Below are positions 1 through 64,000 of a stretch of DNA of 64,000 bases, piece by piece. The stretch is from positions 310,001-374,000 of the IMG/VR virus record IMGVR_UViG_3300029893_000001; one strand, given 5' to 3'. Position numbers and translations under genes: made by a program. Each line of letters begins with the position of its first letter. Positions within the stretch are counted from its first letter, which is position 1. The notes beneath the pieces are model-generated. The model did no database searches, had not been told where the DNA came from, and saw nothing but the letters and a program-made list of their open reading frames with translations.

Positions 1-316
1 GCCAAGCACACGGGATTCCATACTTGAGAGAACGGTAAAGGATCACAGGAATGTCGAATCGACGGCCTGACCAAGTCACAAGCATAGTGTCGTCGTCGAT
101 CTCAGCTCCAAACTTCTTCAGAGCCTCCGCTTCTGAGTGCTCGTTTAGCCCAAGAACACAAAGTTTTTGCAGGTCGAACGAGTTGCCGAGAACTGCGTAT
201 GAGATACACGCTACTCGGTGAAACACGGGAAGCGGAAATTCGAACCCCTTTTCATCTAGGCAAACCTTTTGGTCGGGGACTGTTTCTACGTCTACGATCA
301 CGCACTTCGTGGGCAT
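1..316 (-). CDS. PolB-type stand-alone 3'-5' exonuclease (partial, runs off window start)
   Basis: Not in the ORF track; hand translation from ATG at 316: MPTKCVIVDVETVPD...FPLPVFHRVACIS...LVTWSGRRFDIPVILYRSLKYGIP, with ExoI (DxE) and ExoII (GxxFD) motifs of the DNA_pol_B_exo2 type. Confidence 0.8.
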   Translation of the reverse strand, partial: MPTKCVIVDVETVPDQKVCLDEKGFEFPLPVFHRVACISYAVLGNSFDLQKLCVLGLNEHSEAEALKKFGAEIDDDTMLVTWSGRRFDIPVILYRSLKYGIPCAW

Positions 317-939
317 TACCACCTCCAACGGAAATTCCGGATCCATTCAGCCCTTCCCTCGGCAGGTTGGGATAGGAATTCTTCTTCTGTCCTTCTCATG
401 TCGCTATAGAAGTCTTGCACCTGCTCATAGGACGCATCCGTAGGATCGTAAGTATGGGGCTGCCACGGGTACTTGCCGTTGACTTTTAGATTGTCCTCCG
501 CTTCGATGACATGGCTAATGACGGTGCAGAATGTCTCGTATGTGGGGCATGACCTGTCGTAGTTGCACTCTTTAAGGTGCTGTTTCACATACAATTTCAC
601 AGGAAGCGGGCTGTGTCCGAGCTTCATGTTGAGCAGCGCTCCTGCGAAAACAATGTTGCTTCCCCCGCTTCCCCCGCCATCATTTACTACAGCCACAAGA
701 TGCTCTCGGGTAACCTCCCAGGGAGAGTACTTGAAATGCATAGTGGAGAGGTATGTATGGACCCCGGAGTAGAAACAGACCATCTCTTCGTCTAGGTTGT
801 TTCTATGCATCGATGCAATGACATGACGCCTTCTCGTTTTGACGCAGGCGGGTAGGTCTTCCCAAAGGTACTCCTTCAGGACAGGATTGTTCTGATCGCC
901 GCCAAAATGGCGGACGCGGTAAATCATAGGCCACGCCAT
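316..939 (-). CDS. hypothetical protein
   Basis: 207-aa ORF, stop overlaps the next start. Confidence 0.6.
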   Translation of the reverse strand: MAWPMIYRVRHFGGDQNNPVLKEYLWEDLPACVKTRRRHVIASMHRNNLDEEMVCFYSGVHTYLSTMHFKYSPWEVTREHLVAVVNDGGGSGGSNIVFAGALLNMKLGHSPLPVKLYVKQHLKECNYDRSCPTYETFCTVISHVIEAEDNLKVNGKYPWQPHTYDPTDASYEQVQDFYSDMRRTEEEFLSQPAEGRAEWIRNFRWRW

Positions 940-941
940 GA

Positions 942-1313
942 TCAGGCTCTGTTTCGAAACAAGAACCAGTAACTCGGGTTCTTGGTACTGTTGAACCGAT
1001 ACAGGTAGACCTTTTGGTCCTTGAACAGAATCTTCGGATCTTTGTGGGCTGGCACATCTGCAAGAAACGAGACGTATGAGTCCTGGGCAAAGACTTTCTG
1101 GATATCTCGCTTTAGTTGGAGGATGTACCCTAAGACGGAATTTCCCTCTCCCTCAACTGATGCTAGGGACACATAACTGTCCTCAAATCGTTTGAGGCGC
1201 TTAGGTCTGTTCACAACGACACCGGTTCGGACAACCCAAACAGTATCGGAGTGCGCAACGATCTTCCCCTCGGGGAAGGTATTCCACGGAATTACAGGTT
1301 CCTTGGAGGACAT
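942..1313 (-). CDS. hypothetical protein
   Basis: 123-aa ORF translationally coupled to the clamp gene. Confidence 0.6.
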   Translation of the reverse strand: MSSKEPVIPWNTFPEGKIVAHSDTVWVVRTGVVVNRPKRLKRFEDSYVSLASVEGEGNSVLGYILQLKRDIQKVFAQDSYVSFLADVPAHKDPKILFKDQKVYLYRFNSTKNPSYWFLFRNRA

Positions 1314-2389
1314 CAGGCCGCCACAGTGGGAATGAGAGCCTTGAACTTACCAGAAACACCAGAAATCAGCAAGAATGAGTCCCAAAATCCAATTTCTACA
1401 TCGCCTGCCTTCGCTAGATTGAGCATTTCTAGGGCGTACCTGGACGATATTTTGGTCAAGAATTTGTCAGTATCCGCCGATACGAGCCCGAGGGAGGTTT
1501 GGGCCGATCCGTGATCGGCTGCACATCTAAAGTGTGCTCGGTTGCCCTTGATGAGAAGATCGATATACGTGTCGTATGCAACCGCCCCCATATGAATAGA
1601 GCTAACTTCTCGGATTGCCTTGGATAGGTCCTCGGCGGTTGTTTTGATGAGGCAGGCTCTCTTGTCGTAATCAATACCCTTTGAGATCCATTCATCGATA
1701 TCGTCTGGTGTAGATTGAATCGCTGGGTGATAGATGTCCAACACATCCGTCTTGAGCCTAAATGTACCCTTGAACACCCCCAATCGGGTTTCCAAGTCTT
1801 GGACGCGACTTAGCACAGTGTGTAAGAATGCGGGCTGAAGCAGGACGTCGAACTCGGTCTGCGGCACCGCAAGGTCCTCTTTGAAGAGGGTTGCACGGTA
1901 ACCATCCGTTGTGGAGATGACAAGTTGCTCCCCTGCTTGAATCCTGATGCCTGCTTGGGCTCCAGGTAGGGCAGACCCGAACGCAACACGCGAAACAGCC
2001 GCCTTGAAGACTTCAGTCGGAACGCACACCTTAGCCTTGAAGGGCTTCTCTGGTCGGGAACCTTCAATTTCTTCCCCATCCGAGCTTCCTGCCACCGTCC
2101 CTTTGAATCGACCAGACTTAAATGAGACGTGTTTCCCGTCGGCCACTAGTGTAACCTGGTCAGAGAACGAAAGCTGCGCAAAATGGGCGCAAGCCAGCAC
2201 GATCTGACCCGCTTCTTCTACATTCGCGTCTAAAGCCTGTTTGCAGTAGATTCCATTGCGGCCTGCCTCCAGGATGAGACGGCCGCTTGTCGGGTCAGAC
2301 GTAGCTAGGACTTCTGCTTCGGCGTTAAAGAGAACCGCTACGGTCTTCATCGCATCGCGAAATGCGGATCCTTCTAAGGTGACTTTCAT
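1313..2389 (-). CDS. dnaN: DNA polymerase III beta-type sliding clamp (divergent)
   Basis: 358 aa (beta-clamp size), STTDGYRA resembling the ATDGHRL motif, replication-gene context. Confidence 0.75.
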   Translation of the reverse strand: MKVTLEGSAFRDAMKTVAVLFNAEAEVLATSDPTSGRLILEAGRNGIYCKQALDANVEEAGQIVLACAHFAQLSFSDQVTLVADGKHVSFKSGRFKGTVAGSSDGEEIEGSRPEKPFKAKVCVPTEVFKAAVSRVAFGSALPGAQAGIRIQAGEQLVISTTDGYRATLFKEDLAVPQTEFDVLLQPAFLHTVLSRVQDLETRLGVFKGTFRLKTDVLDIYHPAIQSTPDDIDEWISKGIDYDKRACLIKTTAEDLSKAIREVSSIHMGAVAYDTYIDLLIKGNRAHFRCAADHGSAQTSLGLVSADTDKFLTKISSRYALEMLNLAKAGDVEIGFWDSFLLISGVSGKFKALIPTVAA

Positions 2390-2853
2390 TTCAGACTCAA
2401 GAGGTATGAGGTGAACGTATTGTTCGTGAGTGCAAAGTCTCCTCGGCGTTCCTTGATTAGCTGAATAGCTTCAGCAGCAGGAAGGCCAAACCTTTTCATC
2501 AAGATCAGGGCGGTCAGGAGCCCACTACGATTGCGTCCCGCCATACAAGTGACGAGAATCCTTTTTCCTGCCTTGTGCTCTGCCGTCAACTCGTCGGCTG
2601 CCGCATGCAGAGCACGTACAACGCTGGGTATCAACGCTGTATTGCTGTCGTCGTAGGGGATACGAATTACCCGCTTCGAGCGGTCCTCATCTGGAAGGGT
2701 CACATGCGGCTGCCATTCCCCGGCACAGAGGACAAGGATATCAAACTCCTCGAAGGCGGCACTTGAATCCAGGAGCGCTCCGCCCATCGCCAAGTTTGGC
2801 TGGATGATGTTGTAGCTGTACTTGACGGGTAAGGCGAACGTCGGAGGCTTCAT
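2386..2853 (-). CDS. dual-specificity protein phosphatase
   Basis: CX5R signature VTCMAGRNRSG, upstream IPYDD acid loop. Confidence 0.9.
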   Translation of the reverse strand: MKPPTFALPVKYSYNIIQPNLAMGGALLDSSAAFEEFDILVLCAGEWQPHVTLPDEDRSKRVIRIPYDDSNTALIPSVVRALHAAADELTAEHKAGKRILVTCMAGRNRSGLLTALILMKRFGLPAAEAIQLIKERRGDFALTNNTFTSYLLSLK

Positions 2854-3239
2854 CAGTAGCCCTCGTAAGGAACGTCTTCACGGTGGGAGGGTCCCATCCC
2901 TCGGATGTACCTAGAAACGGGACAGTGGTTTTCGCAATACGGCTCATCGTGAGGGCAAGGGTCGCCCACCCAGCGCTGACGAGCAGCGCATCGATTGTCG
3001 CATGTGAACTTTACAAGCTCTTCGACAGTCGTCTCGTTTGTGCCTCGCTCACCAAAAAGCTCGTAAACACAACACGAGCGTGGAGGCTGACGAATAATTG
3101 TCCTGAAGATGCAAAGATCGCGATACCAACAAGACGAACAAACCTCACTGACAGGTGTCGGCGAGGCTCGCACTACATCGTGTTTTCGCTCTTCGTACTT
3201 TTTTCGAAGAAGCTGAGACTTCGAAATGAAATTGGGCAT
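2853..3239 (-). CDS. Cys-rich hypothetical protein
   Basis: Multiple CxxC/CxxxC motifs; coupled stop/start. Confidence 0.55.
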   Translation of the reverse strand: MPNFISKSQLLRKKYEERKHDVVRASPTPVSEVCSSCWYRDLCIFRTIIRQPPRSCCVYELFGERGTNETTVEELVKFTCDNRCAARQRWVGDPCPHDEPYCENHCPVSRYIRGMGPSHREDVPYEGY

Positions 3240-3493
3240 TACGACCTAGGGGGCGGTACAGAGTCAGGCTGCGGAGCGCTCCCATTCTCTTTCGAACGCT
3301 GACGAGTAATTCGTTCTACTTTGCATGAAGGACATGCAGTACTAGAAAGTGGGTAGTGTAATGAGCAATTTGCGCATGCACTCGTTAGTGCTGGCTGAGT
3401 CAACGTGCTTCTCTTGCACCTAGGGCATTGAGCTGGAATTCGCCCTCCCCCGGCAAATAACCCACTGAACCCGCAGGAACACTGGACTTTCAT
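3239..3493 (-). CDS. double zinc-ribbon protein
   Basis: Likely start MKVQCSCG at 3493 overlapping the upstream TGA; four Cys pairs. Confidence 0.6.
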   Translation of the reverse strand: MKVQCSCGFSGLFAGGGRIPAQCPRCKRSTLTQPALTSACANCSLHYPLSSTACPSCKVERITRQRSKENGSAPQPDSVPPPRS

Positions 3494-3741
3494 CAGTTTA
3501 CTCCGCCTCGAACGTGGGGCCCATTCGCCGGGAGATCTCCAGTGAACTGAGGATCTGAAGTCATGCGGCAAGCTACGCAGTTCTTGACTCCTAGCGGCAC
3601 CTTACCCTTGCATTTTTCGCAAGCCCCAAATTCTTCGTACCTCAATAGCTTTGAGCATCGGGGGCACTTTTCCGGTTTTTCGTCCGAGAAAAGCTGAATT
3701 CTAGCGTGGCAAGAGTTACAGTGGGCGTAGGTGGGCCGCAT
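3493..3741 (-). CDS. double zinc-ribbon protein
   Basis: Four CxxC pairs in 82 aa. Confidence 0.6.
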   Translation of the reverse strand: MRPTYAHCNSCHARIQLFSDEKPEKCPRCSKLLRYEEFGACEKCKGKVPLGVKNCVACRMTSDPQFTGDLPANGPHVRGGVN

Positions 3742-3745
3742 TTGG

Positions 3746-3964
3746 TTACTTGTGGCGGAATGTGATTATTCCGTGTGTTAGGTCATAAGGGGACAACGCA
3801 ACATCAACGTCATCTCCAAGAATAACACGGATTCTGTTTTTCCGCATCTTTCCGCATAGCTTGGCAGTCACTTCGACGCCATTTGGCATGGTAACGCGGA
3901 ACTGGCCACCAGGATGAACATCGGTCACCTTGCCAGTGAGCTGTACATGCGAATCTTTAGGCAT
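3746..3964 (-). CDS. infA: translation initiation factor IF-1
   Basis: 72 aa, GKMRKNRIRVILGDDVDVALSPYDLTHGIITFR, typical IF-1. Confidence 0.97.
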   Translation of the reverse strand: MPKDSHVQLTGKVTDVHPGGQFRVTMPNGVEVTAKLCGKMRKNRIRVILGDDVDVALSPYDLTHGIITFRHK

Positions 3965-3968
3965 ACCT

Positions 3969-5300
3969 CTATCTAATTCCCTTCATAGAATCGACCTTGG
4001 TTTTGGTCGACAGGTCAACGTCTGGGTCACCTCCATGGTGATCCGAAATTGTCATTCTGGAGAAGTCCTCCAGGAGCTGGAACTTGAAAGGAGCCCATCC
4101 TCGGACAGCAGGCTGGTCAATCGTGATAATGTGAGTGCCCTGCTCTTCCTCTCCATATTTCCAAGTCCAGACGGTGTTGGCATGTTCGGCTAGACCTCGG
4201 GCGTATCTCAAAGAGCCGTCTTCGTTCATCTGTGTGGGTGCGATAATTAAAGCCCCGAGGTCCTTCGTCAGAAGCTTCAGATCACGCGCGAGATCATTTA
4301 GCTTCTGCCAGTCCTGCATCTTGTCCCCCTGGGGATGATCCAGAAGGTTGATGTAGTCGATGACGATAACCTTGTACTTGAACGGCTTTAGCTTAATCCG
4401 GAGTTGAGAGATGCTCACATGGCTGGCAGGCCACACAGTGAATCGGCAGTTGTTTTTTAGACCGTGTGCCTTGAACCTACGCCAAGCCTTCTGCATAGCA
4501 GTAAGCTCAAGGGAACCCATGGTTTTTGTTCGGATCTTAGTGTGCTCCACACCAGAAAGATGGGAGATCAAACGTTCAGCCGTTTCTTGCTTGTTCATCT
4601 CCAGAGGGATGTATACGACGTCCACGTCATTGAGCCTGTACATGTTGCTGGTCATGTTCAGGGTCAAAATGGACTTCCCTCCTTTCTTGTGGCTCGCAGG
4701 GATGAACAAGTCGGTTGTGCCGAATCCCCCGGTAACCTTGTCGAAGTTACCAAAGGTACTTGGAAGTAGTTTGACGGGCTCGTTAGAGAAGACCTCTTCC
4801 ATTAGTTCGTCGGCCTCGTCAGGCTCTGTTCCTTTTCCGACGTGATATAGCTTCTCTTCTCCGGCCTCTGAGCGCATGTCAGAAAGACATGTCTCCATGT
4901 CGCCCATCAACTTGTCTACGTCGACTTTTCTCTCCTGCTTGAGCATTCCTAGGCTGTCCTGCCCGAAGCGATAAAACCTACGAATTACTCGGTAGTGCTC
5001 CAGCGTTTCAAACAGCCTCTTTGCGTCGTCGACCCTTTGGACAGGACTGACAGTAGGGCTCTTTAGGAGGTCTGCCGTATCTTGTTCAAGCTCGGGGTGC
5101 TCCAGGAAGGTTTCCATGGAGGGAAGGTCTAGTGCCGACTTTACGAGCATCGATTCGATAACGCGGTACGCGCCGTGCATCGGACGATACCCAAAATGGT
5201 CCGGTGACAGACTCCCTAGCAGCTCAACTTTGACTTTGTTGGGGCTCTGCAAACAAGAAAGGATAGCTTTCGTCTCTGCTTTGGGTCTTACGATCTTCAT
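3969..5300 (-). CDS. dnaB: DnaB-like replicative helicase
   Basis: FDKVTGGF, Walker A-like ASHKKGGKS, LEM, VIDYINLL, PTQMN. Confidence 0.88.
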   Translation of the reverse strand: MKIVRPKAETKAILSCLQSPNKVKVELLGSLSPDHFGYRPMHGAYRVIESMLVKSALDLPSMETFLEHPELEQDTADLLKSPTVSPVQRVDDAKRLFETLEHYRVIRRFYRFGQDSLGMLKQERKVDVDKLMGDMETCLSDMRSEAGEEKLYHVGKGTEPDEADELMEEVFSNEPVKLLPSTFGNFDKVTGGFGTTDLFIPASHKKGGKSILTLNMTSNMYRLNDVDVVYIPLEMNKQETAERLISHLSGVEHTKIRTKTMGSLELTAMQKAWRRFKAHGLKNNCRFTVWPASHVSISQLRIKLKPFKYKVIVIDYINLLDHPQGDKMQDWQKLNDLARDLKLLTKDLGALIIAPTQMNEDGSLRYARGLAEHANTVWTWKYGEEEQGTHIITIDQPAVRGWAPFKFQLLEDFSRMTISDHHGGDPDVDLSTKTKVDSMKGIR

Positions 5301-5309
5301 AGGCTCCGC

Positions 5310-5876
5310 TCAGGCAAAGGTCTTCTCACTTACTACGTTGGAATCTAGGTAGAAGACTGCGTTGAATTTGAGCTTGAGCCTACGGATCAAAACAGTAGGG
5401 TCTCCCGTTGCACACAGAAGCCTAAAGCAAGTCTTGTGACGATGGCACCAGTCCCTAACACTCTGGATCCTCTCGGGAGGGGCTTCGTCATAAATATTGG
5501 TCAGCATGAACACCGTCTCGTCATTGACCTCTTCCTCCCGAATTCTGGAGGATTCGGTAATTTGAACCCGGATCTCCTGCTCCAGTGCTCGTTTCATCAG
5601 GTCATAGCCCTGACTAATGGACATGTCGTCATCGACATCGGACGAGACTAAAATGAGATAGGGCTTTGAAAACATCTCCCCTGAACGCAGGCGAGCAAAC
5701 CACTCAGCCTGAATCTTTGGGGATATGTTGTCGTCGTCAAAAACGACTAGCTTGAATCTGGGCTCATCTATCAGGATTGGCCCCCAAGCCGTCGAGGGGA
5801 TTTCGGCCGCGTAGTACAGAGCGTCCTTAGTGGTCTTGATGAAGTGAAAGTCTTGCGTACGCTTTCCAGTTCTCAT
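5310..5876 (-). CDS. hypothetical protein, possibly degenerate helicase-loader-like fold
   Basis: Directly upstream of dnaB; no intact Walker A, so the function is context-based only. Confidence 0.4.
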   Translation of the reverse strand: MRTGKRTQDFHFIKTTKDALYYAAEIPSTAWGPILIDEPRFKLVVFDDDNISPKIQAEWFARLRSGEMFSKPYLILVSSDVDDDMSISQGYDLMKRALEQEIRVQITESSRIREEEVNDETVFMLTNIYDEAPPERIQSVRDWCHRHKTCFRLLCATGDPTVLIRRLKLKFNAVFYLDSNVVSEKTFA

Positions 5877-6676
5877 GCAGACTCCGTCTTTACACGGACC
5901 TCGCGTACGCCCCCTTTGTTGGTGAAACTTACGAAGACCTGCATTCCCACTTTAGGATCTTCTGGGCCTACGAACGAGGCCTTGGCAAACGGCAGAATTT
6001 CTGTTCCGATCTGGATGCGTCCTCGTCCGTCGTCGAATGAAAAGACGGTTCCAGGCTTGCCCCCACGGGAATTCCAAAAGTTGGCGCGCACCCGGGACAC
6101 TGCCTCACGTCCATAGAGGTTCTCTGCTCGCATCTTGAGGAACGTCAGCCCTTGCTCTATAGCATCATCGATTGCTTTATGGGTGTGGGGCAGGTCTCTA
6201 TCGAACCACCGAGACGGCCACGATCTCTTGCCAGAGTGGCGGTACGACTGCTTTCTTGAGGCGGAGACGTATGTCTTCATATCGATGCACGAGAAGCTGA
6301 ACGGGCTCTCACCTACGAAGTACATCATGTACACGTACATGAAGGTGAAATCGAAACCTGAAGGCATGCACACTGCCACGCGTTGGTCGCCAGGGATGGA
6401 CTTGACCCAGTCTACAAAGTCCTGCATCGCTCTCGCTGGGTCTACCGTGTTTGTGGTGCAGTAGTTCCAGGCCTCAGGTTCTTTTGCCCAAAACTCGGTC
6501 ATCGTTCTTTCATCTTGCACTGCTCCAGGTAAGGGAGTGAGGTTGCGCTCGAAGCTTCCCAGTACCGAACCCTCCTCAGAGAACGCAACGCAAGCGAACG
6601 AAAGCATCGAATTCTTGATGGGAATCGGACCATCAGTTTCGATGTCGATGCTGAAAAAGACTTCTGTCATACTCAC
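5873..6676 (-). CDS. DEDDh 3'-5' exo(ribo)nuclease with C-terminal cold-shock-like domain
   Basis: SIDIETDGP, GFDF, HKAIDDAIEQ; C-terminus GTVFSFDDGRGRI...PKVGMQVFV resembles a CSD/OB fold. Confidence 0.85.
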   Translation of the reverse strand: MSMTEVFFSIDIETDGPIPIKNSMLSFACVAFSEEGSVLGSFERNLTPLPGAVQDERTMTEFWAKEPEAWNYCTTNTVDPARAMQDFVDWVKSIPGDQRVAVCMPSGFDFTFMYVYMMYFVGESPFSFSCIDMKTYVSASRKQSYRHSGKRSWPSRWFDRDLPHTHKAIDDAIEQGLTFLKMRAENLYGREAVSRVRANFWNSRGGKPGTVFSFDDGRGRIQIGTEILPFAKASFVGPEDPKVGMQVFVSFTNKGGVREVRVKTESA

Positions 6677-7146
6677 ATCCTAGGGCAAGACCACCGCTTG
6701 CAATCTTTCATGCCGGGAGGGCAGGAGCAATCGTCACTAGCCTTATCAAGGTCCTGTGCGTTCGTTAAGGGCGCGTGGTCCCGTGGATCGTTGAGGATCT
6801 CTACTCTCCAAGCTCCGGCAGAGACAGCGGCCGTTACAAATTCGAGTACGCGTTCTAGGCTGTCCGTTTTAGCGTATGAAGTCTGGACTCCGGGATTCGA
6901 GTCCGACTGCTGACGTACCGTGATTTTATACCTACGTCGTGTTGGAGGTTCATAGAAATAGTGGGTACCCATGTCTCCGCGCTCCATCACGATTTCCCCC
7001 GAGTCAGCCATTGTGTATAGGATCTTCGCGACTTTCGTAAAGGGAAAATCAGTCGTGACTTGCTCTACTTGGTAGAGGGCTACGCCTTCCTCAGAGCGGA
7101 TCACTTCTAGGATTTTTTCACGGATCTTTTCTTCATCCCGCGTCAT
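6673..7146 (-). CDS. hypothetical protein, possible N-terminal winged helix
   Basis: 157-aa coupled ORF. Confidence 0.5.
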   Translation of the reverse strand: MTRDEEKIREKILEVIRSEEGVALYQVEQVTTDFPFTKVAKILYTMADSGEIVMERGDMGTHYFYEPPTRRRYKITVRQQSDSNPGVQTSYAKTDSLERVLEFVTAAVSAGAWRVEILNDPRDHAPLTNAQDLDKASDDCSCPPGMKDCKRWSCPRM

Positions 7147-8828
7147 TCGTCGTCCTTAAATGAATCAAGCCATTCTTTCATGGTCTTAGGTCGCCGTTCC
7201 TTGGGAAGGCTCTCTGTACTTTGGGCAAAATCGAAGCCCCACTTCTTGTACAGCTTGTCCCTGAATCCCACCGCCGAGCCAGCCATGCTGTGGCTTGAGT
7301 GCCAGGTATATATGTGAACTCTTGGTTGCGGCTTCTCCCACTGTATGTTGTGGGTCTTCAGAAACTCGATGTTGGCACCAGACAAGTAACGGCGTACACG
7401 ACCTACTCGCTGCTCTTCTCTTTCCTTACCGAAGTTAGGAAAAGGCTGATGGATTGAATCGAGCGGAGGGATGTTGACGTTCTCATTGATCACTTGGGTT
7501 CCGATGATCACGCTTATGCGGCCACTTAGCAGCTCTTCTGCGTACCAGTTTTGCTCTTTCAGCTCCTGACCGCCGATCATCAACTCGCACCCGAATCCTT
7601 GCAGCTTTAGCTTCTGCTGAAGTCTAAACGCGTGATTCCTGCGCTCCGTGACTACAAGGATCTTACGTCCCTCTTCGCACTCCTTCAGGACTTCTTCGTA
7701 CAACGCCTCCTGATAATGGGCATTCCTGGCAAGGAAATTGACTAGTACAGGGAGCATGTACCTGCCCTTGAAAACCCGGTCAGGCACGTGGATGTTTGTC
7801 GGATGATAGATGACGATTGGTGTCATCTGCTCCTTTCGACCCCGTGCAGTTACTGGCCCAAGCGTGTCAAATATCGCGACGTGGGTCTGGTCTTTCCTAG
7901 ACGGAGTCGCCGTCTGGCCGCCTCGGTAATATGAGTTGAAGGCCCTTGTCGCTTGGTGGAATGTGGGCGCAGATTCATGGTGGGCTTCTTCACACCACAC
8001 CACACCAAAGTAGTTGGATAGCTTCTTACGGAGCTTTTTGCCCCTCTTCGAAGCCAAAGCCTGGAAGGTAGCAAACGTGATAGGGTAGTACTTACCTGGC
8101 CGGCTGACGAACTTACGGACAGGATTCCCCTCCTTATCTGTGCCCCACTTCCAGTCCTTGTTGAGAATTCCCACCAAATGCTCGCCGTGCTGCTCTTCCA
8201 GCTCGGCTATGTTTGTGTGTTCATAGAGTCCTTCAAATCCGACCATCAAATGTCGGACTTCCTGCGCCAAAAGAAGAACGCGAAAGCCCATCTTCGCAAC
8301 CAGCCAAGCCCATACTACAGTCTTTCCCCAGCCGGTGGGGGCCTGGATGATTCCGTATCCCTTCTTGAGCCAAACATTAGCGACTTCTTGCTGTTCTGGG
8401 TAGAGCTTACGATGACACTTTAGCTTGAATCCTAATTTGGGGGCGACGCGCTGATCGTCGATCCCAAGGTGGCCGAACACACGGTTAATCTTGCCCATGT
8501 TTCCACGAGCAAACGTTGTCCAGCCATCTTCTCGCCTTGCGTAAGTACGGAGAACGATTTCCTTCGTTACAGGAAGCTTTTTGTGAGTGAAGTGCTTGCA
8601 AACGTCATCGAGTGTATACCCCTTTGACTCACAAGTGACTCGACCTGGGCGCCACTTCTTTCCCCAGAGATCACAATTCGCGCATTGGGTAGGGAGATCA
8701 ACCATCGGTTGGTACTCCACCTCTTCAAAGCGATATGTGAACTCTTCTTCAGCTTCCGGCTCTACGTATTCTGACGGAACCCAGAGTACGTTGTTCAGGA
8801 CGCAAAGAGCATCGTCCTCGTTCGACAT
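7143..8828 (-). CDS. superfamily 2 helicase (UvsW/XPB-like)
   Basis: APTGWGKT, CEEAHH (DEAH variant), TATP, QRVGRVRR. Confidence 0.9.
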   Translation of the reverse strand: MSNEDDALCVLNNVLWVPSEYVEPEAEEEFTYRFEEVEYQPMVDLPTQCANCDLWGKKWRPGRVTCESKGYTLDDVCKHFTHKKLPVTKEIVLRTYARREDGWTTFARGNMGKINRVFGHLGIDDQRVAPKLGFKLKCHRKLYPEQQEVANVWLKKGYGIIQAPTGWGKTVVWAWLVAKMGFRVLLLAQEVRHLMVGFEGLYEHTNIAELEEQHGEHLVGILNKDWKWGTDKEGNPVRKFVSRPGKYYPITFATFQALASKRGKKLRKKLSNYFGVVWCEEAHHESAPTFHQATRAFNSYYRGGQTATPSRKDQTHVAIFDTLGPVTARGRKEQMTPIVIYHPTNIHVPDRVFKGRYMLPVLVNFLARNAHYQEALYEEVLKECEEGRKILVVTERRNHAFRLQQKLKLQGFGCELMIGGQELKEQNWYAEELLSGRISVIIGTQVINENVNIPPLDSIHQPFPNFGKEREEQRVGRVRRYLSGANIEFLKTHNIQWEKPQPRVHIYTWHSSHSMAGSAVGFRDKLYKKWGFDFAQSTESLPKERRPKTMKEWLDSFKDDE

Positions 8829-9292
8829 TACTTACCTGTACTGCCGAATCCACCGGATCCGCGCTCCGTCTCGGACAAGGACTCGCTGACCTGGAACTCA
8901 ACATCAGGTAACCTACAGATGACAAGCTGGGCAATCTTTTCCCCTGCCTTCACCTGGTAAGCAGGACCAGTGTTGTAGAGAATTACCTGCACTTCCCCTC
9001 GATAGTCAGCATCGATGGTACCAGGAGCGTTGAGAACTGTGATACCATGCTTGAGTGCTAGACCGCTTCGAGGGCGAACTTGACCCTCATAACCTGGAGG
9101 GATCTCCATCGCGACGCCAGTTCGAATCAGCGTCCGGCCCCCAGGTAGGATCTTGGCATCCTCGATAGCATACAGGTCAAATCCTGCAGAGTCCTTGGTG
9201 GCCCTTTCAGGAAGTACTGCATTCTCGTGAAGCTTTTGTAGCCCCACGACAACCTTCTGCTTAGGTGCCATCTTTGCTGTCTTTTTAGCCAT
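8828..9292 (-). CDS. dut: trimeric dUTPase
   Basis: AGFDL, RPRSGLA, GTIDADYRGE, RGSGGFGSTG. Confidence 0.98.
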   Translation of the reverse strand: MAKKTAKMAPKQKVVVGLQKLHENAVLPERATKDSAGFDLYAIEDAKILPGGRTLIRTGVAMEIPPGYEGQVRPRSGLALKHGITVLNAPGTIDADYRGEVQVILYNTGPAYQVKAGEKIAQLVICRLPDVEFQVSESLSETERGSGGFGSTGK

Positions 9293-9636
9293 TATTCATT
9301 CTCCTGACGGACGCCACGAAATGCCTCAGAGTCCAGGGTGAGTTCGCCAGGAGAACCCTGAAGCTGTCGACGCCGTTCGTCATTTATTACGTTTAGAAGT
9401 ATGCGGAACCCGTGCTTTGCAGCCACGGCGTTCACAATCACCTCAACGGCCGAGATCGTGGTTCGCTTCGAACCAATGATCTTAGCAATCTCGGTTGAAG
9501 GTCCTGTAATCTCGATTGCACCAGTGACGCCTACGTGCGCTCCATCTATCTGGAGTGTGTCGGAGTCGTCGACTAGTTCTTCACACATGTGTTCGACAAG
9601 TGCGAACACCTTCCCAAAGCCTTCGTCGTTTGCCAT
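9292..9636 (-). CDS. KhpA/YlqC-like KH-domain protein
   Basis: LVEHMCEELVDDSD...EIAKIIGSKRTTISAV follows the KhpA layout, but the GxxG loop is altered. Confidence 0.7.
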   Translation of the reverse strand: MANDEGFGKVFALVEHMCEELVDDSDTLQIDGAHVGVTGAIEITGPSTEIAKIIGSKRTTISAVEVIVNAVAAKHGFRILLNVINDERRRQLQGSPGELTLDSEAFRGVRQENE

Positions 9637-9656
9637 GAGCCCCCTTTACAGGTTGC

Positions 9657-10526
9657 TCAGGCGCACATCAGCTTGATCATAGGCTGCAGAGACGAACACT
9701 CGAATTCGTTGATGAACTTCCGCAGCGCCCTCTCGTCTCCGGCTCTCTCGCGACGCTGAATCCTTACATCAGGTCGAAGCTGGACAACGCTGTACATCTT
9801 CCTGATGTGCTCCTCGTACTCGCGGAGCTTGTCTGCTGTCTTCTGAGGAACGGCGTCTAGCATCGCAAACAACTCGTCAGGGTCGGACGCTTGCTCCAAA
9901 ACCTCGCTGACGTGCTTTTTGAGCAAGCGAGGAACTCCAGGAAGTCCGTCGCTCTTATCGCCAAAGAGAGCTTTAGCTAACGTGATCGATTTTGGGGCCG
10001 CAACACCGTAGTGTTTGGCGCAGGATTTTTGGATATCCTGCTCAGAAAGCATTTCCTGGAATGAAACGATTTGGACGTTAGGGCCCCTAATCGTCCATAA
10101 ATCCTTGTCTGACGACAATACTAGGTGTAGCGCGTTCGGCTTCCTCTTCACGAACGCAGCAATAGCGTCATCTGCTTCTGCCTCAACGGGTCGTAGTTCT
10201 GTACAGCGGATGAGACTAAGCAGGCGTTTCACGTCCGGCGCAGGGTTGAATTCATGGTCTCGTTTTCTACCGGCTTTGTAGTCGGGAAACACCTCGTATC
10301 GCTGACGTTCCCCTCCTTCATAGCAGAAGACTAAGTGGCCCTGGAAGTCGCGCTTCCATTTGTAGATCGTACGGAAGAACCTAAAAACGTGTCCTGTAGG
10401 ATATCCGTCAGACCTACATAAATCAACCCCACCCTTTCCAGGCTTTGCCATCCACGACTTCCACAGAGTGTTTTGGAAGTCGACGACTACGTACCTCTCT
10501 TGGTGTTCAAGAATCCTTCTCAACAT
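9657..10526 (-). CDS. 5'-3' exonuclease / flap endonuclease (PolI N-terminal, T4 RNase H-like)
   Basis: YKAGR, EADDAIA, SSDKDL, GDKSDGLPGV. Confidence 0.93.
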   Translation of the reverse strand: MLRRILEHQERYVVVDFQNTLWKSWMAKPGKGGVDLCRSDGYPTGHVFRFFRTIYKWKRDFQGHLVFCYEGGERQRYEVFPDYKAGRKRDHEFNPAPDVKRLLSLIRCTELRPVEAEADDAIAAFVKRKPNALHLVLSSDKDLWTIRGPNVQIVSFQEMLSEQDIQKSCAKHYGVAAPKSITLAKALFGDKSDGLPGVPRLLKKHVSEVLEQASDPDELFAMLDAVPQKTADKLREYEEHIRKMYSVVQLRPDVRIQRRERAGDERALRKFINEFECSSLQPMIKLMCA

Positions 10527-10863
10527 CGTTAGCTAACTTTCGAATCACTCCGATGCTCTCGTTAACCTTTTCCCACGCAGTCTGAAGCCGTTCTTTGGTG
10601 TCCGGGTCAAGTTGTGTGCTGCATGTAGACAGAGTGTCAGAGAGAACGTCTCGGGCCATGTACAGAGTATTCTCTACATGAGAGCCATTCGGCCCTCTGG
10701 CATCATTGTACACAGCGGCCACTCGTAGCAAATCGTGGAGTGCATTCATTTCTGCCTTGTCGTACGAAGCAGCCTTTGGGCTAGAACTCCCCTCTTCAAT
10801 CCTGGTCCGAAGATGGGAAATTCTGCGCGAGAGCGCCTTCATTTTGGACTTGATATCGTGCAT
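10507..10863 (-). CDS. hypothetical protein, first gene of the replication operon
   Basis: Likely start MHDIKS at 10863, downstream of the promoter motif at 10901-10918. Confidence 0.55.
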   Translation of the reverse strand: MHDIKSKMKALSRRISHLRTRIEEGSSSPKAASYDKAEMNALHDLLRVAAVYNDARGPNGSHVENTLYMARDVLSDTLSTCSTQLDPDTKERLQTAWEKVNESIGVIRKLANDVEKDS

Positions 10864-11084
10864 TTTTGAGCCCTTTCTGCCTCCGTAGGAGGTCTTTTTC
10901 CTACTATTCATAGGGTTCGTTAACGACAAAAATCGGCCTTTTGGGGCCGCAAAGAGTGCGAAAACCTTGCGTTTCGGTGCCCCTAACGACAGCGTGAATG
11001 CTCACCCACAAGGTCATTTATAGGCGTGATCTAAGGGGTTATCTAGCCTCATTCCGACTATCCTTTTTACCGGGAAGTGCTGAG

Positions 11085-12263
11085 ATGCGACAAGATCTGA
11101 AGCTGCGACTTCAGCAAGTAGCCACAAAATTAGCGCTCGTACACCGCCTTCGAAAGGTCGCTCTGGCTACGGAAGAGGCGCTGATCGATCGCATGTCAGA
11201 GCGGTCCAAGAAGATTCTCTTGGACGTGCGCAGCAAATTCTTCCGTGCAGCCAAATACATTGAGCCCGCATTAGATGAGGCGGGTAGGACGGCCCTAAAC
11301 AAGGCGGTTAAAGAAGTAGGCAGGGTGGTCACAAATGCCGGCATAGTTGACGTGTCTGTGATCGAGGAAACCCATAATAGCCTAGACGATATGTGGAAAG
11401 AACTCTCGCGTGCCACGAGTGGCAACATTTCCGTGATGTACTTCTTCAATTCGTTTGACAGGTTTATCAAAGTCGCAATGCTAGGAGGCCTGCTTCAGAA
11501 TCACCGATTTGTGGAGCGCGCTAAGTCCGACCCTAGAGTACGGGAAAAGATTTACTCCGTAATGGAGAGGCTTGCGGAGCTTATCCCACAAGTACAATCA
11601 ATTCTGCAGAAGGCGATGGATTCTGTCAAGGTTGAGGCGCCTCCATCACAGCCCTCAAAGGAGATGAAGGATACCTCAGCGGAAGAAGCTGTCACGAATC
11701 AGCTAAGTGAAGCTGAATCACAGATGAGAGGCGTCGTTGACCAGCTTACGAAGGTCATCGTAGACAAGGCAGAAGAGTTGTTTGGCGTGGGCTCCGAGAT
11801 GGCCGAGGCGCTTGATGAGAATATCTTTGCAATCTACAACAAGCGACGAGTAAACCCTCAACTAAACCGGAATAGGAATTTCTATCAAGATGCATTGCAT
11901 CTGGAACACAGTCCGACTCACATTGATCTCGGAGAATTCCTAGACACCAAGGAAAAGAAGGCGATCTACCTTTCTTATCGGTCGTTCGTCATGGCAGCAC
12001 GGGCACTAGGTGTTGTGCAACACGCTAAAGCGAAACCCGAGCTAGTGCTGAAAAACCCGAAGCTTCGCGAGCTAGTCATCAAGGCGCAGCAAATCCTGAT
12101 GAAGCGCAAGGACACGATCGTACGATACTTGAAAGCGCTAAAGAAATCGAAAGAGGAAAAGAAGGACAAGGAGATCGGAATCCCTAAGGGGACATTCTCC
12201 GACTTCTTCGAGTCTCAGCAAGACGGCGGTACGTCCAGAGAACTTCCACGTGGCCTCTTTTGA
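11085..12263 (+). CDS. hypothetical helical protein, possibly virion-associated
   Basis: Long plus-strand ORF; likely start MRQDLKLRLQQVATKLA at 11085. Confidence 0.65.
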   Translation: MRQDLKLRLQQVATKLALVHRLRKVALATEEALIDRMSERSKKILLDVRSKFFRAAKYIEPALDEAGRTALNKAVKEVGRVVTNAGIVDVSVIEETHNSLDDMWKELSRATSGNISVMYFFNSFDRFIKVAMLGGLLQNHRFVERAKSDPRVREKIYSVMERLAELIPQVQSILQKAMDSVKVEAPPSQPSKEMKDTSAEEAVTNQLSEAESQMRGVVDQLTKVIVDKAEELFGVGSEMAEALDENIFAIYNKRRVNPQLNRNRNFYQDALHLEHSPTHIDLGEFLDTKEKKAIYLSYRSFVMAARALGVVQHAKAKPELVLKNPKLRELVIKAQQILMKRKDTIVRYLKALKKSKEEKKDKEIGIPKGTFSDFFESQQDGGTSRELPRGLF

Positions 12264-12457
12264 TGCGCTCCGCTTCTACGACGTTCCGAACGTGATAGCT
12301 CTGTAAACGGGGAGAAAGCGTACGTCGGGAACTACTCCCGACATCTCTTACGCTTAGACGGCCCTGTCCACAGGCTTATGTACTACAACAGCAGCAGCGG
12401 TTCAGAGCAGTCTGATTGTCTTGCCCCGCTTTTTGGGGCTTCTACTACGAGGATTGC

Positions 12458-13810
12458 ATGAGCAAGCCGCATCGAGGGACAACGAAGCATGTTTCTTGGA
12501 TGATCAAGAAAGTCATCGAAGTTGCAGAGAAGCTTGGTGTCCCGGTGAAGGACCTTCATCGAGACGTCTTCCTTAAGAATGCCGGGGATGACGTAACACG
12601 TACAGACATCGACGCGTGTATGGCCTGGTCTCATTTGAAGACTCTAGCCGACACGAAGAGCAAAGCGATCCATGGGCCTGTGGGAGCAGATGATCTCCCT
12701 CTCGACCCCGCTGTGCCGGATGGCTACTTTGTTAAGCAGATCTCGACTCAGCTAGACAAGGCCGGAGACATCGAACGTCAGTGGATCAAGACTCCCCTGA
12801 GTCAGGCTCCCGGCATGCTGACAGACCAAGTCCCCGAGGGACATATCATCTCGGGAGTATCGACTCTGGTTTCCGGAGATGGCAATACTCTTGCTCAGTG
12901 GGTAAAAACCAGGAAAGAATCAGAGAGTAGGGAAGAACTACTTCTTCGATTGATGCGCGAGCTTCCGACGCAGATTCCTGCGAGAGAAAGCAGCATTCCG
13001 AAGCCAACGGGCTCTCTTTCCGACGATTTGCTTGCGGTGTATCCTATGGGCGATCCCCATATCGGGATGCTGAGCTGGGCACCGGAGACGGGGGAGGACT
13101 TCGATCTAGGCAAAGCGCAGAAGGTGATGACTTCTGCGATGCAAGAATTGGTAACCAGGGGACCCCGAACCAAGCAAGCCTTGATCGTCAACCTCGGTGA
13201 TTTCTTCCACGCCGATAACGAGCAGAACAGAACATCCAGATCGGGCCATGCTCTCGACGTTGACGGCCGGTGGCCCAAGGTCCTCCAGGTTGGGATCGAA
13301 ATCATGGTATTCATGATCGATCAGGCCCTCAAGCATCATGAATCAGTTCGAGTCGTCAATGAAATTGGCAATCACGACGATCATTCTGCAATGTTCCTGA
13401 GTGTGGTTCTCAGTGCTTATTATCGAAACGAACCTCGCGTCGAAATCGATATGAGCCCCAGCCGCTTCCACTGGCATAGGTTTGGTAAGAACCTTATCGG
13501 AATCACACACGGCCACAATACAAAGCATGGTGACCTTGAGTCCATCATGGCTGCAGAGAGGGCCTCTGACTGGGGTGAAACGATTCATCGATTCTGGTAC
13601 TGCGGACACATCCACCATAGCGTCAAGAAGGAGATGCGGGGATGTGTCATCGAGTCATTCAGAACATTGGCACCAAGAGACGCCTGGGCAGCTAATGCTG
13701 GGTACCGCTCTGGCCGCGACATGAACCGCATCACTCTTCACCGTGAGTACGGCGAAGTCGGCAGAGAGATCGTGAACGCAGCCTACCTTCAGGCTCGTTA
13801 TCGAGATTGA
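12458..13810 (+). CDS. calcineurin-like metallophosphoesterase with N-terminal repeat
   Basis: GDPHIG, LGDFFH, GNHD, THGH, GHIHH; GAGG upstream of ATG 12458. Confidence 0.9.
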   Translation: MSKPHRGTTKHVSWMIKKVIEVAEKLGVPVKDLHRDVFLKNAGDDVTRTDIDACMAWSHLKTLADTKSKAIHGPVGADDLPLDPAVPDGYFVKQISTQLDKAGDIERQWIKTPLSQAPGMLTDQVPEGHIISGVSTLVSGDGNTLAQWVKTRKESESREELLLRLMRELPTQIPARESSIPKPTGSLSDDLLAVYPMGDPHIGMLSWAPETGEDFDLGKAQKVMTSAMQELVTRGPRTKQALIVNLGDFFHADNEQNRTSRSGHALDVDGRWPKVLQVGIEIMVFMIDQALKHHESVRVVNEIGNHDDHSAMFLSVVLSAYYRNEPRVEIDMSPSRFHWHRFGKNLIGITHGHNTKHGDLESIMAAERASDWGETIHRFWYCGHIHHSVKKEMRGCVIESFRTLAPRDAWAANAGYRSGRDMNRITLHREYGEVGREIVNAAYLQARYRD

Positions 13811-13812
13811 GG

Positions 13813-14439
13813 CTACCTGAGGAAGTCTTTTGCCTTCTTCAGGGCACGATTCTCTTCAAGAGTGAGAAGCTTGAACTCGGTAATCCAAACAGCCGGGTTT
13901 GCTTCCCATTTGTCCGATAATGCGCGGTACCTTGTGTTCCAGTATCGCGCAAATTGGTTCCGGATGTCGGCTTTGCCCCGCTTTCCCTTTAACGCAGAAG
14001 CAAAACCGTCGCGGTACACATCTAGCGGCCTCAGTTCCTGGATGTGCGGCTCGAAGCGATATCCGGTAATCTGAAGGCACAGTCGCGAGCATTCCTCTGG
14101 CATGCCTACGACTGGCAACCAGTCGGAATTAGGCGTCTCGCGGTTTGGGTCGATGTCTAGCCTGTACTCGGCTTGGCCGTCGTCACGGAGCCGGTACGAC
14201 TCCCGAACCCAGAGATAGTCGCCGATCTCTCCATAAGGAGCCGGGAGGCGCTTCCAGTCTTCGTCGGCTACGCTCCAGTAGCAAGGCCAGCCGTCGACCT
14301 CTTCTTGCCACTTGTTTGCTTCCTTCCGCGACAGTGCGCGAATGGTATGAGTCTTGTGGCCATTCAGCACGGCCACAATCATCTCGTCACTCAGCGCAAG
14401 CGGGGTCCCGTAAGAAAGGCCCTTATACCTCTTTCGCAT
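13813..14439 (-). CDS. ASCH/PUA-like phage protein
   Basis: GHKTHTIR, PYGEIGDYLWVRE, WEANPAVWITEF pattern. Confidence 0.75.
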   Translation of the reverse strand: MRKRYKGLSYGTPLALSDEMIVAVLNGHKTHTIRALSRKEANKWQEEVDGWPCYWSVADEDWKRLPAPYGEIGDYLWVRESYRLRDDGQAEYRLDIDPNRETPNSDWLPVVGMPEECSRLCLQITGYRFEPHIQELRPLDVYRDGFASALKGKRGKADIRNQFARYWNTRYRALSDKWEANPAVWITEFKLLTLEENRALKKAKDFLR

Positions 14440-14795
14440 ACCTGTAATATATCAGGTATTTGCGAAAGGTCTGAATTATTCCTCGGACTCGTACTTATGG
14501 CTTATCCTCCGCCCGTTCCCTTGCATTCCTAGCACGCGATTTTGTGGTATCCCATCTTGGGTGGACGAATGGGGTGAAGCCCTTTTCTTGTTGGCCACGT
14601 CCGTGTGTTTCTACAAAGCATCCTGTAACGAGAGAAGTTCTGTGGAGCACCATAAAATCCTTTCCGAACCGTAGTTCGAAAAATGCCCATTCCAAAGGTC
14701 GGACTTATTCGGCTCATAACGCGCACGAGCGGAATCCGCATCGTGGATGACCTTTCCGCCCAAAGTGTAAACCGTTATGCCAATGGCAGTGTAGG

Positions 14796-15593
14796 TCATG
14801 TTCGATCTTCTGAATTTGCTGCTACATCACGACGAGCTGTAAGGATCTCACATCCGGTTTTCGTGACTAACACAGTGTGCTCAAATTGAGCAGACAGACT
14901 TCCGTCTACGATCACAACCGTCCACTCGTCTTCAAGCATCTTTGTATGCTTTGAGCCTGCATTAATCATTGGCTCAATGGTAAAGATCATTCCGGCTTTC
15001 ATCTTTTCGCCGGCGCCCCGGGTTCCATAATGACGGACCTGAGGAGGCATGTGGAACTTGGTTCCAACACCGTGACCGACGTAGTCTTCTACTACGCTGA
15101 ATCCACGAGCATGTGCCAATTCTTGGATAGCAGCACCGATGTTTCCCAGGCGGGCACCGTCCTTTACTTCAGCAATTCCTGCCGCCAAGCACTCCCTAGC
15201 TGTCTCGACGAGGCGCTTTGTATCTTCTGACGGCGTTCCGACGTAGAACGTCAAGCTGGTGTCTCCATGAAAACCGTCTAGGATTGGTGTAACGTCTACA
15301 TTGACGATGTCACCGTCGTTCAAAACTCTAGGTCCTGGGATTCCGTGACAGACCACTTCGTTGACGCTCGTGCAAACACTCTTGGGAAACGGAACAGGTG
15401 ATGCTCCTCGATACCCTAACGGAGCGGGGTAAGCACGGCGCTCTAGCGTCCAATTATGGACCATTGTATTAATGTCGTCAGTGGTTATGCCAGGTTTGAC
15501 TTGGGGGCCCACCATAAGTAGGCAATCTGCCGCCAGTTGACAGGCAGCTCTCATCTTTTCCAGATGGACTCCAGATAGCTTCTCAAGTTTCAT
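14796..15593 (-). CDS. map: methionine aminopeptidase type I
   Basis: CTSVNEVVCHGIP, DGFHGDT, GHGVG..FH, FTIEPMIN, SAQFEHT. Confidence 0.98.
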   Translation of the reverse strand: MKLEKLSGVHLEKMRAACQLAADCLLMVGPQVKPGITTDDINTMVHNWTLERRAYPAPLGYRGASPVPFPKSVCTSVNEVVCHGIPGPRVLNDGDIVNVDVTPILDGFHGDTSLTFYVGTPSEDTKRLVETARECLAAGIAEVKDGARLGNIGAAIQELAHARGFSVVEDYVGHGVGTKFHMPPQVRHYGTRGAGEKMKAGMIFTIEPMINAGSKHTKMLEDEWTVVIVDGSLSAQFEHTVLVTKTGCEILTARRDVAANSEDRT

Positions 15594-15895
15594 GAATCCT
15601 CGGCTTTCGAGCTAAAAGTCTCCAGCGAATTGCTCGGGTAGCACTATCTCCTAGTTTGTCTCCCAATTCCCTGACAAAGCCATTTCTTCTATGCAGGAGA
15701 ATTGCCGAAACAGGAGTGTGCGTTACTAGTGTGGTTCGCCTCAGCTGAACACATTTATCACCTATAATGTGCTCAGCAGCCCAGTTGCGATCGGTTTTTG
15801 GGTGAAAAGCGAACTTCAATCGGCCAGGAACGTGGACCCAGTATGTTTCGTTAGTTACTCGTCCGTCGACCGCTGTCAGCAGTATGTAATGATTC

Positions 15896-16336
15896 CTAGA
15901 CTTCAGCTTCGGCATATACCGGAAATCCTTCCCACTCCCAGGGACCATCGTATTGTCCCTCTTCTTCTATGATAACGGCAATCGACGTAGCGGTAGCTCT
16001 TACATCTCGAATCCCAGCCCGACCAGCTAAACTCTCTCGCAGGGACTCAACTGCAGCAGTCTTAGCAAGTAGCTCATCGTCCGTAAGAGGAAGCTGCACA
16101 ATATGTTCACCGAACTGCTCGCTAACCTCGGATTCGTTCATTCTCGCAATGGAATCGAATGCCTCAATCGCCTCCCACAAGTTGTCAGCTTGGGCAACGA
16201 CACCACAGCCGGCGAGATCTCCTAAGAGAATCACCTGATCGAGTTCTTTGACGAAGAAAGCGATTCCGATGAGATTTTCGGGATTTTCAAGTAGACGATG
16301 ATACTCGTTGAGATCAGAGATCTTGCGCGTCCGCAT
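15896..16336 (-). CDS. hypothetical protein with HicB-like segment
   Basis: DLAGCGVVAQADNLWEAIEAF resembles the HicB N-terminal motif. Confidence 0.45.
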   Translation of the reverse strand: MRTRKISDLNEYHRLLENPENLIGIAFFVKELDQVILLGDLAGCGVVAQADNLWEAIEAFDSIARMNESEVSEQFGEHIVQLPLTDDELLAKTAAVESLRESLAGRAGIRDVRATATSIAVIIEEEGQYDGPWEWEGFPVYAEAEV

Positions 16337-17120
16337 AAGCCCTCGTAAACGGTTTCATGACCTTGACTGAACGGGTGATACTGTCTTGTGAGATGTCACA
16401 GCCCCAGAAGTAGCGGGAGTTTTGAAGTGCCACTTTTCCTGTAACTCCGCTACCCATAAATGGGTCGATCACTAGGTCGCCTTCTTCTGAGGAATTGGTC
16501 AGCAGAATTTTGATCAGCTCTTCTGGCTTCTCTGTGGGATAGGCGTCGGGGTGCTTTATCCGCTTCACAGGAATGACATCAGGGATAGAGCGATTTGCTA
16601 ACTGACGCGTTCCGTGAAATACCTTCCCTGGCTCTGGCTTCCAGGGTGTTCGGCCTTTCTCGAAGAAGAGAATGAATTCGTACTTAGCCCGGTAATGATA
16701 CCCCATTCCCATTACCATCTTGTCCCATACAATCCTCTTCCAGCAGTAGAAGCCTGCCTGGACGCCAACGTGCTTCAACAAGTCGGAGGTAGGATCATCA
16801 CAAAAGATATAGCAGTGTGTACGGGGTCGTAGAACACGATACAGCTCACGGCAAAGGTCGTAGAGCTTCTCGTTAGGGATTACCCCAAACCACTCGTTAT
16901 TTGACGCCTTGCTCTTGGCGAGCCGAGTTGTCGTTCCTGTGGAGCGATGCTTCTCCAGCGACTCATAAGGCGGATCAGTAATCACGAGATCGACTGACTC
17001 ATCTGGGATCTTTTTGATCCAGTCGAAAGCATCGCCTTTCGCCAGCCAGACACCCTCTGAGGTTAAGGCCGTTTTAACGAGAGAATCCATGCTTGGCATT
17101 TTACAAGCATGGATTCTCAC
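16314..17120 (-). CDS. N6-adenine/N4-cytosine DNA methyltransferase (beta class), orphan
   Basis: ITDPPY before YPTEKP and DPFMGSG; no adjacent endonuclease recognised. Confidence 0.93.
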   Translation of the reverse strand: MRIHACKMPSMDSLVKTALTSEGVWLAKGDAFDWIKKIPDESVDLVITDPPYESLEKHRSTGTTTRLAKSKASNNEWFGVIPNEKLYDLCRELYRVLRPRTHCYIFCDDPTSDLLKHVGVQAGFYCWKRIVWDKMVMGMGYHYRAKYEFILFFEKGRTPWKPEPGKVFHGTRQLANRSIPDVIPVKRIKHPDAYPTEKPEELIKILLTNSSEEGDLVIDPFMGSGVTGKVALQNSRYFWGCDISQDSITRSVKVMKPFTRAYADAQDL

Positions 17121-17583
17121 CAGAAGGAACGGTATCAGAGAAGAGGCAAATGGCCTGTTATCGGATCGATTTCGTCAACCCAAGTGGGACCCACCGCCAC
17201 CACATCCATCGATTCGCCGTCTTTCAGTTCTTTTCCATGTTTCGGTGGGCCAATGCTCGTCCTATGTCATTTCGCCTAGTCTGCAGGCGAATCATCATGT
17301 CATAGTTCTCTGCGGACATCGACTCCAAGACGGCGTCATTCTCATCCAATGTGAGATTTGCTTCCCACTGTTCGTACTCATTGAGTAGTTCAACACACTG
17401 GTCAAGCAGCCATGTATCATACGTCTGAAGTGCTGACGTGGGGGCTAGGACAATGTCCCCATTGGGTTTCGAAACGTGGACCCCGTCCTTACCATTGACC
17501 TTCTTATGCGTTCCACGAACAGTGCAGCGTTCGCCTTCATAGAACACCATGTCACCGTCTTCAAAAATCGTCTTCATGACAGC

Positions 17584-18912
17584 TCAAACCTTGTCTGTTG
17601 TGTATCCGCGCGTGGTCTTCGACAAATCGAAATTTTCGTCGATGAATGCGATTACTCGCTCTGGGTCGACGTTCGAATTGAACAGAATGTTAGGCCCGTG
17701 ATTGTCAAGCATCACAGCGTAGATCATCCCGTCGTCAGAAACAGGCACGAGCCCGGCTGCCGTGTTGTAGCCGCACTCATTCGATCCACATTCAAAGTTC
17801 CTCTGAACTCTGGTGCTTAGAAAGCTGCCCCGCTTGAGTGGACAATGGAAATGAACAACGCAGTCCAGGTCTGGATTCTTGTTGAACATGATCCACTGAG
17901 ACCGACTACCCGCGCTGGGACGTGCACCGTACGCAATAGTTTCACGCTCGTTTAGGGTAATCATGCGTACCAGTTTGATACCATCGTTGTAATTAGAGCG
18001 CCTAATGCTGCACAGAACTGATCCATCTGGCTTCCTAACAGCAAAATGACCAACACATTTGCCGTTGAATGGCTGATACGCTCCCTTCTCGACACAGAAG
18101 GAAACTACCTTGCGCAAGGCCTCAGGGACCTCTTCAGAGCCGAACTCTACAAGTTCACCTTCCTCTATCTTGCATCGGGCGAAGGTTCCCTTTGACCTCA
18201 AGCCTGCCATCTCTACTAGGTCTGAGAGCACCCTCTCCCTATCAGTGGTGACGGAGTAACGAGCTTGCTCTGGCGTGATAATCATATTCACGCGAGTGTG
18301 AACATCGTTAGCAATCACTAGATTGCAATGGGCTTCTTTGCACAGCCTTAGTCCGGCGTCGAATTGATCATCTTCTGTAGCCCCGGCGGTGGTTTTGAAT
18401 CCTACTAGGAAGATGTCTTTGCGGGTCTCGCGAATCTTGCTGATGATCTTGGCAGCGGGGTATAGAGACATTAAGTAAGACGCACTCTTGCCGTCAGTTT
18501 GACGGGTTTGAAGTCTCGGCTGGTCCTTACCTGAGTCTGTGTTGGTATACACTATACCATCAAAGTCCATACGCGAACCGGAACTAGAGGTATCCTTGAT
18601 GAATCCTTCGAAATCGCACATCGCTACAGAGAAGAAAACCATCTTCGACTCAGGATCGGCTACAATCTTTTCGACGAGCTTCTCGACATCGGAGTTGGTT
18701 TCAATCTTAGAGTCAGGCGATCCCATCTTAGTAAGATGGAGACAAACCTCCATACCTTCGAAGAGAGGGTTTGGCCAATAGGTGATCATTCTGGCAATTG
18801 CTCTAGCTGTCTTGCCGCCGGCTGGAGCCGAAAGAGCAAGATGGGGGCGCACGTGGAATAGAGTACCGCCACCAAGTACGTGAATCTTCTTCATTCGCTT
18901 AGCTCCAGACAA
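17584..18912 (-). CDS. CoaB/DFP-like domain fused to class II aldolase-like domain
   Basis: GGGT...SAPAGGKT, VAMCDF, FLVGFK, NLVIAND; C-terminal VVHFHCP, ECGS, LDNHGP. Confidence 0.75.
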   Translation of the reverse strand: MSGAKRMKKIHVLGGGTLFHVRPHLALSAPAGGKTARAIARMITYWPNPLFEGMEVCLHLTKMGSPDSKIETNSDVEKLVEKIVADPESKMVFFSVAMCDFEGFIKDTSSSGSRMDFDGIVYTNTDSGKDQPRLQTRQTDGKSASYLMSLYPAAKIISKIRETRKDIFLVGFKTTAGATEDDQFDAGLRLCKEAHCNLVIANDVHTRVNMIITPEQARYSVTTDRERVLSDLVEMAGLRSKGTFARCKIEEGELVEFGSEEVPEALRKVVSFCVEKGAYQPFNGKCVGHFAVRKPDGSVLCSIRRSNYNDGIKLVRMITLNERETIAYGARPSAGSRSQWIMFNKNPDLDCVVHFHCPLKRGSFLSTRVQRNFECGSNECGYNTAAGLVPVSDDGMIYAVMLDNHGPNILFNSNVDPERVIAFIDENFDLSKTTRGYTTDKV

Positions 18913-19798
18913 AATCAGTCGAAGACCGGGGGTTCCATCTTTTCACCGGAGTACACAACTGCCGGCTAATTTCCTGTAGATACGTCCTGCCGTATTTTCC
19001 GTCTTCTAAGGACTTTTCCAGATGGCGCGTGGAGTCATCTCGAAAGATTTCTCTCGACGCCATCCCGGCTCCGTAAGCGAGGGCAGCCACAGTGTCGGTG
19101 TCTCCGCAAAATCCAACACTCCTGACTAGGAGTGCCATCGGATCGTTAGAGGATCTTATCGCAGTTGCAGCGGCTTTGACGCAGGGAATTCCGTCAGAAG
19201 GACAGAATCCATTCCAATCGTTTCCCCACTCATACCCAGGCACGTAAGCGTCGAGGTATTCATGGAGATCTTTCTTTGGTCCTAAGCCATACCAGAAGTA
19301 GTGGTACATCAGGGCTGCGGCTGCAGCACTGTCCCTCCCCTCCTTGGTATTGTGTGTAACTGACGCCTGCAGATGCGAAAACCAAATCACCTTTTCTGGT
19401 GTGTCATAGACTCCTGCAGGCAACGCTCGCATCGCAGCCCCAGAACGACGGCTATCTGATTTGATTCTTGCGAGGAAATCCTGCGTGTCGGCGACTGTCT
19501 TCAAGAACTCGAAGAAGTGCTTAGCGTATGTTTCTCGCGGGTCTCTCTTGAAAATCCGAAGGAAGTTTTCCGCAATCTTCTCTTGTGAGAGACCGTATGG
19601 GCTGTGTCGATGCTGCAGTACAAGCTCCGCGATCGCGATCGACATCTGTGTGTCGTCCGTGTACTCACCAGGACCGTGGGGCCCCAATGCATGAGCGAAG
19701 AATGTTTCGCCCGTGTTGTTCTCTTCCACAAACATACGGGGCCGGAATTCAAATCCGGCCCCGTATGCGTCCCCTACTGCAATATCAACGAGAAGCAT
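18899..19798 (-). CDS. ADP-ribosylglycohydrolase
   Basis: AVGDAYG, YTDDTQMS, GAAMR, VTH, GDTDTVAA. Confidence 0.93.
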   Translation of the reverse strand: MLLVDIAVGDAYGAGFEFRPRMFVEENNTGETFFAHALGPHGPGEYTDDTQMSIAIAELVLQHRHSPYGLSQEKIAENFLRIFKRDPRETYAKHFFEFLKTVADTQDFLARIKSDSRRSGAAMRALPAGVYDTPEKVIWFSHLQASVTHNTKEGRDSAAAAALMYHYFWYGLGPKKDLHEYLDAYVPGYEWGNDWNGFCPSDGIPCVKAAATAIRSSNDPMALLVRSVGFCGDTDTVAALAYGAGMASREIFRDDSTRHLEKSLEDGKYGRTYLQEISRQLCTPVKRWNPRSSTDFVWS

Positions 19799-20189
19799 CG
19801 TCGTTCTCCATGAACGGTAGCTGTGTCACTTTGCTGTCCGTAGCCCCAAGCGCACGAGCCACATCATCCGGAGAGACTCGCTTCGTTGTCGGCGGCGTTA
19901 GGCGTATACCGGGCGGCGTGACTTGGGTAGAGCGCTCGTCAAGGACTTCCCGAACAATCGCACGAATGCGGTCCCGCTCTTCCTCGGCCATCCCCTTCCT
20001 CATGAACAGGTATCCAACCAACAGAGCTACTGATGAAACGAGCAGATAGTGAAGAAACGGAGTGACAACCTCCATGTCCTCAGAAGCCATAACTGCTGCA
20101 GTCATGAAAACCACCCCTGGCGCAAGGGCTAAAATGGCCCCGAAACTACGGATCCAAAGCCATCTTGAACGAACAGAGATGGGCCGCTT
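19785..20189 (-). CDS. membrane protein (two TM segments)
   Basis: Likely start MKRPIS after GAGGTG; two hydrophobic helices. Confidence 0.55.
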   Translation of the reverse strand, partial: KRPISVRSRWLWIRSFGAILALAPGVVFMTAAVMASEDMEVVTPFLHYLLVSSVALLVGYLFMRKGMAEEERDRIRAIVREVLDERSTQVTPPGIRLTPPTTKRVSPDDVARALGATDSKVTQLPFMENDDASR

Positions 20190-20411
20190 CATACTCACCT
20201 CGCTGGAGGAATGCTGCTTTGTCGTTGAGTAATTTTCTTCAACAGAGACAGCAGGAACGCAATGTCCCGAGACGGAATCCTTCGCACCGTTGATTTGGTT
20301 TGCTCCCATTCTCTAATCTCGTCTGGACTAGAGGACGGGCCGGGTCCCGTCCAATAGTATGAGATTTGTTGAACGGCCCGGCCCTCTTCAGGATTTAGTA
20401 TGGACATTCGG

Positions 20412-21734
20412 TTATCGCAGGGGTCTGTTTGCGGTTTTGGGTGAAGCTTTTGTAGAACTGTGAGTTGCCGAATCTACTTTGTAGGGACGCGGACGCCGTG
20501 GTGTAATTCTAGTGGCGTCAGACTTGGGCTTCACGGTCTTTGGTTTCCAGCCGTACGACTTCGCAATCTTGAAAACGTCGGCTAGCAAAACCTTGTCGTG
20601 AAGTAGAGTCGTATCATTCGACATAAATCCAACGGATCCACGACGATTGAAGCCTGGGATCTTGGCAGGAGGCCACTTGTTCACCTTCAGTGTCGAGTCC
20701 TCAACAAGTCTGCAGAGGATTGAGTCTGCCTGTGCTCGCTCGACCGGCGGCACTTGTATGTATTGAGCCAAGCGGCCGTTCCGAAGTAGAGCTGGTTCGA
20801 TTTCGGTCTTCGGAGCGTTGGTGGTCGCGATCACTCGGATGTCAATGACATCTCCGAGAAGACCGCTAGTAAGGTTCAGCACTGATGAGATCGCTGGCAT
20901 ATTGTCTGCCGCTCTCGTAGTCAGTATGGAGTCTGCGTCCTCGCAGATGAGGACTGTCGGCCCTACATAAAGTGATTCATCTTCTGAGTGCATGCCTCCT
21001 TCTTCTTGAAGGCTGAGAAGCGCACTCACTAGTGATGGATCACCTAGATTTGGAACCATGGCGGGCGGGACGAAAATGAACTTGGCAGAGGGAATCTCGT
21101 GGACCAAAGAACGAATGAGGAATGTCTTGCCGCAGCCAGGCGGTCCCTCCAAGATGGTCAAACGACCATCAGGAAATGGGGTTTGAAGGTCAGAAACCGT
21201 CTTTGTAATTGCATCACGAATTGACGGGTCGTAGTTCTCAGTCTCTAGCGGTACTGCCGCGAATCCAAGGGGATTCGGCCGAATCCCTTGCTCCGTCTGA
21301 ACTAGAATGTAAACTCTGCCTCGATTTGTCTTAGCCTGACGAAGGATGTTTTCGTGAAGGAATTTGCGGAAGGTCTCAGCGAAATCATAGTCCGTTGTGA
21401 CTACGTTCACGCCAAGCTGAACGCTTTCATCCGCACTTGTGATGAAGGCCGCTCCAGTTTCCCATACGTATACTTCTTCGAAGTCATCATCCCAGACATA
21501 GAATGATTCTTCGACGCGAGCGGCTCCTTGGCTTTGGAGTAGTTCAGAAAGCTGCTGATACACTTTCTCGTGGGCTACGGGGCCTGCTGCTCCGACGCGG
21601 AGCGGAGCAGGCTCACCCTTTTCAATAGCCCGAAGAGCAAGAGCCTGTTGAGCCCACTGAAAAACCCATTCGTGGGTATCGCTTCGAACTGCAGCAGGGG
21701 TCTGGGCTCGATTCCACCAAGCTTCCTTCGACAT
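20412..21734 (-). CDS. AAA+ ATPase
   Basis: GPPGCGKT, ICEDAD, ATTN, ALLRNGRL. Confidence 0.9.
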   Translation of the reverse strand: MSKEAWWNRAQTPAAVRSDTHEWVFQWAQQALALRAIEKGEPAPLRVGAAGPVAHEKVYQQLSELLQSQGAARVEESFYVWDDDFEEVYVWETGAAFITSADESVQLGVNVVTTDYDFAETFRKFLHENILRQAKTNRGRVYILVQTEQGIRPNPLGFAAVPLETENYDPSIRDAITKTVSDLQTPFPDGRLTILEGPPGCGKTFLIRSLVHEIPSAKFIFVPPAMVPNLGDPSLVSALLSLQEEGGMHSEDESLYVGPTVLICEDADSILTTRAADNMPAISSVLNLTSGLLGDVIDIRVIATTNAPKTEIEPALLRNGRLAQYIQVPPVERAQADSILCRLVEDSTLKVNKWPPAKIPGFNRRGSVGFMSNDTTLLHDKVLLADVFKIAKSYGWKPKTVKPKSDATRITPRRPRPYKVDSATHSSTKASPKTANRPLR

Positions 21735-22350
21735 TCGTTTTCCTTTAGACTAACTCAAGTGTTGTTGAGACTAGAGCCGCTACTGACTCAGTATGTACTG
21801 AGCCCAGTGATGGGTTGTCCTCAGCACAGACGCCATATCAACTGGCTTCTGCTCGTTGAAGGCGTCTAGAGCTGGGTCTGCCACTTGTTGGATCTCCCTC
21901 AGGGCAGTACGGGCCTCATCACGTTCCTTCACGAGCTTCTTTACAAGACTCATGAGGTTCTCAACAACTTCAGGCGCCTGCGCGAATGCCTTGGCCTCTA
22001 AGTCAGAGTCGAACCGGCCGATTGGAGTACTGAGGTCCTCACAGACGAAGACGCAAGGATTTCCGTCTCTGTCCGCCCCAACAACCCGCTTTCCAGGATG
22101 CACCTTCGACCAAGTTTCGTCAAGCTGTTTCAAGAGGTGCTCGATTTGTCTGCTATCGGTAGCCATCAACCATTCCTCGGTTGCTGCCTTACTAAGGCAA
22201 AACGCACCTCGGATCACGAAAATCGTGGCCTGCTTAGCAGGACTTTCTCCAATTCCACTATCGTTAGGGTTCGGAGACCGAGGTGCGTCTAACTCTCATC
22301 AGATAACGTAGCGGTTTTCGAGACTCTATTGTTGCTAGTTATCTAGAAAC

Positions 22351-22446
22351 ATGCGTCAGCATATTACCCAACGAATTCTAGGAGTTGCAACTCATCTTGC
22401 GGACCTCGCCGCAGATCGCCGCCAGCTCTCGGATATCATTCGATAA
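22351..22446 (+). CDS. 31-aa peptide MRQHITQRILGVATHLADLAADRRQLSDIIR
   Basis: Below the ORF-track cutoff; N-terminus resembles that of the 11085 protein. Confidence 0.4.
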   Translation: MRQHITQRILGVATHLADLAADRRQLSDIIR

Positions 22447-22507
22447 ATTCATCGTATAGCAGTATCATGTATCAGTCGTTAGAAGCCATCGCGCATCAGG
22501 AAAGAAT

Positions 22508-24214
22508 ATGCATATCATCATCACGAATAACACCCGCTCAGTAGTTAGCATCAACAGCACTCTGGGTGTTGTACAAGCTCTGAGCGTAAAGACTGCAGAC
22601 CTTTCGCTCAATGAGCTTGAAAAGATTGCGCCGCGGCTACATGAATTACAGCAAGCGGGCTTGATCAGCTTCAGCGTAACTCCGACAACGAGTTCTAATG
22701 ATGACTTTGCAGAAGGGGCTACGATTGCGTACTTGCAGAGCAACTTCTTTCCTACGTTTCCTGCAGTTACGCGATATGTATATGTAGCAGCCACAGGTGA
22801 TGACGACACCGGTGACGGCACGAGGGATAATCCCTGGGCGACTGTCGCTCGCGCGTTTCGTGACGCGCCGAAGATCATTCGTCAAGAATCAACTTCGGAC
22901 AGTATCAACTATGTAATCCGCATCGTGGCGCCGTATGACGGCCCACTCGGGAAGATGTCCTACATTGTGCAGGAATACACGCAGATCCCGGGTAACGGTC
23001 TATTGCCGCCGAATTTCTCTATCGTTGTGCAGTCCTGGACCAACTCTGCCGATCTCGGCGGAGTGGATGATCCGCGCTATACGCTCGTGGCAGGGCCCTT
23101 GACGCCAAGTGCGGCAGTAGTGTTCGCGGGTAACAGGGCGAAGTACACGATGCCTGGTGGGACGATCACTGTGAATGACCAGTGGTCTGGCAATTTCGTG
23201 CGAATCTATCAAGGTGGCGTTGAGGTTGCGCGCGGGATCATCCTTCGCACCGTTTTGTCCACGCAAGAATTGTTGGTCCATCCGACGCAGGATTACGTCC
23301 CGGCTGTAACAGACGAAATTCGTATCGTTCAACCGAGCGTGAATCTTGGTGGCATTCCCGGTGGTGCTACGCAGACCTCTTCACAAGTCCGTGCGCTAAC
23401 GGAGGGCACCTTTACCACCGTGCGTTTCGAGAACATCCGCATAATGGATAGCCTGACGGTTAGCGGTAATAGTTTCTGCATCTTCTCCGGTTGCCAACTC
23501 AATGCAAATGGAGGTGGTGGCGCGTGCAATACGTCCGATAACGGACACGCGTTCCTGTCGCCAAGTACGCTTTCCGGGGTATCGATCGACACGACGCTCC
23601 AACCAGGATCGGTACTAGTGCGAACTGGAGGTGGTTTCTGCTGTGCAGGCAGGATCTCGCTTTCGAATGGTTGTGTTCTACTCGGCGATTATTGGCCTGG
23701 AAACTTTCCTGCTACTGGACTATTTACCATCAACTCAACAGCGACCCTTCGTGGGAAGATTACTCTCACTGGCCGCATGGAAGGACGTGTGAACCTAAGC
23801 GGACCGAGCGTAGCGAAACCGACGCTACTCATCCATCGAAGTGCCGGTGCGATTCTTGATGCAGGTGTCGGCGCGCAGATAGTAACGCAAGGCGTAATCG
23901 CTGTCGATGCTGGAGCAGCTCTCGGTAACGTATTTACGATCAAAGACGCGCGAATGATGGCATTCAGTACAGCGACGCAGCTCGTGCCAGCTGATTCAGG
24001 CGTTCCTACGATGGCGTCTGGGATCCCTGTGGAAGTTCAGCGGGATGGATCTGCCCAGGTCAATACGACTTCAACGCTGGCAGGTGCTGGTGGTGTGGAT
24101 GTGAAGGCAGGAGATAATGCTGGTCTTACATGGGCAGCGCTAGCTGCTATCGTCGGACCTCCGGCCAAGCGGAGCACGGATAGCGGAAAGCAGGCTACTG
24201 TGTGGGCCCCTTGA
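22508..24214 (+). CDS. putative virion/tail-fibre-like beta-rich protein
   Basis: YVAATGDDDTGDGTRDNPWATVARA (DUF1565/beta-helix-type opening), G/T/V/A-rich, plus strand. Confidence 0.65.
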   Translation: MHIIITNNTRSVVSINSTLGVVQALSVKTADLSLNELEKIAPRLHELQQAGLISFSVTPTTSSNDDFAEGATIAYLQSNFFPTFPAVTRYVYVAATGDDDTGDGTRDNPWATVARAFRDAPKIIRQESTSDSINYVIRIVAPYDGPLGKMSYIVQEYTQIPGNGLLPPNFSIVVQSWTNSADLGGVDDPRYTLVAGPLTPSAAVVFAGNRAKYTMPGGTITVNDQWSGNFVRIYQGGVEVARGIILRTVLSTQELLVHPTQDYVPAVTDEIRIVQPSVNLGGIPGGATQTSSQVRALTEGTFTTVRFENIRIMDSLTVSGNSFCIFSGCQLNANGGGGACNTSDNGHAFLSPSTLSGVSIDTTLQPGSVLVRTGGGFCCAGRISLSNGCVLLGDYWPGNFPATGLFTINSTATLRGKITLTGRMEGRVNLSGPSVAKPTLLIHRSAGAILDAGVGAQIVTQGVIAVDAGAALGNVFTIKDARMMAFSTATQLVPADSGVPTMASGIPVEVQRDGSAQVNTTSTLAGAGGVDVKAGDNAGLTWAALAAIVGPPAKRSTDSGKQATVWAP

Positions 24215-24707
24215 TCTCGTTAGCAGTAATGATGTATCAATACTGGGCAGAGGTTACGAGAGAAGGTCAGGACATGAGGGGCCAGTTCACAGACTCGAAC
24301 AGGTCCAGAAGGACATACAATTCGCGTTGGAGACTTTTCGTATTCTAGACGCTCTATACCACACTGAAAAGCTTCGCTACGGACCCAGGTCACCGCAAGC
24401 GGGCCAAATGCAAACGGCCCTGGGACTGTCATCCCCTCAAGAGAGACCTTCCCCGGACCGTCCTACGCGATCGCTGTCTTGGAAATGATTTAGCGGTAAG
24501 CTCCGATGGCGTCGGGACGCTTGACCACGCTAGTGATTGATACCTGGTCTTCAGGGCCTGCTCGCCTACTCACCCACCAGTAGGCCACTTTCGCGATAAT
24601 CTTACTTCGGAAAAACCGGTGCCACAGAATCTCCCAACGAGGGGTACCTAGATTTCCGTCCGAAGACATGCCTTCATGAACTACTATCCAGTTATAGGAT
24701 GTAATGC

Positions 24708-25076
24708 TCATCCAAATACCGGACCCTTGTAGTCATCGTCTCTAGACGTACCTACTGTGAATTCCTCGCCTGGGCGTACGCGACCTCGACCTACATTCAC
24801 TATGTAATGGCACATAGAGACCCAGGCAATCTCTTCTTCGACCCTGAGACGCTCAGAGTTCTTGAGCTTCTTCTCAAGCTCCCTGTAGCGCTTCAGAATA
24901 GCCTTTCTGGCATCATCAATAGCGGCTTCGCGGCTATCCCCTTCTCCCTCAATTCCTGTCTCAATCCAAGTGGCTACCCAGTTAGACCCACCACCTGCCA
25001 ACTCAAGGGGAAGAGGCGAGTCAAGATGTAGCTCTGTATCTTCTAGGGTCTCCAAGTATTCACTCTGAGTCGTCAT
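24708..25076 (-). CDS. HicB-like protein
   Basis: WVATWIETGIEGEGDSREAAIDDARKAI matches the HicB GxTxEEAxxN pattern. Confidence 0.5.
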   Translation of the reverse strand: MTTQSEYLETLEDTELHLDSPLPLELAGGGSNWVATWIETGIEGEGDSREAAIDDARKAILKRYRELEKKLKNSERLRVEEEIAWVSMCHYIVNVGRGRVRPGEEFTVGTSRDDDYKGPVFG

Positions 25077-25320
25077 CGTGTCCTCTGCTCTTTCGTATTA
25101 GCTTGCAGATCTCGGCTTCTTGTTCCGGAGTAAGGTCTAAAGGGTCCCCATCGTATTCTGGCATTTCTGGGGGAATCCAGTCCTCGGCTTCAGCCTGCAG
25201 CTTTGCTAGTTCTGGGGTGAGGACGTCATGGAAGAAGAGCTTTTCTTCCTCCTCCACATTTTTCTTGGTCCTCTTCACTTTTGCCATTTTACAGACTATC
25301 TACGGGTCAGGGACGTAGAT

Positions 25321-25506
25321 ATGCAAGACCACCGTCTATTACAACTCGCTCGACGCCTTGAGAGGCTTGCCGCTCTTTCTATTCTCGCCCGGAAAAAGAA
25401 GAAGCGCAAGAAGAAAAAGAAGCGCAAGGACTATGCTGGCGCTCCTGCTGACGCTCTTGACGTGACATTTGGCGGGGACGGCGGTGGTGATGGAGGCGGC
25501 GGTTAG
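25321..25506 (+). CDS. small polybasic protein
   Basis: MQDHRLLQLARRLERLAALSILARKKKKRKKKKKRKD...GGDGGGDGGGG. Confidence 0.55.
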   Translation: MQDHRLLQLARRLERLAALSILARKKKKRKKKKKRKDYAGAPADALDVTFGGDGGGDGGGG

Positions 25507-25665
25507 GGCCGCAGAGAAGCCTCTTCGAGTTTCTCTAATTCACTGCGTAGCCTCTGAAGGTAGCAGTCAACGCAGAACTCTTGTGGCGTTTCGACGAACG
25601 GCGGCTGCAACTGCCTGGATCGTACCAGAGGTACTGGGTTGTGGCAATCGTAGCAAGCTACGACC

Positions 25666-26313
25666 TTAGCCGCGGAGATTCGGTAGCCCATTGATCTGGT
25701 GTAAGCTGATTACATCTGAAGACAAGAATTGAATCTCCTTATCCCAGATCCAACGTACTTCCTTAATCTCGTCGTAGTTCATAAGGATGTCGGAAGCATA
25801 AGAGTGGACCACCGTGAGAATGCCATCTCCGATGAATCCAGGTATGTTCCATCCACGATCGGCTGCAGCCTCGATAGGATCCCACCCATAAGAGTCACAT
25901 GTGCTGGAGGACAGGTGGGACAAAACGTCTACAGACATGTACTTGCGGTCTTCGGGGTCCTCAGGGAATAGTCGACTATTGCGTTCTCTGGTAGACTCTC
26001 CGCATTCAGGACAAAAGCGTGCCTCGGACTTGACTGCTTTTTGGCAACATGGCGGAAGTATAGCTGCTTCGGAGTCAAGAGAAAATCCCTTGTGGTACTT
26101 CACAACCGCCAAATAGGCGGCTCTTAATGAAGCAAACGAGACTTCCCACGCCTCCCAAGGCGTTGGCGCATCCGGAAATTCTACGCGCATCCCATTGTCG
26201 TTGCGCAAACTCATAACGACAGGGCTTGTCGAATTGCTCTCGACATACCCATCGTAGAACATGAAGATGTTGTACTTTGCGGGATTCAACGGTAGGTCAT
26301 GAACTGATTCCAT
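25666..26313 (-). CDS. hypothetical zinc-ribbon-containing protein
   Basis: CCQK...FCPECG. Confidence 0.55.
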   Translation of the reverse strand: MESVHDLPLNPAKYNIFMFYDGYVESNSTSPVVMSLRNDNGMRVEFPDAPTPWEAWEVSFASLRAAYLAVVKYHKGFSLDSEAAILPPCCQKAVKSEARFCPECGESTRERNSRLFPEDPEDRKYMSVDVLSHLSSSTCDSYGWDPIEAAADRGWNIPGFIGDGILTVVHSYASDILMNYDEIKEVRWIWDKEIQFLSSDVISLHQINGLPNLRG

Positions 26314-26836
26314 GACGCAAACTCCTTTCGTTCCACGCTCGAACTAGAATCGGCGTGGGATCGAGCAATTCTTCCGGCTGCGGATTTCCCTTTTTCCACC
26401 AAACAGTACTGCGAGTACCTGGAATGTACAGTTCCAGGTGAAGCATGAATCGTGAGTGTCCCGGTATATCCGAACGCTCTTGGCCTGGCTTCAAAACAGG
26501 AACTACGTTTGCGATTTCCTGACCTACGCAAACCAAGTCTCCTGCGGATACCTTCGGAGTCACTTCTCCATAGGCGATGACACCGCTTGGCCCCTCGACA
26601 AGAATGACGTCAGTAGGAAGCCACCAAGGAGACTCAGGAGGTCCTGTGAATTGCTCAATGCACACTACCCTACCGGTTTCCATCGCTAGGACCGGTGCGT
26701 TCTCGCGCGTATAGATGTCCACTCCAGTGTGAACGTCGTGTTTCCTGACGGCCCCGAACTTCCCTTCTTTTGAAAGGAGTCTAGGGAACTCAGTCCACTC
26801 GTAAGGGAGAGGAAAACAAATCTCGGTCATTCGCAT
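26297..26836 (-). CDS. M23 family metallopeptidase
   Basis: FGAVRKHDVHTGVD (HxxxD) and MLHLE. Confidence 0.85.
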   Translation of the reverse strand: MRMTEICFPLPYEWTEFPRLLSKEGKFGAVRKHDVHTGVDIYTRENAPVLAMETGRVVCIEQFTGPPESPWWLPTDVILVEGPSGVIAYGEVTPKVSAGDLVCVGQEIANVVPVLKPGQERSDIPGHSRFMLHLELYIPGTRSTVWWKKGNPQPEELLDPTPILVRAWNERSLRHGISS

Positions 26837-28019
26837 ATGATTCTCGGAATGCATCGAACGCGGCTACAGCCGGGCCCAGGAATTCTTCCTTAAGGCACAA
26901 CTCATCACAGAGCATGATGTTCCGATACCCAATATCGTACAACCATGCCAGCTCAGAGAAATCGGAGCACGCAGGCACTGGAGACCTGACTATCGACAGC
27001 AGCAGCCTCGACGCCACACAGGCTTCTGGGTCGTGCGCCAGAATCATCTTCTGTGCTGTCAGGATTTCATGGGGTCTATCCAATTCAACGTACAAATCTC
27101 CGCGAGCGGTGACTAGAGTCAAGTTGTCTCTCTTCTTGAATTCTCTGGATACGTATTCGAGTCCCTTCTTAGACTCGATCTTCAGCATCACCTCAGCATC
27201 GCGTCCGACCAGCTCAAGAAATTCGTCTACGTCGCGCTGCGATTCGACATAAGACAGGAACCACTTCGTGAATCCAGCCTTCTTCACGCGAGCGATCTTC
27301 TCAAGCTCCGAAGGAACAAATTGGTCTCCGCCAACTACGAGGCTTGGGTGGCGGATGTGAATCGATTCGCCCTCTCTCACCATGTACTTGGGACCGCCCC
27401 TAAAGACCAGCCGGTATCCGTCATCAACGACACGCTCTAGCAGGGCAGTGTCGGCTCCCGCCTTAAACAAGACAGGAGTAGGGGTGGTCACCGAAATGGG
27501 GTGGTTGAGACGAATCTCCAAGTGGGATGTCTCTGGAAGAACCTCTACAATTCGTAGCTGTCGGCCCTTGATGTCGTAGAAGAGCGGAACGGTTCCTTCG
27601 TGGCGTTCGGCCTCTACAATTTTCAGCTCCTTATCCAACTCTGGCAGTGCCATCATGGCACTATTGAGCCGAATGCCAGAAAGCCTGGGGTCGTTTAGGA
27701 AGGGGCGGAAGTGGGGGAAGCTGGGCCAGAGAGTGACCAGAAGCTTGAGATCAGTGTCCATCGATTTGGCTTCTGCCCGAATTGCAAGGGAAGCTTCCTT
27801 GGAGATTCGGTGCAGACGCACCCGAAGAAACCATAGAGTCGCAACGTAAGCGATTCCTGCCAAGACCAGAGCTAGACTCCCCGCTCCCACGGCTCGCATC
27901 CATGCCTCTGGACCGGCAAAGATGATAATGAGACACGCGGTAAGAAGAATCAGGGGTACAATGATCTGACCAGCCCTGACATACCAAGGCATGTGGAAGG
28001 TCACTTGAGAAGTTTTCAT
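26790..28019 (-). CDS. pyruvate-kinase-like barrel protein with N-terminal TM segments
   Basis: LVTLWP, IRLNSA, YDIKGRQLR, LSYVES, MLKIESKKGL, ARGDL, SELAWL, IMLCDE; lacks the PK C-terminal domain. Confidence 0.75.
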   Translation of the reverse strand: MKTSQVTFHMPWYVRAGQIIVPLILLTACLIIIFAGPEAWMRAVGAGSLALVLAGIAYVATLWFLRVRLHRISKEASLAIRAEAKSMDTDLKLLVTLWPSFPHFRPFLNDPRLSGIRLNSAMMALPELDKELKIVEAERHEGTVPLFYDIKGRQLRIVEVLPETSHLEIRLNHPISVTTPTPVLFKAGADTALLERVVDDGYRLVFRGGPKYMVREGESIHIRHPSLVVGGDQFVPSELEKIARVKKAGFTKWFLSYVESQRDVDEFLELVGRDAEVMLKIESKKGLEYVSREFKKRDNLTLVTARGDLYVELDRPHEILTAQKMILAHDPEACVASRLLLSIVRSPVPACSDFSELAWLYDIGYRNIMLCDELCLKEEFLGPAVAAFDAFRESYANDRDLFSSPLRVD

Positions 28020-28990
28020 GCTAGAGGCTTCGTCTTCGTTCCGGTGCCAGGTCGATGCAAGGTGCTGGCGCCTTTGGCGAGAGCCTTGGTGGGCGGTGCT
28101 GCAGCATGGACTGTCTCAAGAGACTTCATCACCGTAGCTACCTGCGCAGGCGTCTGCCGGTCATTCAACTCCTTCTTGAAGTAGTCGATCTTGCCGGTCT
28201 CTCTCGCGAAAATGCCAAAGATCACGTCTACGACGCGACCAGCTTCAGGGAGGAAGACGACACGATCTTCGCCTACCAAGCTTGCCCAAACTCGATGTTG
28301 ATGGCTGTTGGTCGGGTCCGACTCTCCACCTCCCTGGTAAGGCTTGCGGATATAGTACACAGAGTATTTCTCAGCCAACTCCGTGAAGACATCCTTTGTC
28401 GTGGCCATCTTCGGTGCAGCGGTGTGGGCATACCGCTCCGAGACGTCAGGAGAAATGGTGTCGTACGGCAACTCGTCTCCAATCATGATGAAGATTGGCT
28501 TACGAACCGCCATAGGCATCTCGACGTTTCGAGCGAAGTAAAGGGCCGCCAGTTCGTAGCTCTCCCTCCCTCCGCCTCCGCCGCCTCCTTCAATTACGAG
28601 GCTAGTTAGCCTAGCCTTCATGTCCTCACCGTTGGCGAATTCTCCGGCCTGCATCGGATACTTGTCTGAAAACGCATCTCCGACAGCAGCGAAGCAGACT
28701 TCAGCCCCATCTCCGAAGTACTCCTTCCTCATCTCATGATCGAGGTAAGGGAGCTTCGAGAAAATAGTCGCAGGCCATTCACCCATGGACCCAGTGACAT
28801 CACAGACGATCACAATGGGCGCTGGGCTACTCGTCTTGATCGACCTTGGAAGCATGTCGATCGACGTCTTCCCTGCAGACGTGGCGGTCGCATAGCTTCG
28901 TCCGGCATAGGCGTCGTACGCCGCACGAGCGGACGCAAAGCTGTCGCCGCTAGACCATGTTGCCGGAGTGTAGTCATCACCTTCAGCCAT
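28016..28990 (-). CDS. VWA-domain protein
   Basis: MIDAS DVTGSMG, AVGDA, GGGG..ESY, IGDE; start MAEGDD after AGGAG. Confidence 0.85.
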   Translation of the reverse strand: MAEGDDYTPATWSSGDSFASARAAYDAYAGRSYATATSAGKTSIDMLPRSIKTSSPAPIVIVCDVTGSMGEWPATIFSKLPYLDHEMRKEYFGDGAEVCFAAVGDAFSDKYPMQAGEFANGEDMKARLTSLVIEGGGGGGGRESYELAALYFARNVEMPMAVRKPIFIMIGDELPYDTISPDVSERYAHTAAPKMATTKDVFTELAEKYSVYYIRKPYQGGGESDPTNSHQHRVWASLVGEDRVVFLPEAGRVVDVIFGIFARETGKIDYFKKELNDRQTPAQVATVMKSLETVHAAAPPTKALAKGASTLHRPGTGTKTKPLA

Positions 28991-29221
28991 TTTGCTTCTC
29001 CTTGGTGGTCTTCTTGGTCCACTCAAAAATGAGATTGACTCCCCTACTGAGGTATACCGCCTCTCCCTCGTCAAACCCCGGAGGGATCACTACGTAGGCT
29101 CGTAGTTCTGATTCCTTTGGAATCGAGACTCCACGTTCCGAGAGAAGTTGAGCAATCTGCTCGGTTGATAGCGACACCTTACCCTTTTCGGTTTCGGTAG
29201 TCTCGATTTGGACGCTCAGTT

Positions 29222-30250
29222 TCATGCCGTGAAACCCGGAATTGGCTTGAGGTTTGATTGATGACGGCCGAACGAATCGACCCTCATTTGATGAAACGTC
29301 TCGATCAGATTCTCTTTCGACCAGTTTGGTCGAGAGAGGGGGTCTCTTACAATCAAACGCTTCACGAACTTGCACATGGGATCTGGAGTCGACGCTGGAA
29401 CCTTGAGAGCTGACACCCCGTCGTAACTACCGGTGAGACAATACAACATGGTCTTACCCAGGCTGTACAAGTCTGTCTCCGGAATTGGAGGCTTCCCGTC
29501 CACCATCTCCGGGGCCGAAAATAATTCGGTGTATCCCTTGGCTGCCGTCTTCCCGGTAGGACGAATGGCTGCCAGTCCGAAATCGACCAACACGGCGAGA
29601 TGCTTGTGTGGCTGCACGATGACGTTCTTCGGCTTCAAATCTCCGTGCACGACGCCGTGTTGGTGAAGGTATAACAGTCCGTTCAAGAGACGCTGGGTGA
29701 TCCATGCCACATTCTCTGGGTCCAAGCGTCCAGCCTTGTCAACGACCTCCTCCAGCGTTGGACCCTCAACATAGGACATGACGAGGATGATGCTCCCATC
29801 ATCATGGCGAATGACATCCCTCATGGCAGGCAGTGCGTAGTGCCTCATGTCCCAAAGCGCACGAGCCTCGTCCATGAGGATAGCCTCTGATTCTGGGCCT
29901 GTCATGAAGCCCTGCTTAAGGCAGGCCGGATGCTTGAGGATGAGGTGCTCAGCTTTGTATGTAGCGCCAAAGCCGCCCTCTGCGATCTTCTCGACAACAC
30001 GATAGTTGCCAATAATCGTGCCTTTCTTCGCGAGCTTCTCGAAGCGGGCGCGCTTTTGGGCGCTTACAAGGATACTGTGAGCCTCATTGATTTCCTTGGC
30101 CATGGTGTCGTCACCCCCTGACCGATCAGGATGGTACTTCACCAGCAAGGCCTTCTTGGCAGCGTCAAGAACTTCTCGCGACGCATTCACGGAGACCTGA
30201 AGGATGTCGGCCAACTCACGGAGAGTCTCCGCCTTTTCAACCAAACCCAT
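29222..30250 (-). CDS. J-domain fused Hanks-type Ser/Thr protein kinase
   Basis: KYHPDR (J domain), EGGFGATY, HGDLKPKN, DFG, APE, DLYSLG. Confidence 0.92.
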   Translation of the reverse strand: MGLVEKAETLRELADILQVSVNASREVLDAAKKALLVKYHPDRSGGDDTMAKEINEAHSILVSAQKRARFEKLAKKGTIIGNYRVVEKIAEGGFGATYKAEHLILKHPACLKQGFMTGPESEAILMDEARALWDMRHYALPAMRDVIRHDDGSIILVMSYVEGPTLEEVVDKAGRLDPENVAWITQRLLNGLLYLHQHGVVHGDLKPKNVIVQPHKHLAVLVDFGLAAIRPTGKTAAKGYTELFSAPEMVDGKPPIPETDLYSLGKTMLYCLTGSYDGVSALKVPASTPDPMCKFVKRLIVRDPLSRPNWSKENLIETFHQMRVDSFGRHQSNLKPIPGFTA

Positions 30251-30389
30251 GGGTCACCTAGTTCTTCTGCGGGCTGGATGCGGGCTTTTCGGCGGGAAGC
30301 CCATACAGCTCTGCGATTCGATTGTGCGCCATCTAGTACCCTCCAACGAGAATCGCCAGATGGTCACTCTTACCATCTGGCGATTCTCT

Positions 30390-30932
30390 TCATGACGATT
30401 CCCTCTCTACGAGAAGGGGGCCAATGAGCCCGGTTTGTGTGTCCCAATACCTTTTTCGCTCCAAGAATCTCGAAATTGCGGGAGCAAAAGAGGAGTCCAC
30501 GGGCAAGTATTCCTGTCTCATCTGAGACACCAGCCTTTGTAGGTGCGCCACCTGCTGAGCAGCGTAGGCTTTCCTAGCCCGCAGTGTCTCTGTCGTAAGC
30601 GAGTCCAAGAACACGCGCAAGTCTCTCCTTAGGGACTTAGGTGTCTTCAGAGGCGGAGCAGAAACTACAACAGGAGCAGGCGCCGTGGGGGTTTTCTCGG
30701 AAATGAGAATCTTCGTAATACGCTCTGCGCTTTTTCGCTTCTTTTCAGATAGATCCGGCGGTCTGTGGAGAGACTCGGCTTCAATGCCAACAATCTCCTG
30801 GAATTCAGCGAGGTCTGTGGCCAGTGTCCGAAGACGAGTTCCGTTCCTGGCATTCCATTTTGACCGCTTCCTGTGGTTTTGAGTTTTCTTGGACCCGAAT
30901 TTTCTCCTAAGACCTCGGTAGGTCCGACCCAT
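30390..30932 (-). CDS. basic hypothetical protein with its own promoter motif
   Basis: Promoter motif 30951-30968 and GAGGAGG upstream. Confidence 0.65.
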   Translation of the reverse strand: MGRTYRGLRRKFGSKKTQNHRKRSKWNARNGTRLRTLATDLAEFQEIVGIEAESLHRPPDLSEKKRKSAERITKILISEKTPTAPAPVVVSAPPLKTPKSLRRDLRVFLDSLTTETLRARKAYAAQQVAHLQRLVSQMRQEYLPVDSSFAPAISRFLERKRYWDTQTGLIGPLLVERESS

Positions 30933-31603
30933 GCTTGACCTCCTCGCTACTTACTATCGGCAGGGTTCAAGGTTCATGAGTCTGCTCCTTCAACCCACCA
31001 TGTGTAGTTGCAAGCCAAGCAGACGTACTTGTAGTCTTCATATCCACCACATGACGATTCCCACATTCGACAAATGGCTTCCCTCTGCTCGCACTTTCGG
31101 CAGCAGTATTTCTCCTCTTCCGGAGGAGAAAAGGTTCCGCTTAATTCTGACATGGGTTTGTTGTGCATCAGGCACCTACCACAACAATAGGCTTATACTC
31201 AAACACCGTTAGGAAATGGTAGGCTTTCGAGTCACCAACCTGGCCTTCGTAGATCTTTTCCTCTGGCTTTAGGTCTCGACCGAAAAAGGTGCCACGAACC
31301 CTACTAATATCCGCAGCATTGGGCTTCTTGACTTTGTTCCCGTCGCGACGGTAAGCGATCACGTGATAGCTGACTTTCTTCACGTCCGAGTCTTGGATGT
31401 GAAGAGGAGACACACAGGCCAACACGTGTAGGTTTTGCCCCCGCATGTGAAATTGGTTTGTGAGTCTTCCCTCGTACTCAGTCTCCTCGCCCTGGATCCA
31501 CACACGCGAATCCAGTTCATCGGGTAGAACTCCGGCCAGTGCTTCTCCGACCCATTCGCCATCCTGTTCAGTCGCAGCGATTGATACAGTCATTTTATTC
31601 CAC

Positions 31604-32260
31604 CTACTTTCTAGGTCCCGTGCGTTCGTCATGAATTACGACAGAGCGCTCTGGCACCAAAGTTAAGATCTCGTCTGAGACGTTACGTCGGGCCTGCTGC
31701 TCGTACTTGTCTCGAAAATGTTGAGACAGGTAAATCTGATCTCGTGCAAGAAGACCAAGAAGAATACGACGCCTCCCTTCACGGAAGGTATTTTCGTCTA
31801 GAAAAGCGTACTCTCTTCGAATCTTCTGTGTGTAATCTAGGTATTCCGCCTCAGAACGTCCTAGGATCGCTAGATCGATGTCGAGGAAGTAGGAGAACAG
31901 ATGAGTATGTTCCCACGTATAATCAGGAATTTGATGATCGGATGTCGACATGATCATGTCGTACACAAGGTGAATGGGGACACTCTCTACGCCACCAGGA
32001 TAAAGAAGATCCGCGCTATTACACTCGTTGACACCCGGAGGGGCTTGTGGGTCATAGACCGCGTCGTGGAACCAAATCGCAGCCTCCAACACGGAGGCCT
32101 CATCGTCAGAGACGAAAGGACGCACATCATGCAGCTCTCGAAGACAGTGCATGATATGGTCAAGATTGTGGTAATGACGATGGGGCTCGGTGTAGAGCGT
32201 TACCAGGTGGGCTCGTTGCGCAAGCGTAAGCATCCTATGCTGTTTACACAGCGTGCTCAC
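31604..32260 (-). CDS. HD-domain metal-dependent phosphohydrolase
   Basis: RHYHNLDHI, WFHDAVYDP, NECNSA, DIDLAILG, IRREY. Confidence 0.88.
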   Translation of the reverse strand: MSTLCKQHRMLTLAQRAHLVTLYTEPHRHYHNLDHIMHCLRELHDVRPFVSDDEASVLEAAIWFHDAVYDPQAPPGVNECNSADLLYPGGVESVPIHLVYDMIMSTSDHQIPDYTWEHTHLFSYFLDIDLAILGRSEAEYLDYTQKIRREYAFLDENTFREGRRRILLGLLARDQIYLSQHFRDKYEQQARRNVSDEILTLVPERSVVIHDERTGPRK

Positions 32261-33981
32261 GCTTCATGCAATGCGGACATTTTAGACGGACCGTCTTAGG
32301 ACGTTCGGTGAATGTTCCATCAACACCCCAGCCCCCATTTTGCAGAGCATCTAGGATATCTTGTCCTGTTTCTTGCGGGGATTCCATCGAGAAGGGCTGG
32401 ACACTGTGACAGCGCGGCTCGTCGCAACGAGCATGCATCGTGATAGACATTATTCACCTCCGTCAGTTCATTATTCACCATCCAGAATAGCGCAGAGATC
32501 ACCCCCAATCACTGGAGGCGTCCGACCTCTTTGCCGTCAACTGGAATTAAGATACCTTTTGGGAGGACAGGAACATCCGAGAAGGCGTTGTCTACCTCCC
32601 CTCCTTGTCCAAATCGCTCATCAATTACTGATTCAAGCTGCTTCGGGCTGAAGCGAATGCATAAAGGATTAGGGCATTCAGCGGTAGAGAACCCTACGTA
32701 TGCATCGTTCGCACCACAGGTGGGACACTTCATCTTGCTCACCCAGAACAAAGAAATTCAAAGGTTTCGTTCTCTTCGTCGAAGAGAATAGCGGTAGTAT
32801 AGAGCAATTCATAGGATGAGCCATGTAACTCAACCTGGACCTGGTAGGTGGTCTCGTTGGACGACGTTAACGTAGCCGTGAACGGCTTGCCAGATACTGT
32901 AGCGAAGGCCCTATCACCTTTGGGCACCTCGAATCTAGTAAGGGTGATGGACTCACCTTCAACAGAGTGGCATAGCTCAACATAGAGAGGATTCGTTGTA
33001 GTCTTGATGGTTATCATCTCGACAATTTCAGGATTCTCTATGACGATTATACGGGCCTTCAATTCTTCGACATAGCGAAGGCCGGGTACTGTCTTCCCTA
33101 GACATGCGTCTTTGTGCCTCTGCGAGAAATAGAGACAAGCGGCGTTGACGCACTCAATCGTGAAGCCTGAATTGTAGACTTCTTCCGCACTGCAAAAGGG
33201 ACACTGTGCCACACTACTCTCCACTACCTAAGCGGTAGAATTGACCACGTTTGATCATTCGCGCCAAACGTTGGCGGTATGACTCTTCAGATTCGCTGTC
33301 TCTACGAGGAATGACTTCGCTTGCCAGATCAACTGCCAGGCACCAAATTGAATTGGTGCAATGCGTAATTGGAGTACCTACAGTCCTAGCGTCGCGTCCT
33401 TCTCCCACCGTGCACGGTCGGCTCGATCTCGCTCTTAGCCGGCGGCCGAGGGCGGGCTGGGAGCCAAGAACGCCGTCAGGCGATCCGTGCCCGCGGTCAC
33501 GGCCTCGTGGGCTCCGGCGCGGGCTCGTCGAGTGCCAACTTTGCCACCTCAAACAGCCGCGCCCATAAGGTCGCTTCGTCGCCCTTTTCCGGGCGGGGCT
33601 TCCTGACTTCCGTGCAGAATACGCAACAACACTCTAATTCTGCAGTTGTCCAGACTAAGTCGTCGTACTTAGGCATATCCGTCCTCGATATCCCATTTAC
33701 ATCGGGTGCAGTACGAGTTACATCGGGTGCAGTACGAGTCTTCGGTGTGAAAAAGACCTATTCCACATTTGGTACAGTTGCGAGTAGCTTTTGCTCTGGT
33801 TGAGCATGCGATACACTGCCAATCAAAAGGCTTTGGCTCTCCCGCGTCGATTGCTGCAGCTCGAACTCGTGAACACGTACATCCGTTCGGGTCTGAAAAA
33901 CATATCCGTTCCCGCCGCTTAAAAATGAGATTCGTGCGCCGCGGGATTGCACGAAACTAAAGCGTGGCTTAATGTCCATGC

Positions 33982-34173
33982 GTGCGCGGGGCGACCGCCA
34001 GCTCGCCCGACTGGGACCGCCTCTTCGAGATCGCGGCCGCCCAGGATGGGCTCTTCACGACGCGGCAGGCGGCCGAGGCCGGCTATTCGCCGCAGCTGCT
34101 CGCGCACCATCTGGGCGCCGGACGCGTGATCGAGGAACCCTCCCGCGCGCCAGCGGTGAGCATTGGGGAGTGA
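33982..34173 (+). pseudogene. truncated AbiEi-type (type IV TA) antitoxin N-terminal domain
   Basis: LFEIAAAQDGLFTTRQAAEAGYSPQLLAHHLGAGR then loses similarity; locally GC-rich, opposite strand. Confidence 0.7.
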
Positions 34174-34195
34174 CCCCGACGAAAAATGAAGTAGA

Positions 34196-34274
34196 TGGAC
34201 TAGGCGGGAGTTGAACGCCGCACGACGCCCAGGGTTGCCCGGAAGCATTGCCCCGAACGCCATCCCTCTAGCCC
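34196..34274 (-). ncRNA. tRNA-like mini-RNA resembling the tmRNA tRNA-like domain
   Basis: Acceptor GGGCTAG/CTAGTCC with G3-U70 and A73, T-loop TTCAACT, 13-bp internal helix, no D arm. Confidence 0.55.
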
Positions 34275-34483
34275 TGAACCCTTATCTGTTCTTGCGCTGG
34301 GACTTTCGGGCCATCTTCCGGCGCTTCCGGTTCTGAGCCTTCCGCTTCTGCATTTGCCTCATACGGGACGCTGTGGTTACCCCAGTTTCGTACGCCTGAA
34401 CGTCAGTTGTGGTATCCTGCGCCTCTTCCGCTAGGCTGTCCTGAAGATTTGCGTTCGTGATGTTGTCGGGAACATGCATTTCA

Positions 34484-35029
34484 CTAACCTATTCGTCTAA
34501 GAGAGGGTTCGCCTAAGAGGTGAATGGCTCTTTCCACGTTTTTTCTCGTAATTCCCACCCGGGAATCGGTCTGCACGAGGAACTGCTCTCGTGGGATACG
34601 AGTGCAGCGAACGAGCCGATCCCAATCATGCTCCTGGTCATCCAGGACCACAAACTTCTCTACCTGGTCGACAAAAGCCCACATGAAGAGGAAGTCGTAA
34701 ATCTCGTCCGCACGAGTTGTTTCCTCGTACACGCTCCCATCTTCATTCGTCGTCCACTGCAGGAGAGGCGTTGCTGCCAACACGGGGCGCAGCCCGGCCC
34801 GAGCCAGTACGACGCTCATTCTGGGGTCGGACCGGGTACTACTCGACAGTATGATATCCGCTCCCGTCTGGTCTACGATTTCGTTGACCAGCAGGACTTT
34901 GGACGGGTCGATCCACCGGACGAGATCATCAATCGTGGACTTGAGGTCCGGGACCAAATTGTTTCTTCGCCCCCAATCGACATCGTTGAGGACGCCGTCT
35001 ACATCAAGGAAGAGAAACTTGAGACTCAT
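34484..35029 (-). CDS. HAD-family phosphatase (Swiss-Army-Knife RNA-repair type)
   Basis: FLDVDGVLN, ILSSST, RADEI, VVLDD. Confidence 0.85.
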   Translation of the reverse strand: MSLKFLFLDVDGVLNDVDWGRRNNLVPDLKSTIDDLVRWIDPSKVLLVNEIVDQTGADIILSSSTRSDPRMSVVLARAGLRPVLAATPLLQWTTNEDGSVYEETTRADEIYDFLFMWAFVDQVEKFVVLDDQEHDWDRLVRCTRIPREQFLVQTDSRVGITRKNVERAIHLLGEPSLRRIG

Positions 35030-36530
35030 GCACGTTTCCAGTCGTCCGTGCGGACCAACTCAACGATACGATATTCCGCGTCCGTTCCTGCGCGCTTCCA
35101 GCCATCCTGGGTCTTGACATACCACACGGTGCCTCTGCCTCGGTACGTTCTGACGCTAGCATGGTTTCCGATGGAAACCTCGATGCTCAGTTCCTGTTCA
35201 CCGGTGCCCAGAAACCGTCGGCTCAGAAGCTGCCAATGCGCGGCCTCTGCCAACACCGCTCCACCTGCGCGGAGGATAAACCGCACCGCGAACACAGCGA
35301 GGAGAGCCACGCCGCAGACAAGCAAAATGGCGGCGATCGTGTCAGCCACAGGAATCTGTCTCTATGTAATAGAAATTAGGGTCTGTGACGCGATGCATCT
35401 CCGGCAGAAAATCCACCAAAATTCGAGTCTGGCCGATTTGAGCCCAGTCAAAGGGTCGGTCCCGTTCGTCCACGTCCTCCACCATTTCCATGACAATGGG
35501 GTCGTAGATCAACTCCTCCCACGCTTCGAACGACATCACGACACGCTTGACGCCATCGATGCTCCCGATGAACTCGAAAGTGTCAGTGAATTCCACGGCG
35601 CGACCGGTCGCCTTGATCTGCCGTAGCTCTTCACTCCGTGCTGGCCACAAGTCCAGATCCAGCGGGCCCACCAGACTCTGGAGTTTTTGTAAGAGACTCA
35701 GATTCATCGTACGTACTTTTGGTTCAGGGCGGTAAGAAAAGAGTCTTCGAGATAAGCGTCGCGATCGGCGCAGAACTCCTCGTACTCTGGAGTTCCTTTT
35801 GCCGGCCACGGAATTTGGTCTTCGGGTATCGGTTCTTGTGGAGTGAACGCCGGCTCCCCGGTTTTGGCGAGAACCACGTCAGTACGAAGGCAGTCACTGC
35901 ACGTCAGGAACATGCCGAACGGCAGCTTCTTCTTGCAAAAGCGGAAGCACCAGGGGCACCGAGTGAAGTACCCGTTCTCCGCCGCGCGTGTTTTCCACTG
36001 ATCCATCACGGAAAGCTCTCAATCAATTCTGCTTTTCCTGCTTTGATAGGATTTCGCCTACGTGCAGCTCGGGCGCTTATCTTGCGGGACCCTGTTCGGG
36101 TACTCGTTGCGAGTACTGTTCGGCGTGCCCAGACCCAGTCTTTACCAAACTTGAACCCGATCTCAGCCCCCGTGTGCATCCGGAAGGTGGATCGCTTTGA
36201 CGCCGCTTTCCCCCGGACCAGTCCGAGAGTTGACGGGTTCTTTCCGCCCACGATGACTCCGACTGAGCCGTCGTGATGATGGTACGCACGAACTACTTTC
36301 ATGATACACCCCAGACACACGCAGCCGCTGTTGGTGCGCTCATCTCGTCTTTACTGTGCAAGTGCTTACTTGAGGCTACGGTCGTCTTTTGCCGAGAAGT
36401 AAGCAGAACCGAGCATGTACAACACCACAAACCCGATTATAGCAAGTGGTGTGGTAACGGCGACGTAGATTAGGGCCAGCGCGTGAATCCAGTCCATGGG
36501 TCCTCCCCACTTAAATAGGGGAGTTAGGAC

Positions 36531-37256
36531 TCAGTCCTCATCTTCGTAGCTTTCTTCCTCGGGAAACTTTCCGTAGACTTTCTTGTAAACAGCGCGGGCA
36601 CGCGATTCGTTCTTGGCAGGACGGAATTCCTCATACGTATTTACAGTAGAACTGTATACGCCCTCGCCCGCGAAGGCGTCACCCTCATCGTACGTAGCGA
36701 TCGTAAATGTGAGGGTAGGGTACATGAGGAGGAGCTTTTCGAAGATCGGCGCCGGGAAACTCCAAGCTGTCTGAAATTCGAACAGGAATTGGCCACCAGG
36801 GACATCATGCAAATGTACCTTGACCTCGTACGAACTCCACTTCGTTCCCCAGTGTGCCTTGTTCCACTCATACCAGTCTGTGAAACCTGTCGCGTCGTAT
36901 GCCTGGGCGCTTTTCTCTCCGGCTAGAACGGCCTGTGGCTTCTCTTTCTTGAGCCACTCAAGGAACTCTTCGCGACTGTTTATGAAGGCAGGGGCGGCAC
37001 GAGGATACTCTGCCCTGAATTGCTCCCACGAGATAGGCGATGGCTTTCTGGCCAAAAATCCAGCGTAGAGCCCCCGAAGAGCATACAAGCCCATCTGGGC
37101 GTGCGTACTCGATTCAGTTCCTTCAATCTCCGGTGGTGTTGGGATGATCTTGTTGAAGTCAAAGGGCTCATCCCCTTCGAAAAGGTCAGCCCTGAACTTG
37201 GCTACGTCTTCACTCGGTCCCGAGACGGCACATTGCGTCGTAACGTGATTCGGCAT
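36531..37256 (-). CDS. DUF1281/YubB-like protein
   Basis: MPNH, FDFNKIIP, DWYEWNKAHWGTKW, FQTAWSFP. Confidence 0.8.
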   Translation of the reverse strand: MPNHVTTQCAVSGPSEDVAKFRADLFEGDEPFDFNKIIPTPPEIEGTESSTHAQMGLYALRGLYAGFLARKPSPISWEQFRAEYPRAAPAFINSREEFLEWLKKEKPQAVLAGEKSAQAYDATGFTDWYEWNKAHWGTKWSSYEVKVHLHDVPGGQFLFEFQTAWSFPAPIFEKLLLMYPTLTFTIATYDEGDAFAGEGVYSSTVNTYEEFRPAKNESRARAVYKKVYGKFPEEESYEDED

Positions 37257-37266
37257 TTCAGTTCTC

Positions 37267-37851
37267 CTAAACGCGGCTGCGCAGGTACGCCCAGCGCTCT
37301 TCGAACATGGATTGGAAGGCTGTTTCTAGTGGTCGGGGCTCTGTCATCACGACCTCGTAAATCTTACGGGCGGCGAGGAAGTCGTAGATTCGGCCCGACT
37401 CTACAATTTGGATCGCAAAGTCCAACACCCGGAAAGCGTGGTAGACTCTCTCAGGATCATTGATTCGAATGCCCTTGGAGTAATCCGCTTGTGCCTTTTC
37501 TAGCGCAGAAAAGACCACCCGCTCTCGATGGGCATCATCTTTGACCTTGAAGGTCTCGAATTCCACCAGACGCTTGAGTATGTGGGACGAAGGAGCAAAT
37601 ACGCACTCCAGCGAGAAGATGTTCCCGTTCCGGAGGCTGTCTTGGAACGAGGAGATTCCTCGAACGATGACATCAATTCCAGTGCCACGAGCTAAGTCGT
37701 CTCGGGTGCAGTCAGCCAAGACCACCACGTAATCACGGTCCGATTCCGGCGTAGCCGTTCCGTACACCTGGCTCCCAACGCGAAACGCCGCGAGGACTTC
37801 CTTATCCTCACGGCGTGCAACATGAAGCACCTGTTGGTATTCAGGTTCCAT
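37267..37851 (-). CDS. Pol-beta-family nucleotidyltransferase
   Basis: GSQVYGTATPESDRD; C-terminal YHAFRV. Confidence 0.85.
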   Translation of the reverse strand: MEPEYQQVLHVARREDKEVLAAFRVGSQVYGTATPESDRDYVVVLADCTRDDLARGTGIDVIVRGISSFQDSLRNGNIFSLECVFAPSSHILKRLVEFETFKVKDDAHRERVVFSALEKAQADYSKGIRINDPERVYHAFRVLDFAIQIVESGRIYDFLAARKIYEVVMTEPRPLETAFQSMFEERWAYLRSRV

Positions 37852-38237
37852 TGTTCCACTCAGCCCTGCCGCCAGTGTCCTGCCAGCGCAATTGGGTCTC
37901 GAAATGGTCGTCTCCATCCCACCGAGGAGCAAATGCTGCAAACACACCTACCCGACGACCTGTTGTCTTCTGCACGTAAGGAAACAGCTCACCTCGACGG
38001 TAAGCCCAAACCCCTCCGTGAATACGCCTGAGGTGTTCGATGATTCGCCCGCCTAACCACCTACGTCTCGTCAGCACGGCGTCACCAAAAGACGAAGAAT
38101 TCGAGCCAGAAGAATGATAGCCCTACCGAGAAATTTCCTTTGTCAACCCGCACCCAATGCGACCTACGCTGAGTCCACCAACGCGGGCACCACTGAACTA
38201 CGAATTCACACCCAAGAAGAGCAAGTCGCATATCAAT

Positions 38238-38627
38238 TCAACGGAGGTCTCTGTATAGTTCGAGAATCGCGTTGTCGTTCATAGTGATATACTGGTCGAA
38301 GGGAAACCAGTGGATGCCACGTACGTACTCTGGCATGAATCCAACTTGCTGGTTGTAACAGTCGACCACGACAATGGGATGTTCGTTGTCCTGAAGCTCT
38401 GAGGAAATTCCGAAGCCGGTTTCCTCTTCTTCGGAGCCGCGAGTCATGGCATTGAACACCATTCGAGCAAGGTAGGCAGGGTCATCCCACCTAGCCTTTC
38501 GCTGAAGCACGTTCTGCACGATGACTGGAAGCTCGGACCCTAACCAGTGGGTGTAGAGGAATACACCGTTCTTGGACTCGGGTATGGAACCTCGCTTCGG
38601 GAAAAACACATTTGCACGGTCGCCCAT
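38238..38627 (-). CDS. conserved phage hypothetical protein
   Basis: MGDRAN..LYTHWLG..RWDDPAYLAR; AGGAGG SD; promoter motif at 38681. Confidence 0.7.
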   Translation of the reverse strand: MGDRANVFFPKRGSIPESKNGVFLYTHWLGSELPVIVQNVLQRKARWDDPAYLARMVFNAMTRGSEEEETGFGISSELQDNEHPIVVVDCYNQQVGFMPEYVRGIHWFPFDQYITMNDNAILELYRDLR

Positions 38628-39066
38628 GATGAACCTCCTTACAGAGATTTAGTCGCAGCCCGGCTGGAGACTACTCTTCTGTACTATCGTTAGGGTTCGA
38701 CCGGCCACGGGCCTCCAGATCGTCAGCGAGAGCTGCGTAGAGGTTCTCCTCGTCGTCGGTGACCGCCCGGTTTCCAGGCCACGCATTCAGGCTCTCGGAC
38801 GAGCGAGCCTGCTCTGCAGGACAGGGGTACATCCCTCGTTGTGGGGGCTCACCCGTGAACGAGATCCTCTTATCGATTCGATCTTGCTGCAACTCCGGAT
38901 GCATATCGCAATACTTGCATTTGCCTGGTGCGTGAAGGATTCGATTGTCACAGTGCGGAAATTGGGCCATCATCCTCACCTCCGTGAGACTAAGATTGGG
39001 CTGGTCTGAACTGAGTCTGCCCGTTCGAACGCCGTTTCTGTAGACCTCTCGGTTACTCATAATCTC

Positions 39067-39492
39067 TCACACTCCCATGAAGTAGCGGGCCGGCTCGCGG
39101 CCGACGATCGGCGTTACCTTGTTCCAGAATTCAAGCGACGCGTCGTTCCATGCAGTTCCGCGCAGGACGGCAGACGGGTAATACGATCGGGCTGCCTCTA
39201 CCAGGCTTCTACCTATGCTCCGTCGTCGGCTCTTTCGGTCCACATACACGCCGATGCGTGTGACGCCCCCACGAATTTGAGGCCTGCGCGCAAGAAGAAT
39301 GCCATGGACGCCGCCTCGTGGTCCCTCGACGTAAAACATCCGAATGCTCTTCTTGTCTCCGGTCTGTTTTACATGGGCTTCATGACCTGAGAAGTCACCA
39401 TTTTTCAGTCGCAGACGTTGGATCGCCTTTGCTAGGCGTTCATCCTGAAGGGCGTCAGCGAGCCATAAAGACTTCACAGAAACGGCGCTCAT
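39067..39492 (-). CDS. GNAT-family acetyltransferase
   Basis: VYVDRKSRRRSIGRSLV (motif A variant), NDASLEFWNK. Confidence 0.7.
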   Translation of the reverse strand: MSAVSVKSLWLADALQDERLAKAIQRLRLKNGDFSGHEAHVKQTGDKKSIRMFYVEGPRGGVHGILLARRPQIRGGVTRIGVYVDRKSRRRSIGRSLVEAARSYYPSAVLRGTAWNDASLEFWNKVTPIVGREPARYFMGV

Positions 39493-40958
39493 CGCTGAAT
39501 CCTCTCTGCGAACAGAAACTTGAACCCCTCCATGGGGACGAGGTTGAACTCAGATCCACAATGGTCGCACTTCACGTTGACCGCCATGCCGCCGCGGGGC
39601 CCCACCATCAACTCTCCGGTCTCACAATCGGGACAGTGGCCCCTGCTCTTCTCAATGAAGTGCTTTTACCACTGTGTGAGCGTGCCTGATGTAGAACGCT
39701 TTTCTCTGGGGCTGTCGAGCCGACTAATAATGTAGAACGCTTCTTTTCCGGGGCTTTCGAGCCGAACAGAGAACGAAACCACGAAACTACGTGCATACTG
39801 CTTCTCCAGACAAGTTCAGTACCAGTACGAGAATTGAATGGCACGCTTAAAGACGTGCAGGGTGATCCGGTGCAGGGTGATCCGGAAGCACCGGTCACCC
39901 TGCCAATCCTCTGCGGGAGCTACTTGAAAGTAGAAAAGCCGATTACTCGACCAAGTACGGAACCCATTCTCTTGCCATGATTTCATGGCTGCCACTATCG
40001 GCAGGGTTCGTCACTCTAAAAGTCGACCTGGCTCTGCTTGAAGCTCCAAGTGAGCCAAGCGTGCATTTCATCATGGTCCCAGATCGTCTCGTCTCGGATG
40101 AAAGCCTGCCATTCTTCAGCCGTAGCCGGGCGTATAGCCCCCTTCAACTTCTCGTCGTAGTCGTCCCCCTCAAGGTTTCGAATCCATCCTCCACTGACAC
40201 TGCCACTCCAGACGTAAGTGCCGTCGAGGGGATGCTCTCCTACCATCTCTTCGGCTACATCTCTGGCAATCATGCCTTCGAGGTAATAGCTAATCGCTGT
40301 TCCCTGATAGTAGAGAATGTGCGGTACTCCGAACTGGACGATCACGAGCGCTTTGCTCGGAACAAACGGCTCCTTGTTCGTGTCTTCGTTCGTGGAAGGT
40401 GCGTTATCGAGGGAGGCGAGAAGAGTTGTCCTCTTCTCCTCACGGATTTCTTCTGCGGCCCGGTCCAAATCGAATTCAAATACACCACTCATGTTGTGCT
40501 CGACACTCCTTTCCGAACGAACAACCTCCCACGTACCCCCGTTCAAGGAGTCCTAGGGAAAGGAACTTGAAAACGGCCTCGGCCTGCGGTCTAGTACCCG
40601 CCGTGGAGGGAGCCGTCCATGATCAAGGCATTGAGTCTAAACGTCGTGCGAATCGAGCTGCAAGACCGAGAGGCAGACTCCGCAATCGTCTTTACAAAGG
40701 AAGGACCTGAGGCCACGTGGCGGATGATCGGGTATCAACAGTGGTCCGACCTATCTCGGAGACAACGCACCCTCATCATGACAGACATGATGACGAGCAG
40801 TGTCTTGGCCGTGATCGGCAAGTTCGTCGACACACGCCAAGAACGCCTCACTGTGGCTGAGACGTCACTCTCTGGCGTCGCGGAGCCAGTGACAAGTCCG
40901 CAGACGGTAGCAAGAAAATGAGGTACCACTGCGGCGGACGTCTACACTAGGAGATAAC

Positions 40959-41351
40959 TCACAGCACCTTCGAGTTGCCGACCGTCGAGTGGAAGCAGTC
41001 GGCGCCGTCAGGTGGACGGGTGAGTCGGTAGCTCGGAGGCAGCCCTAGCTCCAGTCGAATCTCCGTGAGGCGGTCCGAATAGCAGTTGAACCACCAGTAC
41101 ACATCATTGTGGTGGAGAAAAGTTTCGTAGGAAAACTCCACCATCGTACCCTGATATTTGCCCCATGCCTCTGTTTTAGGCTTTTCTCCGCGAACGACGG
41201 TGATGTGGGGCGGGTACTTTTGGGGTCGGCAGACATAATAGGGAGGCACCAAAGACCGCAGAAAACGGTGCAGCTCTGGGTCGACAAGAACCACCAAGCG
41301 GTAGTAGTCGTCTTTCACACAATAGTCGAGGGCCCCCAAACTAAGATGCAT
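40959..41351 (-). CDS. 2H phosphoesterase-like protein
   Basis: Two HxT motifs, PHITVV and FHSTVG, in 130 aa. Confidence 0.7.
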   Translation of the reverse strand: MHLSLGALDYCVKDDYYRLVVLVDPELHRFLRSLVPPYYVCRPQKYPPHITVVRGEKPKTEAWGKYQGTMVEFSYETFLHHNDVYWWFNCYSDRLTEIRLELGLPPSYRLTRPPDGADCFHSTVGNSKVL

Positions 41352-44300
41352 TTACTGATCATGCTCGCCAACCAGGGCGAGCAATTCCCTTGCAAGCGTA
41401 CGAGTCGCTTCACGAGAAAGCTCCGAGATTCTTCGCACCACTCCAGGCTTTCCACTAGGCTGTGTGAACATTACCTTGCCCGTGTCTTTTACGACATGGA
41501 CACCGAACACTCGTTGGCGGTCGTCCTCAATCCACAGGACGTCCCCTTCTCTACGTACCTTACACATTCAAGGCCAGCCTATGTTCTACGAATTCCCAAG
41601 GAACCAGCTCGCCTGACCAGTTTAACTTTACGACGGTCTCGGGCCAACGTCTTGTTATAGCGTCGCGAGTTGGTGCCCAGCCGCGCATAAGGCAAGCCCG
41701 TACCTCTTGAAGAGATGCATCTGCGAAGATCTGCTTTTCGTAGCTCGTGCTACGAGCGGGTAAAATAAGACGGGCCACCTGACCACCCAGGTCAACGTAG
41801 CAGGCATTTTCTTCGTCGTACCCCCAGCCGTCACCGCTGCAAGGAACAACGACAGCATTCAATCTCAGAAGCTTTTCACGACGAACGGCTTGATGATGCG
41901 CCTTTCGTGCAAGTTTATTGAGGAGTTTGCGCCTTCGTTTTGCTGCACGTTTGGTGACCTTCATGACTCAGTCTCTTCCGTGACAATCTTCTCGTGAAGA
42001 TGATCGAGAGAGTCTCTGTGGAAGGCCGAGTAGGAGTCAGGAGCATCGTGCTCACTATCCCAAATCTGCACCCAATCTCGGCGCCAACCAAATTCACTTC
42101 CTTCCCCACTAAGAAGACGATAAGCCACTTGAAACGCTTCTAGGCGGGTAGCGTGAGAAGAGTGGAAGTCCTCCATTCCTCCGCATGGATAATAGTTGTC
42201 TCCAGAGAAGACAAAGTATCTCTTTTCAGCCATTCAGCAGCGCCTTCTTGGCGTTCCTACGGTCCGGGATACGACTGCTTTCGATGTAGGCCACAGTCAG
42301 CATACCACGAAGGAAATTGACAACGTCATTTCTGTCGGGGGAAGCAAATGTGACGCAGCCATCACTCACATCGAGACCAGGCTTGGCCACTCCAAGTTCG
42401 CCGCTCCTATCCCACCAACCTTCGGCCTCTTCGGACCATTTCACCCTGACAGGACGTGTGCCCCACAGTCCTCCGAGGTTATACCGAGTGGCATACATGA
42501 TTTTGTGCTCTGGGGTACGAACTTCTTCTTCCTCTCGGGATAGTCTCATGATGCTCTCCTACCAAACCTTGAACATTAAGCCGGGTCTGTTGTTACAATT
42601 CCGGCACACATACAGTGGATCACTGGCCGGCGCTCGACAAACCATTTGTGACTTCCACGGCCGACATCGTCTCTGGCATGATCCGCATATGGTCCAGCGA
42701 CGCATCGGAGTAAGCAGCAGTATCAGTATTAGGCGACGTCTAACGCATTGAAAGAGCCGTTGAACTCGCAGTTGCCTCCGCTGCGGCTTATCCAGCAATA
42801 GAACACTGCTTCTGTATGGACTCATTTCAGATGACTCTTATTGACGCATAGTTCGTTAGCAGCACGCAGATGAGCAATAGTATGCCCCGCGTCCTCTGTT
42901 CCATCTGCTTCTACGAGGACTGGTTCCAATGCGTCTATCAGACGTTTTCTGGATGGAAGGCGGTCGGAAACCGCCGATGTGCCCAACAAAACTGCGATAG
43001 CCGTGTCTATTTCATCGGTGCGTATCGATCCGGCCCACACATCCAACATGGAATCTACTTCAAGGAACTTTCCATTATGGAGCAGCCGATCAATATGCTC
43101 CAGGTAGTCCAATATCGATCTACCTTTCAGGCTTTCACCCACCGACGGAACAAAACGGACCGTGGCGTTCTCCTTGCTTTGCTCCGCAGCAATGACACGG
43201 CGTAGGCTGCCACCTAAAGTGGTGGTCTTGTACTTCTGCGATGTCCGCATCGAAACATTCCTCTTGGCACAATTCTTGATGAGGACACCCGGATGTCCAT
43301 GCCTTGCAAATGACGCCGGTTACGTCGTTCTCGTCTGAATCCTGGGTCATTTTCTTCTTTTGGGTGGCTTTGACCGACGATGCCATTCTCGAACGCCTAG
43401 TGTATCTTCGAAAATGAGGCGCATCTTTTGGCCCTCAACAACGGGACCACGAATGTTCAGCTCGGTCCACGTGTGGATGTAATCAGGCTCATCCTCTCCA
43501 TCGGGATGGAACTGGGCACAGCCGATGAGGTGGTACCGGCCCTCCCAATCTCTCCAATATGAATCTGTCCAATAAGTCAACCACCCCATACGCTCTGTGA
43601 GTGGACAGAAGGCACGAACGCGCGTTTTGGTTGCCATGGGTCAATTACTATCGCGAGGGTTCGCTGCCATGCGGTGACGCTGTGGCAGGGCTATGCTCGC
43701 CGCGAGCCGACGACCCAGCAAAAGCCGATGCTGAGGTCGCTAGTTGCCATTGCAACTCGAATCGCGAAACGCTCGAATTCCTCGTCTTCTGCTGTGGTCA
43801 TACGGCCACCAGCGAGATAGACTTGATTTCAGGGGAAAACATTTTGCCGTCTTTCCTCACCAAAATGCACTTGTAGCTCCCTGATTCATCGCCGGCTCTC
43901 AACAAGGCCTCGTCGAGAGCCCTGATGGTCGCCTTCAGCGTCTTGCGATGTGTCTCCGGCTCAAACCAAAATCCGGGATCCCAACTGGCGCCCGGATACC
44001 AAGAGGAAAACAGGATGTATTCTGCCCGTCCCCAGTTTGCATGTATGGGGCATTGTTCTGAGGCCATGACCCGTTGTTGATCGCTGATGAGCCCACAGGA
44101 GTGGAGCAGTGCTATTGCCTGTTCTTTGGTCATTCGCCGAGTCCTAGTTTAATGCCCAGGTGCTGCTCAACCGCCCCAAAGTAGTTAATTGGAGCGATAG
44201 TGAAATCCTCGACAGTAAGGCGACGACCGAGTCTGCTTTCCAGACACAGGAAATGAAGGTACCCTTCGCGCTCAGGACCTCGGGTGACGGATTCCCAGAG

Positions 44301-47226
44301 CGAGTCGAAGACCATGTACATTTCCTCGCACTCTAACCCGCAGTGAAGACAAAGCCTCAAGTACCAACGAGGCCTTCCCTGCTCGTCCTCACCCACGCCG
44401 AGCATCCAAGGCTTCACTACACGAATCTTTTGCACGTTCAGTTCACCTGCTCTGGAATGCACCAGTCAGCGTGGTAGTCACACCCGGAGCAAGTCACCTT
44501 GTGCCAGTCGCCTTCGACGGAAGTTACGCCACCTTGATACGCGTCGAGCTTCTTGATGAGAGCGCCGCCACAGTCGGGGCATTCTCCGCGGATAACCTTG
44601 CGACGCTCTTCATATAGACTAGCGAGGATTTCTTCTCGCGTCATGCCGTCATTGTTGCTCATAAGAAAACGAATTCTCCACTCACAAGTGTGCCGGTGTG
44701 AGTCTCTCCGTTCAGGACCCGAACCAAGCGCCCTTGGGCATCAACGTGGTACCGCGGGATATCAGGCGAGAGGTCCAACGTGACACCGGATTTTGCTAGC
44801 GCAGGCGCCGCACGCTTCAGCGCTTCATGGCTATCGCGAAAGCTCTTCTCTGTTTGGGAAGAGGTTACCTCTTCAACCAATTGGATCGAAATCAAACGGG
44901 GTTCGAAATACAAGCCCAAGTTTCCCCAATCAAAATCGTCCCACCAAGGAAAATCGTCGTCTCCCTTGGTATAGATGGCTGCCTTGTTGGGATCGCGAGT
45001 TGGAGATCCGCTAGGCGTGACCATGTCTCCGAGCTTGTACGTTCTGGAGCCAAGGCCTACCGTGCTGCCTTTTACTCGGGTGCGACACACCACAACGTAG
45101 CGTTGGCCACGTTTTAGTTTCTTGATGTGCATTAGGTTGTTACCTGGACAACGAGCCATATGATTCCAGCCGATACTCCAATCATGGCAGCTGAAATGGT
45201 GAGATAGACAGCCAGGTGCCACACGTTGCGGCTTCCTGTTTTGTCCAGCAACCAATCGTAGAGGCTCATCGTCGCTTCTCCTGGATGTTGAGCTTGAACT
45301 TGATTGTCACGGGAATGTAGTCCCGAAATACCTTTTCAAGTTGATCGACAATCCTGGCCTCGTCCCTGAGGTCCGAAAAGTAACTCGTGTGAACGATGAC
45401 TGAGATTTCATCGTGCATGTCATTACAAATGGACACTCCCCTGACACCAGGAACTGACAATGCCAAACTCTCAATGTCACGCACAGAGTTACTGAACGGA
45501 ATCTTGTTCTGAAGTTGCGACACCAAACGCGGCAAGCTGACCGCGAAGCGGGCGGCGCAATCAGGTGCCTCGACAGGCTCAATCGTCCCGCCGATACGCT
45601 CGACAACATTGAGACGGGCTGCAGTCTCGCTGTTGAGGAGAAGGTCAAGGTCCGACTTCTGCTTATTGAAGTACCCTAACGCGTCTTCTTCAATTTCTCG
45701 AAGACTTGGGCCTCTCCAGCTCCTAGTGTCTCTCAGACGCTCGTTTCTTACGTACACGAGCCATTCAGAGTCGTCTCGACACTCGTAGCAGGTTATAGTC
45801 CAGTTTCCTAGCTTACCTTTGAAATGGGAAGAAGCTCCGGAGGCCGAGGTAGAGTGCCTCTGACACTCTACCCCAAGGAATGTAATACTGGACTCTGTCT
45901 TCCTCACGCTGGAACGTACCCCTGCGACCGAATACGGTCTGCTGTACGTAGGTCCGTTCACACAGCCCTCGATAGTACCATTCCGCTTGAGTCTAAGCCT
46001 TAGCTCAATGCTATTGGTAATAGGCTCTCGCGTAATAGTGGCAAAGTCATGACCATCTAAGAATCTACCAAACAGGGTAATCCTACCATCCCACGGGCTG
46101 GCAGCTATTCCTACGATACAAAATTGTGCCCACTTGCCGTTCCAGCCGGGACGTTCTGCAAAGTCGCGGACCTCTGCCCGAATCGAACCCGAGGCGCACA
46201 CATTGCGCATCTTGGGGCTCACACCCACAAGACTCCACTACTTTCTTGCAGGTAGCGCATTCCGCGTAATTGTACTCTGGATGGCGCTTGAGCTGCTCAG
46301 CGTAGCGACAGTTGGGGTTCGAGCAGTCGGCACTCTCCATCAATCCTGTGTACCCGCACGGACTTCCACAGGCGACGCACGTGTTCTTGTATTCCATCGC
46401 TACCTCTCTAATCCATTTGAGAAACCTTCTCAATGATCTCTACGGTTCCAAGGCCCACGAAGTCGGTGCCTGCTTCATGGTCACTCCATACCCATGTCGT
46501 TCCCAAGCCAACGAATGAAGCCAAGCAGGTCCTCGAACCCGTAGCCGGCCTTTAGCGCTTCCTCACCAAGAAAGTGGCGATTGATGTACCGAGCCATCAG
46601 GGCGCTGAAGCGATCGCTGAAAATCTGTCCGGGCTTGATCTGGTGTAGCCGAATGCTCTTCAGTTCTTCTTTAACGCGAGCGCGCAAAAGCTCGTCGTGA
46701 ATCCCGGAACCCACAATCCCGGAACCCACGCACCCCTCGTAGTAGGCGTGCAAGCCAGACATTGCATCAAACAGTTCTTCTTCGGTCAAGTTGCTTATCC
46801 TATTGGAGTGGCGTTCCCCAATCCCAACATTATCGCTAGGGTTCACCAGCTACGGGTACCTCTTAAAACACCCATACCCCTATTTGGGGGCTAAAATGGG
46901 AAAGGGAAATTACGGCTTGGGCCGACGCCGGTGTGCGATCTGCTCGAACTCGGCGAGCCCGACGTTTTGCACCAGATGAACCAGCTCCTGGAGAGGAACG
47001 ATGCGAGCCCGCCGAGCCCGGTCATGAGTCTCCCATAGCTCCACGTAAGGAACAACGGTCCCGTCCACCGTGTAGGTCACGACACGCATGTAGTGCGCAC
47101 CGTCGCGTGACTTCGACAGTACCTTATGCACCCGACCGGTGAACCCAGCACGTCGCATCCTTCGGCGTTCGAGGATGATGGAGTGAGGCGTAGCCATGAC
47201 CCGACTGTTACAGAACCCTGAGGGAT

Positions 47227-47490
47227 TTACTCCGTCGCCACTGAACTCCTATACAAGTCGATCTTGTCCTGCAGAAACAACCAGAATTCCGGCGTGGTCC
47301 CGAGTGCCTTCGACAGCCGTAGCGCGGTCAGCGGTGTGATCGACTGATGGCCGTTGACAATTCGATTCACGGTCTCTGTCGTCATACCGATATGTTTCGC
47401 CAGCTTCCTCTGCGAAATGCCTGCAGGCTCCAAGAATTCCTTTCGCAGGACTTCACCAGGTAAAGTAGGCATTCTGTTTTTAGGAGTCAT
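47227..47490 (-). CDS. higA: HigA-family XRE antitoxin (orphan)
   Basis: PGEVLRKEFLEPAGISQRKLA...ITPLTALRLSKALGTTPEFWLFLQ. Confidence 0.9.
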   Translation of the reverse strand: MTPKNRMPTLPGEVLRKEFLEPAGISQRKLAKHIGMTTETVNRIVNGHQSITPLTALRLSKALGTTPEFWLFLQDKIDLYRSSVATE

Positions 47491-48462
47491 GTTGCTTTTC
47501 TCACAAGGGATGGCGCAGTTGGGATTACTACAGCTCTGTTGTATCAGTTGATTGTCTTTCTGCCCGGAGCAGTTGTAGTTCGGCTAAGTCGAGTCCTGTC
47601 ATTTTTGCGATGACTTCGTCACTCGGATCCACAGAGTCGGCGAGAATTCCAACCGCACGTCGCAGTCTCTCGTTATTCGAGAGCAGCATCCTAATGAGCG
47701 CGGTGAGCGTTCTGATATCCTTATGAACGTCTGGGTTGGTCTTTTCCCACCGCAATTCGATCGTCTGAATTGTGTTTCGTACGATATCGCTCATTAGCTC
47801 CTACCCAAAGTGTCTTGTGCATCCTCCACGTCTTCCTCGCTCCAACCCCACACAGGGCCGAGAGCGTCGAGAAGACGATCCACCAAGGCATCGTATGTTT
47901 TGGGAGTTCCTCGGGCCTTGCTTGCCCTCCACACGTAGGAGAGCACTATCACCATGGTGTCCCCGTGAACACGTTGCGGGTCGAGGTGGCGCAAAACGTC
48001 TTCGACGAAAGCTACGTCTCCCCGAGCGAACGCACTGTCGAGGGCTTTCGTCAAATTGATCCCTGCGCGCATGGGAGCCTTAATGCTCTCTTCGGCACAG
48101 TCTGCGACAATTTGTGATGCTTCTTTGGTGTCCATGGGTTATTCCGCGAAGAAGGCGAGGGGTGCGTTCGGGTGCTTGTTGCGTTGCTTCGTACCCATAC
48201 CCTTATCCCGACAGAAAATGGAAAGGGTATTTCCGGGATCTACTAAATCATTCTGAGTGGTCTTTGAATTCATAGGCGTCTTCATAAGGGTTTTCACAGA
48301 AGTGAAAATAGATGCCCAAGCACTCGTGACAGAGATCTTCCTTGCGGCAGGTTTCACAGACATTGATTTGATCCGCTGGAACAGCGTCCCCGCAGTTGCC
48401 GCAAACAACTTTTGTGTCTGTTTCAGACATACTAGTACCTCGTTTTAACCCATACCCATATT

Positions 48463-49296
48463 TCAGGTTGATTCTGGTTTTCGCCGTTGTGCAGTCCTGA
48501 CACGGTGGCAGCAGGCACAGACCAGTTCACACTTTTGGAGTTCAGCCTTGAGAGCCTTGAGCCGACCTTGGCTAGCTAGGTCAGAAATCGAATACTGCTT
48601 CTCATACTCGGGTAGGTGATCGAAGTCCATGGCCTCCGGCGGGAACTCCCACCCACAATCGGTGCATGGATTCGCCTTGAGCTTATCCAGAAGCCTCCTG
48701 CACTTTCGAACTTTACGTTGGCGTCGAACCTTCGAGCACTCCTTGCAGGTACGGATTTGATCGAGTCGAATCGTAAGTGTGAATTCCCTTGTGGGCTTTA
48801 CTTCACCACAGTATTGACACTCACGAAGTTCTTCAGGGTCAAATCCTTTCTCCCATTCTTCAAGCTGAGATTTCCTCTGACAGAGCTTACAGTGAACAAC
48901 TGCGTCCTCAAGTAGTTTCCGAAAGCTACGAACCGAACGTTCTAATTTTGCTGTGAGTGGCACGTCCTCTAGCTTGGCTACTAGCTTCTCTTTCGCACCA
49001 CAAGAGCCGCATCTCATTTTCTTGAGCGCTGCTTTCAGAAGTTGCTTATTGCGTTCTGCGTACTTGGCGTAATAAGCGGCCCGTTCTTCTGGTGCCTTCG
49101 GTACGTACGTTGACTTCTCTTCACGTGCCGCCAACAGTCGCCGACGTTCATTGACACGCTCACGATTTTCTTTGGCCCACTTCCGCGCTTTCGCCTTGCA
49201 GCATTCCTTGCAATAGCTTTGAGGCCTCTCGTTATACACGTAGAAATCGTTGAGAGGTAAGACAGCCTCACACGCGCGGCATTGCTTTGTAGACAC
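48463..49296 (-). CDS. HNH endonuclease with multiple zinc ribbons
   Basis: PCTDCG..AMDFDH..KCELVCACCHRVRT plus N-terminal CxxC pairs. Confidence 0.85.
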   Translation of the reverse strand: MSTKQCRACEAVLPLNDFYVYNERPQSYCKECCKAKARKWAKENRERVNERRRLLAAREEKSTYVPKAPEERAAYYAKYAERNKQLLKAALKKMRCGSCGAKEKLVAKLEDVPLTAKLERSVRSFRKLLEDAVVHCKLCQRKSQLEEWEKGFDPEELRECQYCGEVKPTREFTLTIRLDQIRTCKECSKVRRQRKVRKCRRLLDKLKANPCTDCGWEFPPEAMDFDHLPEYEKQYSISDLASQGRLKALKAELQKCELVCACCHRVRTAQRRKPEST

Positions 49297-49728
49297 TAGT
49301 TTCTTCCGAGAAAGACCCTAGTACCTATTTACAGACCCTAGCCGTCTTTTTTTTTTCTAAACTGGGAAAGGGTTTTCCGGGACCTGGGATTTCAACTTCG
49401 CTTGTCCCAGACGAAGCGATGCTCAGTCGTCTTCCACAAGCTTCCACAAGGACTCGATCGGTTTACGTTCTCCCAACGTGCAGCGATATCTCTCACCTCC
49501 CGTGCACGTGAATTCTACGTACGGTGTGTACGAGCCCCACTGCCCCACGGTCCAGCCAACCGAGTGAATCGTTTCGACCGTCACCTCTAGCTCGCCCACC
49601 TTGTACGTCTCGCCTACCTCAAGCATGCGTCAGTCTCCTACTCTCCCCGCCCCGAGCGTCGCACGAACCCACTCCCGAACTCAAGCAGTTTCTAGGAACT
49701 CAGTCCCCTACTACCCAGTTTACCGGGT

Positions 49729-49905
49729 GCCCCAAAATCCATTTTGGATTTTGGGGCGTGAAAAACCCCCGGAGGGTTTTTCACTGGTTTTTGCAAAGCA
49801 AAAACCAACGCATTTTGCCGGGTAGGCAAAATGCGAGGCCCATTTTGCTCCGGGCAAAATGGGCGGGAGGCCGTTCGCTGGATTTTCCCCGGAGGAAAAT
49901 CCAGC
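49729..49905. repeat. array of six near-contiguous perfect inverted repeats
   Basis: Stems of 10-12 bp with 3-5 nt loops at 49729-49757, 49758-49784, 49785-49807, 49809-49835, 49838-49864 and 49877-49905. Confidence 0.92.
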
Positions 49906-49946
49906 CCTTAACGGCCGACTGGCCCGGGGCTTTTGCCCCGGGCCGG

Positions 49947-50204
49947 TCAGTGGCAGGACACCCAGAATCCGGGCCGGACCATGACGGCCCGATTGACCCG
50001 GCGGGTGACGTGCGCCCCGTACCGATTGCACGCGGCCTGCGTTTCGGCGAGGAGCGCATCCCCGCTCGACGCTTCCGAGCGGGGCGTCGAGGAATACTCG
50101 ACGCGGGCCGGCGTCGTCGCGCCGCAGCCCGAGGCGAGCAGCACGATGCAGACGAGCAGGAGCGAGAAGAGGCCAGCGCCGAGAGCCTTGATTTCGTCCA
50201 TCAT
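49947..50204 (-). CDS. small putative lipoprotein
   Basis: Hydrophobic signal ending LLASGC; promoter motif at 50228 and GGAGG. Confidence 0.65.
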   Translation of the reverse strand: MMDEIKALGAGLFSLLLVCIVLLASGCGATTPARVEYSSTPRSEASSGDALLAETQAACNRYGAHVTRRVNRAVMVRPGFWVSCH

Positions 50205-50309
50205 TATTCGGTCCTCCCTTGTGCCGACTAGTATCGGGTGGGTTCGCTCCTCTTAAATGGAGAAGCCCCCGGGCATCCGCCCGGGGGCTATTCCCTTGTT
50301 GCCCGGAAA

Positions 50310-50786
50310 TCAGCCGGGCAACAAATCGTTCAGCTCGTCGAGGAAATCGTCGACCTCCCCGTCCGAAGCCTCCGCGGGATCCGGGGTCGGCTCGGGAGCC
50401 GGAGCGGGGGCCGGCGCCGCCTTCGGAGTCGCCTTCGGTGCGGCCGGAGGCGCCACCGGAGCCGCTCCGCCGAGGCTCGACAGATCCAGATCGTCGATCC
50501 CCAGGGACAGCGCCGGAGCGCTGGCCGGCGGAGGGGTGGGCGCAGCCTTCGGAGCCTCGGGAGCCTTCGCGGCGCCCTTGCCCTTGCCCTTCGGACAGCC
50601 CCGGGCGTTGTGCCCCTGCTCGCCGCAGGTGCCGCAGGTGTAGGTCGGGGCCGGAGCCGCCATCACCGCCGCCGTGGCCAGCGTCGAGATGGGAACGACC
50701 GCGAAGCCCATCGCGCTCAGCGCCCGCACCACCTTGCCGAACTGCTCGTCGGTCATCTTGTCGGTCATCTTCTTGCTCATGATCAT
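50310..50786 (-). CDS. CCHC zinc-knuckle protein with Pro/Ala linker and acidic tail
   Basis: CGTCGEQGHNARGC; tail DGEVDDFLDELNDLLPG; promoter motif at 50823. Confidence 0.75.
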   Translation of the reverse strand: MIMSKKMTDKMTDEQFGKVVRALSAMGFAVVPISTLATAAVMAAPAPTYTCGTCGEQGHNARGCPKGKGKGAAKAPEAPKAAPTPPPASAPALSLGIDDLDLSSLGGAAPVAPPAAPKATPKAAPAPAPAPEPTPDPAEASDGEVDDFLDELNDLLPG

Positions 50787-50850
50787 GATTCCTTTCCGGC
50801 GAGGCGTCCCTCGCCTCATTTCCTAGTATCGAATGGGTTCGTTTGGCCGA

Positions 50851-50943
50851 CTAGCGCCGCTGACGCTCCGCGTGACGCCGCGCCAACTCGGCGCGGGCCT
50901 CCTCGATCGCTAGAATCTCGTCCACGTCCAAACCGTCGTACAT
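50851..50943 (-). CDS. 30-aa peptide MYDGLDVDEILAIEEARAELARRHAERQRR
   Basis: Promoter motif at 50968 and GGAGG upstream; below the ORF-track cutoff. Confidence 0.6.
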   Translation of the reverse strand: MYDGLDVDEILAIEEARAELARRHAERQRR

Positions 50944-51050
50944 GGGGCAAAAACCTCCGTTCGCCGTCTAATATCGGCCGGGTTCGCCCAATTGACATTT
51001 CGAGAGTAGCTTAAACGGGCTTTGGCCCGGGTTTCCCCGGGCCGCCCGCC

Positions 51051-51467
51051 TCACGCCGCCTTCGTACGGGCGGCCAGCTTGGCGGCGACCGCCTTGCTGT
51101 ACGCCGCCGCCTTCTCGTAGACCGCCGCCGCCAGGTGCAGATCGAGCCGGCCGATGCTCGACCCGAGGCACACGTGGCCCTCGGAGGGCACCCCGAGCAC
51201 CAGCTTGTTCCCCTGGCCGCAGATCCACCGCTGGAGACGCTGCCGGTTGCCGCTCGACGCCTTGGCCACGAAGACGTCGTGGACCGCGATGCGCGCCGGG
51301 CCCGGCGTCCCGTCCTCGCCGTGCATCGAGCGGAGCACGATGCCGAAGGACTTCACGCCCTCCCCGGCGGAGCCGACCTGCGCGCCGGTCGCGGCGTCCA
51401 GGTGGAAGACCAGGGCGGGGGCCAGCGGGAGATCGCGGGTGACGTCGTACGTGTTCTTCTTCGCCAT
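51051..51467 (-). CDS. hypothetical cassette protein
   Basis: Promoter motif at 51513, hairpin-TTTAA at 51011-51043. Confidence 0.7.
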   Translation of the reverse strand: MAKKNTYDVTRDLPLAPALVFHLDAATGAQVGSAGEGVKSFGIVLRSMHGEDGTPGPARIAVHDVFVAKASSGNRQRLQRWICGQGNKLVLGVPSEGHVCLGSSIGRLDLHLAAAVYEKAAAYSKAVAAKLAARTKAA

Positions 51468-51538
51468 GATTCACCATTCTTTCTGGGGCGCCGTGCCCCG
51501 TCGTTGTACCGACTAGTATTGTCAGGGTTCGGAAAACT

Positions 51539-51672
51539 TGGCGGAGTCACATCGATGCATGGGTGGAGCCCGTGTCTCTGTGCAAGTGACTCGCTCCCGA
51601 CGAGTATGTCCCTACGTGCAGCTTGCCGGTAACGTAGAGGGAGACCGCCGGGCGGCTATCATTCCTCCGCCA
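51539..51672 (-). ncRNA. candidate structured ncRNA (~135 nt)
   Basis: Directly downstream of the promoter motif at 51677; ends pair (TGGCGGAG/CTCCGCCA); nested stems; no credible ORF. Confidence 0.45.
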
Positions 51673-51743
51673 TTCACTACTATCAGCCGGGTTCAAATCC
51701 CTCTTAAACGCGAGAAGGCCCGGGGCTTTTGCCCCGGGCCCCA

Positions 51744-51941
51744 TCACCCGACCTTCCGAATCGGGGCGACGATGACTCGACTACGCAGCTCGCGCCGCTC
51801 TCGGAGCTTGCGGATCTGCAAATCGAGAAGCGCAATCGTGGCATCGAGCATTTCCCTTTCCTCGGGATCTTGCTCCCTCACACGCTTGCGCAGCGCCTCC
51901 GCTTTCTCACAGAGGAGTGCACGAATGACATGATCGTTCAT
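51744..51941 (-). CDS. hypothetical cassette protein
   Basis: Promoter motif at 51959, GGAGG, hairpin-TTTAA at 51704. Confidence 0.7.
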   Translation of the reverse strand: MNDHVIRALLCEKAEALRKRVREQDPEEREMLDATIALLDLQIRKLRERRELRSRVIVAPIRKVG

Positions 51942-52247
51942 TATTCACCTCCCACCAACTACTATCGAGCGGGTTCAATTGCTATTCGGGAGTAGGGTCA
52001 CGCGGAAATAGGAAAATGCCGACCAATTAATTTTGACCCATAAGTGGTAAAGTATGTAACCGCTCGTTCACACATTCTCACGCTTAAGTACGTATACGCT
52101 CGCAGCCATTGCGAGCTTGCTTGTACCCACTGCGAAATAGCCTAATAAGGCATGTACGCTCGCAGCCATTGCGAGCGGGGCGGGGCGTTAAAAGGCTACG
52201 GGCCCCAGAGGGGCCCTATCTCCTCGCAGCCGTTGCGAGAAATGGTC

Positions 52248-52478
52248 CTAGTAGTCCATCCGTCCGCTCGGAATGGGACCCGAGCCGAGCAGGTAGGCCA
52301 GCGCCTCGACCCACGCCGCTCGTCCAGCGGCCAAGTGAGACCTCAGGACGAAAATGCTTCCCAACGCTCCGACTTGCAGATCGAGAGCAAGTCGAGCCTG
52401 GTGCTCGTGGTAGCGTGCCGAGCCGACCGCTAGAGCAGCACGAGCACACTGATCACCGAAATCTTTCTCCGTGGCCAT
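52248..52478 (-). CDS. hypothetical cassette protein
   Basis: Promoter motif at 52496, GAGGAGG. Confidence 0.65.
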   Translation of the reverse strand: MATEKDFGDQCARAALAVGSARYHEHQARLALDLQVGALGSIFVLRSHLAAGRAAWVEALAYLLGSGPIPSGRMDY

Positions 52479-52569
52479 CGTTGCCTCCTCGCCGATTATT
52501 ATCAGCTGGGTTCAATTCGTGCGCGGTTAAATGCGTAACGGCTGCGAGGAATCTCGCAGCCGCTGCAAA

Positions 52570-52729
52570 CTCCCAAAGGGAAACTGGAATCCGTACTCAA
52601 TCACTTGTCCGACTTCGTTGTCGGGGTGTCTTTCGGGACCACACGATTCCCGCTTCTACGCCGAAGCTCCACGAAAGATCGTATGTTTCCAGCGTCCCTT
52701 TGGGAGCCCGATTTTTCGGTGAATCGGGC
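52570..52729 (-). ncRNA. candidate structured ncRNA (~160 nt)
   Basis: 12-bp plus 6-bp closing stem (52570-52589 / 52687-52706) with internal hairpins, preceded by hairpin 52706-52729. Confidence 0.5.
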
Positions 52730-52756
52730 GAACCGTTCTCGCAGCCGTTGCGAGAA

Positions 52757-53095
52757 TCAGGCGGCCGTGCCGAGCACCTTGCCCATCGACAGGAACCGGC
52801 CCTTCTCCCCGCGGAGCCTCAGGCGCAGATCCCCGCTCTCGTGGGCGTCCCGGATCTTGTCGCCGAGGCTCACCCGCACCCCCGCCTGCTTGCCCTGCTT
52901 CCTCAGGAACTCGCGGGCCTCCTCCGCCTCCTGCTGCTGCGCCTGCTGCCGCTCCTTGAACTGGCGGCGGGACTTGGCCTCGCGCTCCTTCGCCTTGCGC
53001 TCCTCGGAATCCTGCCAGAAGCGGCGCTTCACCTCCGCCGGGTCGAGGCGGCGGGTTCCGGGGACGAGCGTGGTGCGGGTCGCGTTCGTGGTCAT
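52757..53095 (-). CDS. hypothetical cassette protein (charged coiled coil)
   Basis: Promoter motif at 53131, AGGAGG. Confidence 0.7.
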   Translation of the reverse strand: MTTNATRTTLVPGTRRLDPAEVKRRFWQDSEERKAKEREAKSRRQFKERQQAQQQEAEEAREFLRKQGKQAGVRVSLGDKIRDAHESGDLRLRLRGEKGRFLSMGKVLGTAA

Positions 53096-53220
53096 GATTA
53101 TTCCTCCTGGGCCGGAGCCCGTTGCCCCGACTAGTATCGGCCGGGTTCGGCCGACTAGGGAATTAAACGCGCAACGGCTGCGAGATTTCTCGCAGCCGTT
53201 GCTTGTGTAGAGTCAGTGGG

Positions 53221-53403
53221 TCAGGGGATGCTGACCTTCGCCTCGACCGTCGCGGAGTCGAGATCGATGGCCTCGCGGCACGAATCCACGTCCACGATGT
53301 CATCGTTACCCACGAGCACATCCCACACGAGAGATTCCGCCTGCTGGGGACTCTCGGCCGTGACTTTCACCGTCACGGTCACAGTGAACTCCTGATCTTC
53401 CAT
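53221..53403 (-). CDS. small acidic cassette protein
   Basis: Promoter motif at 53423; cassette flanked by 19-bp direct repeats. Confidence 0.7.
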   Translation of the reverse strand: MEDQEFTVTVTVKVTAESPQQAESLVWDVLVGNDDIVDVDSCREAIDLDSATVEAKVSIP

Positions 53404-53451
53404 TTTGCATTTCCCTCGCTAACTATTATCCGCAGGGTTGCTTGTGTAGAG

Positions 53452-53730
53452 TCAGCCCAGGTCGAAGGGGTACTCCGAAGTGACGTCGCCCCACAGACGA
53501 TCGTCGTCGCCGTAGTAGTGGTGCGTGGCCGTCTCCGGGATCACCGGATTCTCCCGGTCGTCGTTCCTGTAGACACAGAAGCGCTCCCCCGGGCAGCAGT
53601 CGCCCAGGAAAAGCATTCCCGCTCCCATCAGGACGATCGTCTCGGCCGGCGTTCCCTGCGGGGCCACGAAATGCACCACGGTGACGTCGCGGTCGCTTTC
53701 GTAGCGCACGGAGTAGTCGTTGACGTTCAT
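53452..53730 (-). CDS. hypothetical cassette protein
   Basis: Promoter motif at 53751, GAGGAGG. Confidence 0.7.
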   Translation of the reverse strand: MNVNDYSVRYESDRDVTVVHFVAPQGTPAETIVLMGAGMLFLGDCCPGERFCVYRNDDRENPVIPETATHHYYGDDDRLWGDVTSEYPFDLG

Positions 53731-53850
53731 TCGGCTTTCCTCCTCAGCGACTATTATCGTCGGGGTTCACGTCCGACACGAAAAGCGCGTTAAATGAAAC
53801 AACGGCTGCGAGAAATCTCGCAGCCGTTGCGTGCCTTGGGAACTTTGGAA

Positions 53851-54195
53851 CTACAGGACCACCCATCCCCAGAAGACGGCCCAGGCGATGAAGCGGATCG
53901 GCCAGCGGGTCCAGGAGTCATTCTGCCAGAGGCAGAGCAAAATCCAAGTGACCCCGAACGCCGGCCAGAGCGTATTGAACCACGGGATCACCTGGACGAT
54001 TCCGCACCAGATCCAGTACGTCAGCAGGAAGCACGTGGAAATGTTGCAGAAGAACTCCACCCAATCCGAGATTTCCATCTCGTTGTGCGGGGTGTAGATC
54101 GTCCGGCCCGTCTCGTGGTCCCTGTAGACCTTGTACGTGGCGCGGAGCGGGCGGATGCTCGGCTGGAGCCGGCGGATATTCTTCGGGTTGGGCAT
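53851..54195 (-). CDS. Trp-rich membrane protein
   Basis: Promoter motif at 54214; three hydrophobic segments. Confidence 0.7.
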   Translation of the reverse strand: MPNPKNIRRLQPSIRPLRATYKVYRDHETGRTIYTPHNEMEISDWVEFFCNISTCFLLTYWIWCGIVQVIPWFNTLWPAFGVTWILLCLWQNDSWTRWPIRFIAWAVFWGWVVL

Positions 54196-54290
54196 GGGTC
54201 GTCTCCTCGCTGACTATTATCAACAGGGTTCTCGCAGCCGTTGCGAGAAATTAAAGTAAGATGGCCCCGGGTTTCCCCGAGGCCCTCTTT

Positions 54291-54677
54291 TCATCCGAGC
54301 GGCTGACTGAGAGCCACCGCACGGCGTCGAGCGTGGATCGGATTGCTCTTCCAGAAGCGAGCCCAGAAATCGCGCTCCGCTTGCTTCGCCTCGTGCTCAT
54401 TCCTGTACTGCAATTGAACGAGCAGATCGGCGTATTCCCCATCCCACTTGGGGTCGTACTCCAGCGACTCACGAACGAGCTGGAATCCCTCCGTTTCGAC
54501 GACCGCCTCGGCCCGGAGCGCCCGGAGTCGGTACGGGACGAATCGGAGGAGCGCCTCCCGATAGTCAGCGTCGTTTGTGATGAATCGGCTCGCCTGTCGG
54601 AGCCAGTCGGCAGCCGACTGTTGCTCTTTCATGACTCGCCGATACAGCACCTCGGAGAACGGGATGATTTCTGCCAT
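54291..54677 (-). CDS. hypothetical cassette protein
   Basis: Promoter motif at 54696, GGGAGG. Confidence 0.7.
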   Translation of the reverse strand: MAEIIPFSEVLYRRVMKEQQSAADWLRQASRFITNDADYREALLRFVPYRLRALRAEAVVETEGFQLVRESLEYDPKWDGEYADLLVQLQYRNEHEAKQAERDFWARFWKSNPIHARRRAVALSQPLG

Positions 54678-54759
54678 TCAACCTCCCTTCGCCGATTATT
54701 ATCAGCAGGGTTCTGTGCGGCCGTGAATGTCCTTAAAGCACGAAAAGGCCCTTGCTAGG

Positions 54760-54915
54760 GCCCTTTCGCGGGTCATTTCGGCAAAAGCTGACCAGGCTCG
54801 GAATACCAAGGCACGTGGTCGTGTACCTTGGTTAGCCTTGCCCCTTTTCGAGTCCATTATTGGTGGCTCGCCTTACGGGTGGGAGGGTGCAGCCCGGATG
54901 GAAACGGAACGAGAA
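54760..54915 (-). ncRNA. candidate ncRNA cassette (~160 nt)
   Basis: Between the promoter motif at 54922 and hairpin-TTTAA at 54733; no SD-led ORF; 10-bp stem ACCAAGGTAC/GTGCCTTGGT and others. Confidence 0.45.
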
Positions 54916-54958
54916 CACCATTTAGTATCGCCAGGGTTCTCGCAGCGGCTGCGAATCC

Positions 54959-55159
54959 CTAAATCCCGATCCAGTAGTTGTCCAGGTCGCTCAGCTTCAC
55001 GCTGGTGATCTCGGGATTGTGGTCCGGCAGACGTTGCTTGGCGAGTCGACGGACGTGAACATCGAACTCCTTTTTGTCCCTCGTTCGCGTCAGGACCGTG
55101 AATCTGTCCACCGCCGACTTCCCGTCGACTTCGTAGCACAGTTCGATGAGATACTTCAT
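54959..55159 (-). CDS. hypothetical cassette protein
   Basis: Promoter motif at 55178, GAGGAGG. Confidence 0.7.
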   Translation of the reverse strand: MKYLIELCYEVDGKSAVDRFTVLTRTRDKKEFDVHVRRLAKQRLPDHNPEITSVKLSDLDNYWIGI

Positions 55160-55247
55160 TTTCCGCCTCCTCGCCGAATATTATTGGCAGGGTTCTCGCA
55201 GTGACGGCGAGAATTTAAATTGAGAAAGGCCCCTCGCGGGGCCCGTC

Positions 55248-55466
55248 TCAGTCGTCGCGGAGGCACGGGGTCGGTCCCCCGCAGAATCCGCAGCGCCCCG
55301 GATTGTGGTACGCTGAGAGCACGTGATTGTTGGCCACGTGCTCCGGCTCGAAATAGTCTTCGGTTTCCCGAACTTCCATTCCTTCCGGGGCTTGCTCGTC
55401 GTCGAGGAGACGCACGGCTCGTGCCGTGGTCTTGCCGGGGTTGGCAATGTAGTAGCGGATGGTCAT
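55248..55466 (-). CDS. hypothetical protein, probably leaderless
   Basis: ATG lies 7 nt after GATAAT of the promoter motif at 55472; no SD. Confidence 0.6.
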   Translation of the reverse strand: MTIRYYIANPGKTTARAVRLLDDEQAPEGMEVRETEDYFEPEHVANNHVLSAYHNPGRCGFCGGPTPCLRDD

Positions 55467-55491
55467 GCCGAATATTATCGGCAGGGTTGAA

Positions 55492-55564
55492 TCGGACCGG
55501 TGGGATTCGAACCCACAACGTCCCGGTTATGAGCCGGGGGCTCTAACCATTGAGCTACGGTCCG
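55492..55564 (-). tRNA. tRNA with CAT anticodon (Ile2 or elongator Met; not initiator)
   Basis: CGGACCG TAGCTCAATGGTTAGAGC C CCCGG CTCATAA CCGGG ACGTT GTGGG TTCGAAT CCCAC CGGTCCG A; paired 1-72; no encoded CCA. Confidence 0.93.
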
Positions 55565-55921
55565 ATGGTTTTCACTAGGTTACGTTTCGCGTTACTTTGT
55601 GCGAACGATTCAGGCCCAGATCCCAGGCGCCGAATCCGGTTGCTCCGGGATCGGGATGTATTGGTTTCCCACGAATCCCGCCGCCGCGTCCAAGGCGACC
55701 ACACGGGGGAATGTCACCGCAGGGTGCGGCTCATCCTCCCAATAGGCTTCCCACGCAGCCAGAGCGAGATACTGCAAGAGCAGTTTTTCCATTATTCACC
55801 TCCTCGCCGTATCCATACGGGCTTGCACCACTTTTCTCAATGACACGAGGCCTTGGGTCGCTGTCTTCCCACAAACGTATGGGTGCAACCCATACGTTTT
55901 CGCCTTTGGTGTACACGAGAA

Positions 55922-56380
55922 TCAACCTTGGACAAATTGATCGGGTGTTCCGCAGTTCCACACCCTCAAGGGTGTGCCCCAACGGGTCGGCTCCTCGGTC
56001 CAGTCGAAGTGGATCCGGCGGGAGTTCCCCTTCCGAATCCAGAACTTCCCCCTCGCATCCTGAGGCCGACTCCACACGTCGGCCGAGACGTTCATCGAGT
56101 CCAGGAGATCGTTGACGATTCCGTGGAAATCCACCCAATCCTGCCACTCCAGAAAGCGAGCCTTCGGCTTCTTGCGGGGCGGGAAAGTGACGACGCACTC
56201 TCCGGGGTGATTCCCGCAGTATTCCTTCGCGGTCACGAGGCGGACGCGCTTCAGAAGGATCGTCTGGCCATCGACGCACGATTCCACGTTGAAGCGACCG
56301 TCGGCCCGCACCTTCTTTTGAAGGGCTACGTGGATTCGCTCGACGTCGCTGCCGTCGAGCACCTTGATTGAGTACGGCAT
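55922..56380 (-). CDS. hypothetical cassette protein
   Basis: Promoter motif at 56413, GGAGG. Confidence 0.72.
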   Translation of the reverse strand: MPYSIKVLDGSDVERIHVALQKKVRADGRFNVESCVDGQTILLKRVRLVTAKEYCGNHPGECVVTFPPRKKPKARFLEWQDWVDFHGIVNDLLDSMNVSADVWSRPQDARGKFWIRKGNSRRIHFDWTEEPTRWGTPLRVWNCGTPDQFVQG

Positions 56381-56491
56381 GATTATTCCTCCGTGGGTTG
56401 GTCCAGCGAGCTTTAGTATCGGGAGGGTTCTCGCCGTGGCTGCGAGAATTAAACTGGAAACGGGCCCCGGGAAAACCCCGGAGCCCGTTTT

Positions 56492-56854
56492 CTAGAACTC
56501 GCCCTCGTCGTCGTCCACCGCGTCGAGTGCGTCTGGACGTCCGAGGCCGCCGTCGGGCCCATGAGGGTGGTACCTCTTTTCCTTGTGGATGTCCAGAAAG
56601 AAGAGCGCCTCTTGCAGCGAACGCACCCTCTTTGGATTCTTCGTCCGCACCATTTTTGGGTTCGTCAGGGAATCCTTCGAGACCCACTCCTCGACGAGAA
56701 AGAAAACCTCCGGGCACCCATCGAGAGGAGCCGAGGGCCCGGTAATATTCTCGATGACGGTCGAGATTCGGCCTCGCTCGTCCGAGAAAATCACCGTGGT
56801 CGGCTCGAAATCGGTGAGCTTTTCGATGATTTCACTGTAGGTGAACTTTCGCAT
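56492..56854 (-). CDS. hypothetical protein
   Basis: AAGGGA SD, followed by hairpin-TTTAA at 56449. Confidence 0.65.
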   Translation of the reverse strand: MRKFTYSEIIEKLTDFEPTTVIFSDERGRISTVIENITGPSAPLDGCPEVFFLVEEWVSKDSLTNPKMVRTKNPKRVRSLQEALFFLDIHKEKRYHPHGPDGGLGRPDALDAVDDDEGEF

Positions 56855-57030
56855 TTGTTCCCTTCTACCGACGGTATCGGTACTCCTCGTCCACCTCTTG
56901 CTGCGTGGGCTCCCTTCCGAGCCTCTTGCGCAGATCGTCGCGGGCCGCGTTCCACTTGCGCTCGTCCTCCGCCCTTTCGAGAGCGCAGGCCGAGCATCCC
57001 ATCATCATGCACATGGTCGCCTCCCTCTGA

Positions 57031-57245
57031 GAGCGAGGCTCGGAGCCGGAATCCGAGATTAGTCTGTTTTCGCCTCTTGGCCTAGCTCCGCCTCCGTGCC
57101 TAAACCTACACGGCCAGCCTCTACACTAGGTTGCAGACGAATCCAGGGTCTAGCCGCTTTTGCCTTGGATGACTAGTCCTCGGCGCTTGCACCCACGGGG
57201 GCGTCACCCCTTGGGGTATCTGGATTCCGGCTCCGAGCCTCGCTC
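57031..57245 (-). ncRNA. candidate structured ncRNA (~215 nt) with 24-bp closing stem
   Basis: Perfect inverted repeat 57031-57054 / 57222-57245 just downstream of the promoter motif at 57260; internal hairpins; no ORF. Confidence 0.7.
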
Positions 57246-57351
57246 CTCGCCGTCGTGGTCTACTATCAGGAGGGTTCAACTCCTCTAATTAAACAGAGAA
57301 AGGGGCCTGTGGCCCTTCTCCCTGTTTTGGAATCTCGCAGTGGCGGCGAGT

Positions 57352-57990
57352 CTAGTAGGCCCGGCTCACCACCGGAAGCCCACGCAGTTCCTCGACTATT
57401 CCCTTGAAGGCGACCTCGACCTCGCCGGTGTCGGGCAGCTCGACCGTGCGATCGATTCCGTAGAGATCCTCCAGGAACTCCCGGAATCCAGGCGTGTCGC
57501 CGCGGAACGGCTTGTTGAGAAGCCACTCCGCGAACTCTTCTCGGCGATTCCAATCCAGATCCTTGGCGACCTGCGTACCGATTGCCACCCCGAGGATACA
57601 ATATCCTCGGACATCCCAACGATCGATGAACGACCTCGCGCTGCTGTCGCTCGAAAAGACTCGACACGAGTAGTGCACGTGCCAGTAGCCCCACTTCGCC
57701 GCCGGCTCGCTCTCCCTCACGTCGTCCATGGAGGCGTAGGAACCCATTTCCGGGCCCCACCCATCCGACGACGGCATCGCCCTGACGAACGTATGGGCAC
57801 TGTCGTAGCGATTTCGGATGAAGCTGCCGTCCGGCATCTTGAAGGCGTTGATCTGGTGGCAGTGCGGGTGCTTGAGATCCTCCTCCAGCGACTGCTTTGC
57901 GCTCTCGACGCTGCGCTCGCAAAAGAACCTCCACGAGAGCACCGCGCTGATGAGCCGCTGCCAGACCTTGTGAGAAATCTTGTTGTTCAT
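57352..57990 (-). CDS. hypothetical cassette protein
   Basis: GAGGAGG SD; partial promoter motif at 58013. Confidence 0.7.
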   Translation of the reverse strand: MNNKISHKVWQRLISAVLSWRFFCERSVESAKQSLEEDLKHPHCHQINAFKMPDGSFIRNRYDSAHTFVRAMPSSDGWGPEMGSYASMDDVRESEPAAKWGYWHVHYSCRVFSSDSSARSFIDRWDVRGYCILGVAIGTQVAKDLDWNRREEFAEWLLNKPFRGDTPGFREFLEDLYGIDRTVELPDTGEVEVAFKGIVEELRGLPVVSRAY

Positions 57991-58279
57991 TGTTCTGCCC
58001 TCCTCGCTCTAACTATTATCGTCGTCGACTACGATCCGATGCTCCCCATTCGCGGCGCATGCTGAATCACGTAGGAGACGCCGGTCAAAACCCAGCCAGC
58101 GGGAGTGTGGCCGTAGATGTTCACGCAGAACGTGAACACCAACACGGCGACGATGACGTACCACCTCTTGAGGGTTTCCACGATTGATTGACCTCCTCTC
58201 GCCGAACTATTATCGACGGGGTTCGCCGTCATATCGAGAACGACGAAATGCCCTCCGGGACTTACCGGAGGGCATTTCG

Positions 58280-58555
58280 TCAGGATTCCACGATCTTGCC
58301 GGCGTCGAGATCCACGAAACCGATGTGGACGTACTTCCAGCCCGTGCTTCCAATGAGCGTGGGCGAATCCGGGAGACGCTCCGGAGCCTCGGCGAACGTG
58401 CAGCCCTCTCCGACGAGCAGGAACGCCAAGTGGCCGAATCCAGAGGAATCCACCGCCGCGTTTTGGTAGGCTGCCCAGCGAGTTCGCTCGCGCTGTCGAG
58501 CGCGCATTTGGCTCAGGACTTCCTCGTCGATTTGGAGATCATTGGTCGTCATCAT
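58280..58555 (-). CDS. hypothetical protein
   Basis: Coupled downstream of the 58561-58932 gene. Confidence 0.65.
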   Translation of the reverse strand: MMTTNDLQIDEEVLSQMRARQRERTRWAAYQNAAVDSSGFGHLAFLLVGEGCTFAEAPERLPDSPTLIGSTGWKYVHIGFVDLDAGKIVES

Positions 58556-58560
58556 GTCCC

Positions 58561-58932
58561 TCAGTACAGGTTCACGTAGACGCTATCGCCCACGATTTCC
58601 ATCGCGTCCCGGACCTTTTGGGCCGCGTTCATTTCCTCGACTTCGCAGCGATCCCACGTCGCTCTCTGGTCGAGCACGTCGCGGAGAGCAGCCGGCGTGA
58701 CGAGCACCACTTCGGTGTCGCCCCAGGTGAACGCGTTGGTGATGAGTTCCGAGACGATCTCGTATTCCTCTTCGGAGAGGAACTCCGAGAGCGTGATGAA
58801 CTGGCACTCGAAAAGCGTCGGTCGCTTCATGGCCTCCTTTCGGTCGCAGTCTTCGCAGTTGCCTGGACCGCGAAACTCGAAGACAGTCGGACTGATTTCC
58901 TGGCCACACGTCTTGCAATGATATTCGGCCAT
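58561..58932 (-). CDS. hypothetical zinc-finger-containing protein
   Basis: Start MAEYHCKTCG after GAGGAG; promoter motif at 58950. Confidence 0.68.
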   Translation of the reverse strand: MAEYHCKTCGQEISPTVFEFRGPGNCEDCDRKEAMKRPTLFECQFITLSEFLSEEEYEIVSELITNAFTWGDTEVVLVTPAALRDVLDQRATWDRCEVEEMNAAQKVRDAMEIVGDSVYVNLY

Positions 58933-59020
58933 GTTTTTCTCCTCGCCTATTATTATCGACGGGGTTCGTGGTAACGACAAACGCAGAATAGGCCCCGAGT
59001 TTCCCCGGAGCCTATCTCTC

Positions 59021-59395
59021 TCACTTGTTCCTGAAGTACGTCTCGTACCCGATGTCCTTGGTGGACATCAGATTGTGCTTGAGATTCATGGACTCGCCGC
59101 TGAGCATGCGGCGCATTTCCTTCTCGCTGACGAAATCCACCCACTTCTCGTCGTGTTCGGGCCGAATCATGTGGTAGTTCTCGGGGTGAGAGCCCGTCGA
59201 ATCGTAGTCGGTCCACTTCATGATCTGTTGCGTGGTCCATCCGACCGCCGGCATTCCGGTCATGTCGTAGCACCCGCGATTGACCAATTCGGTGGCCACC
59301 ACTTCGTGCCCTTCGATGACCAGCTTGACGATCGGCCAGTCCTCGGGATCGAGAACGTTGTCGCTGAGTCGGGCGTAGAGAATCGGCTTTCGCAT
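59021..59395 (-). CDS. hypothetical protein
   Basis: GAGGAGG immediately after hairpin-TTTAA at 59408. Confidence 0.7.
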   Translation of the reverse strand: MRKPILYARLSDNVLDPEDWPIVKLVIEGHEVVATELVNRGCYDMTGMPAVGWTTQQIMKWTDYDSTGSHPENYHMIRPEHDEKWVDFVSEKEMRRMLSGESMNLKHNLMSTKDIGYETYFRNK

Positions 59396-59440
59396 CTTAC
59401 CTCCTCGTTAAACGCGAAAAGGCCCCTTTCGGGGCCTCTG

Positions 59441-59833
59441 CTATTCCTCGGGAGCAAGTAGCAGCATGGTTTCGGCGGCGTGAGTCAGCGCACCCCACTG
59501 GAGTGCTTCCTCCTCGCACACCGCCTTGTACGCGCGTTGAAGTACACGCAGAAGCACACGCTGCTCGAATTGAATCCGAGCCTCGCCGATCATTTCGTCG
59601 AGGGGCGGGCCCTCGTCGTTGTAGTAGGCGATGCACGCCGGCTTCATCTGCGGGAACGTCTCGCAGTACAGCCAGTCGAGCACGCTCTTGTATTCGTCTT
59701 CCCTCGGAGGGGCGATCTTTCGCAGCGCCTTGGCGTGTTTGCTCGTGCGGAGCCACGCCTCGACCTCCGGGAAGAGGCTCGACGTGAGAGGCCCTCGAAC
59801 GACGCAAACGCACACCATCTGGAGAGCACTCAT
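59441..59833 (-). CDS. hypothetical protein
   Basis: GAGGAGG SD just downstream of tRNA-Glu. Confidence 0.68.
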   Translation of the reverse strand: MSALQMVCVCVVRGPLTSSLFPEVEAWLRTSKHAKALRKIAPPREDEYKSVLDWLYCETFPQMKPACIAYYNDEGPPLDEMIGEARIQFEQRVLLRVLQRAYKAVCEEEALQWGALTHAAETMLLLAPEE

Positions 59834-59859
59834 TATTCACCTCCTCGCCATTATTGAAT

Positions 59860-59932
59860 TGACCCCAACGGGATTTGAACCCGTGTTCTCGCCGTGAAAG
59901 GGCGGCGTCCTAGGCCACTAGACGATGGGGCC
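59860..59932 (-). tRNA. tRNA-Glu(TTC)
   Basis: GGCCCCA TCGTCTAGTGGCCTAGGAC G CCGCC CTTTCAC GGCGA GAAC ACGGG TTCAAAT CCCGT TGGGGTC A; promoter motif at 59946; no encoded CCA. Confidence 0.95.
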
Positions 59933-60210
59933 GTGTCCTCGCCGATTACTATCGGCGGGGTTCACTTCTTTCCGTGGGTGGACTCCCACCATTTCAGATA
60001 CTCGTAATCCTTTCGGTCGAGCATCCGATAATAGGACTCGGGGTCCGCGTCGAGTTGGTATTCATTCTCAGCGGCGTTTTGGTCGACGCCAGGAAATGTC
60101 TCCTCGTACCTGACTCGTCGATTTTTCTTACGCTGTTTCTGCTGTCGTCGCCGTCGCATGGGATATTATTCCTCGGGTTAACGCCGAATAGGCCCCGAAA
60201 GGCCATCGGC

Positions 60211-60408
60211 AGAAGCGAATCGCAGTGGGGAGGCCTACAGAGGCGGATAAAGGCAAACCAATACCCGGAACCCTCGGTTCCGACGGGATTCGAACCCGCA
60301 TCACCGCCGCACCTGGTGCCACAGGACGCCCACTAGACAGCTCCGCGTTGGCACTCACGGAACGTTCATCGTAGGTCCCTGTAAGCCGCCCCACTGCGAT
60401 TCGCTTCT
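60211..60408 (-). ncRNA. candidate ncRNA (198 nt) with permuted tRNA-like (YrlA-type) module and kissing loops
   Basis: 20-bp perfect inverted repeat 60211-60230 / 60389-60408 extended by 11 bp; T arm GCGGG-TTCGAAT-CCCGT, loop-closed acceptor CGGAACC-GAG-GGTTCCG, D-like arm; followed by hairpin-TTAA at 60178. Confidence 0.72.
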
Positions 60409-60419
60409 TGGTTATTGTT

Positions 60420-61170
60420 TCCGCAGATTCAGTTTCCTCCGCCCTGCGCTGCGGCTCAATCTGAGTGACCATGAGAAGGGAGTGCAGTATTCGTTAGCCT
60501 CGTTGGAGATAGTGTGCCCTTTGACTGCCGAGGGTGCAATAGCAATCTGCACCTAAACATAGGCCCGGCAATCTACAGACGATAGTCCAGCGAAGCACCG
60601 AACAATGCGTGTAACCTACGCGATGGTCAAACAATCGAGATGAGTACGAAAGGGAGTTAATTGGCGAGTCAAGGCGTCCTCCTAACGAGACTCTTTTGGG
60701 CCAGCTTTCGCTTTTAAGTGGCGTGGAGGTACGACACAATCTGCAACGTCCAGTAGCAGAAGCCCTGCCCTTGTACTCAGAACATTATCCAGCATATGCT
60801 GGAAGCGAATGGCTATGTTCCTTCGCCACCCGTTCCCCTTGAGCCGCCTTTAGCGGACGCTCATTGGTCCTATCGGAAGCCTAGGCACATCTTGCCCAAG
60901 ATTCCAATAGTATCAATTCAATCTCCGAGCGGTCCAGCCAGGGGGACCGATCCCTGCCACGAACTTAGCGGCGGCGCGTCATTCGTGGCTATATAGTCTC
61001 GAAGTGGTTACGACTCTTGCCCGACAAGTGTCGCAGCAATCAACTGGTCCAGGGGAAGGATTCAGTTGAGTAGGTATGCTTAGTTGCTTCTTGGCGGGTT
61101 TCCTACTAAACCCAGCCAGTCATAAGCTGTAGAACAGGAGAATCATTTCCAGTCCTCCGGCTGTGGGATT
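60420..61170 (-). ncRNA. candidate large structured ncRNA (~750 nt)
   Basis: No credible ORF in an otherwise gene-dense region; dense hairpins and long-range stems; strand inferred from neighbours. Confidence 0.5.
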
Positions 61171-61205
61171 CATTAAACGCGAAGAGGGGCCCGAAGGCCC
61201 CTCTT

Positions 61206-61760
61206 CTATGCGTCCACCATCGCCCGACGGCTCCAGTAGAGGATTGCCTTGGCGAAATCCTCCGCCGAATAGGTGGCCGGCGTTCCTCCGGGGAGACCCA
61301 GGAAGTTGCGGGCCATCGCCATCGGAGTCTGGGGCTCCGGCTCCTCGGTGGGGCGGGCGTTGATCGAGACGATCTCCCACTCGCATTCCGTCGAGGCGTC
61401 GTTGCCGAGAACGTCGTGCCTGTAGAGCACGATCTCGACGACCTTCGCGGGAGCCTTCTCGCCCTTCGCACGCACCTCGATGTAGGGCTCCTCGCCCTCT
61501 CGCCGCGCCGAGAACGTCGCCCGGAGCGTCGTCTTCGGAGTGACCTCGATGACGCCACACTTGAAGTAGTGCGCCTGACTCTCGGTCATCGGGATGAGCA
61601 GAACGCCGTCGCGGTAGCCCGGCTTCGCCTCGGAGAACTGCTGCTCGACGAAAGCGATGAGCACATCCCACTTCGCATCGTGGGTGGCGATGAAGTGTGA
61701 GAAGGGGCTCTCCGGCGTCTGGCGACGCACGAAGTCATTGATTCCGATGAGGTTACCCAT
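61206..61760 (-). CDS. DUF3228-like protein
   Basis: INDFVRRQ, PGYRDGV, FSARREGEEP, IVLY, WEIVSIN, PMAMARNFLGLPGG; promoter motif at 61792. Confidence 0.72.
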   Translation of the reverse strand: MGNLIGINDFVRRQTPESPFSHFIATHDAKWDVLIAFVEQQFSEAKPGYRDGVLLIPMTESQAHYFKCGVIEVTPKTTLRATFSARREGEEPYIEVRAKGEKAPAKVVEIVLYRHDVLGNDASTECEWEIVSINARPTEEPEPQTPMAMARNFLGLPGGTPATYSAEDFAKAILYWSRRAMVDA

Positions 61761-61807
61761 GATTGATTCGGCCTCCCTTTGCCTCGCCAAACTACTATCG
61801 ATTGGGT

Positions 61808-62020
61808 TCAGTCCCTCTCGATCGCGGAGAAGTCTCCCAGGTTCCACGTGGTGTGAGTGGGCTGCATGATGCCGAGAACCTGAGTTCCGTAGTTCTTCTC
61901 GTAATCCCAGGTGTTGAAGTCGCCCCGCGACTGAGCGTAGGCAGCGATGACAGCCTCTCGTGGAGAGCACGAAAACGTCTGCTCGTGGCAGGTGGCGAGG
62001 TTGAGGACAGTGGTGAACAT
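61808..62020 (-). CDS. hypothetical protein
   Basis: Start MFTTVL after GAGGAGG following hairpin-TTTAA at 62040. Confidence 0.65.
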   Translation of the reverse strand: MFTTVLNLATCHEQTFSCSPREAVIAAYAQSRGDFNTWDYEKNYGTQVLGIMQPTHTTWNLGDFSAIERD

Positions 62021-62072
62021 GATTGATTTCCTCCTCTCATTAAACGCGAGAAGGGGCCCGAAGGCCCCGTTC

Positions 62073-62490
62073 TTAGTGACTCCAGGAGCGACGCACACCC
62101 TTCGAGAGGCGGCGAATCATTCGCTCCTCCTGAGCGATGACCTTCCTGGCGACCGGATTGAAATCGCGCAGGTCATCGCGCGTTGGGTAGATCCGGTCGA
62201 TGTCCAGTCCGAATCCCCTACCGCTGTGATGGCTGAAGAGACTTACATGACCAGGAAAAGCCATCGTCTCGATGTAGTGTCCAATCACGACTGTCGAGAT
62301 CGTGACGTGCCGGGTCTTGCACCACGTGCGGTACTCCGGACGAAAGAGATCCCAGGACTTCGGGATGCGCCGTCCGTACCACCGGATGATCGGCTGCTTG
62401 AAGACGACCTTCGTGACCCTCTGGACCTGACCGTCCTTGTGGGTGATGATCTCGGTGGAGCGCCGGAGAGCGCCGGAGAATGTTGCTCAT
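62073..62490 (-). pseudogene. cassette gene frameshifted by a 10-bp tandem duplication
   Basis: GCGCCGGAGA x2 at 62460-62479; removing one unit gives a single 135-aa ORF joining ATG 62490 to the 62073-62288 frame. Confidence 0.75.
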
Positions 62491-62608
62491 GATTGATTGC
62501 CTCCTCTGATTGATTGCCTCCTCGCTCAACTATTATCGGCGGGGTTCAGCGTTCTCTTAAACGCGAGAAGGGGCCCGAAGGCCCCTCGTACGCAGCTCAC
62601 TTAGTGAG

Positions 62609-63232
62609 CTAGTTGGTCTCCGAAGGAGGCGGCAGGACAGCCGATGGCCTTCGGGGAGACGCCCACTTTTCCGCGGCCTGTTCGATGTTGCCATCCGTCA
62701 GGGTGCCGACTTCCATCCTGATGAAGTGCATCGCCTCATTTCGGTAACGATCTGCTTCGAGCGAATCGCAGAAGACCTCGACGAGATTCTTCGCGTCGGC
62801 CAGACCGAGGCCGTGCATCTCGCGGGCCTTCTTGATGGCGGGGATCTTCCTGCCAGTGTTGTTCGGACCTCCGACCACCGCCATGAACTTCGCGGCGGGA
62901 TCGAGATCCTTGACGGGGAAGGGGCACTGCTTTCCGATGTTGCCTCGGATGCGATCGTTGTCGTACTTGAGGCGACCGTTCTCCTGTCGGAGCGTCGCGA
63001 TCTCTTCGCGCTGAAGAGCCACGGTCTTGTTCATGTGAGACCACTCACAGACCATCGCCGACGCATCGGCGTGGATCGACTCCAAGAGCGACGAGGCGCC
63101 GAGCACCATCGCATAGATGGGCACCAACACCAGGTTGAAGGGCTCGTCCTCGACCTGTTCCTTGAGACGGTCCGCGGCGTCTCGGACCATCGTCGTCAGG
63201 ATCTCCAGGTTCTTCACGAACGTGTCGTACAT
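62609..63232 (-). CDS. protein with ribosomal L7/L12 C-terminal-like domain
   Basis: RKIPAIKKAREMHGLGLADAKNLVE; GGAGG; promoter motif at 63263. Confidence 0.72.
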   Translation of the reverse strand: MYDTFVKNLEILTTMVRDAADRLKEQVEDEPFNLVLVPIYAMVLGASSLLESIHADASAMVCEWSHMNKTVALQREEIATLRQENGRLKYDNDRIRGNIGKQCPFPVKDLDPAAKFMAVVGGPNNTGRKIPAIKKAREMHGLGLADAKNLVEVFCDSLEADRYRNEAMHFIRMEVGTLTDGNIEQAAEKWASPRRPSAVLPPPSETN

Positions 63233-63625
63233 TACCAATTCCTCCGGGCCAGAAGTTGGCACTTAGTATCGCCAGGGTCCAACCCCTTAAGCAAGAAAAG
63301 GGCGGCCCCGAAGGACCGCCAATTCATCGGTACATGTTGGCTTCCTGATGGGAAGCCCAATCGTCGTTGACGATCTCGGCGAGTTTGCGAGCAACCTGCT
63401 CACCGTACTTCGAGATCCACTCTTGGAGTTGTTCCCCCGAGAGCGGCTTGATCTCGTATCCGACCATCGGGTCGGAAGCCGGAAGAGCAGGGAAAACCTG
63501 CGGCGGGTCCGAGAAGGCAAACTTGGTGGGTTGCATCGTCTCGACGACGGTGGCGATCACGAGATATTCCACTCCATCCAGAGTGAACTCGTGCTCCCTT
63601 TCGGGATAGGTGAAGCTCTTGTGAT

Positions 63626-63976
63626 TCACTCGCCCTCCTTCTGGTTGAGCCGACTGAGACACGTCTCGCAGATGATGACTTCGCCACGCGTCATCATGCG
63701 ACCACCGCAGTCTCCCCGCGGATTGTTGTTCCAATTCACGCAGTCATCCAGAGCGTACAGGCCGGTGACTTCGACAACCTCCGGAGAGGCGTCGCGGTGG
63801 TCGTAGATGCCCAGCTCCCACCGACCGTCGGCCATCTTCTGACCGGTGGTGTTGGACCAGTTTTCTCCGACGCACCACGGCTCCGGGAGAAGTTCCTCGA
63901 CCTTCGTCGGATCGTTCGGACAGATGATGAGGCGCTCGTCGAGATTGATCTCCGTTCGATTCGCCACGTCCAGCAT
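63626..63976 (-). CDS. hypothetical protein
   Basis: 116-aa ORF with C-terminal Cys cluster. Confidence 0.55.
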   Translation of the reverse strand: MLDVANRTEINLDERLIICPNDPTKVEELLPEPWCVGENWSNTTGQKMADGRWELGIYDHRDASPEVVEVTGLYALDDCVNWNNNPRGDCGGRMMTRGEVIICETCLSRLNQKEGE

Positions 63977-64000
63977 GGACTTGAGCCACTCCCGAGTCTG

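What the first reader, a model, noticed from the sequence alone, without database searches (positions are those of the whole stretch)
10901..63280. Compact phage-specific promoter consensus GAACCC-N4-RATANT
Seen: about 30 co-oriented copies with invariant 4-nt spacing, including one heading the replication operon (10901) and one before tRNA-Glu. I did not see a conserved -35 hexamer. Inference: recognised by a phage-encoded sigma factor/RNA polymerase or an activator-assisted host enzyme; GAACCC occupies an extended -10 position rather than the ECF -35 position.
Basis: partly seen in the sequence, partly recalled or inferred. Interest (0 to 1): 0.65.

Follow-up and report, generated by a model that had tools for sequence, protein, structure and literature searches.

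The report
Huge-phage promoter with phage-specific dialects
A 392-kb phage from subsurface samples marks about 75 of its early, tRNA and replication transcription units with one sharply defined 17-19-bp promoter-like signal that has no -35 box; related huge phages keep the signal in the same places but each spells it differently, so a phage-made factor, probably the phage's own sigma protein, most likely reads it.

Summary
GAACCC-N4-RATANT occurs 27 times exactly in the window (0.04 expected), plus 3 variants, all on the minus strand. The whole 392,328-bp phage has 67 exact copies and 74 PWM sites, none on the other strand. There is no conserved -35.

Sites lie between an intrinsic terminator and an RBS or tRNA. 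A pile-up of leaderless genes at hexamer-N7-ATG puts the start 7-8 nt after RATANT, which is sigma70-type geometry.

New finding: three related huge phages carry the same architecture in other dialects (CAACCC-TGGC-CATACT, AACCC-TTCy-CATAGT, AAAGTCC-GAC-GATACT), often upstream of orthologous genes such as rIIA. So the sites are conserved promoters that changed in concert.

None of the three complete genomes checked (G000, G001, G004) has a recognisable RNA polymerase or an excess of canonical sigma70 promoters. Each of the four has one RpoD-like sigma with a clipped region 4.2.

Best reading (about 0.5): host core RNAP plus this phage sigma reads the motif. The assignment is unproven: the sigma gene lies outside the motif regulon, and a second, dialect-free motif (CTGTAAA) heading the structural block is a rival target. 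No RNA data exist.

The parts
10903..10918 (-). Class-I promoter-like site (GAACCCTATGAATAGT), weakest exact copy (18.8 bits); heads the replication/nucleotide operon running down to about window position 300
   Evidence: downstream genes annotated (exonuclease 9657-10526, dUTPase 8828-9292, helicase 7143-8828, exonuclease 5873-6676, DnaB-like 3969-5300, clamp-like 1313-2389); G001 orthologue of the first gene also has a class-I site
22257..22272 (-). Class-I site, 90 nt before CDS 21780-22166
30953..30968 (-). Class-I site (perfect consensus, 31.7 bits), 20 nt before CDS 30390-30932
38683..38698 (-). Class-I site before CDS 38238-38627
39994..40009 (-). Class-I site; hexamer-N7-ATG (ggcagccATG), candidate leaderless start
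43647..43662 (-). Class-I site; ATG 9 nt after the hexamer
46829..46844 (-). Class-I site before CDS 46481-46789
50230..63280 (-). Motif-dense accessory ('early') zone. It holds 23 class-I sites, starting at 50230, 50825, 50970, 51515, 51679, 51961, 52498, 53133, 53425 (CAACCC), 53753, 54216, 54698, 54924, 55180, 55474 (CAACCC), 56415, 57262, 58209, 58952, 59948, 61794, 62532 and 63265 (GGACCC). Each is 16 nt long and mostly sits 15-40 nt before an RBS and the ATG of a small ORF. GC is 58-66% here.
59948..59963 (-). Class-I site 15 nt upstream of the 5' end of tRNA-Glu(ttc) 59860-59932
55474..55489 (-). Class-I variant (CAACCCTGCCGATAAT) starting 2 nt after the 3' end of tRNA-Met 55491-55565; hexamer-N7-ATG leaderless candidate (attcggcATG)
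53171..53202 (-). Intrinsic-terminator hairpin with a 14-bp stem (GCAACGGCTGCGAGA-AAT-CTCGCAGCCGTTGC plus T-rich tail), 23 nt upstream of the class-I site at 53133. A near-identical copy lies at 53799-53830. Further terminators lie at 54263-54284, 57303-57315 and 63301-63320, each just upstream of a class-I site.
   Evidence: 31 terminator-like sites vs 13.1 +/- 2.9 in shuffles; 49% of class-I sites have a hairpin of -15 kcal/mol or stronger within 80 nt upstream, vs 17% of random positions
9645..9651 (-). Class-II motif CTGTAAA, 8 nt before the ATG of CDS 9292-9636 inside the replication operon. Other window copies: 25288-25294 and 49328-49334 (intergenic), 36640-36646 (inside a CDS).

Best explanation
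The motif is the main promoter class ('class I') of a 392-kb phage that brings no RNA polymerase of its own. It drives the many small accessory (early-type) genes, rIIA, several tRNAs and replication/nucleotide operons. It does not drive the virion structural block.

How it works, as inferred. The downstream half, (G/C)ATAnT-A, acts as a sigma70-family -10 element, with A at -11 and T at -7. Transcription starts 7-8 nt after it. The adjacent N4 and the upstream AACCC-type block (-22..-13) replace the missing -35 box as the specificity and affinity determinant.

The upstream block is invariant within a genome but differs between related phages at orthologous promoters. So its reader is phage-encoded. 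The most likely reader is the single RpoD-like sigma that each of these phages encodes (P0001 here, genome 246993-248345, minus strand), bound to host core RNAP. Its region 4.2 is shortened and clipped, which fits promoters without a -35 box.

Shown: the motif statistics, context, dialects, orthologous placement, leaderless spacing, absence of a recognisable phage RNAP, and presence and architecture of the sigma. Inferred: that the motif fires transcription, and that this sigma is what reads it.
For: 1. Statistics: 27 window sites and 67 genome sites, all on one strand, against 0.04 expected. PWM scores are bimodal, 74 sites at 16 bits or more.

2. Context: sites sit after terminators and before an RBS-ATG or tRNA. 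The gap to any tRNA 5' end is at least 11 nt.

3. Start site: ORFs without a Shine-Dalgarno pile up at exactly hexamer-N7-ATG. Counts are G000 4, G001 3, G008 5 of 7. That is sigma70-type geometry, not T7-type.

4. Dialects: G004 CCAACCCTGGCCATACTAG (49 sites), G001 cAAAGTCCGACGATAcTAA (46-63 sites), G008 AACCCTTCyCATAGTAG (17 sites), each on the gene strand.

5. Orthologous placement: 11 of 20 G001 orthologues of G000 class-I genes also have a site, against 10 of 228 for other genes (Fisher p = 9e-9). For G004 it is 6 of 12 against 5 of 183 (p = 5e-6). Examples include rIIA in all four phages.

6. No phage RNAP: T7 RNAP phmmer/tblastn best E = 0.36; Rpb2_6 and Rpb1_2 give nothing; no DFDGD motif.

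7. Canonical TTGACA-N17-TATAAT promoters are not enriched upstream of genes in three phages.

8. One sigma per genome. It matches Sigma70_r2 at 31.6-35.3 bits and phrog_351. It aligns to RpoD/SigA/RpoS regions 2-4, and its model aligns along full-length sigma70. Region 4.2 has a 4-residue deletion and the protein ends right after AERLRQVSAL.

9. Region 2.4 differs from primary sigmas where -12 is read (WWIRQSMLYY vs WWIRQAITRS), and class I has G/C rather than T at -12. Residue 304 is Y in the two phages with G at -12 and H in the two with C at -12.

10. The G000 downstream half, GCCGATAa, equals the composite -10 of sigma28. That is a precedent for sigma70-family proteins reading a long -10 with an upstream extension (PMC12784957). 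phiEco32 and 7-11 are precedents for phage sigmas with promoters lacking a -35 (PMC4331800).
Against: There are no transcript data: only DNA runs hold this phage.

The sigma gene lies in the one region without class-I sites and has no recognisable host-type promoter. How sigma would be present before the early genes is therefore unexplained.

The sigma's DNA-reading helices 2.4 and 3.0 are almost invariant across phages whose dialects differ at -12..-16. G001 has the most similar sigma (68%) but the most divergent upstream block. The residue-304 correlation rests on a single phylogenetic branch.

No sigma70-family protein is known to read bases at -22..-17 (my knowledge).

Several positions that I recall as forming the -11A pocket are changed in P0001 (Y425A, R423S, Y430H in E. 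coli numbering; alignment, residue roles from memory).

A second motif, CTGTAAA, is identical in all relatives and heads the structural block. It could be the sigma's true target, as in the T4 gp55 paradigm.
Confidence: 0.5

Rival explanations
1. T4-like division of labour. The host primary sigma reads the -10-like hexamer of class I. A separate factor, either an unidentified phage protein or a host-specific component, reads the upstream AACCC-type block. The phage sigma P0001 instead serves the second motif class CTGTAAA, which drives middle and late genes including the structural block.
For: CTGTAAA is the same word in G000, G001, G004 and G008, as are the sigma's helices 2.4 and 3.0.

It is strand-biased: 31 vs 4, 49 vs 4, 37 vs 13 and 27 vs 2. 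It is about five-fold enriched in intergenic DNA (p between 2e-8 and 4e-16). It piles up at 8-9 nt before start codons.

A divergent pair heads the structural block with the portal gene, and that block is conserved in G001. It is absent from the class-I-only zone.

The sigma gene lies in the class-II zone. In every characterised case I know, phage sigmas drive middle or late genes, not the earliest ones. TGTAAAGA resembles the T4 late promoter TATAAATA (my knowledge).
Against: The block lies only 4 bp from the hexamer, where RNAP itself sits. Class I has G/C at -12 rather than the T expected for primary sigmas. No gp55-like or second sigma was found. CTGTAAA is short, and several copies are inside genes.
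Confidence: 0.25
2. An unrecognised phage RNA polymerase, for example a very divergent or virion-packaged enzyme among the large unannotated proteins, reads the motif as one contiguous promoter, T7/N4-style.
For: A contiguous 17-19-bp one-strand block that evolves in concert with the phage is what T7-group promoters look like. Several giant ORFs (2813, 1687, 1156, 931 aa) have no Pfam, PHROG or PDB match. This would solve the time-zero problem.
Against: No T7-like RNAP, no multisubunit RNAP domains or DFDGD signature. The inferred start lies 7-8 nt beyond the conserved block, whereas T7-type promoters run up to +1. The hexamer has the A-11/T-7 signature of sigma70-family elements. Transcription units end in bacterial-type intrinsic terminators.
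Confidence: 0.08
3. The motif is not itself a promoter. It is a binding site for a phage regulator (operator) or an RNA-level signal such as a processing site or 5' leader element.
For: The upstream block is fully invariant, as for operator sites. The motif is always on the transcribed strand, so it could also act in RNA if transcription began further upstream.
Against: About half of the sites lie directly after strong terminator hairpins, and no other conserved element lies between terminator and gene. The hexamer-N7-ATG leaderless spacing and the gaps of at least 11 nt to tRNA 5' ends fit a start site, not a processing site. The motif is asymmetric, unlike typical dimer operators.
Confidence: 0.07

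Closest known systems
Promoters of phage-encoded sigma factors without a -35 element (phiEco32 gp36, TAATGTATA; phage 7-11, TG-TGATGT-TATA)
   Same: A phage-specific single-region motif centred on a -10-like element, with no -35. It is found by over-representation upstream of co-oriented genes in a phage that encodes its own sigma and uses host core RNAP (PMC4331800).
   Different: Here the block is twice as long (17-19 bp), reaching -22. There are about 75 copies, including the early-type zone. The sigma is RpoD-like (450 aa with an NCR-like N-domain) rather than a small ECF-like protein. The sigma gene is not preceded by the motif. Related phages show discrete dialects.
Sigma28 (FliA) composite -10 element GCCGATAA
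   Same: The G000 consensus tGCCGATAa is letter for letter the sigma28 -10 region (-15 to -8). It includes the 'GC' extension read in duplex form and A-11 (PMC12784957). This shows that sigma70-family proteins can read a long -10.
   Different: Sigma28 promoters need a TAAA-type -35 about 15 bp upstream; class I has none. The other dialects (GGCCATAC, TCTCATAG, GACGATAC) depart from GCCGATAA. The AACCC block has no counterpart. P0001 scores higher with RpoD/RpoS models than with FliA.
Extended -10 (TGnTATAAT) promoters, including the -35-less middle/late promoters of Thermus phages (my knowledge)
   Same: -35-independent initiation, compensated by bases just upstream of the hexamer. TG is present in the G000 and G004 dialects.
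   Different: TG lies two bases, not one, from the hexamer, and it is absent in G001 and G008. Position -12 is G/C rather than T. A further invariant block lies at -22..-17.
T7-group promoters and their RNAP-specific dialects (T7, T3, SP6, K11)
   Same: A contiguous block of about 18 bp. It is nearly invariant within a genome and differs between related phages in a few positions, changing at all sites in concert.
   Different: No single-subunit RNAP gene is present. The inferred start is 7-8 nt beyond the block, not at its end. The hexamer looks like a sigma-type -10.
T4 temporal classes (early sigma70, middle MotA/AsiA, late gp55 TATAAATA)
   Same: Dense individual promoters and terminators on small early genes; rIIA under an early/middle promoter. 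A second short A-rich motif (CTGTAAA) appears in later regions and resembles TATAAATA. A sliding-clamp gene is present.
   Different: There are no canonical sigma70 early promoters. There is no MotA-box spacing: the upstream block lies 4 bp, not about 12 bp, from the hexamer. The sigma is full-length RpoD-like, not a gp55-type fragment.

Membership tests
Sigma70-family -10 element | Hexamer with A at position 2 and T at position 6 (-11A, -7T) | tested here: met
   A and T are invariant in 67 of 67 sites and kept in all four dialects
Sigma70-family -10 element | Transcription start about 7 nt downstream of the hexamer | tested here: inconclusive
   There is only indirect support. ORFs without a Shine-Dalgarno pile up at hexamer-N7-ATG in three phages, and tRNA 5' ends are never closer than 11 nt. 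No RNA data exist.
Canonical bipartite sigma70 promoter | TTGACA-like -35 hexamer 16-18 bp upstream of the -10 | tested here: not met
   Information content is under 0.2 bit at all but one of the positions from 45 to 13 nt upstream of GAACCC (0.41 bit at -12). Sigma70-type sites are not above shuffled expectation.
Extended -10 promoter | TG exactly one base upstream of the hexamer (TGnTATAAT) | tested here: not met
   TG lies two bases upstream in G000 and G004 (TGCC-GATAnT, TGGC-CATACT) and is absent in G001 and G008
ECF-sigma promoter | AAC-containing -35 separated by about 16-17 bp from a CGT-type -10 | tested here: not met
   The AAC block lies 4 bp from the hexamer in every copy
Sigma28/FliA promoter | -10 GCCGATAA plus a TAAA-type -35 about 15 bp upstream | tested here: not met
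   The -10 half matches in the G000 consensus only. No conserved TAAA lies upstream, and the other dialects differ. Consensus taken from PMC12784957.
Sigma54 promoter | GG-N10-GC (-24/-12) | tested here: not met
   The consensus yGAACCCTGCCGATAnTA has no GG/GC pair at that spacing. Only the one-helical-turn, two-block layout is similar.
T7-like single-subunit RNAP promoter | A cognate single-subunit RNAP gene in the genome | tested here: not met
   phmmer and tblastn with T7 RNAP against three proteomes and genomes give a best E of 0.36. PF00940 found nothing, but its control was void.
T7-like single-subunit RNAP promoter | Conserved block runs up to the start site (+1) | tested here: not met
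   Conservation ends 1-2 nt after the hexamer, and the inferred start is 7-8 nt after it
Jumbo-phage multisubunit RNAP promoters (phiKZ/AR9 type) | Phage-encoded beta/beta'-like subunits | tested here: not met
   No Rpb2_6 or Rpb1_2 match. No DFDGD-type signature in any ORF of three phages.
Phage-sigma-dependent promoter (SPO1, T4 late or phiEco32 type) | Phage encodes a sigma70-family protein | tested here: met
   P0001 matches Sigma70_r2 at 31.6-35.3 bits, above the cut-off. It also matches phrog_351 and RpoD/RpoS/SigB models, PDB sigma chains, and its model matches sigma70 by fold. Orthologues are present in all relatives.
Phage-sigma-dependent promoter (SPO1, T4 late or phiEco32 type) | That sigma, with core RNAP, initiates at the motif | not testable with these tools
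   This needs in vitro transcription or genetics. Only circumstantial evidence exists.

The most novel reading that the evidence does not exclude
The phage is independent of host sigma factors from the first minute. Its RpoD-like sigma, encoded among late-zone genes, would be made late, packaged and delivered with the DNA (or made from a handful of cryptic promoters). It would convert host core RNAP to read a 17-19-bp single-face promoter whose upstream block at -22..-17 is a previously undescribed sigma-read element. That element co-evolves with the phage, giving each huge-phage lineage a private promoter dialect.
Probability: 0.15. Interest if true: 0.85.

Novelty: new variant of a known kind. 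Interest (0 to 1): 0.6.

Why it matters
Huge phages from metagenomes often encode sigma factors, but what those sigmas read is essentially unknown.

This lineage offers a clean, testable case. It has about 75 near-identical promoters with no -35 box, an invariant block at an unusual position (-22..-17), and four natural dialects at orthologous promoters. It also has a single RpoD-like sigma with a clipped -35-reading helix, no phage polymerase, and no ordinary host-type promoters.

If the sigma reads the motif, it defines a new way for a sigma70-family protein to recognise DNA. It would also yield orthogonal sigma/promoter pairs. If it does not, an unknown factor awaits discovery. Either way the motif gives a ready map of transcription units for annotating this 392-kb genome.

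Tried and rejected
- A scan of viral contigs for the exact core GAACCCTGCCGATA gave only single chance hits.
- The exact motif is absent from five relatives. This led to the discovery of dialects rather than to a dead end.
- The partial relatives G002, G003, G005, G006 and G007 gave no class-I-like motif. Their over-represented words were coding tandem repeats, as were G008's top words.
- CTTTTAAC, cgcgTTTAA and TCTCGCAGCCG, first considered as -35-like or operator elements, are terminator tails and stems at variable distance.
- TCTAAA as a late promoter: too few sites, rejected.
- Canonical sigma70 promoters show no enrichment.
- The weak Sigma70_r4 hits are a 208-aa protein with a faint regulator match and a 109-aa winged-helix early protein. 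Neither is informative.
- The hunt for a hidden polymerase among giant ORFs (Pfam, PHROGs, PDB sequences, atlas) found nothing. One atlas call failed on length.
- Sigma/dialect covariation gave one suggestive column (residue 304 vs the -12 base), but it reflects a single branch.
- G001's 'terminal repeat' is only 127 bp, so it says nothing about which DNA enters first.
- Sequencing runs are DNA only. Reads show the same sequence in three studies, so there is no strain variation to test selection on the motif.
- blastn of 8 kb against known phages found no match. The portal is only about 32% identical to those of known jumbo phages.

Full report
**Observation.** The pattern GAACCC-N4-RATANT has 27 exact matches in the window, all on the minus strand, against 0.04 expected from shuffles. 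Allowing one mismatch adds five hits. A position weight matrix keeps three of them: CAACCC at 53425 and 55474, and GGACCC at 63265. It rejects 31296(+) and 60165, giving 30 sites. The window is positions 310001-374000 of a 392,328-bp virus record rated complete. The whole record has 67 exact copies, all on the reverse strand, none forward and none in the reversed-pattern control. PWM scores are bimodal: 74 sites at 16 bits or more, only three minus-strand sites between 8 and 16 bits, and nothing above 11 bits on the other strand. The consensus is y-GAACCC-TGCC-GATAnT-A-r. Positions from 45 to 13 nt upstream of GAACCC carry less than 0.2 bit each, apart from one at 0.41 bit, so there is no -35 hexamer. 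Apart from tRNA arm sequences, these are the most over-represented words in the genome.

**Context.** Almost all genes are on the minus strand, apart from a plus-strand structural block at 259-305 kb that contains the portal. Class-I sites sit 15-60 nt before an RBS and start codon, or 11-31 nt before tRNA 5' ends. In the GC-rich, small-gene zone (window 50-63 kb) each gene is bracketed by a terminator, a class-I site and an RBS. Terminator-like hairpins number 31 against 13.1 +/- 2.9 expected. Genome-wide, 49% of sites have a hairpin of -15 kcal/mol or stronger within 80 nt upstream, against 17% of random positions. The repeated TCTCGCAGCCGTTGC and TTTAA words that looked like extra promoter elements are the stems and tails of these terminators. 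The site at 10903 heads an operon of exonuclease, dUTPase, SF2 helicase, exonuclease, DnaB-like helicase and clamp-like factor. Another site precedes rIIA, and others precede tRNA-Glu, tRNA-Gln and a CTA-anticodon tRNA. No class-I site lies between 184 and 309 kb except one variant at 269,843.

**Start site from sequence alone.** Among sites followed within 15 nt by an ATG or GTG that opens a long ORF, there is a pile-up at exactly 7 nt between the hexamer and an ATG with no Shine-Dalgarno: four in G000, three in G001 and five of seven in G008. In one orthologous pair the spacing is identical in G000 and G001. This is the signature of leaderless mRNAs. No RNA runs hold this phage. Only DNA runs from subsurface and rock metagenomes do, with essentially identical sequence. 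The start therefore remains inferred.

**Relatives and dialects.** The phage encodes one sigma70-family protein, P0001 (450 aa). Searching viral contigs with it found eight relatives. None carries the exact motif. De novo word statistics on the two complete relatives revealed one-strand motifs of the same architecture: CCAACCCTGGCCATACTAG in G004 and cAAAGTCCGACGATAcTAA in G001. In the 240-kb contig G008 the dialect AACCC-TTCy-sATrGT-AG emerged from the regions upstream of the rIIA orthologue and another orthologue. It has 17 copies, all on one strand. Aligned on the hexamer, A2, A3, C6, A12, T13, T16 and A17 are common to all four. Positions 1, 4, 5, 7-11 differ between phages but are nearly fixed within each.

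The sites are positionally orthologous. Of G000 genes headed by class I that have a G001 orthologue, 11 of 20 orthologues also carry G001's version, against 10 of 228 for other genes (Fisher p = 9e-9). For G004 the figures are 6 of 12 against 5 of 183 (p = 5e-6). So conserved promoters changed their sequence in concert, which implies a trans-acting reader that differs between phages. The five shorter contigs cover mostly the conserved core and gave no class-I motif.

**What could read it.**
- A T7-like RNAP is absent. phmmer and tblastn with T7 RNAP, fetched, give a best E of 0.36 in three genomes.
- There are no beta/beta' Pfam domains and no DFDGD signature in any ORF.
- Large unannotated proteins (2813, 1687, 1156 aa and others) match nothing in Pfam, PHROGs, PDB sequences or the atlas. 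A very divergent polymerase therefore cannot be formally excluded, but nothing supports one. The inferred start 7-8 nt beyond the conserved block also argues against T7-type recognition.
- Canonical TTGACA-N16-18-TATAAT promoters are not enriched upstream of genes in any of the three complete phages or around the sigma operon. A few isolated candidates exist, including TTGACT-N18-TAGAAT just upstream of the class-I site before rIIA.
- Each genome has exactly one sigma gene, with no paralogue by a family HMM over six-frame ORFs.

**The sigma.** Residues 207-449 of P0001 align to regions 2, 3 and 4 of SigA, SigB, RpoS and RpoD. The AlphaFold model has mean pLDDT 62.7, with a confident helical N-domain at residues 60-240. 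It aligns along full-length E. coli sigma70 chains. P0001 is therefore RpoD-like, including a region 1.2/NCR-like part. Against B. subtilis SigA, the region 4.2 helix-turn-helix has a 4-residue deletion, and the protein stops right after AERLRQVSAL, so the end of the recognition helix is missing. This fits promoters without a -35 box.

Across nine orthologues from phages of 37-57% GC, regions 2.3-2.4 are nearly invariant and region 3.0 fully invariant (...ARWWIRQsmLyyLKE...VSSNTWQHYAKL). The 4.2 helix and the tail vary. Region 2.4 differs from primary sigmas at the positions that face -12/-13, and class I has G/C, not T, at -12. Residue 304 is Y in the two phages with G at -12 and H in the two with C. 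However, this and seven similar columns map to one branch of the tree, so they count as a single event. G001 has the sigma closest to ours (68%) yet the most divergent upstream block, and its private substitutions are conservative.

**A second motif.** CTGTAAA (CTGTAAAG/A in G001) is strand-biased with the genes in G000 (31 vs 4), G001 (49 vs 4), G004 (37 vs 13) and G008 (27 vs 2). About half of the sense copies are intergenic although only about 10% of the DNA is non-coding (p between 2e-8 and 4e-16). Gaps to start codons pile up at 8-9 nt and are never shorter. A divergent pair, TTTACAG-N22-CTGTAAA at genome 271038-271079, heads the structural block, inside a block conserved in G001. The word is the same in all relatives. 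It is absent from the class-I-only zone, mixed with class I in the tRNA/replication zone, and the only signal in the core that holds the sigma and structural genes. It is a plausible later promoter class and a rival target for the sigma.

**Weighing.** That class I is a promoter I rate at about 0.9. For its reader, the phage sigma on host core RNAP is the most economical candidate, for five reasons:
- It is the only specificity factor found.
- It is present in every phage with a dialect.
- It has the right kind of -10 chemistry to read A-11/T-7.
- Its clipped region 4.2 fits the missing -35.
- Its altered region 2.4 fits the non-T at -12.

Precedents exist for sigma70-family proteins reading a long composite -10: sigma28 reads (-15)GCCGATAA(-8), identical to the G000 half-site (PMC12784957). 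Precedents also exist for phage sigmas with -35-less promoters, in phiEco32 and 7-11 (PMC4331800).

Against this:
- The sigma gene lies outside the class-I regulon, with no visible host-type promoter.
- Its DNA-reading helices barely vary while the dialects do.
- No sigma is known to read -22..-17.
- The CTGTAAA class fits the classical 'phage sigma = late genes' pattern.

I therefore put the sigma assignment at about 0.5, the T4-like alternative at about 0.25, a hidden polymerase at about 0.08 and a non-promoter role at about 0.07.

**Comparison and novelty.** The motif works like a sigma-type, -35-independent promoter. It fails the defining tests for canonical sigma70, extended -10, ECF, sigma28, sigma54, T7-type and jumbo-phage multisubunit-RNAP promoters (see the membership table). 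The lineage is uncharacterised: there is no nucleotide match to known phages, and the portal is about 32% identical to those of Vibrio, Dickeya, Erwinia and Rhizobium jumbo phages. I file the motif as a new variant of a known kind, a phage-specific promoter. Its unusual features are an invariant block at -22..-17, four natural dialects at orthologous sites, and no ordinary host promoters.

Noticed in passing
window 9645-9651, 25288-25294, 49328-49334 (minus strand); genome G000:C1:271038-271079 (divergent pair); also G001, G004, G008: A second, dialect-free motif, CTGTAAA(G/A). It is strand-biased with the genes and about five-fold enriched in intergenic DNA in all relatives. Gaps to start codons pile up at 8-9 nt, which suggests leaderless mRNAs. 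A divergent pair heads the structural block. It resembles the T4 late promoter TATAAATA (from memory). It is a candidate middle/late promoter class.
   Followed up: partly
window 50000-64000 (genome 360-392 kb and 0-40 kb): The class-I-dense accessory zone has 58-66% GC, against about 52% in the rest of the genome. It is poorly conserved in relatives and contains no CTGTAAA. In this zone position 7 of the motif is variable (T in 16 of 36 sites), whereas elsewhere it is T in 37 of 39.
   Followed up: partly
window 53171-53202 and 53799-53830: Two near-identical terminator hairpins with 14-bp stems. Public assemblies of the same phage break their contigs exactly at these repeats.
   Followed up: yes
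genome G000:C1:89-181 kb, 306-309 kb; window 55491-55565, 59860-59932: 44 tRNA genes, all on the gene strand, plus a tmRNA at 130644-131041. They include a tRNA with anticodon CTA (amber-reading, labelled Pyl by ARAGORN) at 105653-105726, which has its own class-I site 23 nt upstream. No alternative code was assumed.
   Followed up: no
genome G000:C1:37518-37547 and 37497-37512: rIIA has a sigma70-like TTGACT-N18-TAGAAT immediately upstream of its class-I site. This may be a tandem host-type plus phage-type promoter. A few other sigma70-like sites precede tRNA-Thr and tRNA-Met. None is statistically enriched.
   Followed up: partly
window 29222-30250 and 18899-19798: A Ser/Thr protein kinase fused to an N-terminal DnaJ domain, and an ADP-ribosylglycohydrolase. 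Both are enzyme types that phages use to modify host proteins.
   Followed up: no
genome G000:C1:184527-187412: A family A DNA polymerase with an N-terminal uracil-DNA-glycosylase-superfamily domain and a 3'-5' exonuclease domain, all in one 961-aa protein.
   Followed up: no
genome G000:C1:296869-305310 (+), 215990-221053 (-), 168538-172008 (-): Giant ORFs of 2813, 1687 and 1156 aa with no match in Pfam, PHROGs or PDB sequences. The 2813-aa ORF closes the structural block.
   Followed up: partly
window 51490-51494: All public runs read A, G and C at 51490, 51492 and 51494, where the record has G, C and T. This small cluster of differences lies in the 5' leader downstream of the class-I site at 51515 and does not touch the motif.
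   Followed up: no
genome G000:C1:245840-246928 (L009:3-1004, minus strand): The gene just downstream of sigma encodes a 334-aa protein with a long, highly acidic, repetitive C-terminal tail (DDDFEDDEEE...). It is possibly an SSB-like protein or a DNA mimic. The gene upstream encodes a 153-aa protein with a CxCxxxF-type zinc-finger-like motif conserved in G001.
   Followed up: no

What the first reader, a model, noticed from the sequence alone, without database searches (positions are those of the whole stretch)
26297..30250. J-domain kinase / VWA / membrane pyruvate-kinase-like / M23 cluster
Seen: coupled genes for a DnaJ(HPD)-Ser/Thr kinase fusion, a small ORF, a MIDAS VWA protein, a PK-like barrel and an M23 peptidase. 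Known: VWA plus Hanks kinase modules occur in ter-type stress/conflict systems, and J domains recruit DnaK. Inference: a phage signalling module coupling phosphorylation to the host Hsp70, possibly reversed by the dual-specificity phosphatase at 2386-2853.
Basis: partly seen in the sequence, partly recalled or inferred. Interest (0 to 1): 0.6.

Follow-up and report, generated by a model that had tools for sequence, protein, structure and literature searches.

The report
Kinase, vWA and pyruvate-kinase-like cassette
A 392-kb subsurface phage carries a tightly conserved three-gene cassette (a chaperone-recruiting protein kinase, a metal-site adaptor protein and a shortened pyruvate-kinase-like enzyme) that also occurs in ultra-small CPR bacteria and DPANN archaea; I found no description of it in the papers I could search, and the neighbouring peptidase and small genes are not part of it.

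Summary
They are not one five-gene system.

The conserved unit has three genes:
- a J-domain (HPD) fused to a non-RD Hanks Ser/Thr kinase;
- a divergent vWA protein with a MIDAS metal site (phrog_2971, no Pfam match);
- a pyruvate-kinase paralogue with A and B domains but no C domain.

This order holds in every relative examined. In 60 GTDB loci the vWA gene is followed by the PK-like gene in 60 and preceded by the kinase in 55. It also holds in 15 of 15 close IMG/VR loci. The carriers are CPR bacteria, DPANN archaea and huge phages, but the cassette is rare (3 of 401 and 14 of 301 sampled genomes).

More distant members of the vWA family sit beside a kinase and an adenylosuccinate-synthetase-like gene in many large phages. 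One locus has an AAA+ ATPase in place of the kinase.

In archaeal carriers, J-domain presence tracks Hsp70 presence (17 of 18 against 0 of 3).

The M23 gene, the small ORFs, the TM extension on the PK-like gene and the distant phosphatase are lineage-specific.

Working model (inferred): a PK-like phosphotransferase regulated by a vWA adaptor, a kinase and host DnaK. The function has not been tested.

The parts
29222..30250 (-). J-domain plus Hanks-type Ser/Thr kinase, 342 aa. The J domain is nt 30041-30208 (HPD at residues 40-42). The kinase domain is about nt 29429-30004. Catalytic residues are K112, E128, H202-G-D204 (non-RD), N209, D223-F-G and APE at 246-248. A conserved C-terminal tail follows.
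   Evidence: Pfam and PHROG hits. Residues checked and conserved across the family. 847 database clusters at E <= 1e-30; all 120 listed carry DnaJ plus Pkinase.
28983..29225 (-). Small ORF of 80 aa inserted between the kinase and vWA genes. It is specific to this lineage and not part of the conserved cassette.
   Evidence: ATGA overlap with the kinase stop and an 8-nt overlap with the vWA start. No family hit. Cellular cassettes have no ORF here. The ORFs at this position in L002 and L155 are unrelated in sequence.
28016..28990 (-). Divergent vWA protein, 324 aa, with MIDAS residues D64-x-T66-x-S68 and D172-E173 and a conserved EGGGGG...ES[YE] loop. The disordered basic C-tail carries an invariant Ser309.
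   Evidence: phrog_2971. AlphaFold model and fold search. Family alignments. 938 database clusters.
26790..27761 (-). Core of the pyruvate-kinase paralogue (residues 87-409), with A and B domains and no C domain. Counterparts of the PK catalytic residues are R117, N119, S120, D149, K151, R156, K280, E282 and D308. Family-specific changes are S337-R338 (PK has T-Q) and C371-D372-E373 (PK has S-G-E).
   Evidence: Pfam and NCBIfam. PDB sequence alignments. Model and fold search. Invariant columns. Residues checked. All homologues start at the position of M87.
27762..28019 (-). In-frame extension of 86 codons with two hydrophobic helices, fused to the PK-like gene only in this genome.
   Evidence: Sequence. 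Relatives carry unrelated separate small ORFs here or nothing. No hit in 65 loci. Identical in three assemblies.
26297..26854 (-). Divergent M23-like peptidase. The probable start is the ATG at 26830. It is a neighbour and not part of the cassette. HxxxD is kept (H42, D46). HxH is replaced by M137-x-H139.
   Evidence: Pfam below cut-off. Homologues in jumbo phages CM1, XacN1 and PA5oct, and 26 kb from the cassette in LR745208. Alignment. Absent near the cassette in 65 loci.

Best explanation
The region holds a self-contained, horizontally mobile three-gene cassette in a fixed order: J-domain Hanks kinase, then MIDAS vWA protein, then a pyruvate-kinase paralogue without a C domain. In this phage lineage, unrelated small ORFs have been inserted into it and an unrelated M23-like gene follows it.

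Shown:
- The three genes are co-conserved in this order in CPR bacteria, DPANN archaea and huge phages.
- The catalytic residues of the kinase and the PK-like enzyme, and the MIDAS residues of the vWA protein, are conserved across the family.
- The cassette is one flavour of a wider family. In that family this vWA sits next to a kinase, or in one locus an AAA+ ATPase. It also sits next to a nucleotide-handling enzyme, either PK-like or adenylosuccinate-synthetase-like.

Inferred mechanism:
- The PK-like enzyme is the output. It would be a PEP-dependent phosphotransferase to ADP or other NDPs that supports the adenine or NTP supply during infection.
- The vWA protein is its adaptor or regulatory subunit, binding through the MIDAS site.
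- The kinase sets the state of that complex by phosphorylation. The invariant Ser309 in the vWA tail is a candidate site.
- The J domain recruits the host's DnaK/Hsp70 to remodel or activate the complex. This role is analogous to the AAA+ partner in MoxR-vWA activases such as CbbQO or NorQD.
- In this phage, the TM extension may tether part of the enzyme to the membrane.
For: - Gene order. vWA is followed by PK-like in 60 of 60 GTDB loci and preceded by the kinase in 55 of 60. No fourth gene is conserved. All 15 IMG/VR loci with at least 40% vWA identity and an intact vWA gene show kinase-vWA-PK. The same order holds in L002, L003, L155 and L156.
- Cellular context. The cassette lies in chromosome-scale contigs beside RuvA, IleRS and similar genes and in the closed AR15 chromosome.
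- Coupling. Start and stop codons overlap.
- Active sites. Kinase motifs, PK residues and MIDAS residues are conserved.
- Folds. PK A+B fold at TM 0.71-0.77. vWA fold with a NorD vWA domain among the hits.
- Paralogue, not the glycolytic PK. A canonical 486-aa PK coexists with it in one genome.
- Wider theme. 54 of 80 viral loci have vWA followed by an AdSS-like gene, 32 of them with a kinase. L117 and L072 have vWA, PK-like and AdSS-like together. L072 has an AAA+ ATPase upstream. L073 has an NMNAT-like gene and an NAD kinase flanking the triad.
- J domain and Hsp70. The phage has no Hsp70. Archaeal carriers with a J-like domain have Hsp70 in 17 of 18 genomes. Those without have it in 0 of 3. 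Fisher p = 0.003.
Against: - No biochemical or expression data exist. No RNA run holds the region.
- The three-chain complex prediction gave no verdict, so binding between the proteins is not supported by modelling.
- The PK-like active site differs from PK at three conserved positions (T-Q to S-R, S-G to C-D), so the substrate may not be PEP/ADP.
- The cassette is rare and patchy (3 of 401 Patescibacteria, 14 of 301 DPANN genomes). That distribution fits an accessory or conflict element as well as a metabolic one.
- 22 of 80 viral vWA-AdSS loci have no kinase detectable with my models, so the kinase is not obligatory for the family.
- The Hsp70 correlation rests on only two independent J-less lineages and on incomplete MAGs.
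- About a quarter of J-like domains lack an exact HPD.
Confidence: 0.45

Rival explanations
1. The cassette is a conflict module, acting in defence, superinfection exclusion or counter-defence. The kinase and vWA sense an infection or immune cue. The PK-like or AdSS-like enzyme then changes adenine-nucleotide pools, either depleting them to abort infection or restoring them against nucleotide-depleting host immunity.
For: - The distribution is rare, patchy and horizontally mobile across bacteria, archaea and phages.
- The genomic neighbourhood varies.
- In phages, hypervariable small ORFs are inserted between the genes.
- The best PADLOC hits of the kinase are defence kinases mad6 and PD-T4-6.
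- Distant cassettes are flanked by NADAR, NAD kinase and NMNAT-like genes.
Against: - The PADLOC hits are generic Hanks-kinase similarity. The vWA and PK-like proteins match no defence model.
- Sequence conservation is high, 45-65% between domains of life.
- The gene order is rigid, which is unlike fast-evolving immune systems.
- No nuclease, TIR, Sir2 or pore effector is present.
- No defence-island context was seen in the loci read.
Confidence: 0.25
2. A five-gene phage signalling module of ter type (vWA plus Hanks kinase) couples phosphorylation to host Hsp70. It includes the small ORF and M23, and is reversed by the dual-specificity phosphatase at 2386-2853.
For: - The J domain with HPD is fused to a kinase predicted to be active.
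- The Hsp70 co-occurrence holds.
- The DSPc domain at 2386-2853 is real.
- The five genes overlap or abut.
Against: - M23, the small ORF and the TM extension are not conserved with the triad.
- No DSPc match was found in LR745208 or in 2 of 3 cellular carriers tested.
- No PP2C is linked. The phage's only PP2C lies beside a different kinase about 275 kb away.
- The cassette is cellular as well as viral.
Confidence: 0.1
3. It is an ordinary auxiliary metabolic gene. The PK-like protein is simply the glycolytic pyruvate kinase of small-genome organisms, carried by the phage to boost fermentative ATP. The kinase and vWA genes are adjacent by chance.
For: - The PK fold and catalytic residues are present.
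- Some carrier genomes showed no canonical PK: G001 and G005 had only weak PK-like matches, and G003 had no Pfam PK match at all.
- Sources name the protein 'pyruvate kinase'.
Against: - It coexists with a canonical 486-aa PK in G002 and with a second PK in G004.
- It is present in under 1% and about 5% of sampled CPR and DPANN genomes.
- It scores far below the NCBIfam PK equivalog cut-off (38.5 against 306 bits).
- Its linkage to the vWA gene holds in 60 of 60 loci, which is not chance.
Confidence: 0.1

Closest known systems
TerY-P triad and vWA/kinase/PP2C(/FHA) operons, for example E. coli YegI-YegK-YegL (recalled from the literature) and Deinococcus DRA0331-0334 (bioRxiv 10.64898/2026.01.23.701218, abstract seen)
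   Same: An intracellular MIDAS vWA protein is encoded next to a Hanks-type Ser/Thr kinase in one operon.
   Different: No PP2C or FHA partner is linked. The vWA is a separate family that Pfam VWA models do not detect. The kinase carries a J domain. The invariant third gene is a PK-like enzyme.
MoxR-vWA chaperone/activase pairs (CbbQ-CbbO, NorQ-NorD; PDB 9qh6 and 9qhd were fold hits)
   Same: A vWA adaptor is paired with an ATP-driven remodelling machine and a target enzyme. The NorD vWA domain is among the structural matches. One paralogous cassette (L072) has an AAA+ ATPase in the kinase's position.
   Different: Here the ATPase would be recruited in trans (host Hsp70 through the J domain) and a kinase is added. 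The L072 ATPase is a classical AAA (PF00004), not MoxR. No remodelling has been shown.
Canonical pyruvate kinase (PykF, PKM, yeast Pyk1)
   Same: It has the A-domain TIM barrel with the inserted B domain. Counterparts of R, N, S, D, K, R, K, E and D in the K+/Mg2+/PEP/ADP site are conserved.
   Different: It has no C (allosteric and tetramerisation) domain. T-Q is changed to S-R and S-G-E to C-D-E, giving a CxxxC pair. It scores far below the equivalog cut-off. It is always operonic with the vWA gene, and here it carries a 2-TM N-terminal extension.
Phage J-domain proteins such as Rki of phage RB43 (recalled from the literature, not tested here)
   Same: A phage-encoded J domain with HPD, in a phage that has no Hsp70 of its own, implies use of the host DnaK.
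   Different: Here the J domain is fused to a protein kinase. It belongs to a cassette shared with cellular genomes.
Kinase - vWA (phrog_2971) - adenylosuccinate-synthetase-like cassette of cluster C mycobacteriophages (I3 gp270-273), 190-kb Vibrio phages and many IMG/VR contigs
   Same: It has the same vWA family (26-36% identity, all MIDAS and EGGGGG motifs kept) and the same layout, with the kinase upstream and the enzyme downstream.
   Different: The enzyme is AdSS-like instead of PK-like. The kinase is a different subfamily with no J domain detected. Its genes are annotated as hypothetical proteins or generic enzymes in the phage records read.

Membership tests
Hanks-type (eukaryote-like) Ser/Thr protein kinase | Gly-rich loop, VAIK Lys, alpha-C Glu, HRD/catalytic Asp with Asn, DFG and APE | tested here: met
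   GGFGA 92-96, K112, E128, HGD204LKPKN209 (non-RD), D223FG, APE 246-248. Pfam Pkinase scores 107 bits against a 31.7 cut-off. The motifs are conserved in the family.
J-domain (DnaJ/Hsp40) co-chaperone | About 70-residue helical domain with an HPD tripeptide | tested here: met
   Pfam DnaJ scores 35.8 bits against a 27.8 cut-off on residues 15-70, with HPD at 40-42. A J-like domain is present in 48 of 52 family kinases, and 34 of those have an exact HPD.
J-domain (DnaJ/Hsp40) co-chaperone | Stimulates the ATPase of a partner Hsp70 | not testable with these tools
   Only indirect evidence is available. The phage has no Hsp70. J-domain presence tracks Hsp70 presence in archaeal carriers, 17 of 18 against 0 of 3.
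vWA domain with MIDAS | Rossmann-like vWA fold | tested here: met
   The model has pLDDT 85.6. Foldseek probability is 1.00 to integrin beta I-like, NorD and ITIH vWA domains.
vWA domain with MIDAS | DxSxS motif plus downstream Thr/Asp metal ligands | tested here: met
   D64-V-T66-G-S68 and D172 are invariant. The usual Thr ligand could not be assigned; the invariant E143 may replace it. This assignment is inferred.
vWA domain with MIDAS | Match to a curated Pfam VWA model | tested here: not met
   The best hit is VWA_CoxE at E = 0.083 and 12.7 bits against a 26.4 cut-off. A profile search of PDB sequences found nothing.
Pyruvate kinase | Barrel (A) domain with inserted B domain and catalytic Lys, Glu and Asp | tested here: met
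   PF00224 scores 35.2 bits against a 30 cut-off. TM is 0.71-0.77 to PKs. K280, E282, D308, R117, N119, S120, D149 and R156 are invariant in the family.
Pyruvate kinase | C-terminal alpha/beta domain and equivalog-level similarity | tested here: not met
   The protein ends after the barrel. TIGR01064 scores 38.5 bits against a 306 cut-off. A canonical PK coexists with it in G002.
Pyruvate kinase | PEP + ADP to pyruvate + ATP activity | not testable with these tools
The active-site changes (S337-R338, C371-D372) leave the substrate open.
TerY-P triad / ter-type system | PP2C phosphatase linked to the vWA and kinase genes | tested here: not met
   No fourth gene is conserved in 65 cellular and phage loci or in 80 viral loci. 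The phage's only PP2C is at genome position 64 kb, beside another kinase. I did not search for Ter genes.
MoxR-vWA chaperone pair | MoxR-class AAA+ ATPase encoded beside the vWA gene | tested here: not met
   None is present in the window or in the triad loci. One paralogous locus (L072) has a PF00004 AAA protein upstream.
M23 (LytM) metallopeptidase | HxxxD and HxH zinc and catalytic motifs | tested here: inconclusive
   HxxxD is present (H42, D46). The second motif is M137-x-H139 in this protein and in its XacN1, PA5oct and L155 homologues. Pfam scores 26.6 bits against a 28.7 cut-off.
Known anti-phage defence system (PADLOC) | All components match the models of one system | tested here: not met
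   Only generic kinase models hit (mad6, PD-T4-6). The vWA protein has no hit, and the PK-like protein has only a chance-level Cas11a match (E = 0.017).

The most novel reading that the evidence does not exclude
The phrog_2971-type vWA protein defines an unrecognised class of chaperone-linked enzyme-control cassettes spread across large phages, CPR bacteria and DPANN archaea. In this class a Ser/Thr kinase, together with Hsp70 (recruited through a fused J domain) or an AAA+ ATPase, switches a dedicated nucleotide enzyme on or off. The enzyme is either a minimal pyruvate kinase or an adenylosuccinate-synthetase paralogue. Phages would use these cassettes to rebuild or protect the adenine-nucleotide pool during infection, for example against nucleotide-depleting immunity.
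Probability: 0.15. Interest if true: 0.85.

Novelty: new variant of a known kind. Interest (0 to 1): 0.6.

Why it matters
- If the model holds, this would be an example of a J-domain/Hsp70 machine wired through a kinase and a vWA adaptor to a specific metabolic enzyme. It would parallel the MoxR-vWA activases.
- It would give a function to a vWA family (phrog_2971) whose members are annotated as hypothetical in the phage records I read, including the cultivable cluster C mycobacteriophages and about 190-kb Vibrio phages. Those phages could be used to test it genetically.
- It documents gene flow between huge subsurface phages and CPR/DPANN cells. It also describes a C-domain-less pyruvate-kinase paralogue of unknown substrate with more than 1,300 database clusters.
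- For annotation, the 'pyruvate kinase' label on these roughly 310-aa proteins in CPR and DPANN metabolic reconstructions is probably misleading.

Tried and rejected
- **Complex prediction.** It was re-run with allowed proteins only (A4, A2, A1). The result was no verdict (score 0.11, mark 0.32). It counts neither for nor against binding.
- **Profile search of PDB sequences with the vWA alignment.** No hits.
- **Literature.** Six searches found no description of the cassette. The Kaur et al. 2020 conflict-systems paper has no such system in the passages I searched.
- **Expression.** No RNA run holds the region. Laying contigs only confirmed the sequence.
- **Promoter and terminator scan.** Nothing above the shuffled expectation.
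- **M23 against PDB sequences.** No meaningful hit.
- **Housekeeping glycolytic PK.** Rejected because of coexistence with a canonical PK and because the cassette is rare.
- **Small ORFs or TM segment as conserved parts.** Rejected, because the equivalents in the closest relatives are unrelated in sequence.
- **PhoU/AbrB-like gene near the cassette in 11 archaeal loci.** Treated as probable shared synteny and not pursued.
- **High-GC end of the window (50-64 kb) as host DNA.** A Pfam scan gave nothing host-like.
- **Large representative-protein search.** Not used, because the word search and family scans were sufficient.

Full report
**Setting.** The window is bases 310,001-374,000 of a 392,328-bp IMG/VR virus record. 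Public runs place this phage in subsurface and rock metagenomes. Most genes in the window are on the minus strand, and the finding covers five consecutive minus-strand ORFs.

**Observation.** All five ORFs are real.
- The 342-aa product of 29222-30250 has a DnaJ domain above Pfam's cut-off, with HPD at residues 40-42. It also has a Pkinase domain at E = 1e-30.
- The kinase motifs are K112, E128, HGD204, N209, DFG223 and APE. It is a non-RD kinase, and HGDxKPxN is nearly universal among its relatives.
- The kinase stop overlaps the ATG of an 80-aa ORF (ATGA). That ORF's end overlaps the ATG of the next gene by 8 nt.
- The next gene, 28016-28990, matches no Pfam VWA model. It belongs to phrog_2971, a family of unknown function.
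- A confident model of that protein (pLDDT 85.6) matches integrin beta I-like and NorD vWA domains. D64-x-T66-x-S68 and D172 are invariant.
- Its stop overlaps the ATG of the 409-aa PK-like gene.
- Residues 87-409 of the PK-like protein model at pLDDT 92.7. They superpose on pyruvate kinases over the A and B domains at TM 0.71-0.77.
- Counterparts of the PK catalytic and cation-site residues are invariant across 45 homologues. Three family-specific changes stand out: T-Q to S-R, S-G to C-D, and a CxxxC pair. The protein has no C domain.
- The last ORF is a divergent M23-like protein. It keeps HxxxD but has MxH in place of HxH, like its jumbo-phage homologues.

**What belongs together.** Three of the five genes travel together.
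- The closest IMG/VR relative (L002, 78-81% identity) and the 485-kb huge phage LR745208 (L003, 42-48%) keep kinase, vWA and PK-like in order. Neither has M23, the small ORF or the flanking genes beside them.
- The three proteins have 847, 938 and 1,349 database clusters respectively, many on shared contigs.
- The same triad lies in a 1.24-Mb Patescibacteria contig between FemAB/RuvA and housekeeping genes. It also lies in a 607-kb contig and in Nanoarchaeia contigs.
- In 60 GTDB species-representative loci, the vWA gene is followed by PK-like in 60 of 60. These loci are mostly CPR and DPANN and include the closed chromosome of archaeon AR15. The vWA gene is preceded by the kinase in 55 of 60, the exceptions being mostly contig ends.
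- None of the 65 loci examined has M23, the small ORF, the TM segment or the other window neighbours. Clustering all ORFs found no fourth conserved gene.
- In the nearest relative (L155, 88% kinase identity) M23 is still downstream. The small ORFs between the triad genes are unrelated in sequence, and the PK-like gene is a separate 309-aa ORF.
- The phage lineage therefore has variable insertion slots between the conserved genes. The 2-TM extension fused to the PK-like gene is unique to this genome, although it is reproduced in three assemblies.

**Distribution and origin.**
- The vWA marker was found in 3 of 401 sampled Patescibacteria genomes and 14 of 301 genomes of the AR15 phylum. The cassette is a rare accessory element.
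- A vWA+PK tree puts the DPANN copies in one supported clade nested among CPR copies.
- The window+L002 phage pair branches inside the CPR grade. LR745208 branches elsewhere. This suggests more than one transfer into phages, but the tree is unrooted and weakly resolved.
- The PK-like gene is a paralogue, not the glycolytic enzyme. One carrier also has a canonical 486-aa PK, and some carriers have a second, divergent triad.

**A wider family.**
- Distant vWA homologues (26-36% identity, all motifs kept) occur in about 200 cluster C mycobacteriophage records and in about 190-kb Vibrio phages.
- There the vWA gene sits after a kinase and before an adenylosuccinate-synthetase homologue.
- A scan of IMG/VR found at least 411 loci. 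Of the best 80, 15 are kinase-vWA-PK, and these have the 15 highest vWA identities apart from one locus with a split vWA gene and no PK-like gene.
- Another 54 are vWA-AdSS, 32 of them with a kinase. One is vWA-PK-AdSS.
- A second locus in a Falkowbacteria genome reads AAA+ ATPase, vWA, PK-like, AdSS-like. A second AR15 locus reads NMNAT-like, kinase, vWA, PK-like, NAD kinase.
- The recurring logic is this vWA, plus a kinase or an ATPase, plus a nucleotide-handling enzyme.

**J domain.**
- The phage has no Hsp70.
- A family-specific model finds a J-like domain in 48 of 52 full-length kinases, 34 with an exact HPD.
- Among archaeal carriers, 17 of 18 genomes whose kinase has the domain contain Hsp70. 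All three whose kinase lacks it showed none. Fisher p = 0.003.
- The three J-less genomes represent only two lineages, and MAGs are incomplete. Even so, this supports a working link to the cell's Hsp70.

**Mechanism (inferred).** The enzyme is the output, and the vWA protein is its MIDAS-based adaptor or regulatory subunit. The kinase controls that pair by phosphorylation. The J domain brings in host DnaK to remodel it, as AAA+ partners do for vWA adaptors in CbbQO and NorQD. Given the AdSS and NAD-enzyme associations, the output most likely concerns adenine or NTP supply. The complex prediction gave no verdict, and no expression data exist.

**Rivals.**
- A conflict or counter-defence role fits the patchy, mobile distribution. 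It lacks any known effector or defence-model match.
- A plain glycolytic auxiliary gene fails on paralogy and rarity.

**Comparison and novelty.** The nearest described systems are vWA-kinase-PP2C triads and MoxR-vWA activases. This cassette shares the vWA-plus-regulator logic. It differs in three ways: it lacks PP2C and MoxR, it has a J-kinase fusion, and its invariant partner is an enzyme. Six literature searches found no description of it. I rate it a new variant of a known kind, with moderate to high interest because it is widespread, strongly conserved and testable in cultivable phages.

Noticed in passing
window 28983-29225 and 27762-28019; L002:9020-9256 and 10214-10516; L155:1655-1894 and 2869-3078; L156:6761-6991 and 7980-8618: In the phage lineage the two junctions between the triad genes are filled with small ORFs that are unrelated in sequence, even between relatives at 80-88% identity. 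Cellular cassettes have nothing at these positions. The junctions behave like hypervariable insertion slots.
   Followed up: partly
window 50000-64000: G+C rises from about 0.52 to 0.58-0.66 for the last 14 kb of the window. The stretch has many overlapping ORFs on both strands and tRNA-Met (55491-55565) and tRNA-Glu (59860-59932). A Pfam scan of ten ORFs gave only DUF3228 and a weak L7/L12 C-terminal match, so the origin is unexplained.
   Followed up: partly
window 2386-2853 (minus strand): There is a real dual-specificity phosphatase domain (DSPc, E = 6e-14). It lies among replication genes (DnaB-like helicase at 3969-5300, SF2 helicase at 7143-8828). It is not linked to the cassette in other genomes.
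   Followed up: partly
genome G000:C1 61510-62001 and 64089-64427 (outside the window): A second, weak kinase-like gene (584-aa frame) lies about 2 kb from the phage's only PP2C phosphatase. This is a separate kinase/phosphatase pair.
   Followed up: no
genome G000:C1 132275-132991 and 112821-113921 (outside the window): The phage has a second J-domain protein (DnaJ 57.9 bits, 238 aa) and a second, very distant vWA-like protein (366 aa, 36 bits to the family profile). My local models found no kinase, PK-like, AdSS-like or AAA partner anywhere else in the genome.
   Followed up: partly
window 31604-32260 (minus strand): A phosphohydrolase of phrog_19425 (E = 5e-31) lies about 1.4 kb upstream of the cassette. 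It has no Pfam hit and is not conserved with the triad.
   Followed up: partly
L013:2496-3437 and 10 other archaeal loci: An AbrB/MazE-like plus PhoU-domain gene lies within about 2 kb of the triad in 11 DPANN-type loci. This could be shared synteny or a link to phosphate signalling.
   Followed up: partly
L009-L011 (Nanoarchaeia contigs): Here the J-less triad sits directly downstream of AAA, JAB and ThiF (E1-like) genes and upstream of a CYTH-domain gene.
   Followed up: no
window 26297-26854; LR745208 159165-159668; XacN1 ORF423; PA5oct EST35_0441: A small cytoplasmic M23-like protein with MxH in place of HxH is shared by jumbo phages of Xanthomonas, Stenotrophomonas and Pseudomonas and by this phage. 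This hints at relatedness to that jumbo-phage group.
   Followed up: partly

What the first reader, a model, noticed from the sequence alone, without database searches (positions are those of the whole stretch)
34196..34274. 79-nt alanine-acceptor mimic shaped like a tmRNA tRNA-like domain with no message
Seen: a 7-bp acceptor GGGCTAG/CTAGTCC with G3-U70 and discriminator A; a 4-nt linker instead of a D arm; a 13-bp GU-rich helix capped by a small hairpin; and a T arm with one bulged C (GCGGCG TTCAACT CCCGC). Known: G3-U70/A73 is the AlaRS identity set, and the 3' end resembles typical tmRNA 3' ends (GCGGGTTCAACTCCCGCC...CCA). Inference: a mini-TLD that could be CCA-added and alanylated and might titrate SmpB/EF-Tu or act as a nuclease decoy. 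Alternatively it is a collapsed tmRNA/tRNA or att-site relic beside the foreign AbiEi fragment.
Basis: partly seen in the sequence, partly recalled or inferred. Interest (0 to 1): 0.75.

Follow-up and report, generated by a model that had tools for sequence, protein, structure and literature searches.

The report
Message-less tmRNA-like tRNA mimic in phage
A 79-base stretch of a 392-kb phage genome folds like the alanine-accepting, tRNA-like end of a tmRNA with no message; one mycobacteriophage has a similar element, and nothing here shows whether this copy works or is a decaying leftover.

Summary
On the minus strand (34274->34196) there is a 7-bp acceptor stem with G3:U70 and A73, a 4-nt linker, a 13-bp helix with five G:U pairs, a 4-bp cap with a UCCG loop, and a T arm with one bulged C.

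The fold is strand-specific (-38.1 against -21.4 kcal/mol). A post-hoc scan puts chance at well under 0.03 per genome.

ARAGORN and all Rfam tRNA and tmRNA models miss it, and it has no paralogue and no detectable homologue.

The window belongs to a jumbo phage with 44 tRNAs, its own full tmRNA, a YrlA-like RNA and a CCA-adding enzyme.

The idea is not new. Mycobacteriophage DS6A carries an 80-nt "TLD only" tmRNA (TLD = tRNA-like domain). A model built from this element finds the DS6A gene as its best hit outside this phage (24.4 bits).

Unlike DS6A, this element lacks the tmRNA D-loop and GGAC signature.

Its 3' end lies 32 nt from a patchwork of bacterial DNA snippets, including a 191-nt abiEi piece essentially identical (0-2 differences) to bioreactor contigs.

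No variation, transcript or syntenic relative is available, so an active mimic (0.4) and a relic (0.35) cannot be told apart.

The parts
34196..34274 (-). Whole 79-nt tRNA-like element. The RNA 5' end is at 34274 and the discriminator A at 34196.
   Evidence: Sequence. The minimum free energy fold equals the described structure. The fold is strand-specific. Chance scan.
34268..34274 (-). Acceptor stem, 5' strand GGGCUAG (RNA positions 1-7)
   Evidence: Pairs with positions 72-78, including G3:U70.
34264..34267 (-). 4-nt linker AGGG (RNA 8-11) in place of a D arm
   Evidence: Unpaired in the minimum free energy fold.
34222..34263 (-). Long arm (RNA 12-53): a 13-bp helix with 5 G:U pairs, a CAA/A internal loop, and a 4-bp cap with a UCCG tetraloop. 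Its 5' strand holds GGCGUUCG, which resembles the tmRNA D-loop analogue GGnUUCGAC.
   Evidence: Motif comparison with the Rfam tmRNA consensus, the phage's own tmRNA, L011 and DS6A.
34204..34221 (-). T arm (RNA 54-71): GCGG[C]G UUCAACU CCCGC, with one bulged C
   Evidence: Identical to the T arm of the L011 tmRNA except for the extra C.
34196..34203 (-). Acceptor stem 3' strand CUAGUCC (RNA 72-78) and discriminator A (RNA 79). No CCA is encoded.
   Evidence: Only 4 of 45 phage tRNA and tmRNA genes have CCA at or just after the 3' end.
34164..34195 (-). 32-nt trailer with a U-rich run and a small GGGG/CCCC hairpin. GC is 0.50, like the phage.
   Evidence: Not held by the bioreactor, sludge or wastewater contigs.
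34282..34479 (-). 65-aa ORF with a very basic C-terminal tail. Its TAA stop lies 7 nt before the element. It has no detected homologue.
34484..35029 (-). Upstream gene: HAD phosphatase of the 'Swiss Army Knife' RNA-repair type (HAD_SAK_2)
   Evidence: Pfam PF18143, E 2.7e-19. Homologues occur in other large phages, without this element beside them.
34124..34163 (.). 40-nt captured snippet, identical to part of an unrelated contig in a bioreactor metagenome
   Evidence: read laying record 9 of run X7, 0 differences.
33935..34125 (+). 191-nt captured 5' piece of a bacterial abiEi gene: 47 nt of upstream sequence and the first 48 codons. It is antisense to the phage genes.
   Evidence: Pfam AbiEi_4, E 7.4e-8, profile positions 1-39 of 49. 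Contigs of runs X7, X10 and X16 match with 0-2 differences and continue in frame as MVRVRRGVYR. GC is 0.71 against 0.53 for the genome.

Best explanation
This is a message-less, tmRNA-type tRNA mimic: a 'TLD-only' mini-tmRNA of the kind known from mycobacteriophage DS6A. It is carried by a jumbo phage that invests heavily in translation RNAs.

Shown:
- The shape, the alanine identity set, the strand specificity and the genomic setting.

Inferred working, none of it shown here:
- It is transcribed with the minus-strand operon of the HAD_SAK_2 gene and the 65-aa ORF.
- RNase P cuts it free at G1, and the U-rich trailer is trimmed.
- The phage's or the host's CCA-adding enzyme adds CCA.
- Host AlaRS charges it with alanine through G3:U70 and A73 in a 7-bp acceptor stem stacked on the T arm.
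- With no anticodon and no reading frame it cannot decode or tag. It would act as a competitor or sink for factors that handle the acceptor/T half of tRNA and tmRNA: AlaRS, EF-Tu and possibly SmpB.
- The DS6A-like TLD fragment is reported to do this when it inhibits tmRNA.
For: - The complete three-way fold is the minimum free energy structure: 29 pairs, no mismatch and one bulge.
- All seven non-Watson-Crick pairs are G:U on the minus strand. The plus strand therefore folds worse than its shuffles.
- The element lies on the strand of all flanking genes, 7 nt after a stop codon. The DS6A element lies likewise, 11 nt after gp33.
- Chance is at most about 0.03 per genome for the geometry with the stable arm, and lower with G3:U70 and A73.
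- The 3' 26 nt equal a real tmRNA 3' end save one base.
- The 5' part holds GGCGUUCG where tmRNAs have GGnUUCGAC.
- Model R1, built from this element, has DS6A's TLD-only gene as its best hit in 91 kb of other loci: 24.4 bits, E 0.005, full length.
- The phage has 44 tRNAs, a tmRNA, a YrlA-like RNA and a CCA-adding-type enzyme.
- Its GC of 0.67 lies inside the range of the phage's tRNAs, 0.49-0.70.
- Literature: DS6A 'TLD only'; a similar molecule strongly inhibits tmRNA (PMC4131195, PMC11915505). A TLD fragment with SmpB is active on ribosomes in vitro (PMC3929946).
Against: - No Rfam tRNA, tmRNA, mt-tmRNA or YrlA model matches, even at E<=10 on 99 nt. DS6A scores 43.2 bits.
- The D-loop analogue is imperfect and is paired away in the fold.
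- The GGAC before the T stem is absent.
- The T stem carries an inserted C next to the G53:C61 pair. That looks like damage and may hinder EF-Tu, RNase P or the CCA enzyme.
- It is a singleton. It has no paralogue in the genome. It has no homologue in viral contigs, GTDB species genomes, phage records or plasmid records.
- All five assemblies of the phage are 100% identical here, so there is no covariation to read.
- No RNA run is shown to hold it.
- It lies in a roughly 0.7-kb non-coding stretch that holds recently captured bacterial snippets.
- The phage has a full tmRNA of its own and no SmpB. An SmpB sponge would also hurt its own tmRNA.
Confidence: 0.4

Rival explanations
1. It is a dead relic. 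A tmRNA or TLD-only gene, or a fragment of one, was acquired from an unsampled donor or collapsed by an internal deletion. It now sits unselected in a junk-tolerant intergenic stretch, and the fold is inherited rather than maintained.
For: - Its 3' end lies 32 nt from a demonstrable patchwork of captured bacterial DNA: 33935-34125 and 34124-34163, with 0-2 differences from contigs of other habitats and joined over a 2-nt overlap.
- There is an extra C in the T stem and an extra base in the D-loop-like motif.
- The tmRNA signature is missing, and all covariance models fail.
- It is a singleton with no relatives.
- The accessory region is absent from the contigs of the four closest relatives found.
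Against: - There is no mismatch in 29 pairs, and the cap is a clean UNCG tetraloop.
- All wobble pairs favour the transcribed strand. For five independent transitions in a decaying palindrome, that has a probability of about 1/32.
- The trailer between the element and the foreign patch has phage-like GC of 0.50. The element itself was not found in the donor metagenomes.
- A random internal deletion of a tmRNA would keep the D-loop analogue and the GGAC.
Confidence: 0.35
2. It is a cis-acting tRNA-like punctuation or stabiliser element. The structure serves only as an RNase P or RNase Z cleavage site, or as a 3' protective cap, for the upstream mRNA of the HAD gene and the 65-aa ORF. A variant is that it releases the downstream antisense-abiEi RNA. 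It would not act as a free RNA.
For: - It starts 7 nt after the stop codon, on the same strand.
- No sigma-70-like promoter and no terminator was found around it on that strand.
- An acceptor/T minihelix is enough for RNase P. This last point is general knowledge and was not tested here.
Against: - Nothing in such a role requires G3:U70 with A73 or a tmRNA-type T arm.
- The phage's other operons were not seen to use such elements. R1 finds no second copy.
Confidence: 0.1
3. It is a decoy substrate for host toxins that attack the tRNA acceptor end. Candidates are AbiEii/MenT-type nucleotidyltransferases, acceptor-stem nucleases and aminoacyl-tRNA acetyltransferases. The decoy would soak them up during infection.
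For: - DUF1814 toxins of the MenT and AbiEii family add nucleotides to the 3'-CCA of tRNAs (PMC7450476, PMC10435456, bioRxiv 10.64898/2026.01.19.700257).
- The element presents a bare acceptor/T minihelix.
- A piece of a host abiEi gene lies 70 nt away.
Against: - The abiEi piece is a truncated snippet, captured separately and joined to an unrelated 40-nt snippet. Its closeness is therefore probably accidental.
- One low-copy RNA is a poor sink against a whole tRNA pool.
- There is no experimental or comparative support.
Confidence: 0.07
4. It is a chance tRNA-like fold in GC-rich sequence.
For: - The overall folding z-score is only -1.9.
- Loose tRNA-like geometry arises about 0.77 times per 392 kb in random sequence.
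- Two probable chance hits lie on the non-gene strand of the real genome.
Against: None of the 23 random hits had a comparable inner hairpin or G3:U70 with A73. In addition, the T arm equals the tmRNA consensus, there is a GGnnUUCG motif, the cap is a UNCG loop, and the strand is the right one.
Confidence: 0.03

Closest known systems
Mycobacteriophage DS6A 'TLD only' tmRNA (JN698994 28478-28557, 80 nt; tmRNA Website tmID 11587)
   Same: - It is phage-borne and about 80 nt long.
- It has a 7-bp acceptor stem with G3:U70 and A73, one stub arm with a small capping hairpin, a T arm, no reading frame and no encoded CCA.
- It lies a few nt after the stop of the upstream gene, on the same strand.
- Model R1 from the present element hits it at 24.4 bits.
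   Different: - DS6A keeps the tmRNA D-loop analogue (UGGUGGUCGAC) and a short linker before a regular 5-bp T stem. It scores 43.2 bits with RF00023.
- The present element has a 4-nt linker, a continuous 13-bp helix, a bulged T stem and no covariance-model score.
- DS6A is a 60-kb temperate phage without a full tmRNA. This phage is 392 kb and has its own tmRNA.
CDS-less organellar tmRNAs (jakobid mitochondria, RF02544; Mallomonadaceae plastids, about 65 bp)
   Same: These are tmRNA descendants reduced to the tRNA-like domain, with no tag reading frame (PMC11915505).
   Different: - They are organellar and usually have a permuted gene form.
- They co-occur with a targeted SmpB.
- RF02544 gives no match here.
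tmRNA tRNA-like domain (RF00023, RF04321), for example the permuted tmRNA in L011
   Same: L011 has the same acceptor stem, GGGCUAG/CUAGUCC, and the same T arm sequence. It also has G3:U70 and A73.
   Different: The present element has no pseudoknots, no resume codon or tag, no GGAC and an imperfect D-loop analogue. Its gene is in standard order, not permuted.
tRNA-Ala and the alanine minihelix (an AlaRS substrate defined by G3:U70)
   Same: It has G1:C72, G2:C71, G3:U70 and A73 on a 7-bp stem stacked on a T arm.
   Different: It has no D arm and no anticodon arm or loop. Position 4:69 is C:G, as in this phage's own tmRNA, not G:C. The tRNA model RF00005 does not match.
YrlA / bacterial Y RNA-like tRNA mimics (RF02553)
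   Same: This is another non-decoding tRNA mimic. The same phage carries one in its tRNA array.
   Different: YrlA has a Ro-binding stem and a permuted T/acceptor/D module. The present element has neither and does not match RF02553.

Membership tests
tmRNA (RF00023 / RF04321 / RF02544), including TLD-only forms | Match to the family covariance model | tested here: not met
   No tmRNA-clan match at E<=10 on 701 nt or on 99 nt. It is absent from the 16 matches of the genome-wide RF00023 search. The positive control, DS6A TLD-only, scores 43.2 bits, E 4.8e-16.
tmRNA (TLD) | 7-bp acceptor stem with G3:U70 and discriminator A | tested here: met
   Pair list. The same stem occurs in the L011 tmRNA.
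tmRNA (TLD) | Regular T arm (5 bp, 7-nt GUUCRANNC-type loop) directly 5' of the acceptor 3' strand | tested here: inconclusive
   The loop and the 3' strand are canonical and identical to L011. The 5' strand has one extra C, which forms a bulge between pairs 52:62 and 53:61.
tmRNA (TLD) | D-loop analogue GGnUUCGAC after the acceptor stem, and GGAC before the T stem, forming the base of P2a | tested here: not met
   Only GGCGUUCG is present. It has one extra base and no AC, and it is paired within the 13-bp helix. No GGAC is present, and there is no spacer before the T stem (against the consensus).
tmRNA (full) | Resume codon, tag reading frame and pseudoknots | tested here: not met
   79 nt leaves room only for a hairpin. 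ARAGORN finds the phage's real tmRNA elsewhere, with the tag ANNVVSLFGNVVANDNGTAEPLPLAA.
tmRNA (TLD-only) | Binds SmpB, is alanylated, and inhibits trans-translation | not testable with these tools
   The complex-prediction job was not folded and gives no evidence either way. The phage has no SmpB hit.
tRNA (RF00005) | Cloverleaf with a D arm and an anticodon arm with a 7-nt loop; detected by ARAGORN or Infernal | tested here: not met
   No call at default settings. Only poor, mismatched, shifted calls appear when ARAGORN thresholds are lowered.
Phage attP or island att-site remnant of a tRNA or tmRNA gene | 3' gene fragment only, next to an integrase, identical to a host gene | tested here: not met
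   Both acceptor strands are present. The phage has no tyrosine integrase hit. The 20-mer of the 3' end is absent from 185,579 species genomes.
Expressed small RNA | A transcript with defined ends | tested here: inconclusive
   No listed RNA run holds the stretch. One metatranscriptome of the source study laid nothing. Those data are contigs of small runs, so absence proves nothing.
Conserved RNA gene | Homologues with compensatory base changes | tested here: inconclusive
   Five assemblies are 100% identical. Contigs of relatives lack the locus.

The most novel reading that the evidence does not exclude
The element and its neighbours form a phage anti-AbiE module.
- The CCA-tailed alanine-acceptor mimic would be a decoy substrate for AbiEii/MenT-type nucleotidyltransferase toxins, which modify tRNA 3' ends.
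- Read-through transcription would make an RNA exactly antisense to the 5' end of a host abiEi mRNA, including its start region. The tRNA-like fold would act as the processing and stabilising 5' module of that RNA.
- Capture of short host snippets behind a tRNA-like scaffold would then be a way for a phage to make antisense RNAs against host defence genes.
Probability: 0.04. Interest if true: 0.85.

Novelty: new variant of a known kind. Interest (0 to 1): 0.4.

Why it matters
If active, this would be the second phage example of a message-less tmRNA-like RNA, after DS6A. It would be the first in a jumbo phage that also carries a full tmRNA. It would also be built without the usual SmpB-contact motif.

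That raises two questions. Do phages use bare alanine-acceptor mimics against trans-translation? Or do they use them against other acceptor-end machinery, such as AlaRS, EF-Tu, the CCA enzyme or acceptor-modifying toxins?

It also shows that such elements escape ARAGORN and Rfam, so they may be under-counted.

If it is a relic, it is ordinary. In that case the adjacent patchwork of near-identical host snippets is the more curious feature.

Tried and rejected
- Default detectors: ARAGORN and Rfam at gathering thresholds and at E<=10 do not call it. Lowered ARAGORN thresholds give only poor, shifted calls, which I rejected.
- Exact-pattern scans with 16- to 23-mers, and one gapped acceptor-to-T-arm pattern, taken from the element:
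  - Viral contigs gave 0 relevant hits. Three 16-mer hits turned out to be chance matches in coding DNA.
  - GTDB species genomes gave 0 hits twice.
  - JGI metagenomes gave 3 hits. One is a true permuted tmRNA with the same acceptor and T arm. The other two are matches to the 3' part only, and no tRNA or tmRNA is called there.
- BLAST against phage and plasmid records found nothing meaningful.
- Synteny through the HAD_SAK_2 gene: its homologues lie in other large phages with different neighbours, and no tRNA-like element is nearby. Those phages have a Gp23-type capsid gene that this phage lacks, so the HAD gene is not a marker of kinship.
- Synteny through a helicase with 66-86% identity: I found four true relatives. 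Their contigs are only 8-42% complete and lack the HAD gene, the kinase gene and the 241-aa gene. R1 finds nothing in them.
- The 65-aa ORF has no relatives in viral contigs.
- Descent from one of the phage's own tRNAs or its tmRNA: local alignments score no better than shuffles.
- attP idea: the phage has no integrase hit.
- Co-transfer with abiEi: rejected. Donor contigs continue into abiEi and do not hold the element.
- Composition does not place the element in the foreign patch.
- The SmpB-RNA complex prediction was not folded by the tool and gives no evidence for or against binding.
- The MAG that holds the phage contig (L015) is not in the genome collection, so it gave no host clue.

Full report
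**1. What is there**

The feature lies on the minus strand of window 34196-34274. The RNA has these parts:
- GGGCUAG, the acceptor 5' strand.
- AGGG, a 4-nt linker.
- A 13-bp helix with five G:U pairs.
- A CAA/A internal loop.
- A 4-bp cap with a UCCG tetraloop.
- The T arm GCGG-C-G UUCAACU CCCGC.
- CUAGUCC, the acceptor 3' strand.
- The discriminator A.

RNAfold gives exactly this three-way junction as the minimum free energy structure: -38.1 kcal/mol, z = -1.9. The complementary strand folds to only -21.4 kcal/mol, worse than its own shuffles. That is because all seven wobble pairs are G:U on the minus strand.

**2. Is it chance?**

I wrote a scanner for three things together: a T loop TTCRANN, a 5-bp T stem with or without one bulge, and a directly adjoining 7-bp acceptor stem.
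- It recovers nearly all of the phage's tRNAs and four other sites, one of which is this element.
- Thirty first-order Markov genomes of 392 kb gave 0.77 hits each.
- None of those 23 hits had an inner hairpin of comparable stability per nucleotide, and none had G3:U70 with A73.

The test is post hoc, but chance is very unlikely.

**3. What the standard tools say**

- ARAGORN calls two ordinary tRNAs in the window and not this element.
- Rfam finds nothing at gathering thresholds.
- Rfam also reports no tRNA-clan family at E<=10, whether given 701 nt or 99 nt.
- Lowered ARAGORN thresholds give only mismatched, shifted calls.

**4. Setting**

The window is bases 310001-374000 of a 392,328-bp virus record. 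That phage has:
- 44 tRNAs, including one with anticodon CUA, and a full one-piece tmRNA with a 26-residue tag.
- A YrlA-like RNA in the tRNA array and a weak Ro/TROVE hit.
- A CCA-adding-type enzyme.
- No SmpB, no AbiEii and no tyrosine integrase.

Only 4 of the 45 tRNA and tmRNA genes have CCA at or just after the 3' end.

The element starts 7 nt after the TAA of a 65-aa ORF with a very basic tail. That ORF follows a HAD_SAK_2 (RNA-repair type HAD) gene, and all are on the minus strand. No sigma-70-like promoter and no minus-strand terminator lies nearby.

**5. The neighbouring 'AbiEi fragment'**

Pfam confirms an AbiEi_4 N-terminal piece, E 7.4e-8, profile positions 1-39 of 49.

I laid contigs of bioreactor, wastewater and sludge metagenomes on the region. 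This showed:
- Window 33935-34125 matches them with 0-2 differences. The contigs then continue in frame with the rest of abiEi (MVRVRRGVYR).
- Window 34124-34163 is identical to part of an unrelated contig.
- None of these contigs holds 34164-34281.

The left neighbour is therefore a patchwork of recently captured bacterial snippets with GC 0.70-0.71. They are joined over a 2-nt overlap, and the abiEi piece is antisense to the phage genes.

The 32-nt trailer between the patch and the element has phage-like GC of 0.50. The element's GC of 0.67 lies within the range of the phage's tRNAs. So the element was not co-transferred with abiEi, and it cannot be assigned to the foreign patch by composition.

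**6. Relatives**

- The same phage occurs in five assemblies from subsurface and rock metagenomes. All are 100% identical over the locus, so there is no variation to test.
- One rock-metagenome contig leaves the phage sequence exactly at 33935. This is probably an assembly crossing at the shared abiEi repeat.
- HAD_SAK_2 homologues (45-62% identity) lie in other large phages with different neighbours and no tRNA-like element.
- Those phages have a capsid gene type that this phage lacks.
- True relatives were found through a helicase of 66-86% identity. They are fragments that lack this accessory region.
- Exact-word scans of the 3' end gave no hit in 185,579 species genomes or in viral contigs.
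- The same scan gave three hits in JGI metagenomes.
- One of the three, L011, is a real permuted, beta-type tmRNA: 135 bits with RF04321. Its acceptor stem and T arm are the same as here apart from the extra C.
- Four of the last eight bases are fixed by the alanine identity set, and the T arm is a common tmRNA one. This match therefore shows tmRNA-likeness, not direct ancestry.
- The 5' part holds GGCGUUCG at the place where tmRNAs have GGnUUCGAC. That includes this phage's own tmRNA, L011 and DS6A. This is a further, imperfect tmRNA trait.

**7. Prior knowledge**

The tmRNA literature already lists a phage 'TLD only' gene in mycobacteriophage DS6A. It states that a similar molecule, chargeable or not, strongly inhibits tmRNA, perhaps by titrating SmpB (PMC4131195; PMC11915505, citing Mao et al. 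2009).

My scanner finds that gene as its only hit in the DS6A genome: JN698994 28478-28557, 80 nt, 11 nt after gp33.
- RF00023 scores it at 43.2 bits.
- Model R1, built from the present element, hits it full-length at 24.4 bits, E 0.005. That is the best hit in 91 kb of other loci and is above real tRNAs.
- R1 finds no second copy in this phage.

CDS-less tmRNAs are also known from jakobid mitochondria and some plastids (PMC11915505). A TLD fragment with SmpB is active on ribosomes in vitro (PMC3929946).

**8. Interpretation**

The element is real, strand-specific and tmRNA-like. Its closest known counterpart is the DS6A TLD-only gene.

It is not a demonstrable member of the tmRNA family. The covariance-model test fails and the D-loop/GGAC signature is absent. 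The T stem also carries an insertion that could be damage.

| Reading | Confidence |
|---|---|
| Active message-less alanine-acceptor mimic: co-transcribed, cut by RNase P, CCA-tailed, alanylated, competing for acceptor-end factors | 0.40 |
| Dead relic | 0.35 |
| Cis-acting processing or stabilising element | 0.10 |
| Decoy for acceptor-end toxins such as AbiEii/MenT (mechanism from PMC7450476, PMC10435456 and bioRxiv 10.64898/2026.01.19.700257) | 0.07 |
| Chance | 0.03 |

- For activity: the mismatch-free fold, the UNCG cap and the wobble pairs that all favour the transcribed strand.
- For decay: the singleton status, the junk-tolerant locus and the two one-base irregularities.
- The phage's own tmRNA and its lack of SmpB make a pure SmpB sponge less attractive than in DS6A.

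**9. Limits**

- No transcript evidence could be obtained. No listed RNA run holds the stretch, and one small metatranscriptome laid nothing.
- The protein-RNA complex tool did not fold the job and gives no evidence either way.
- No covariation test is possible with the identical copies.

Noticed in passing
window 33935-34163: Patchwork of captured bacterial DNA. It holds a 191-nt 5' piece of abiEi (0-2 differences from bioreactor, sludge and wastewater contigs) joined over a 2-nt overlap to a 40-nt piece identical to another contig. GC is 0.70 against 0.53 for the phage. The abiEi piece is antisense to the phage genes.
   Followed up: partly
L018:1523-1556 (junction at window 33935): A rock-metagenome contig is identical to the phage from the HAD gene through the tRNA-like element and the abiEi piece. 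It then diverges exactly at 33935 into sequence found nowhere in the phage. This is a variant or an assembly crossing at the shared repeat.
   Followed up: partly
L029:42-176 (genome 120341-120475, minus strand; outside the window): A YrlA (Y RNA-like, RF02553) match of 54.8 bits, E 8e-12, below the gathering score of 69. It lies inside the phage's tRNA array. A weak TROVE/Ro hit of about 22-23 bits, right at the Pfam cut-off, lies in a 560-aa ORF at genome about 96199-96387.
   Followed up: partly
genome 120482-120544, minus strand (in L029): Another short tRNA-like fold, 63 nt with an acceptor stem and a T arm but no proper D arm. It lies just upstream of the YrlA-like RNA. My scanner found it and ARAGORN did not call it.
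   Followed up: no
genome 105653-105726, minus strand (outside the window): A tRNA with anticodon CUA, an amber suppressor that ARAGORN labels 'Pyl'. It is one of 44 phage tRNAs. The phage also has a full tmRNA at genome 130641-131041.
   Followed up: no
window 33700-33739: A direct tandem repeat of a 19-nt core, CATCGGGTGCAGTACGAGT, with a period of 21 nt. It lies in the non-coding stretch left of the abiEi piece.
   Followed up: no
window 33362-33630: A second short GC island (GC 0.65-0.71) in the same non-coding stretch. It may be another captured snippet. The one ORF here that I searched, 33214-33552 on the minus strand, had no Pfam hit.
   Followed up: no
window 29222-30250 (-) and 37267-37947 (-): A Ser/Thr protein kinase fused to an N-terminal DnaJ domain (Pkinase, E 1e-30). 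The second ORF has a weak nucleotidyltransferase-domain hit (NTP_transf_2, E 9e-4). Both are in the same accessory region.
   Followed up: no
window 34484-35029 (-): A stand-alone HAD_SAK_2 (RNA-repair type HAD phosphatase) gene. It is shared at 45-62% identity with several otherwise unrelated large phages, always with different neighbours.
   Followed up: partly
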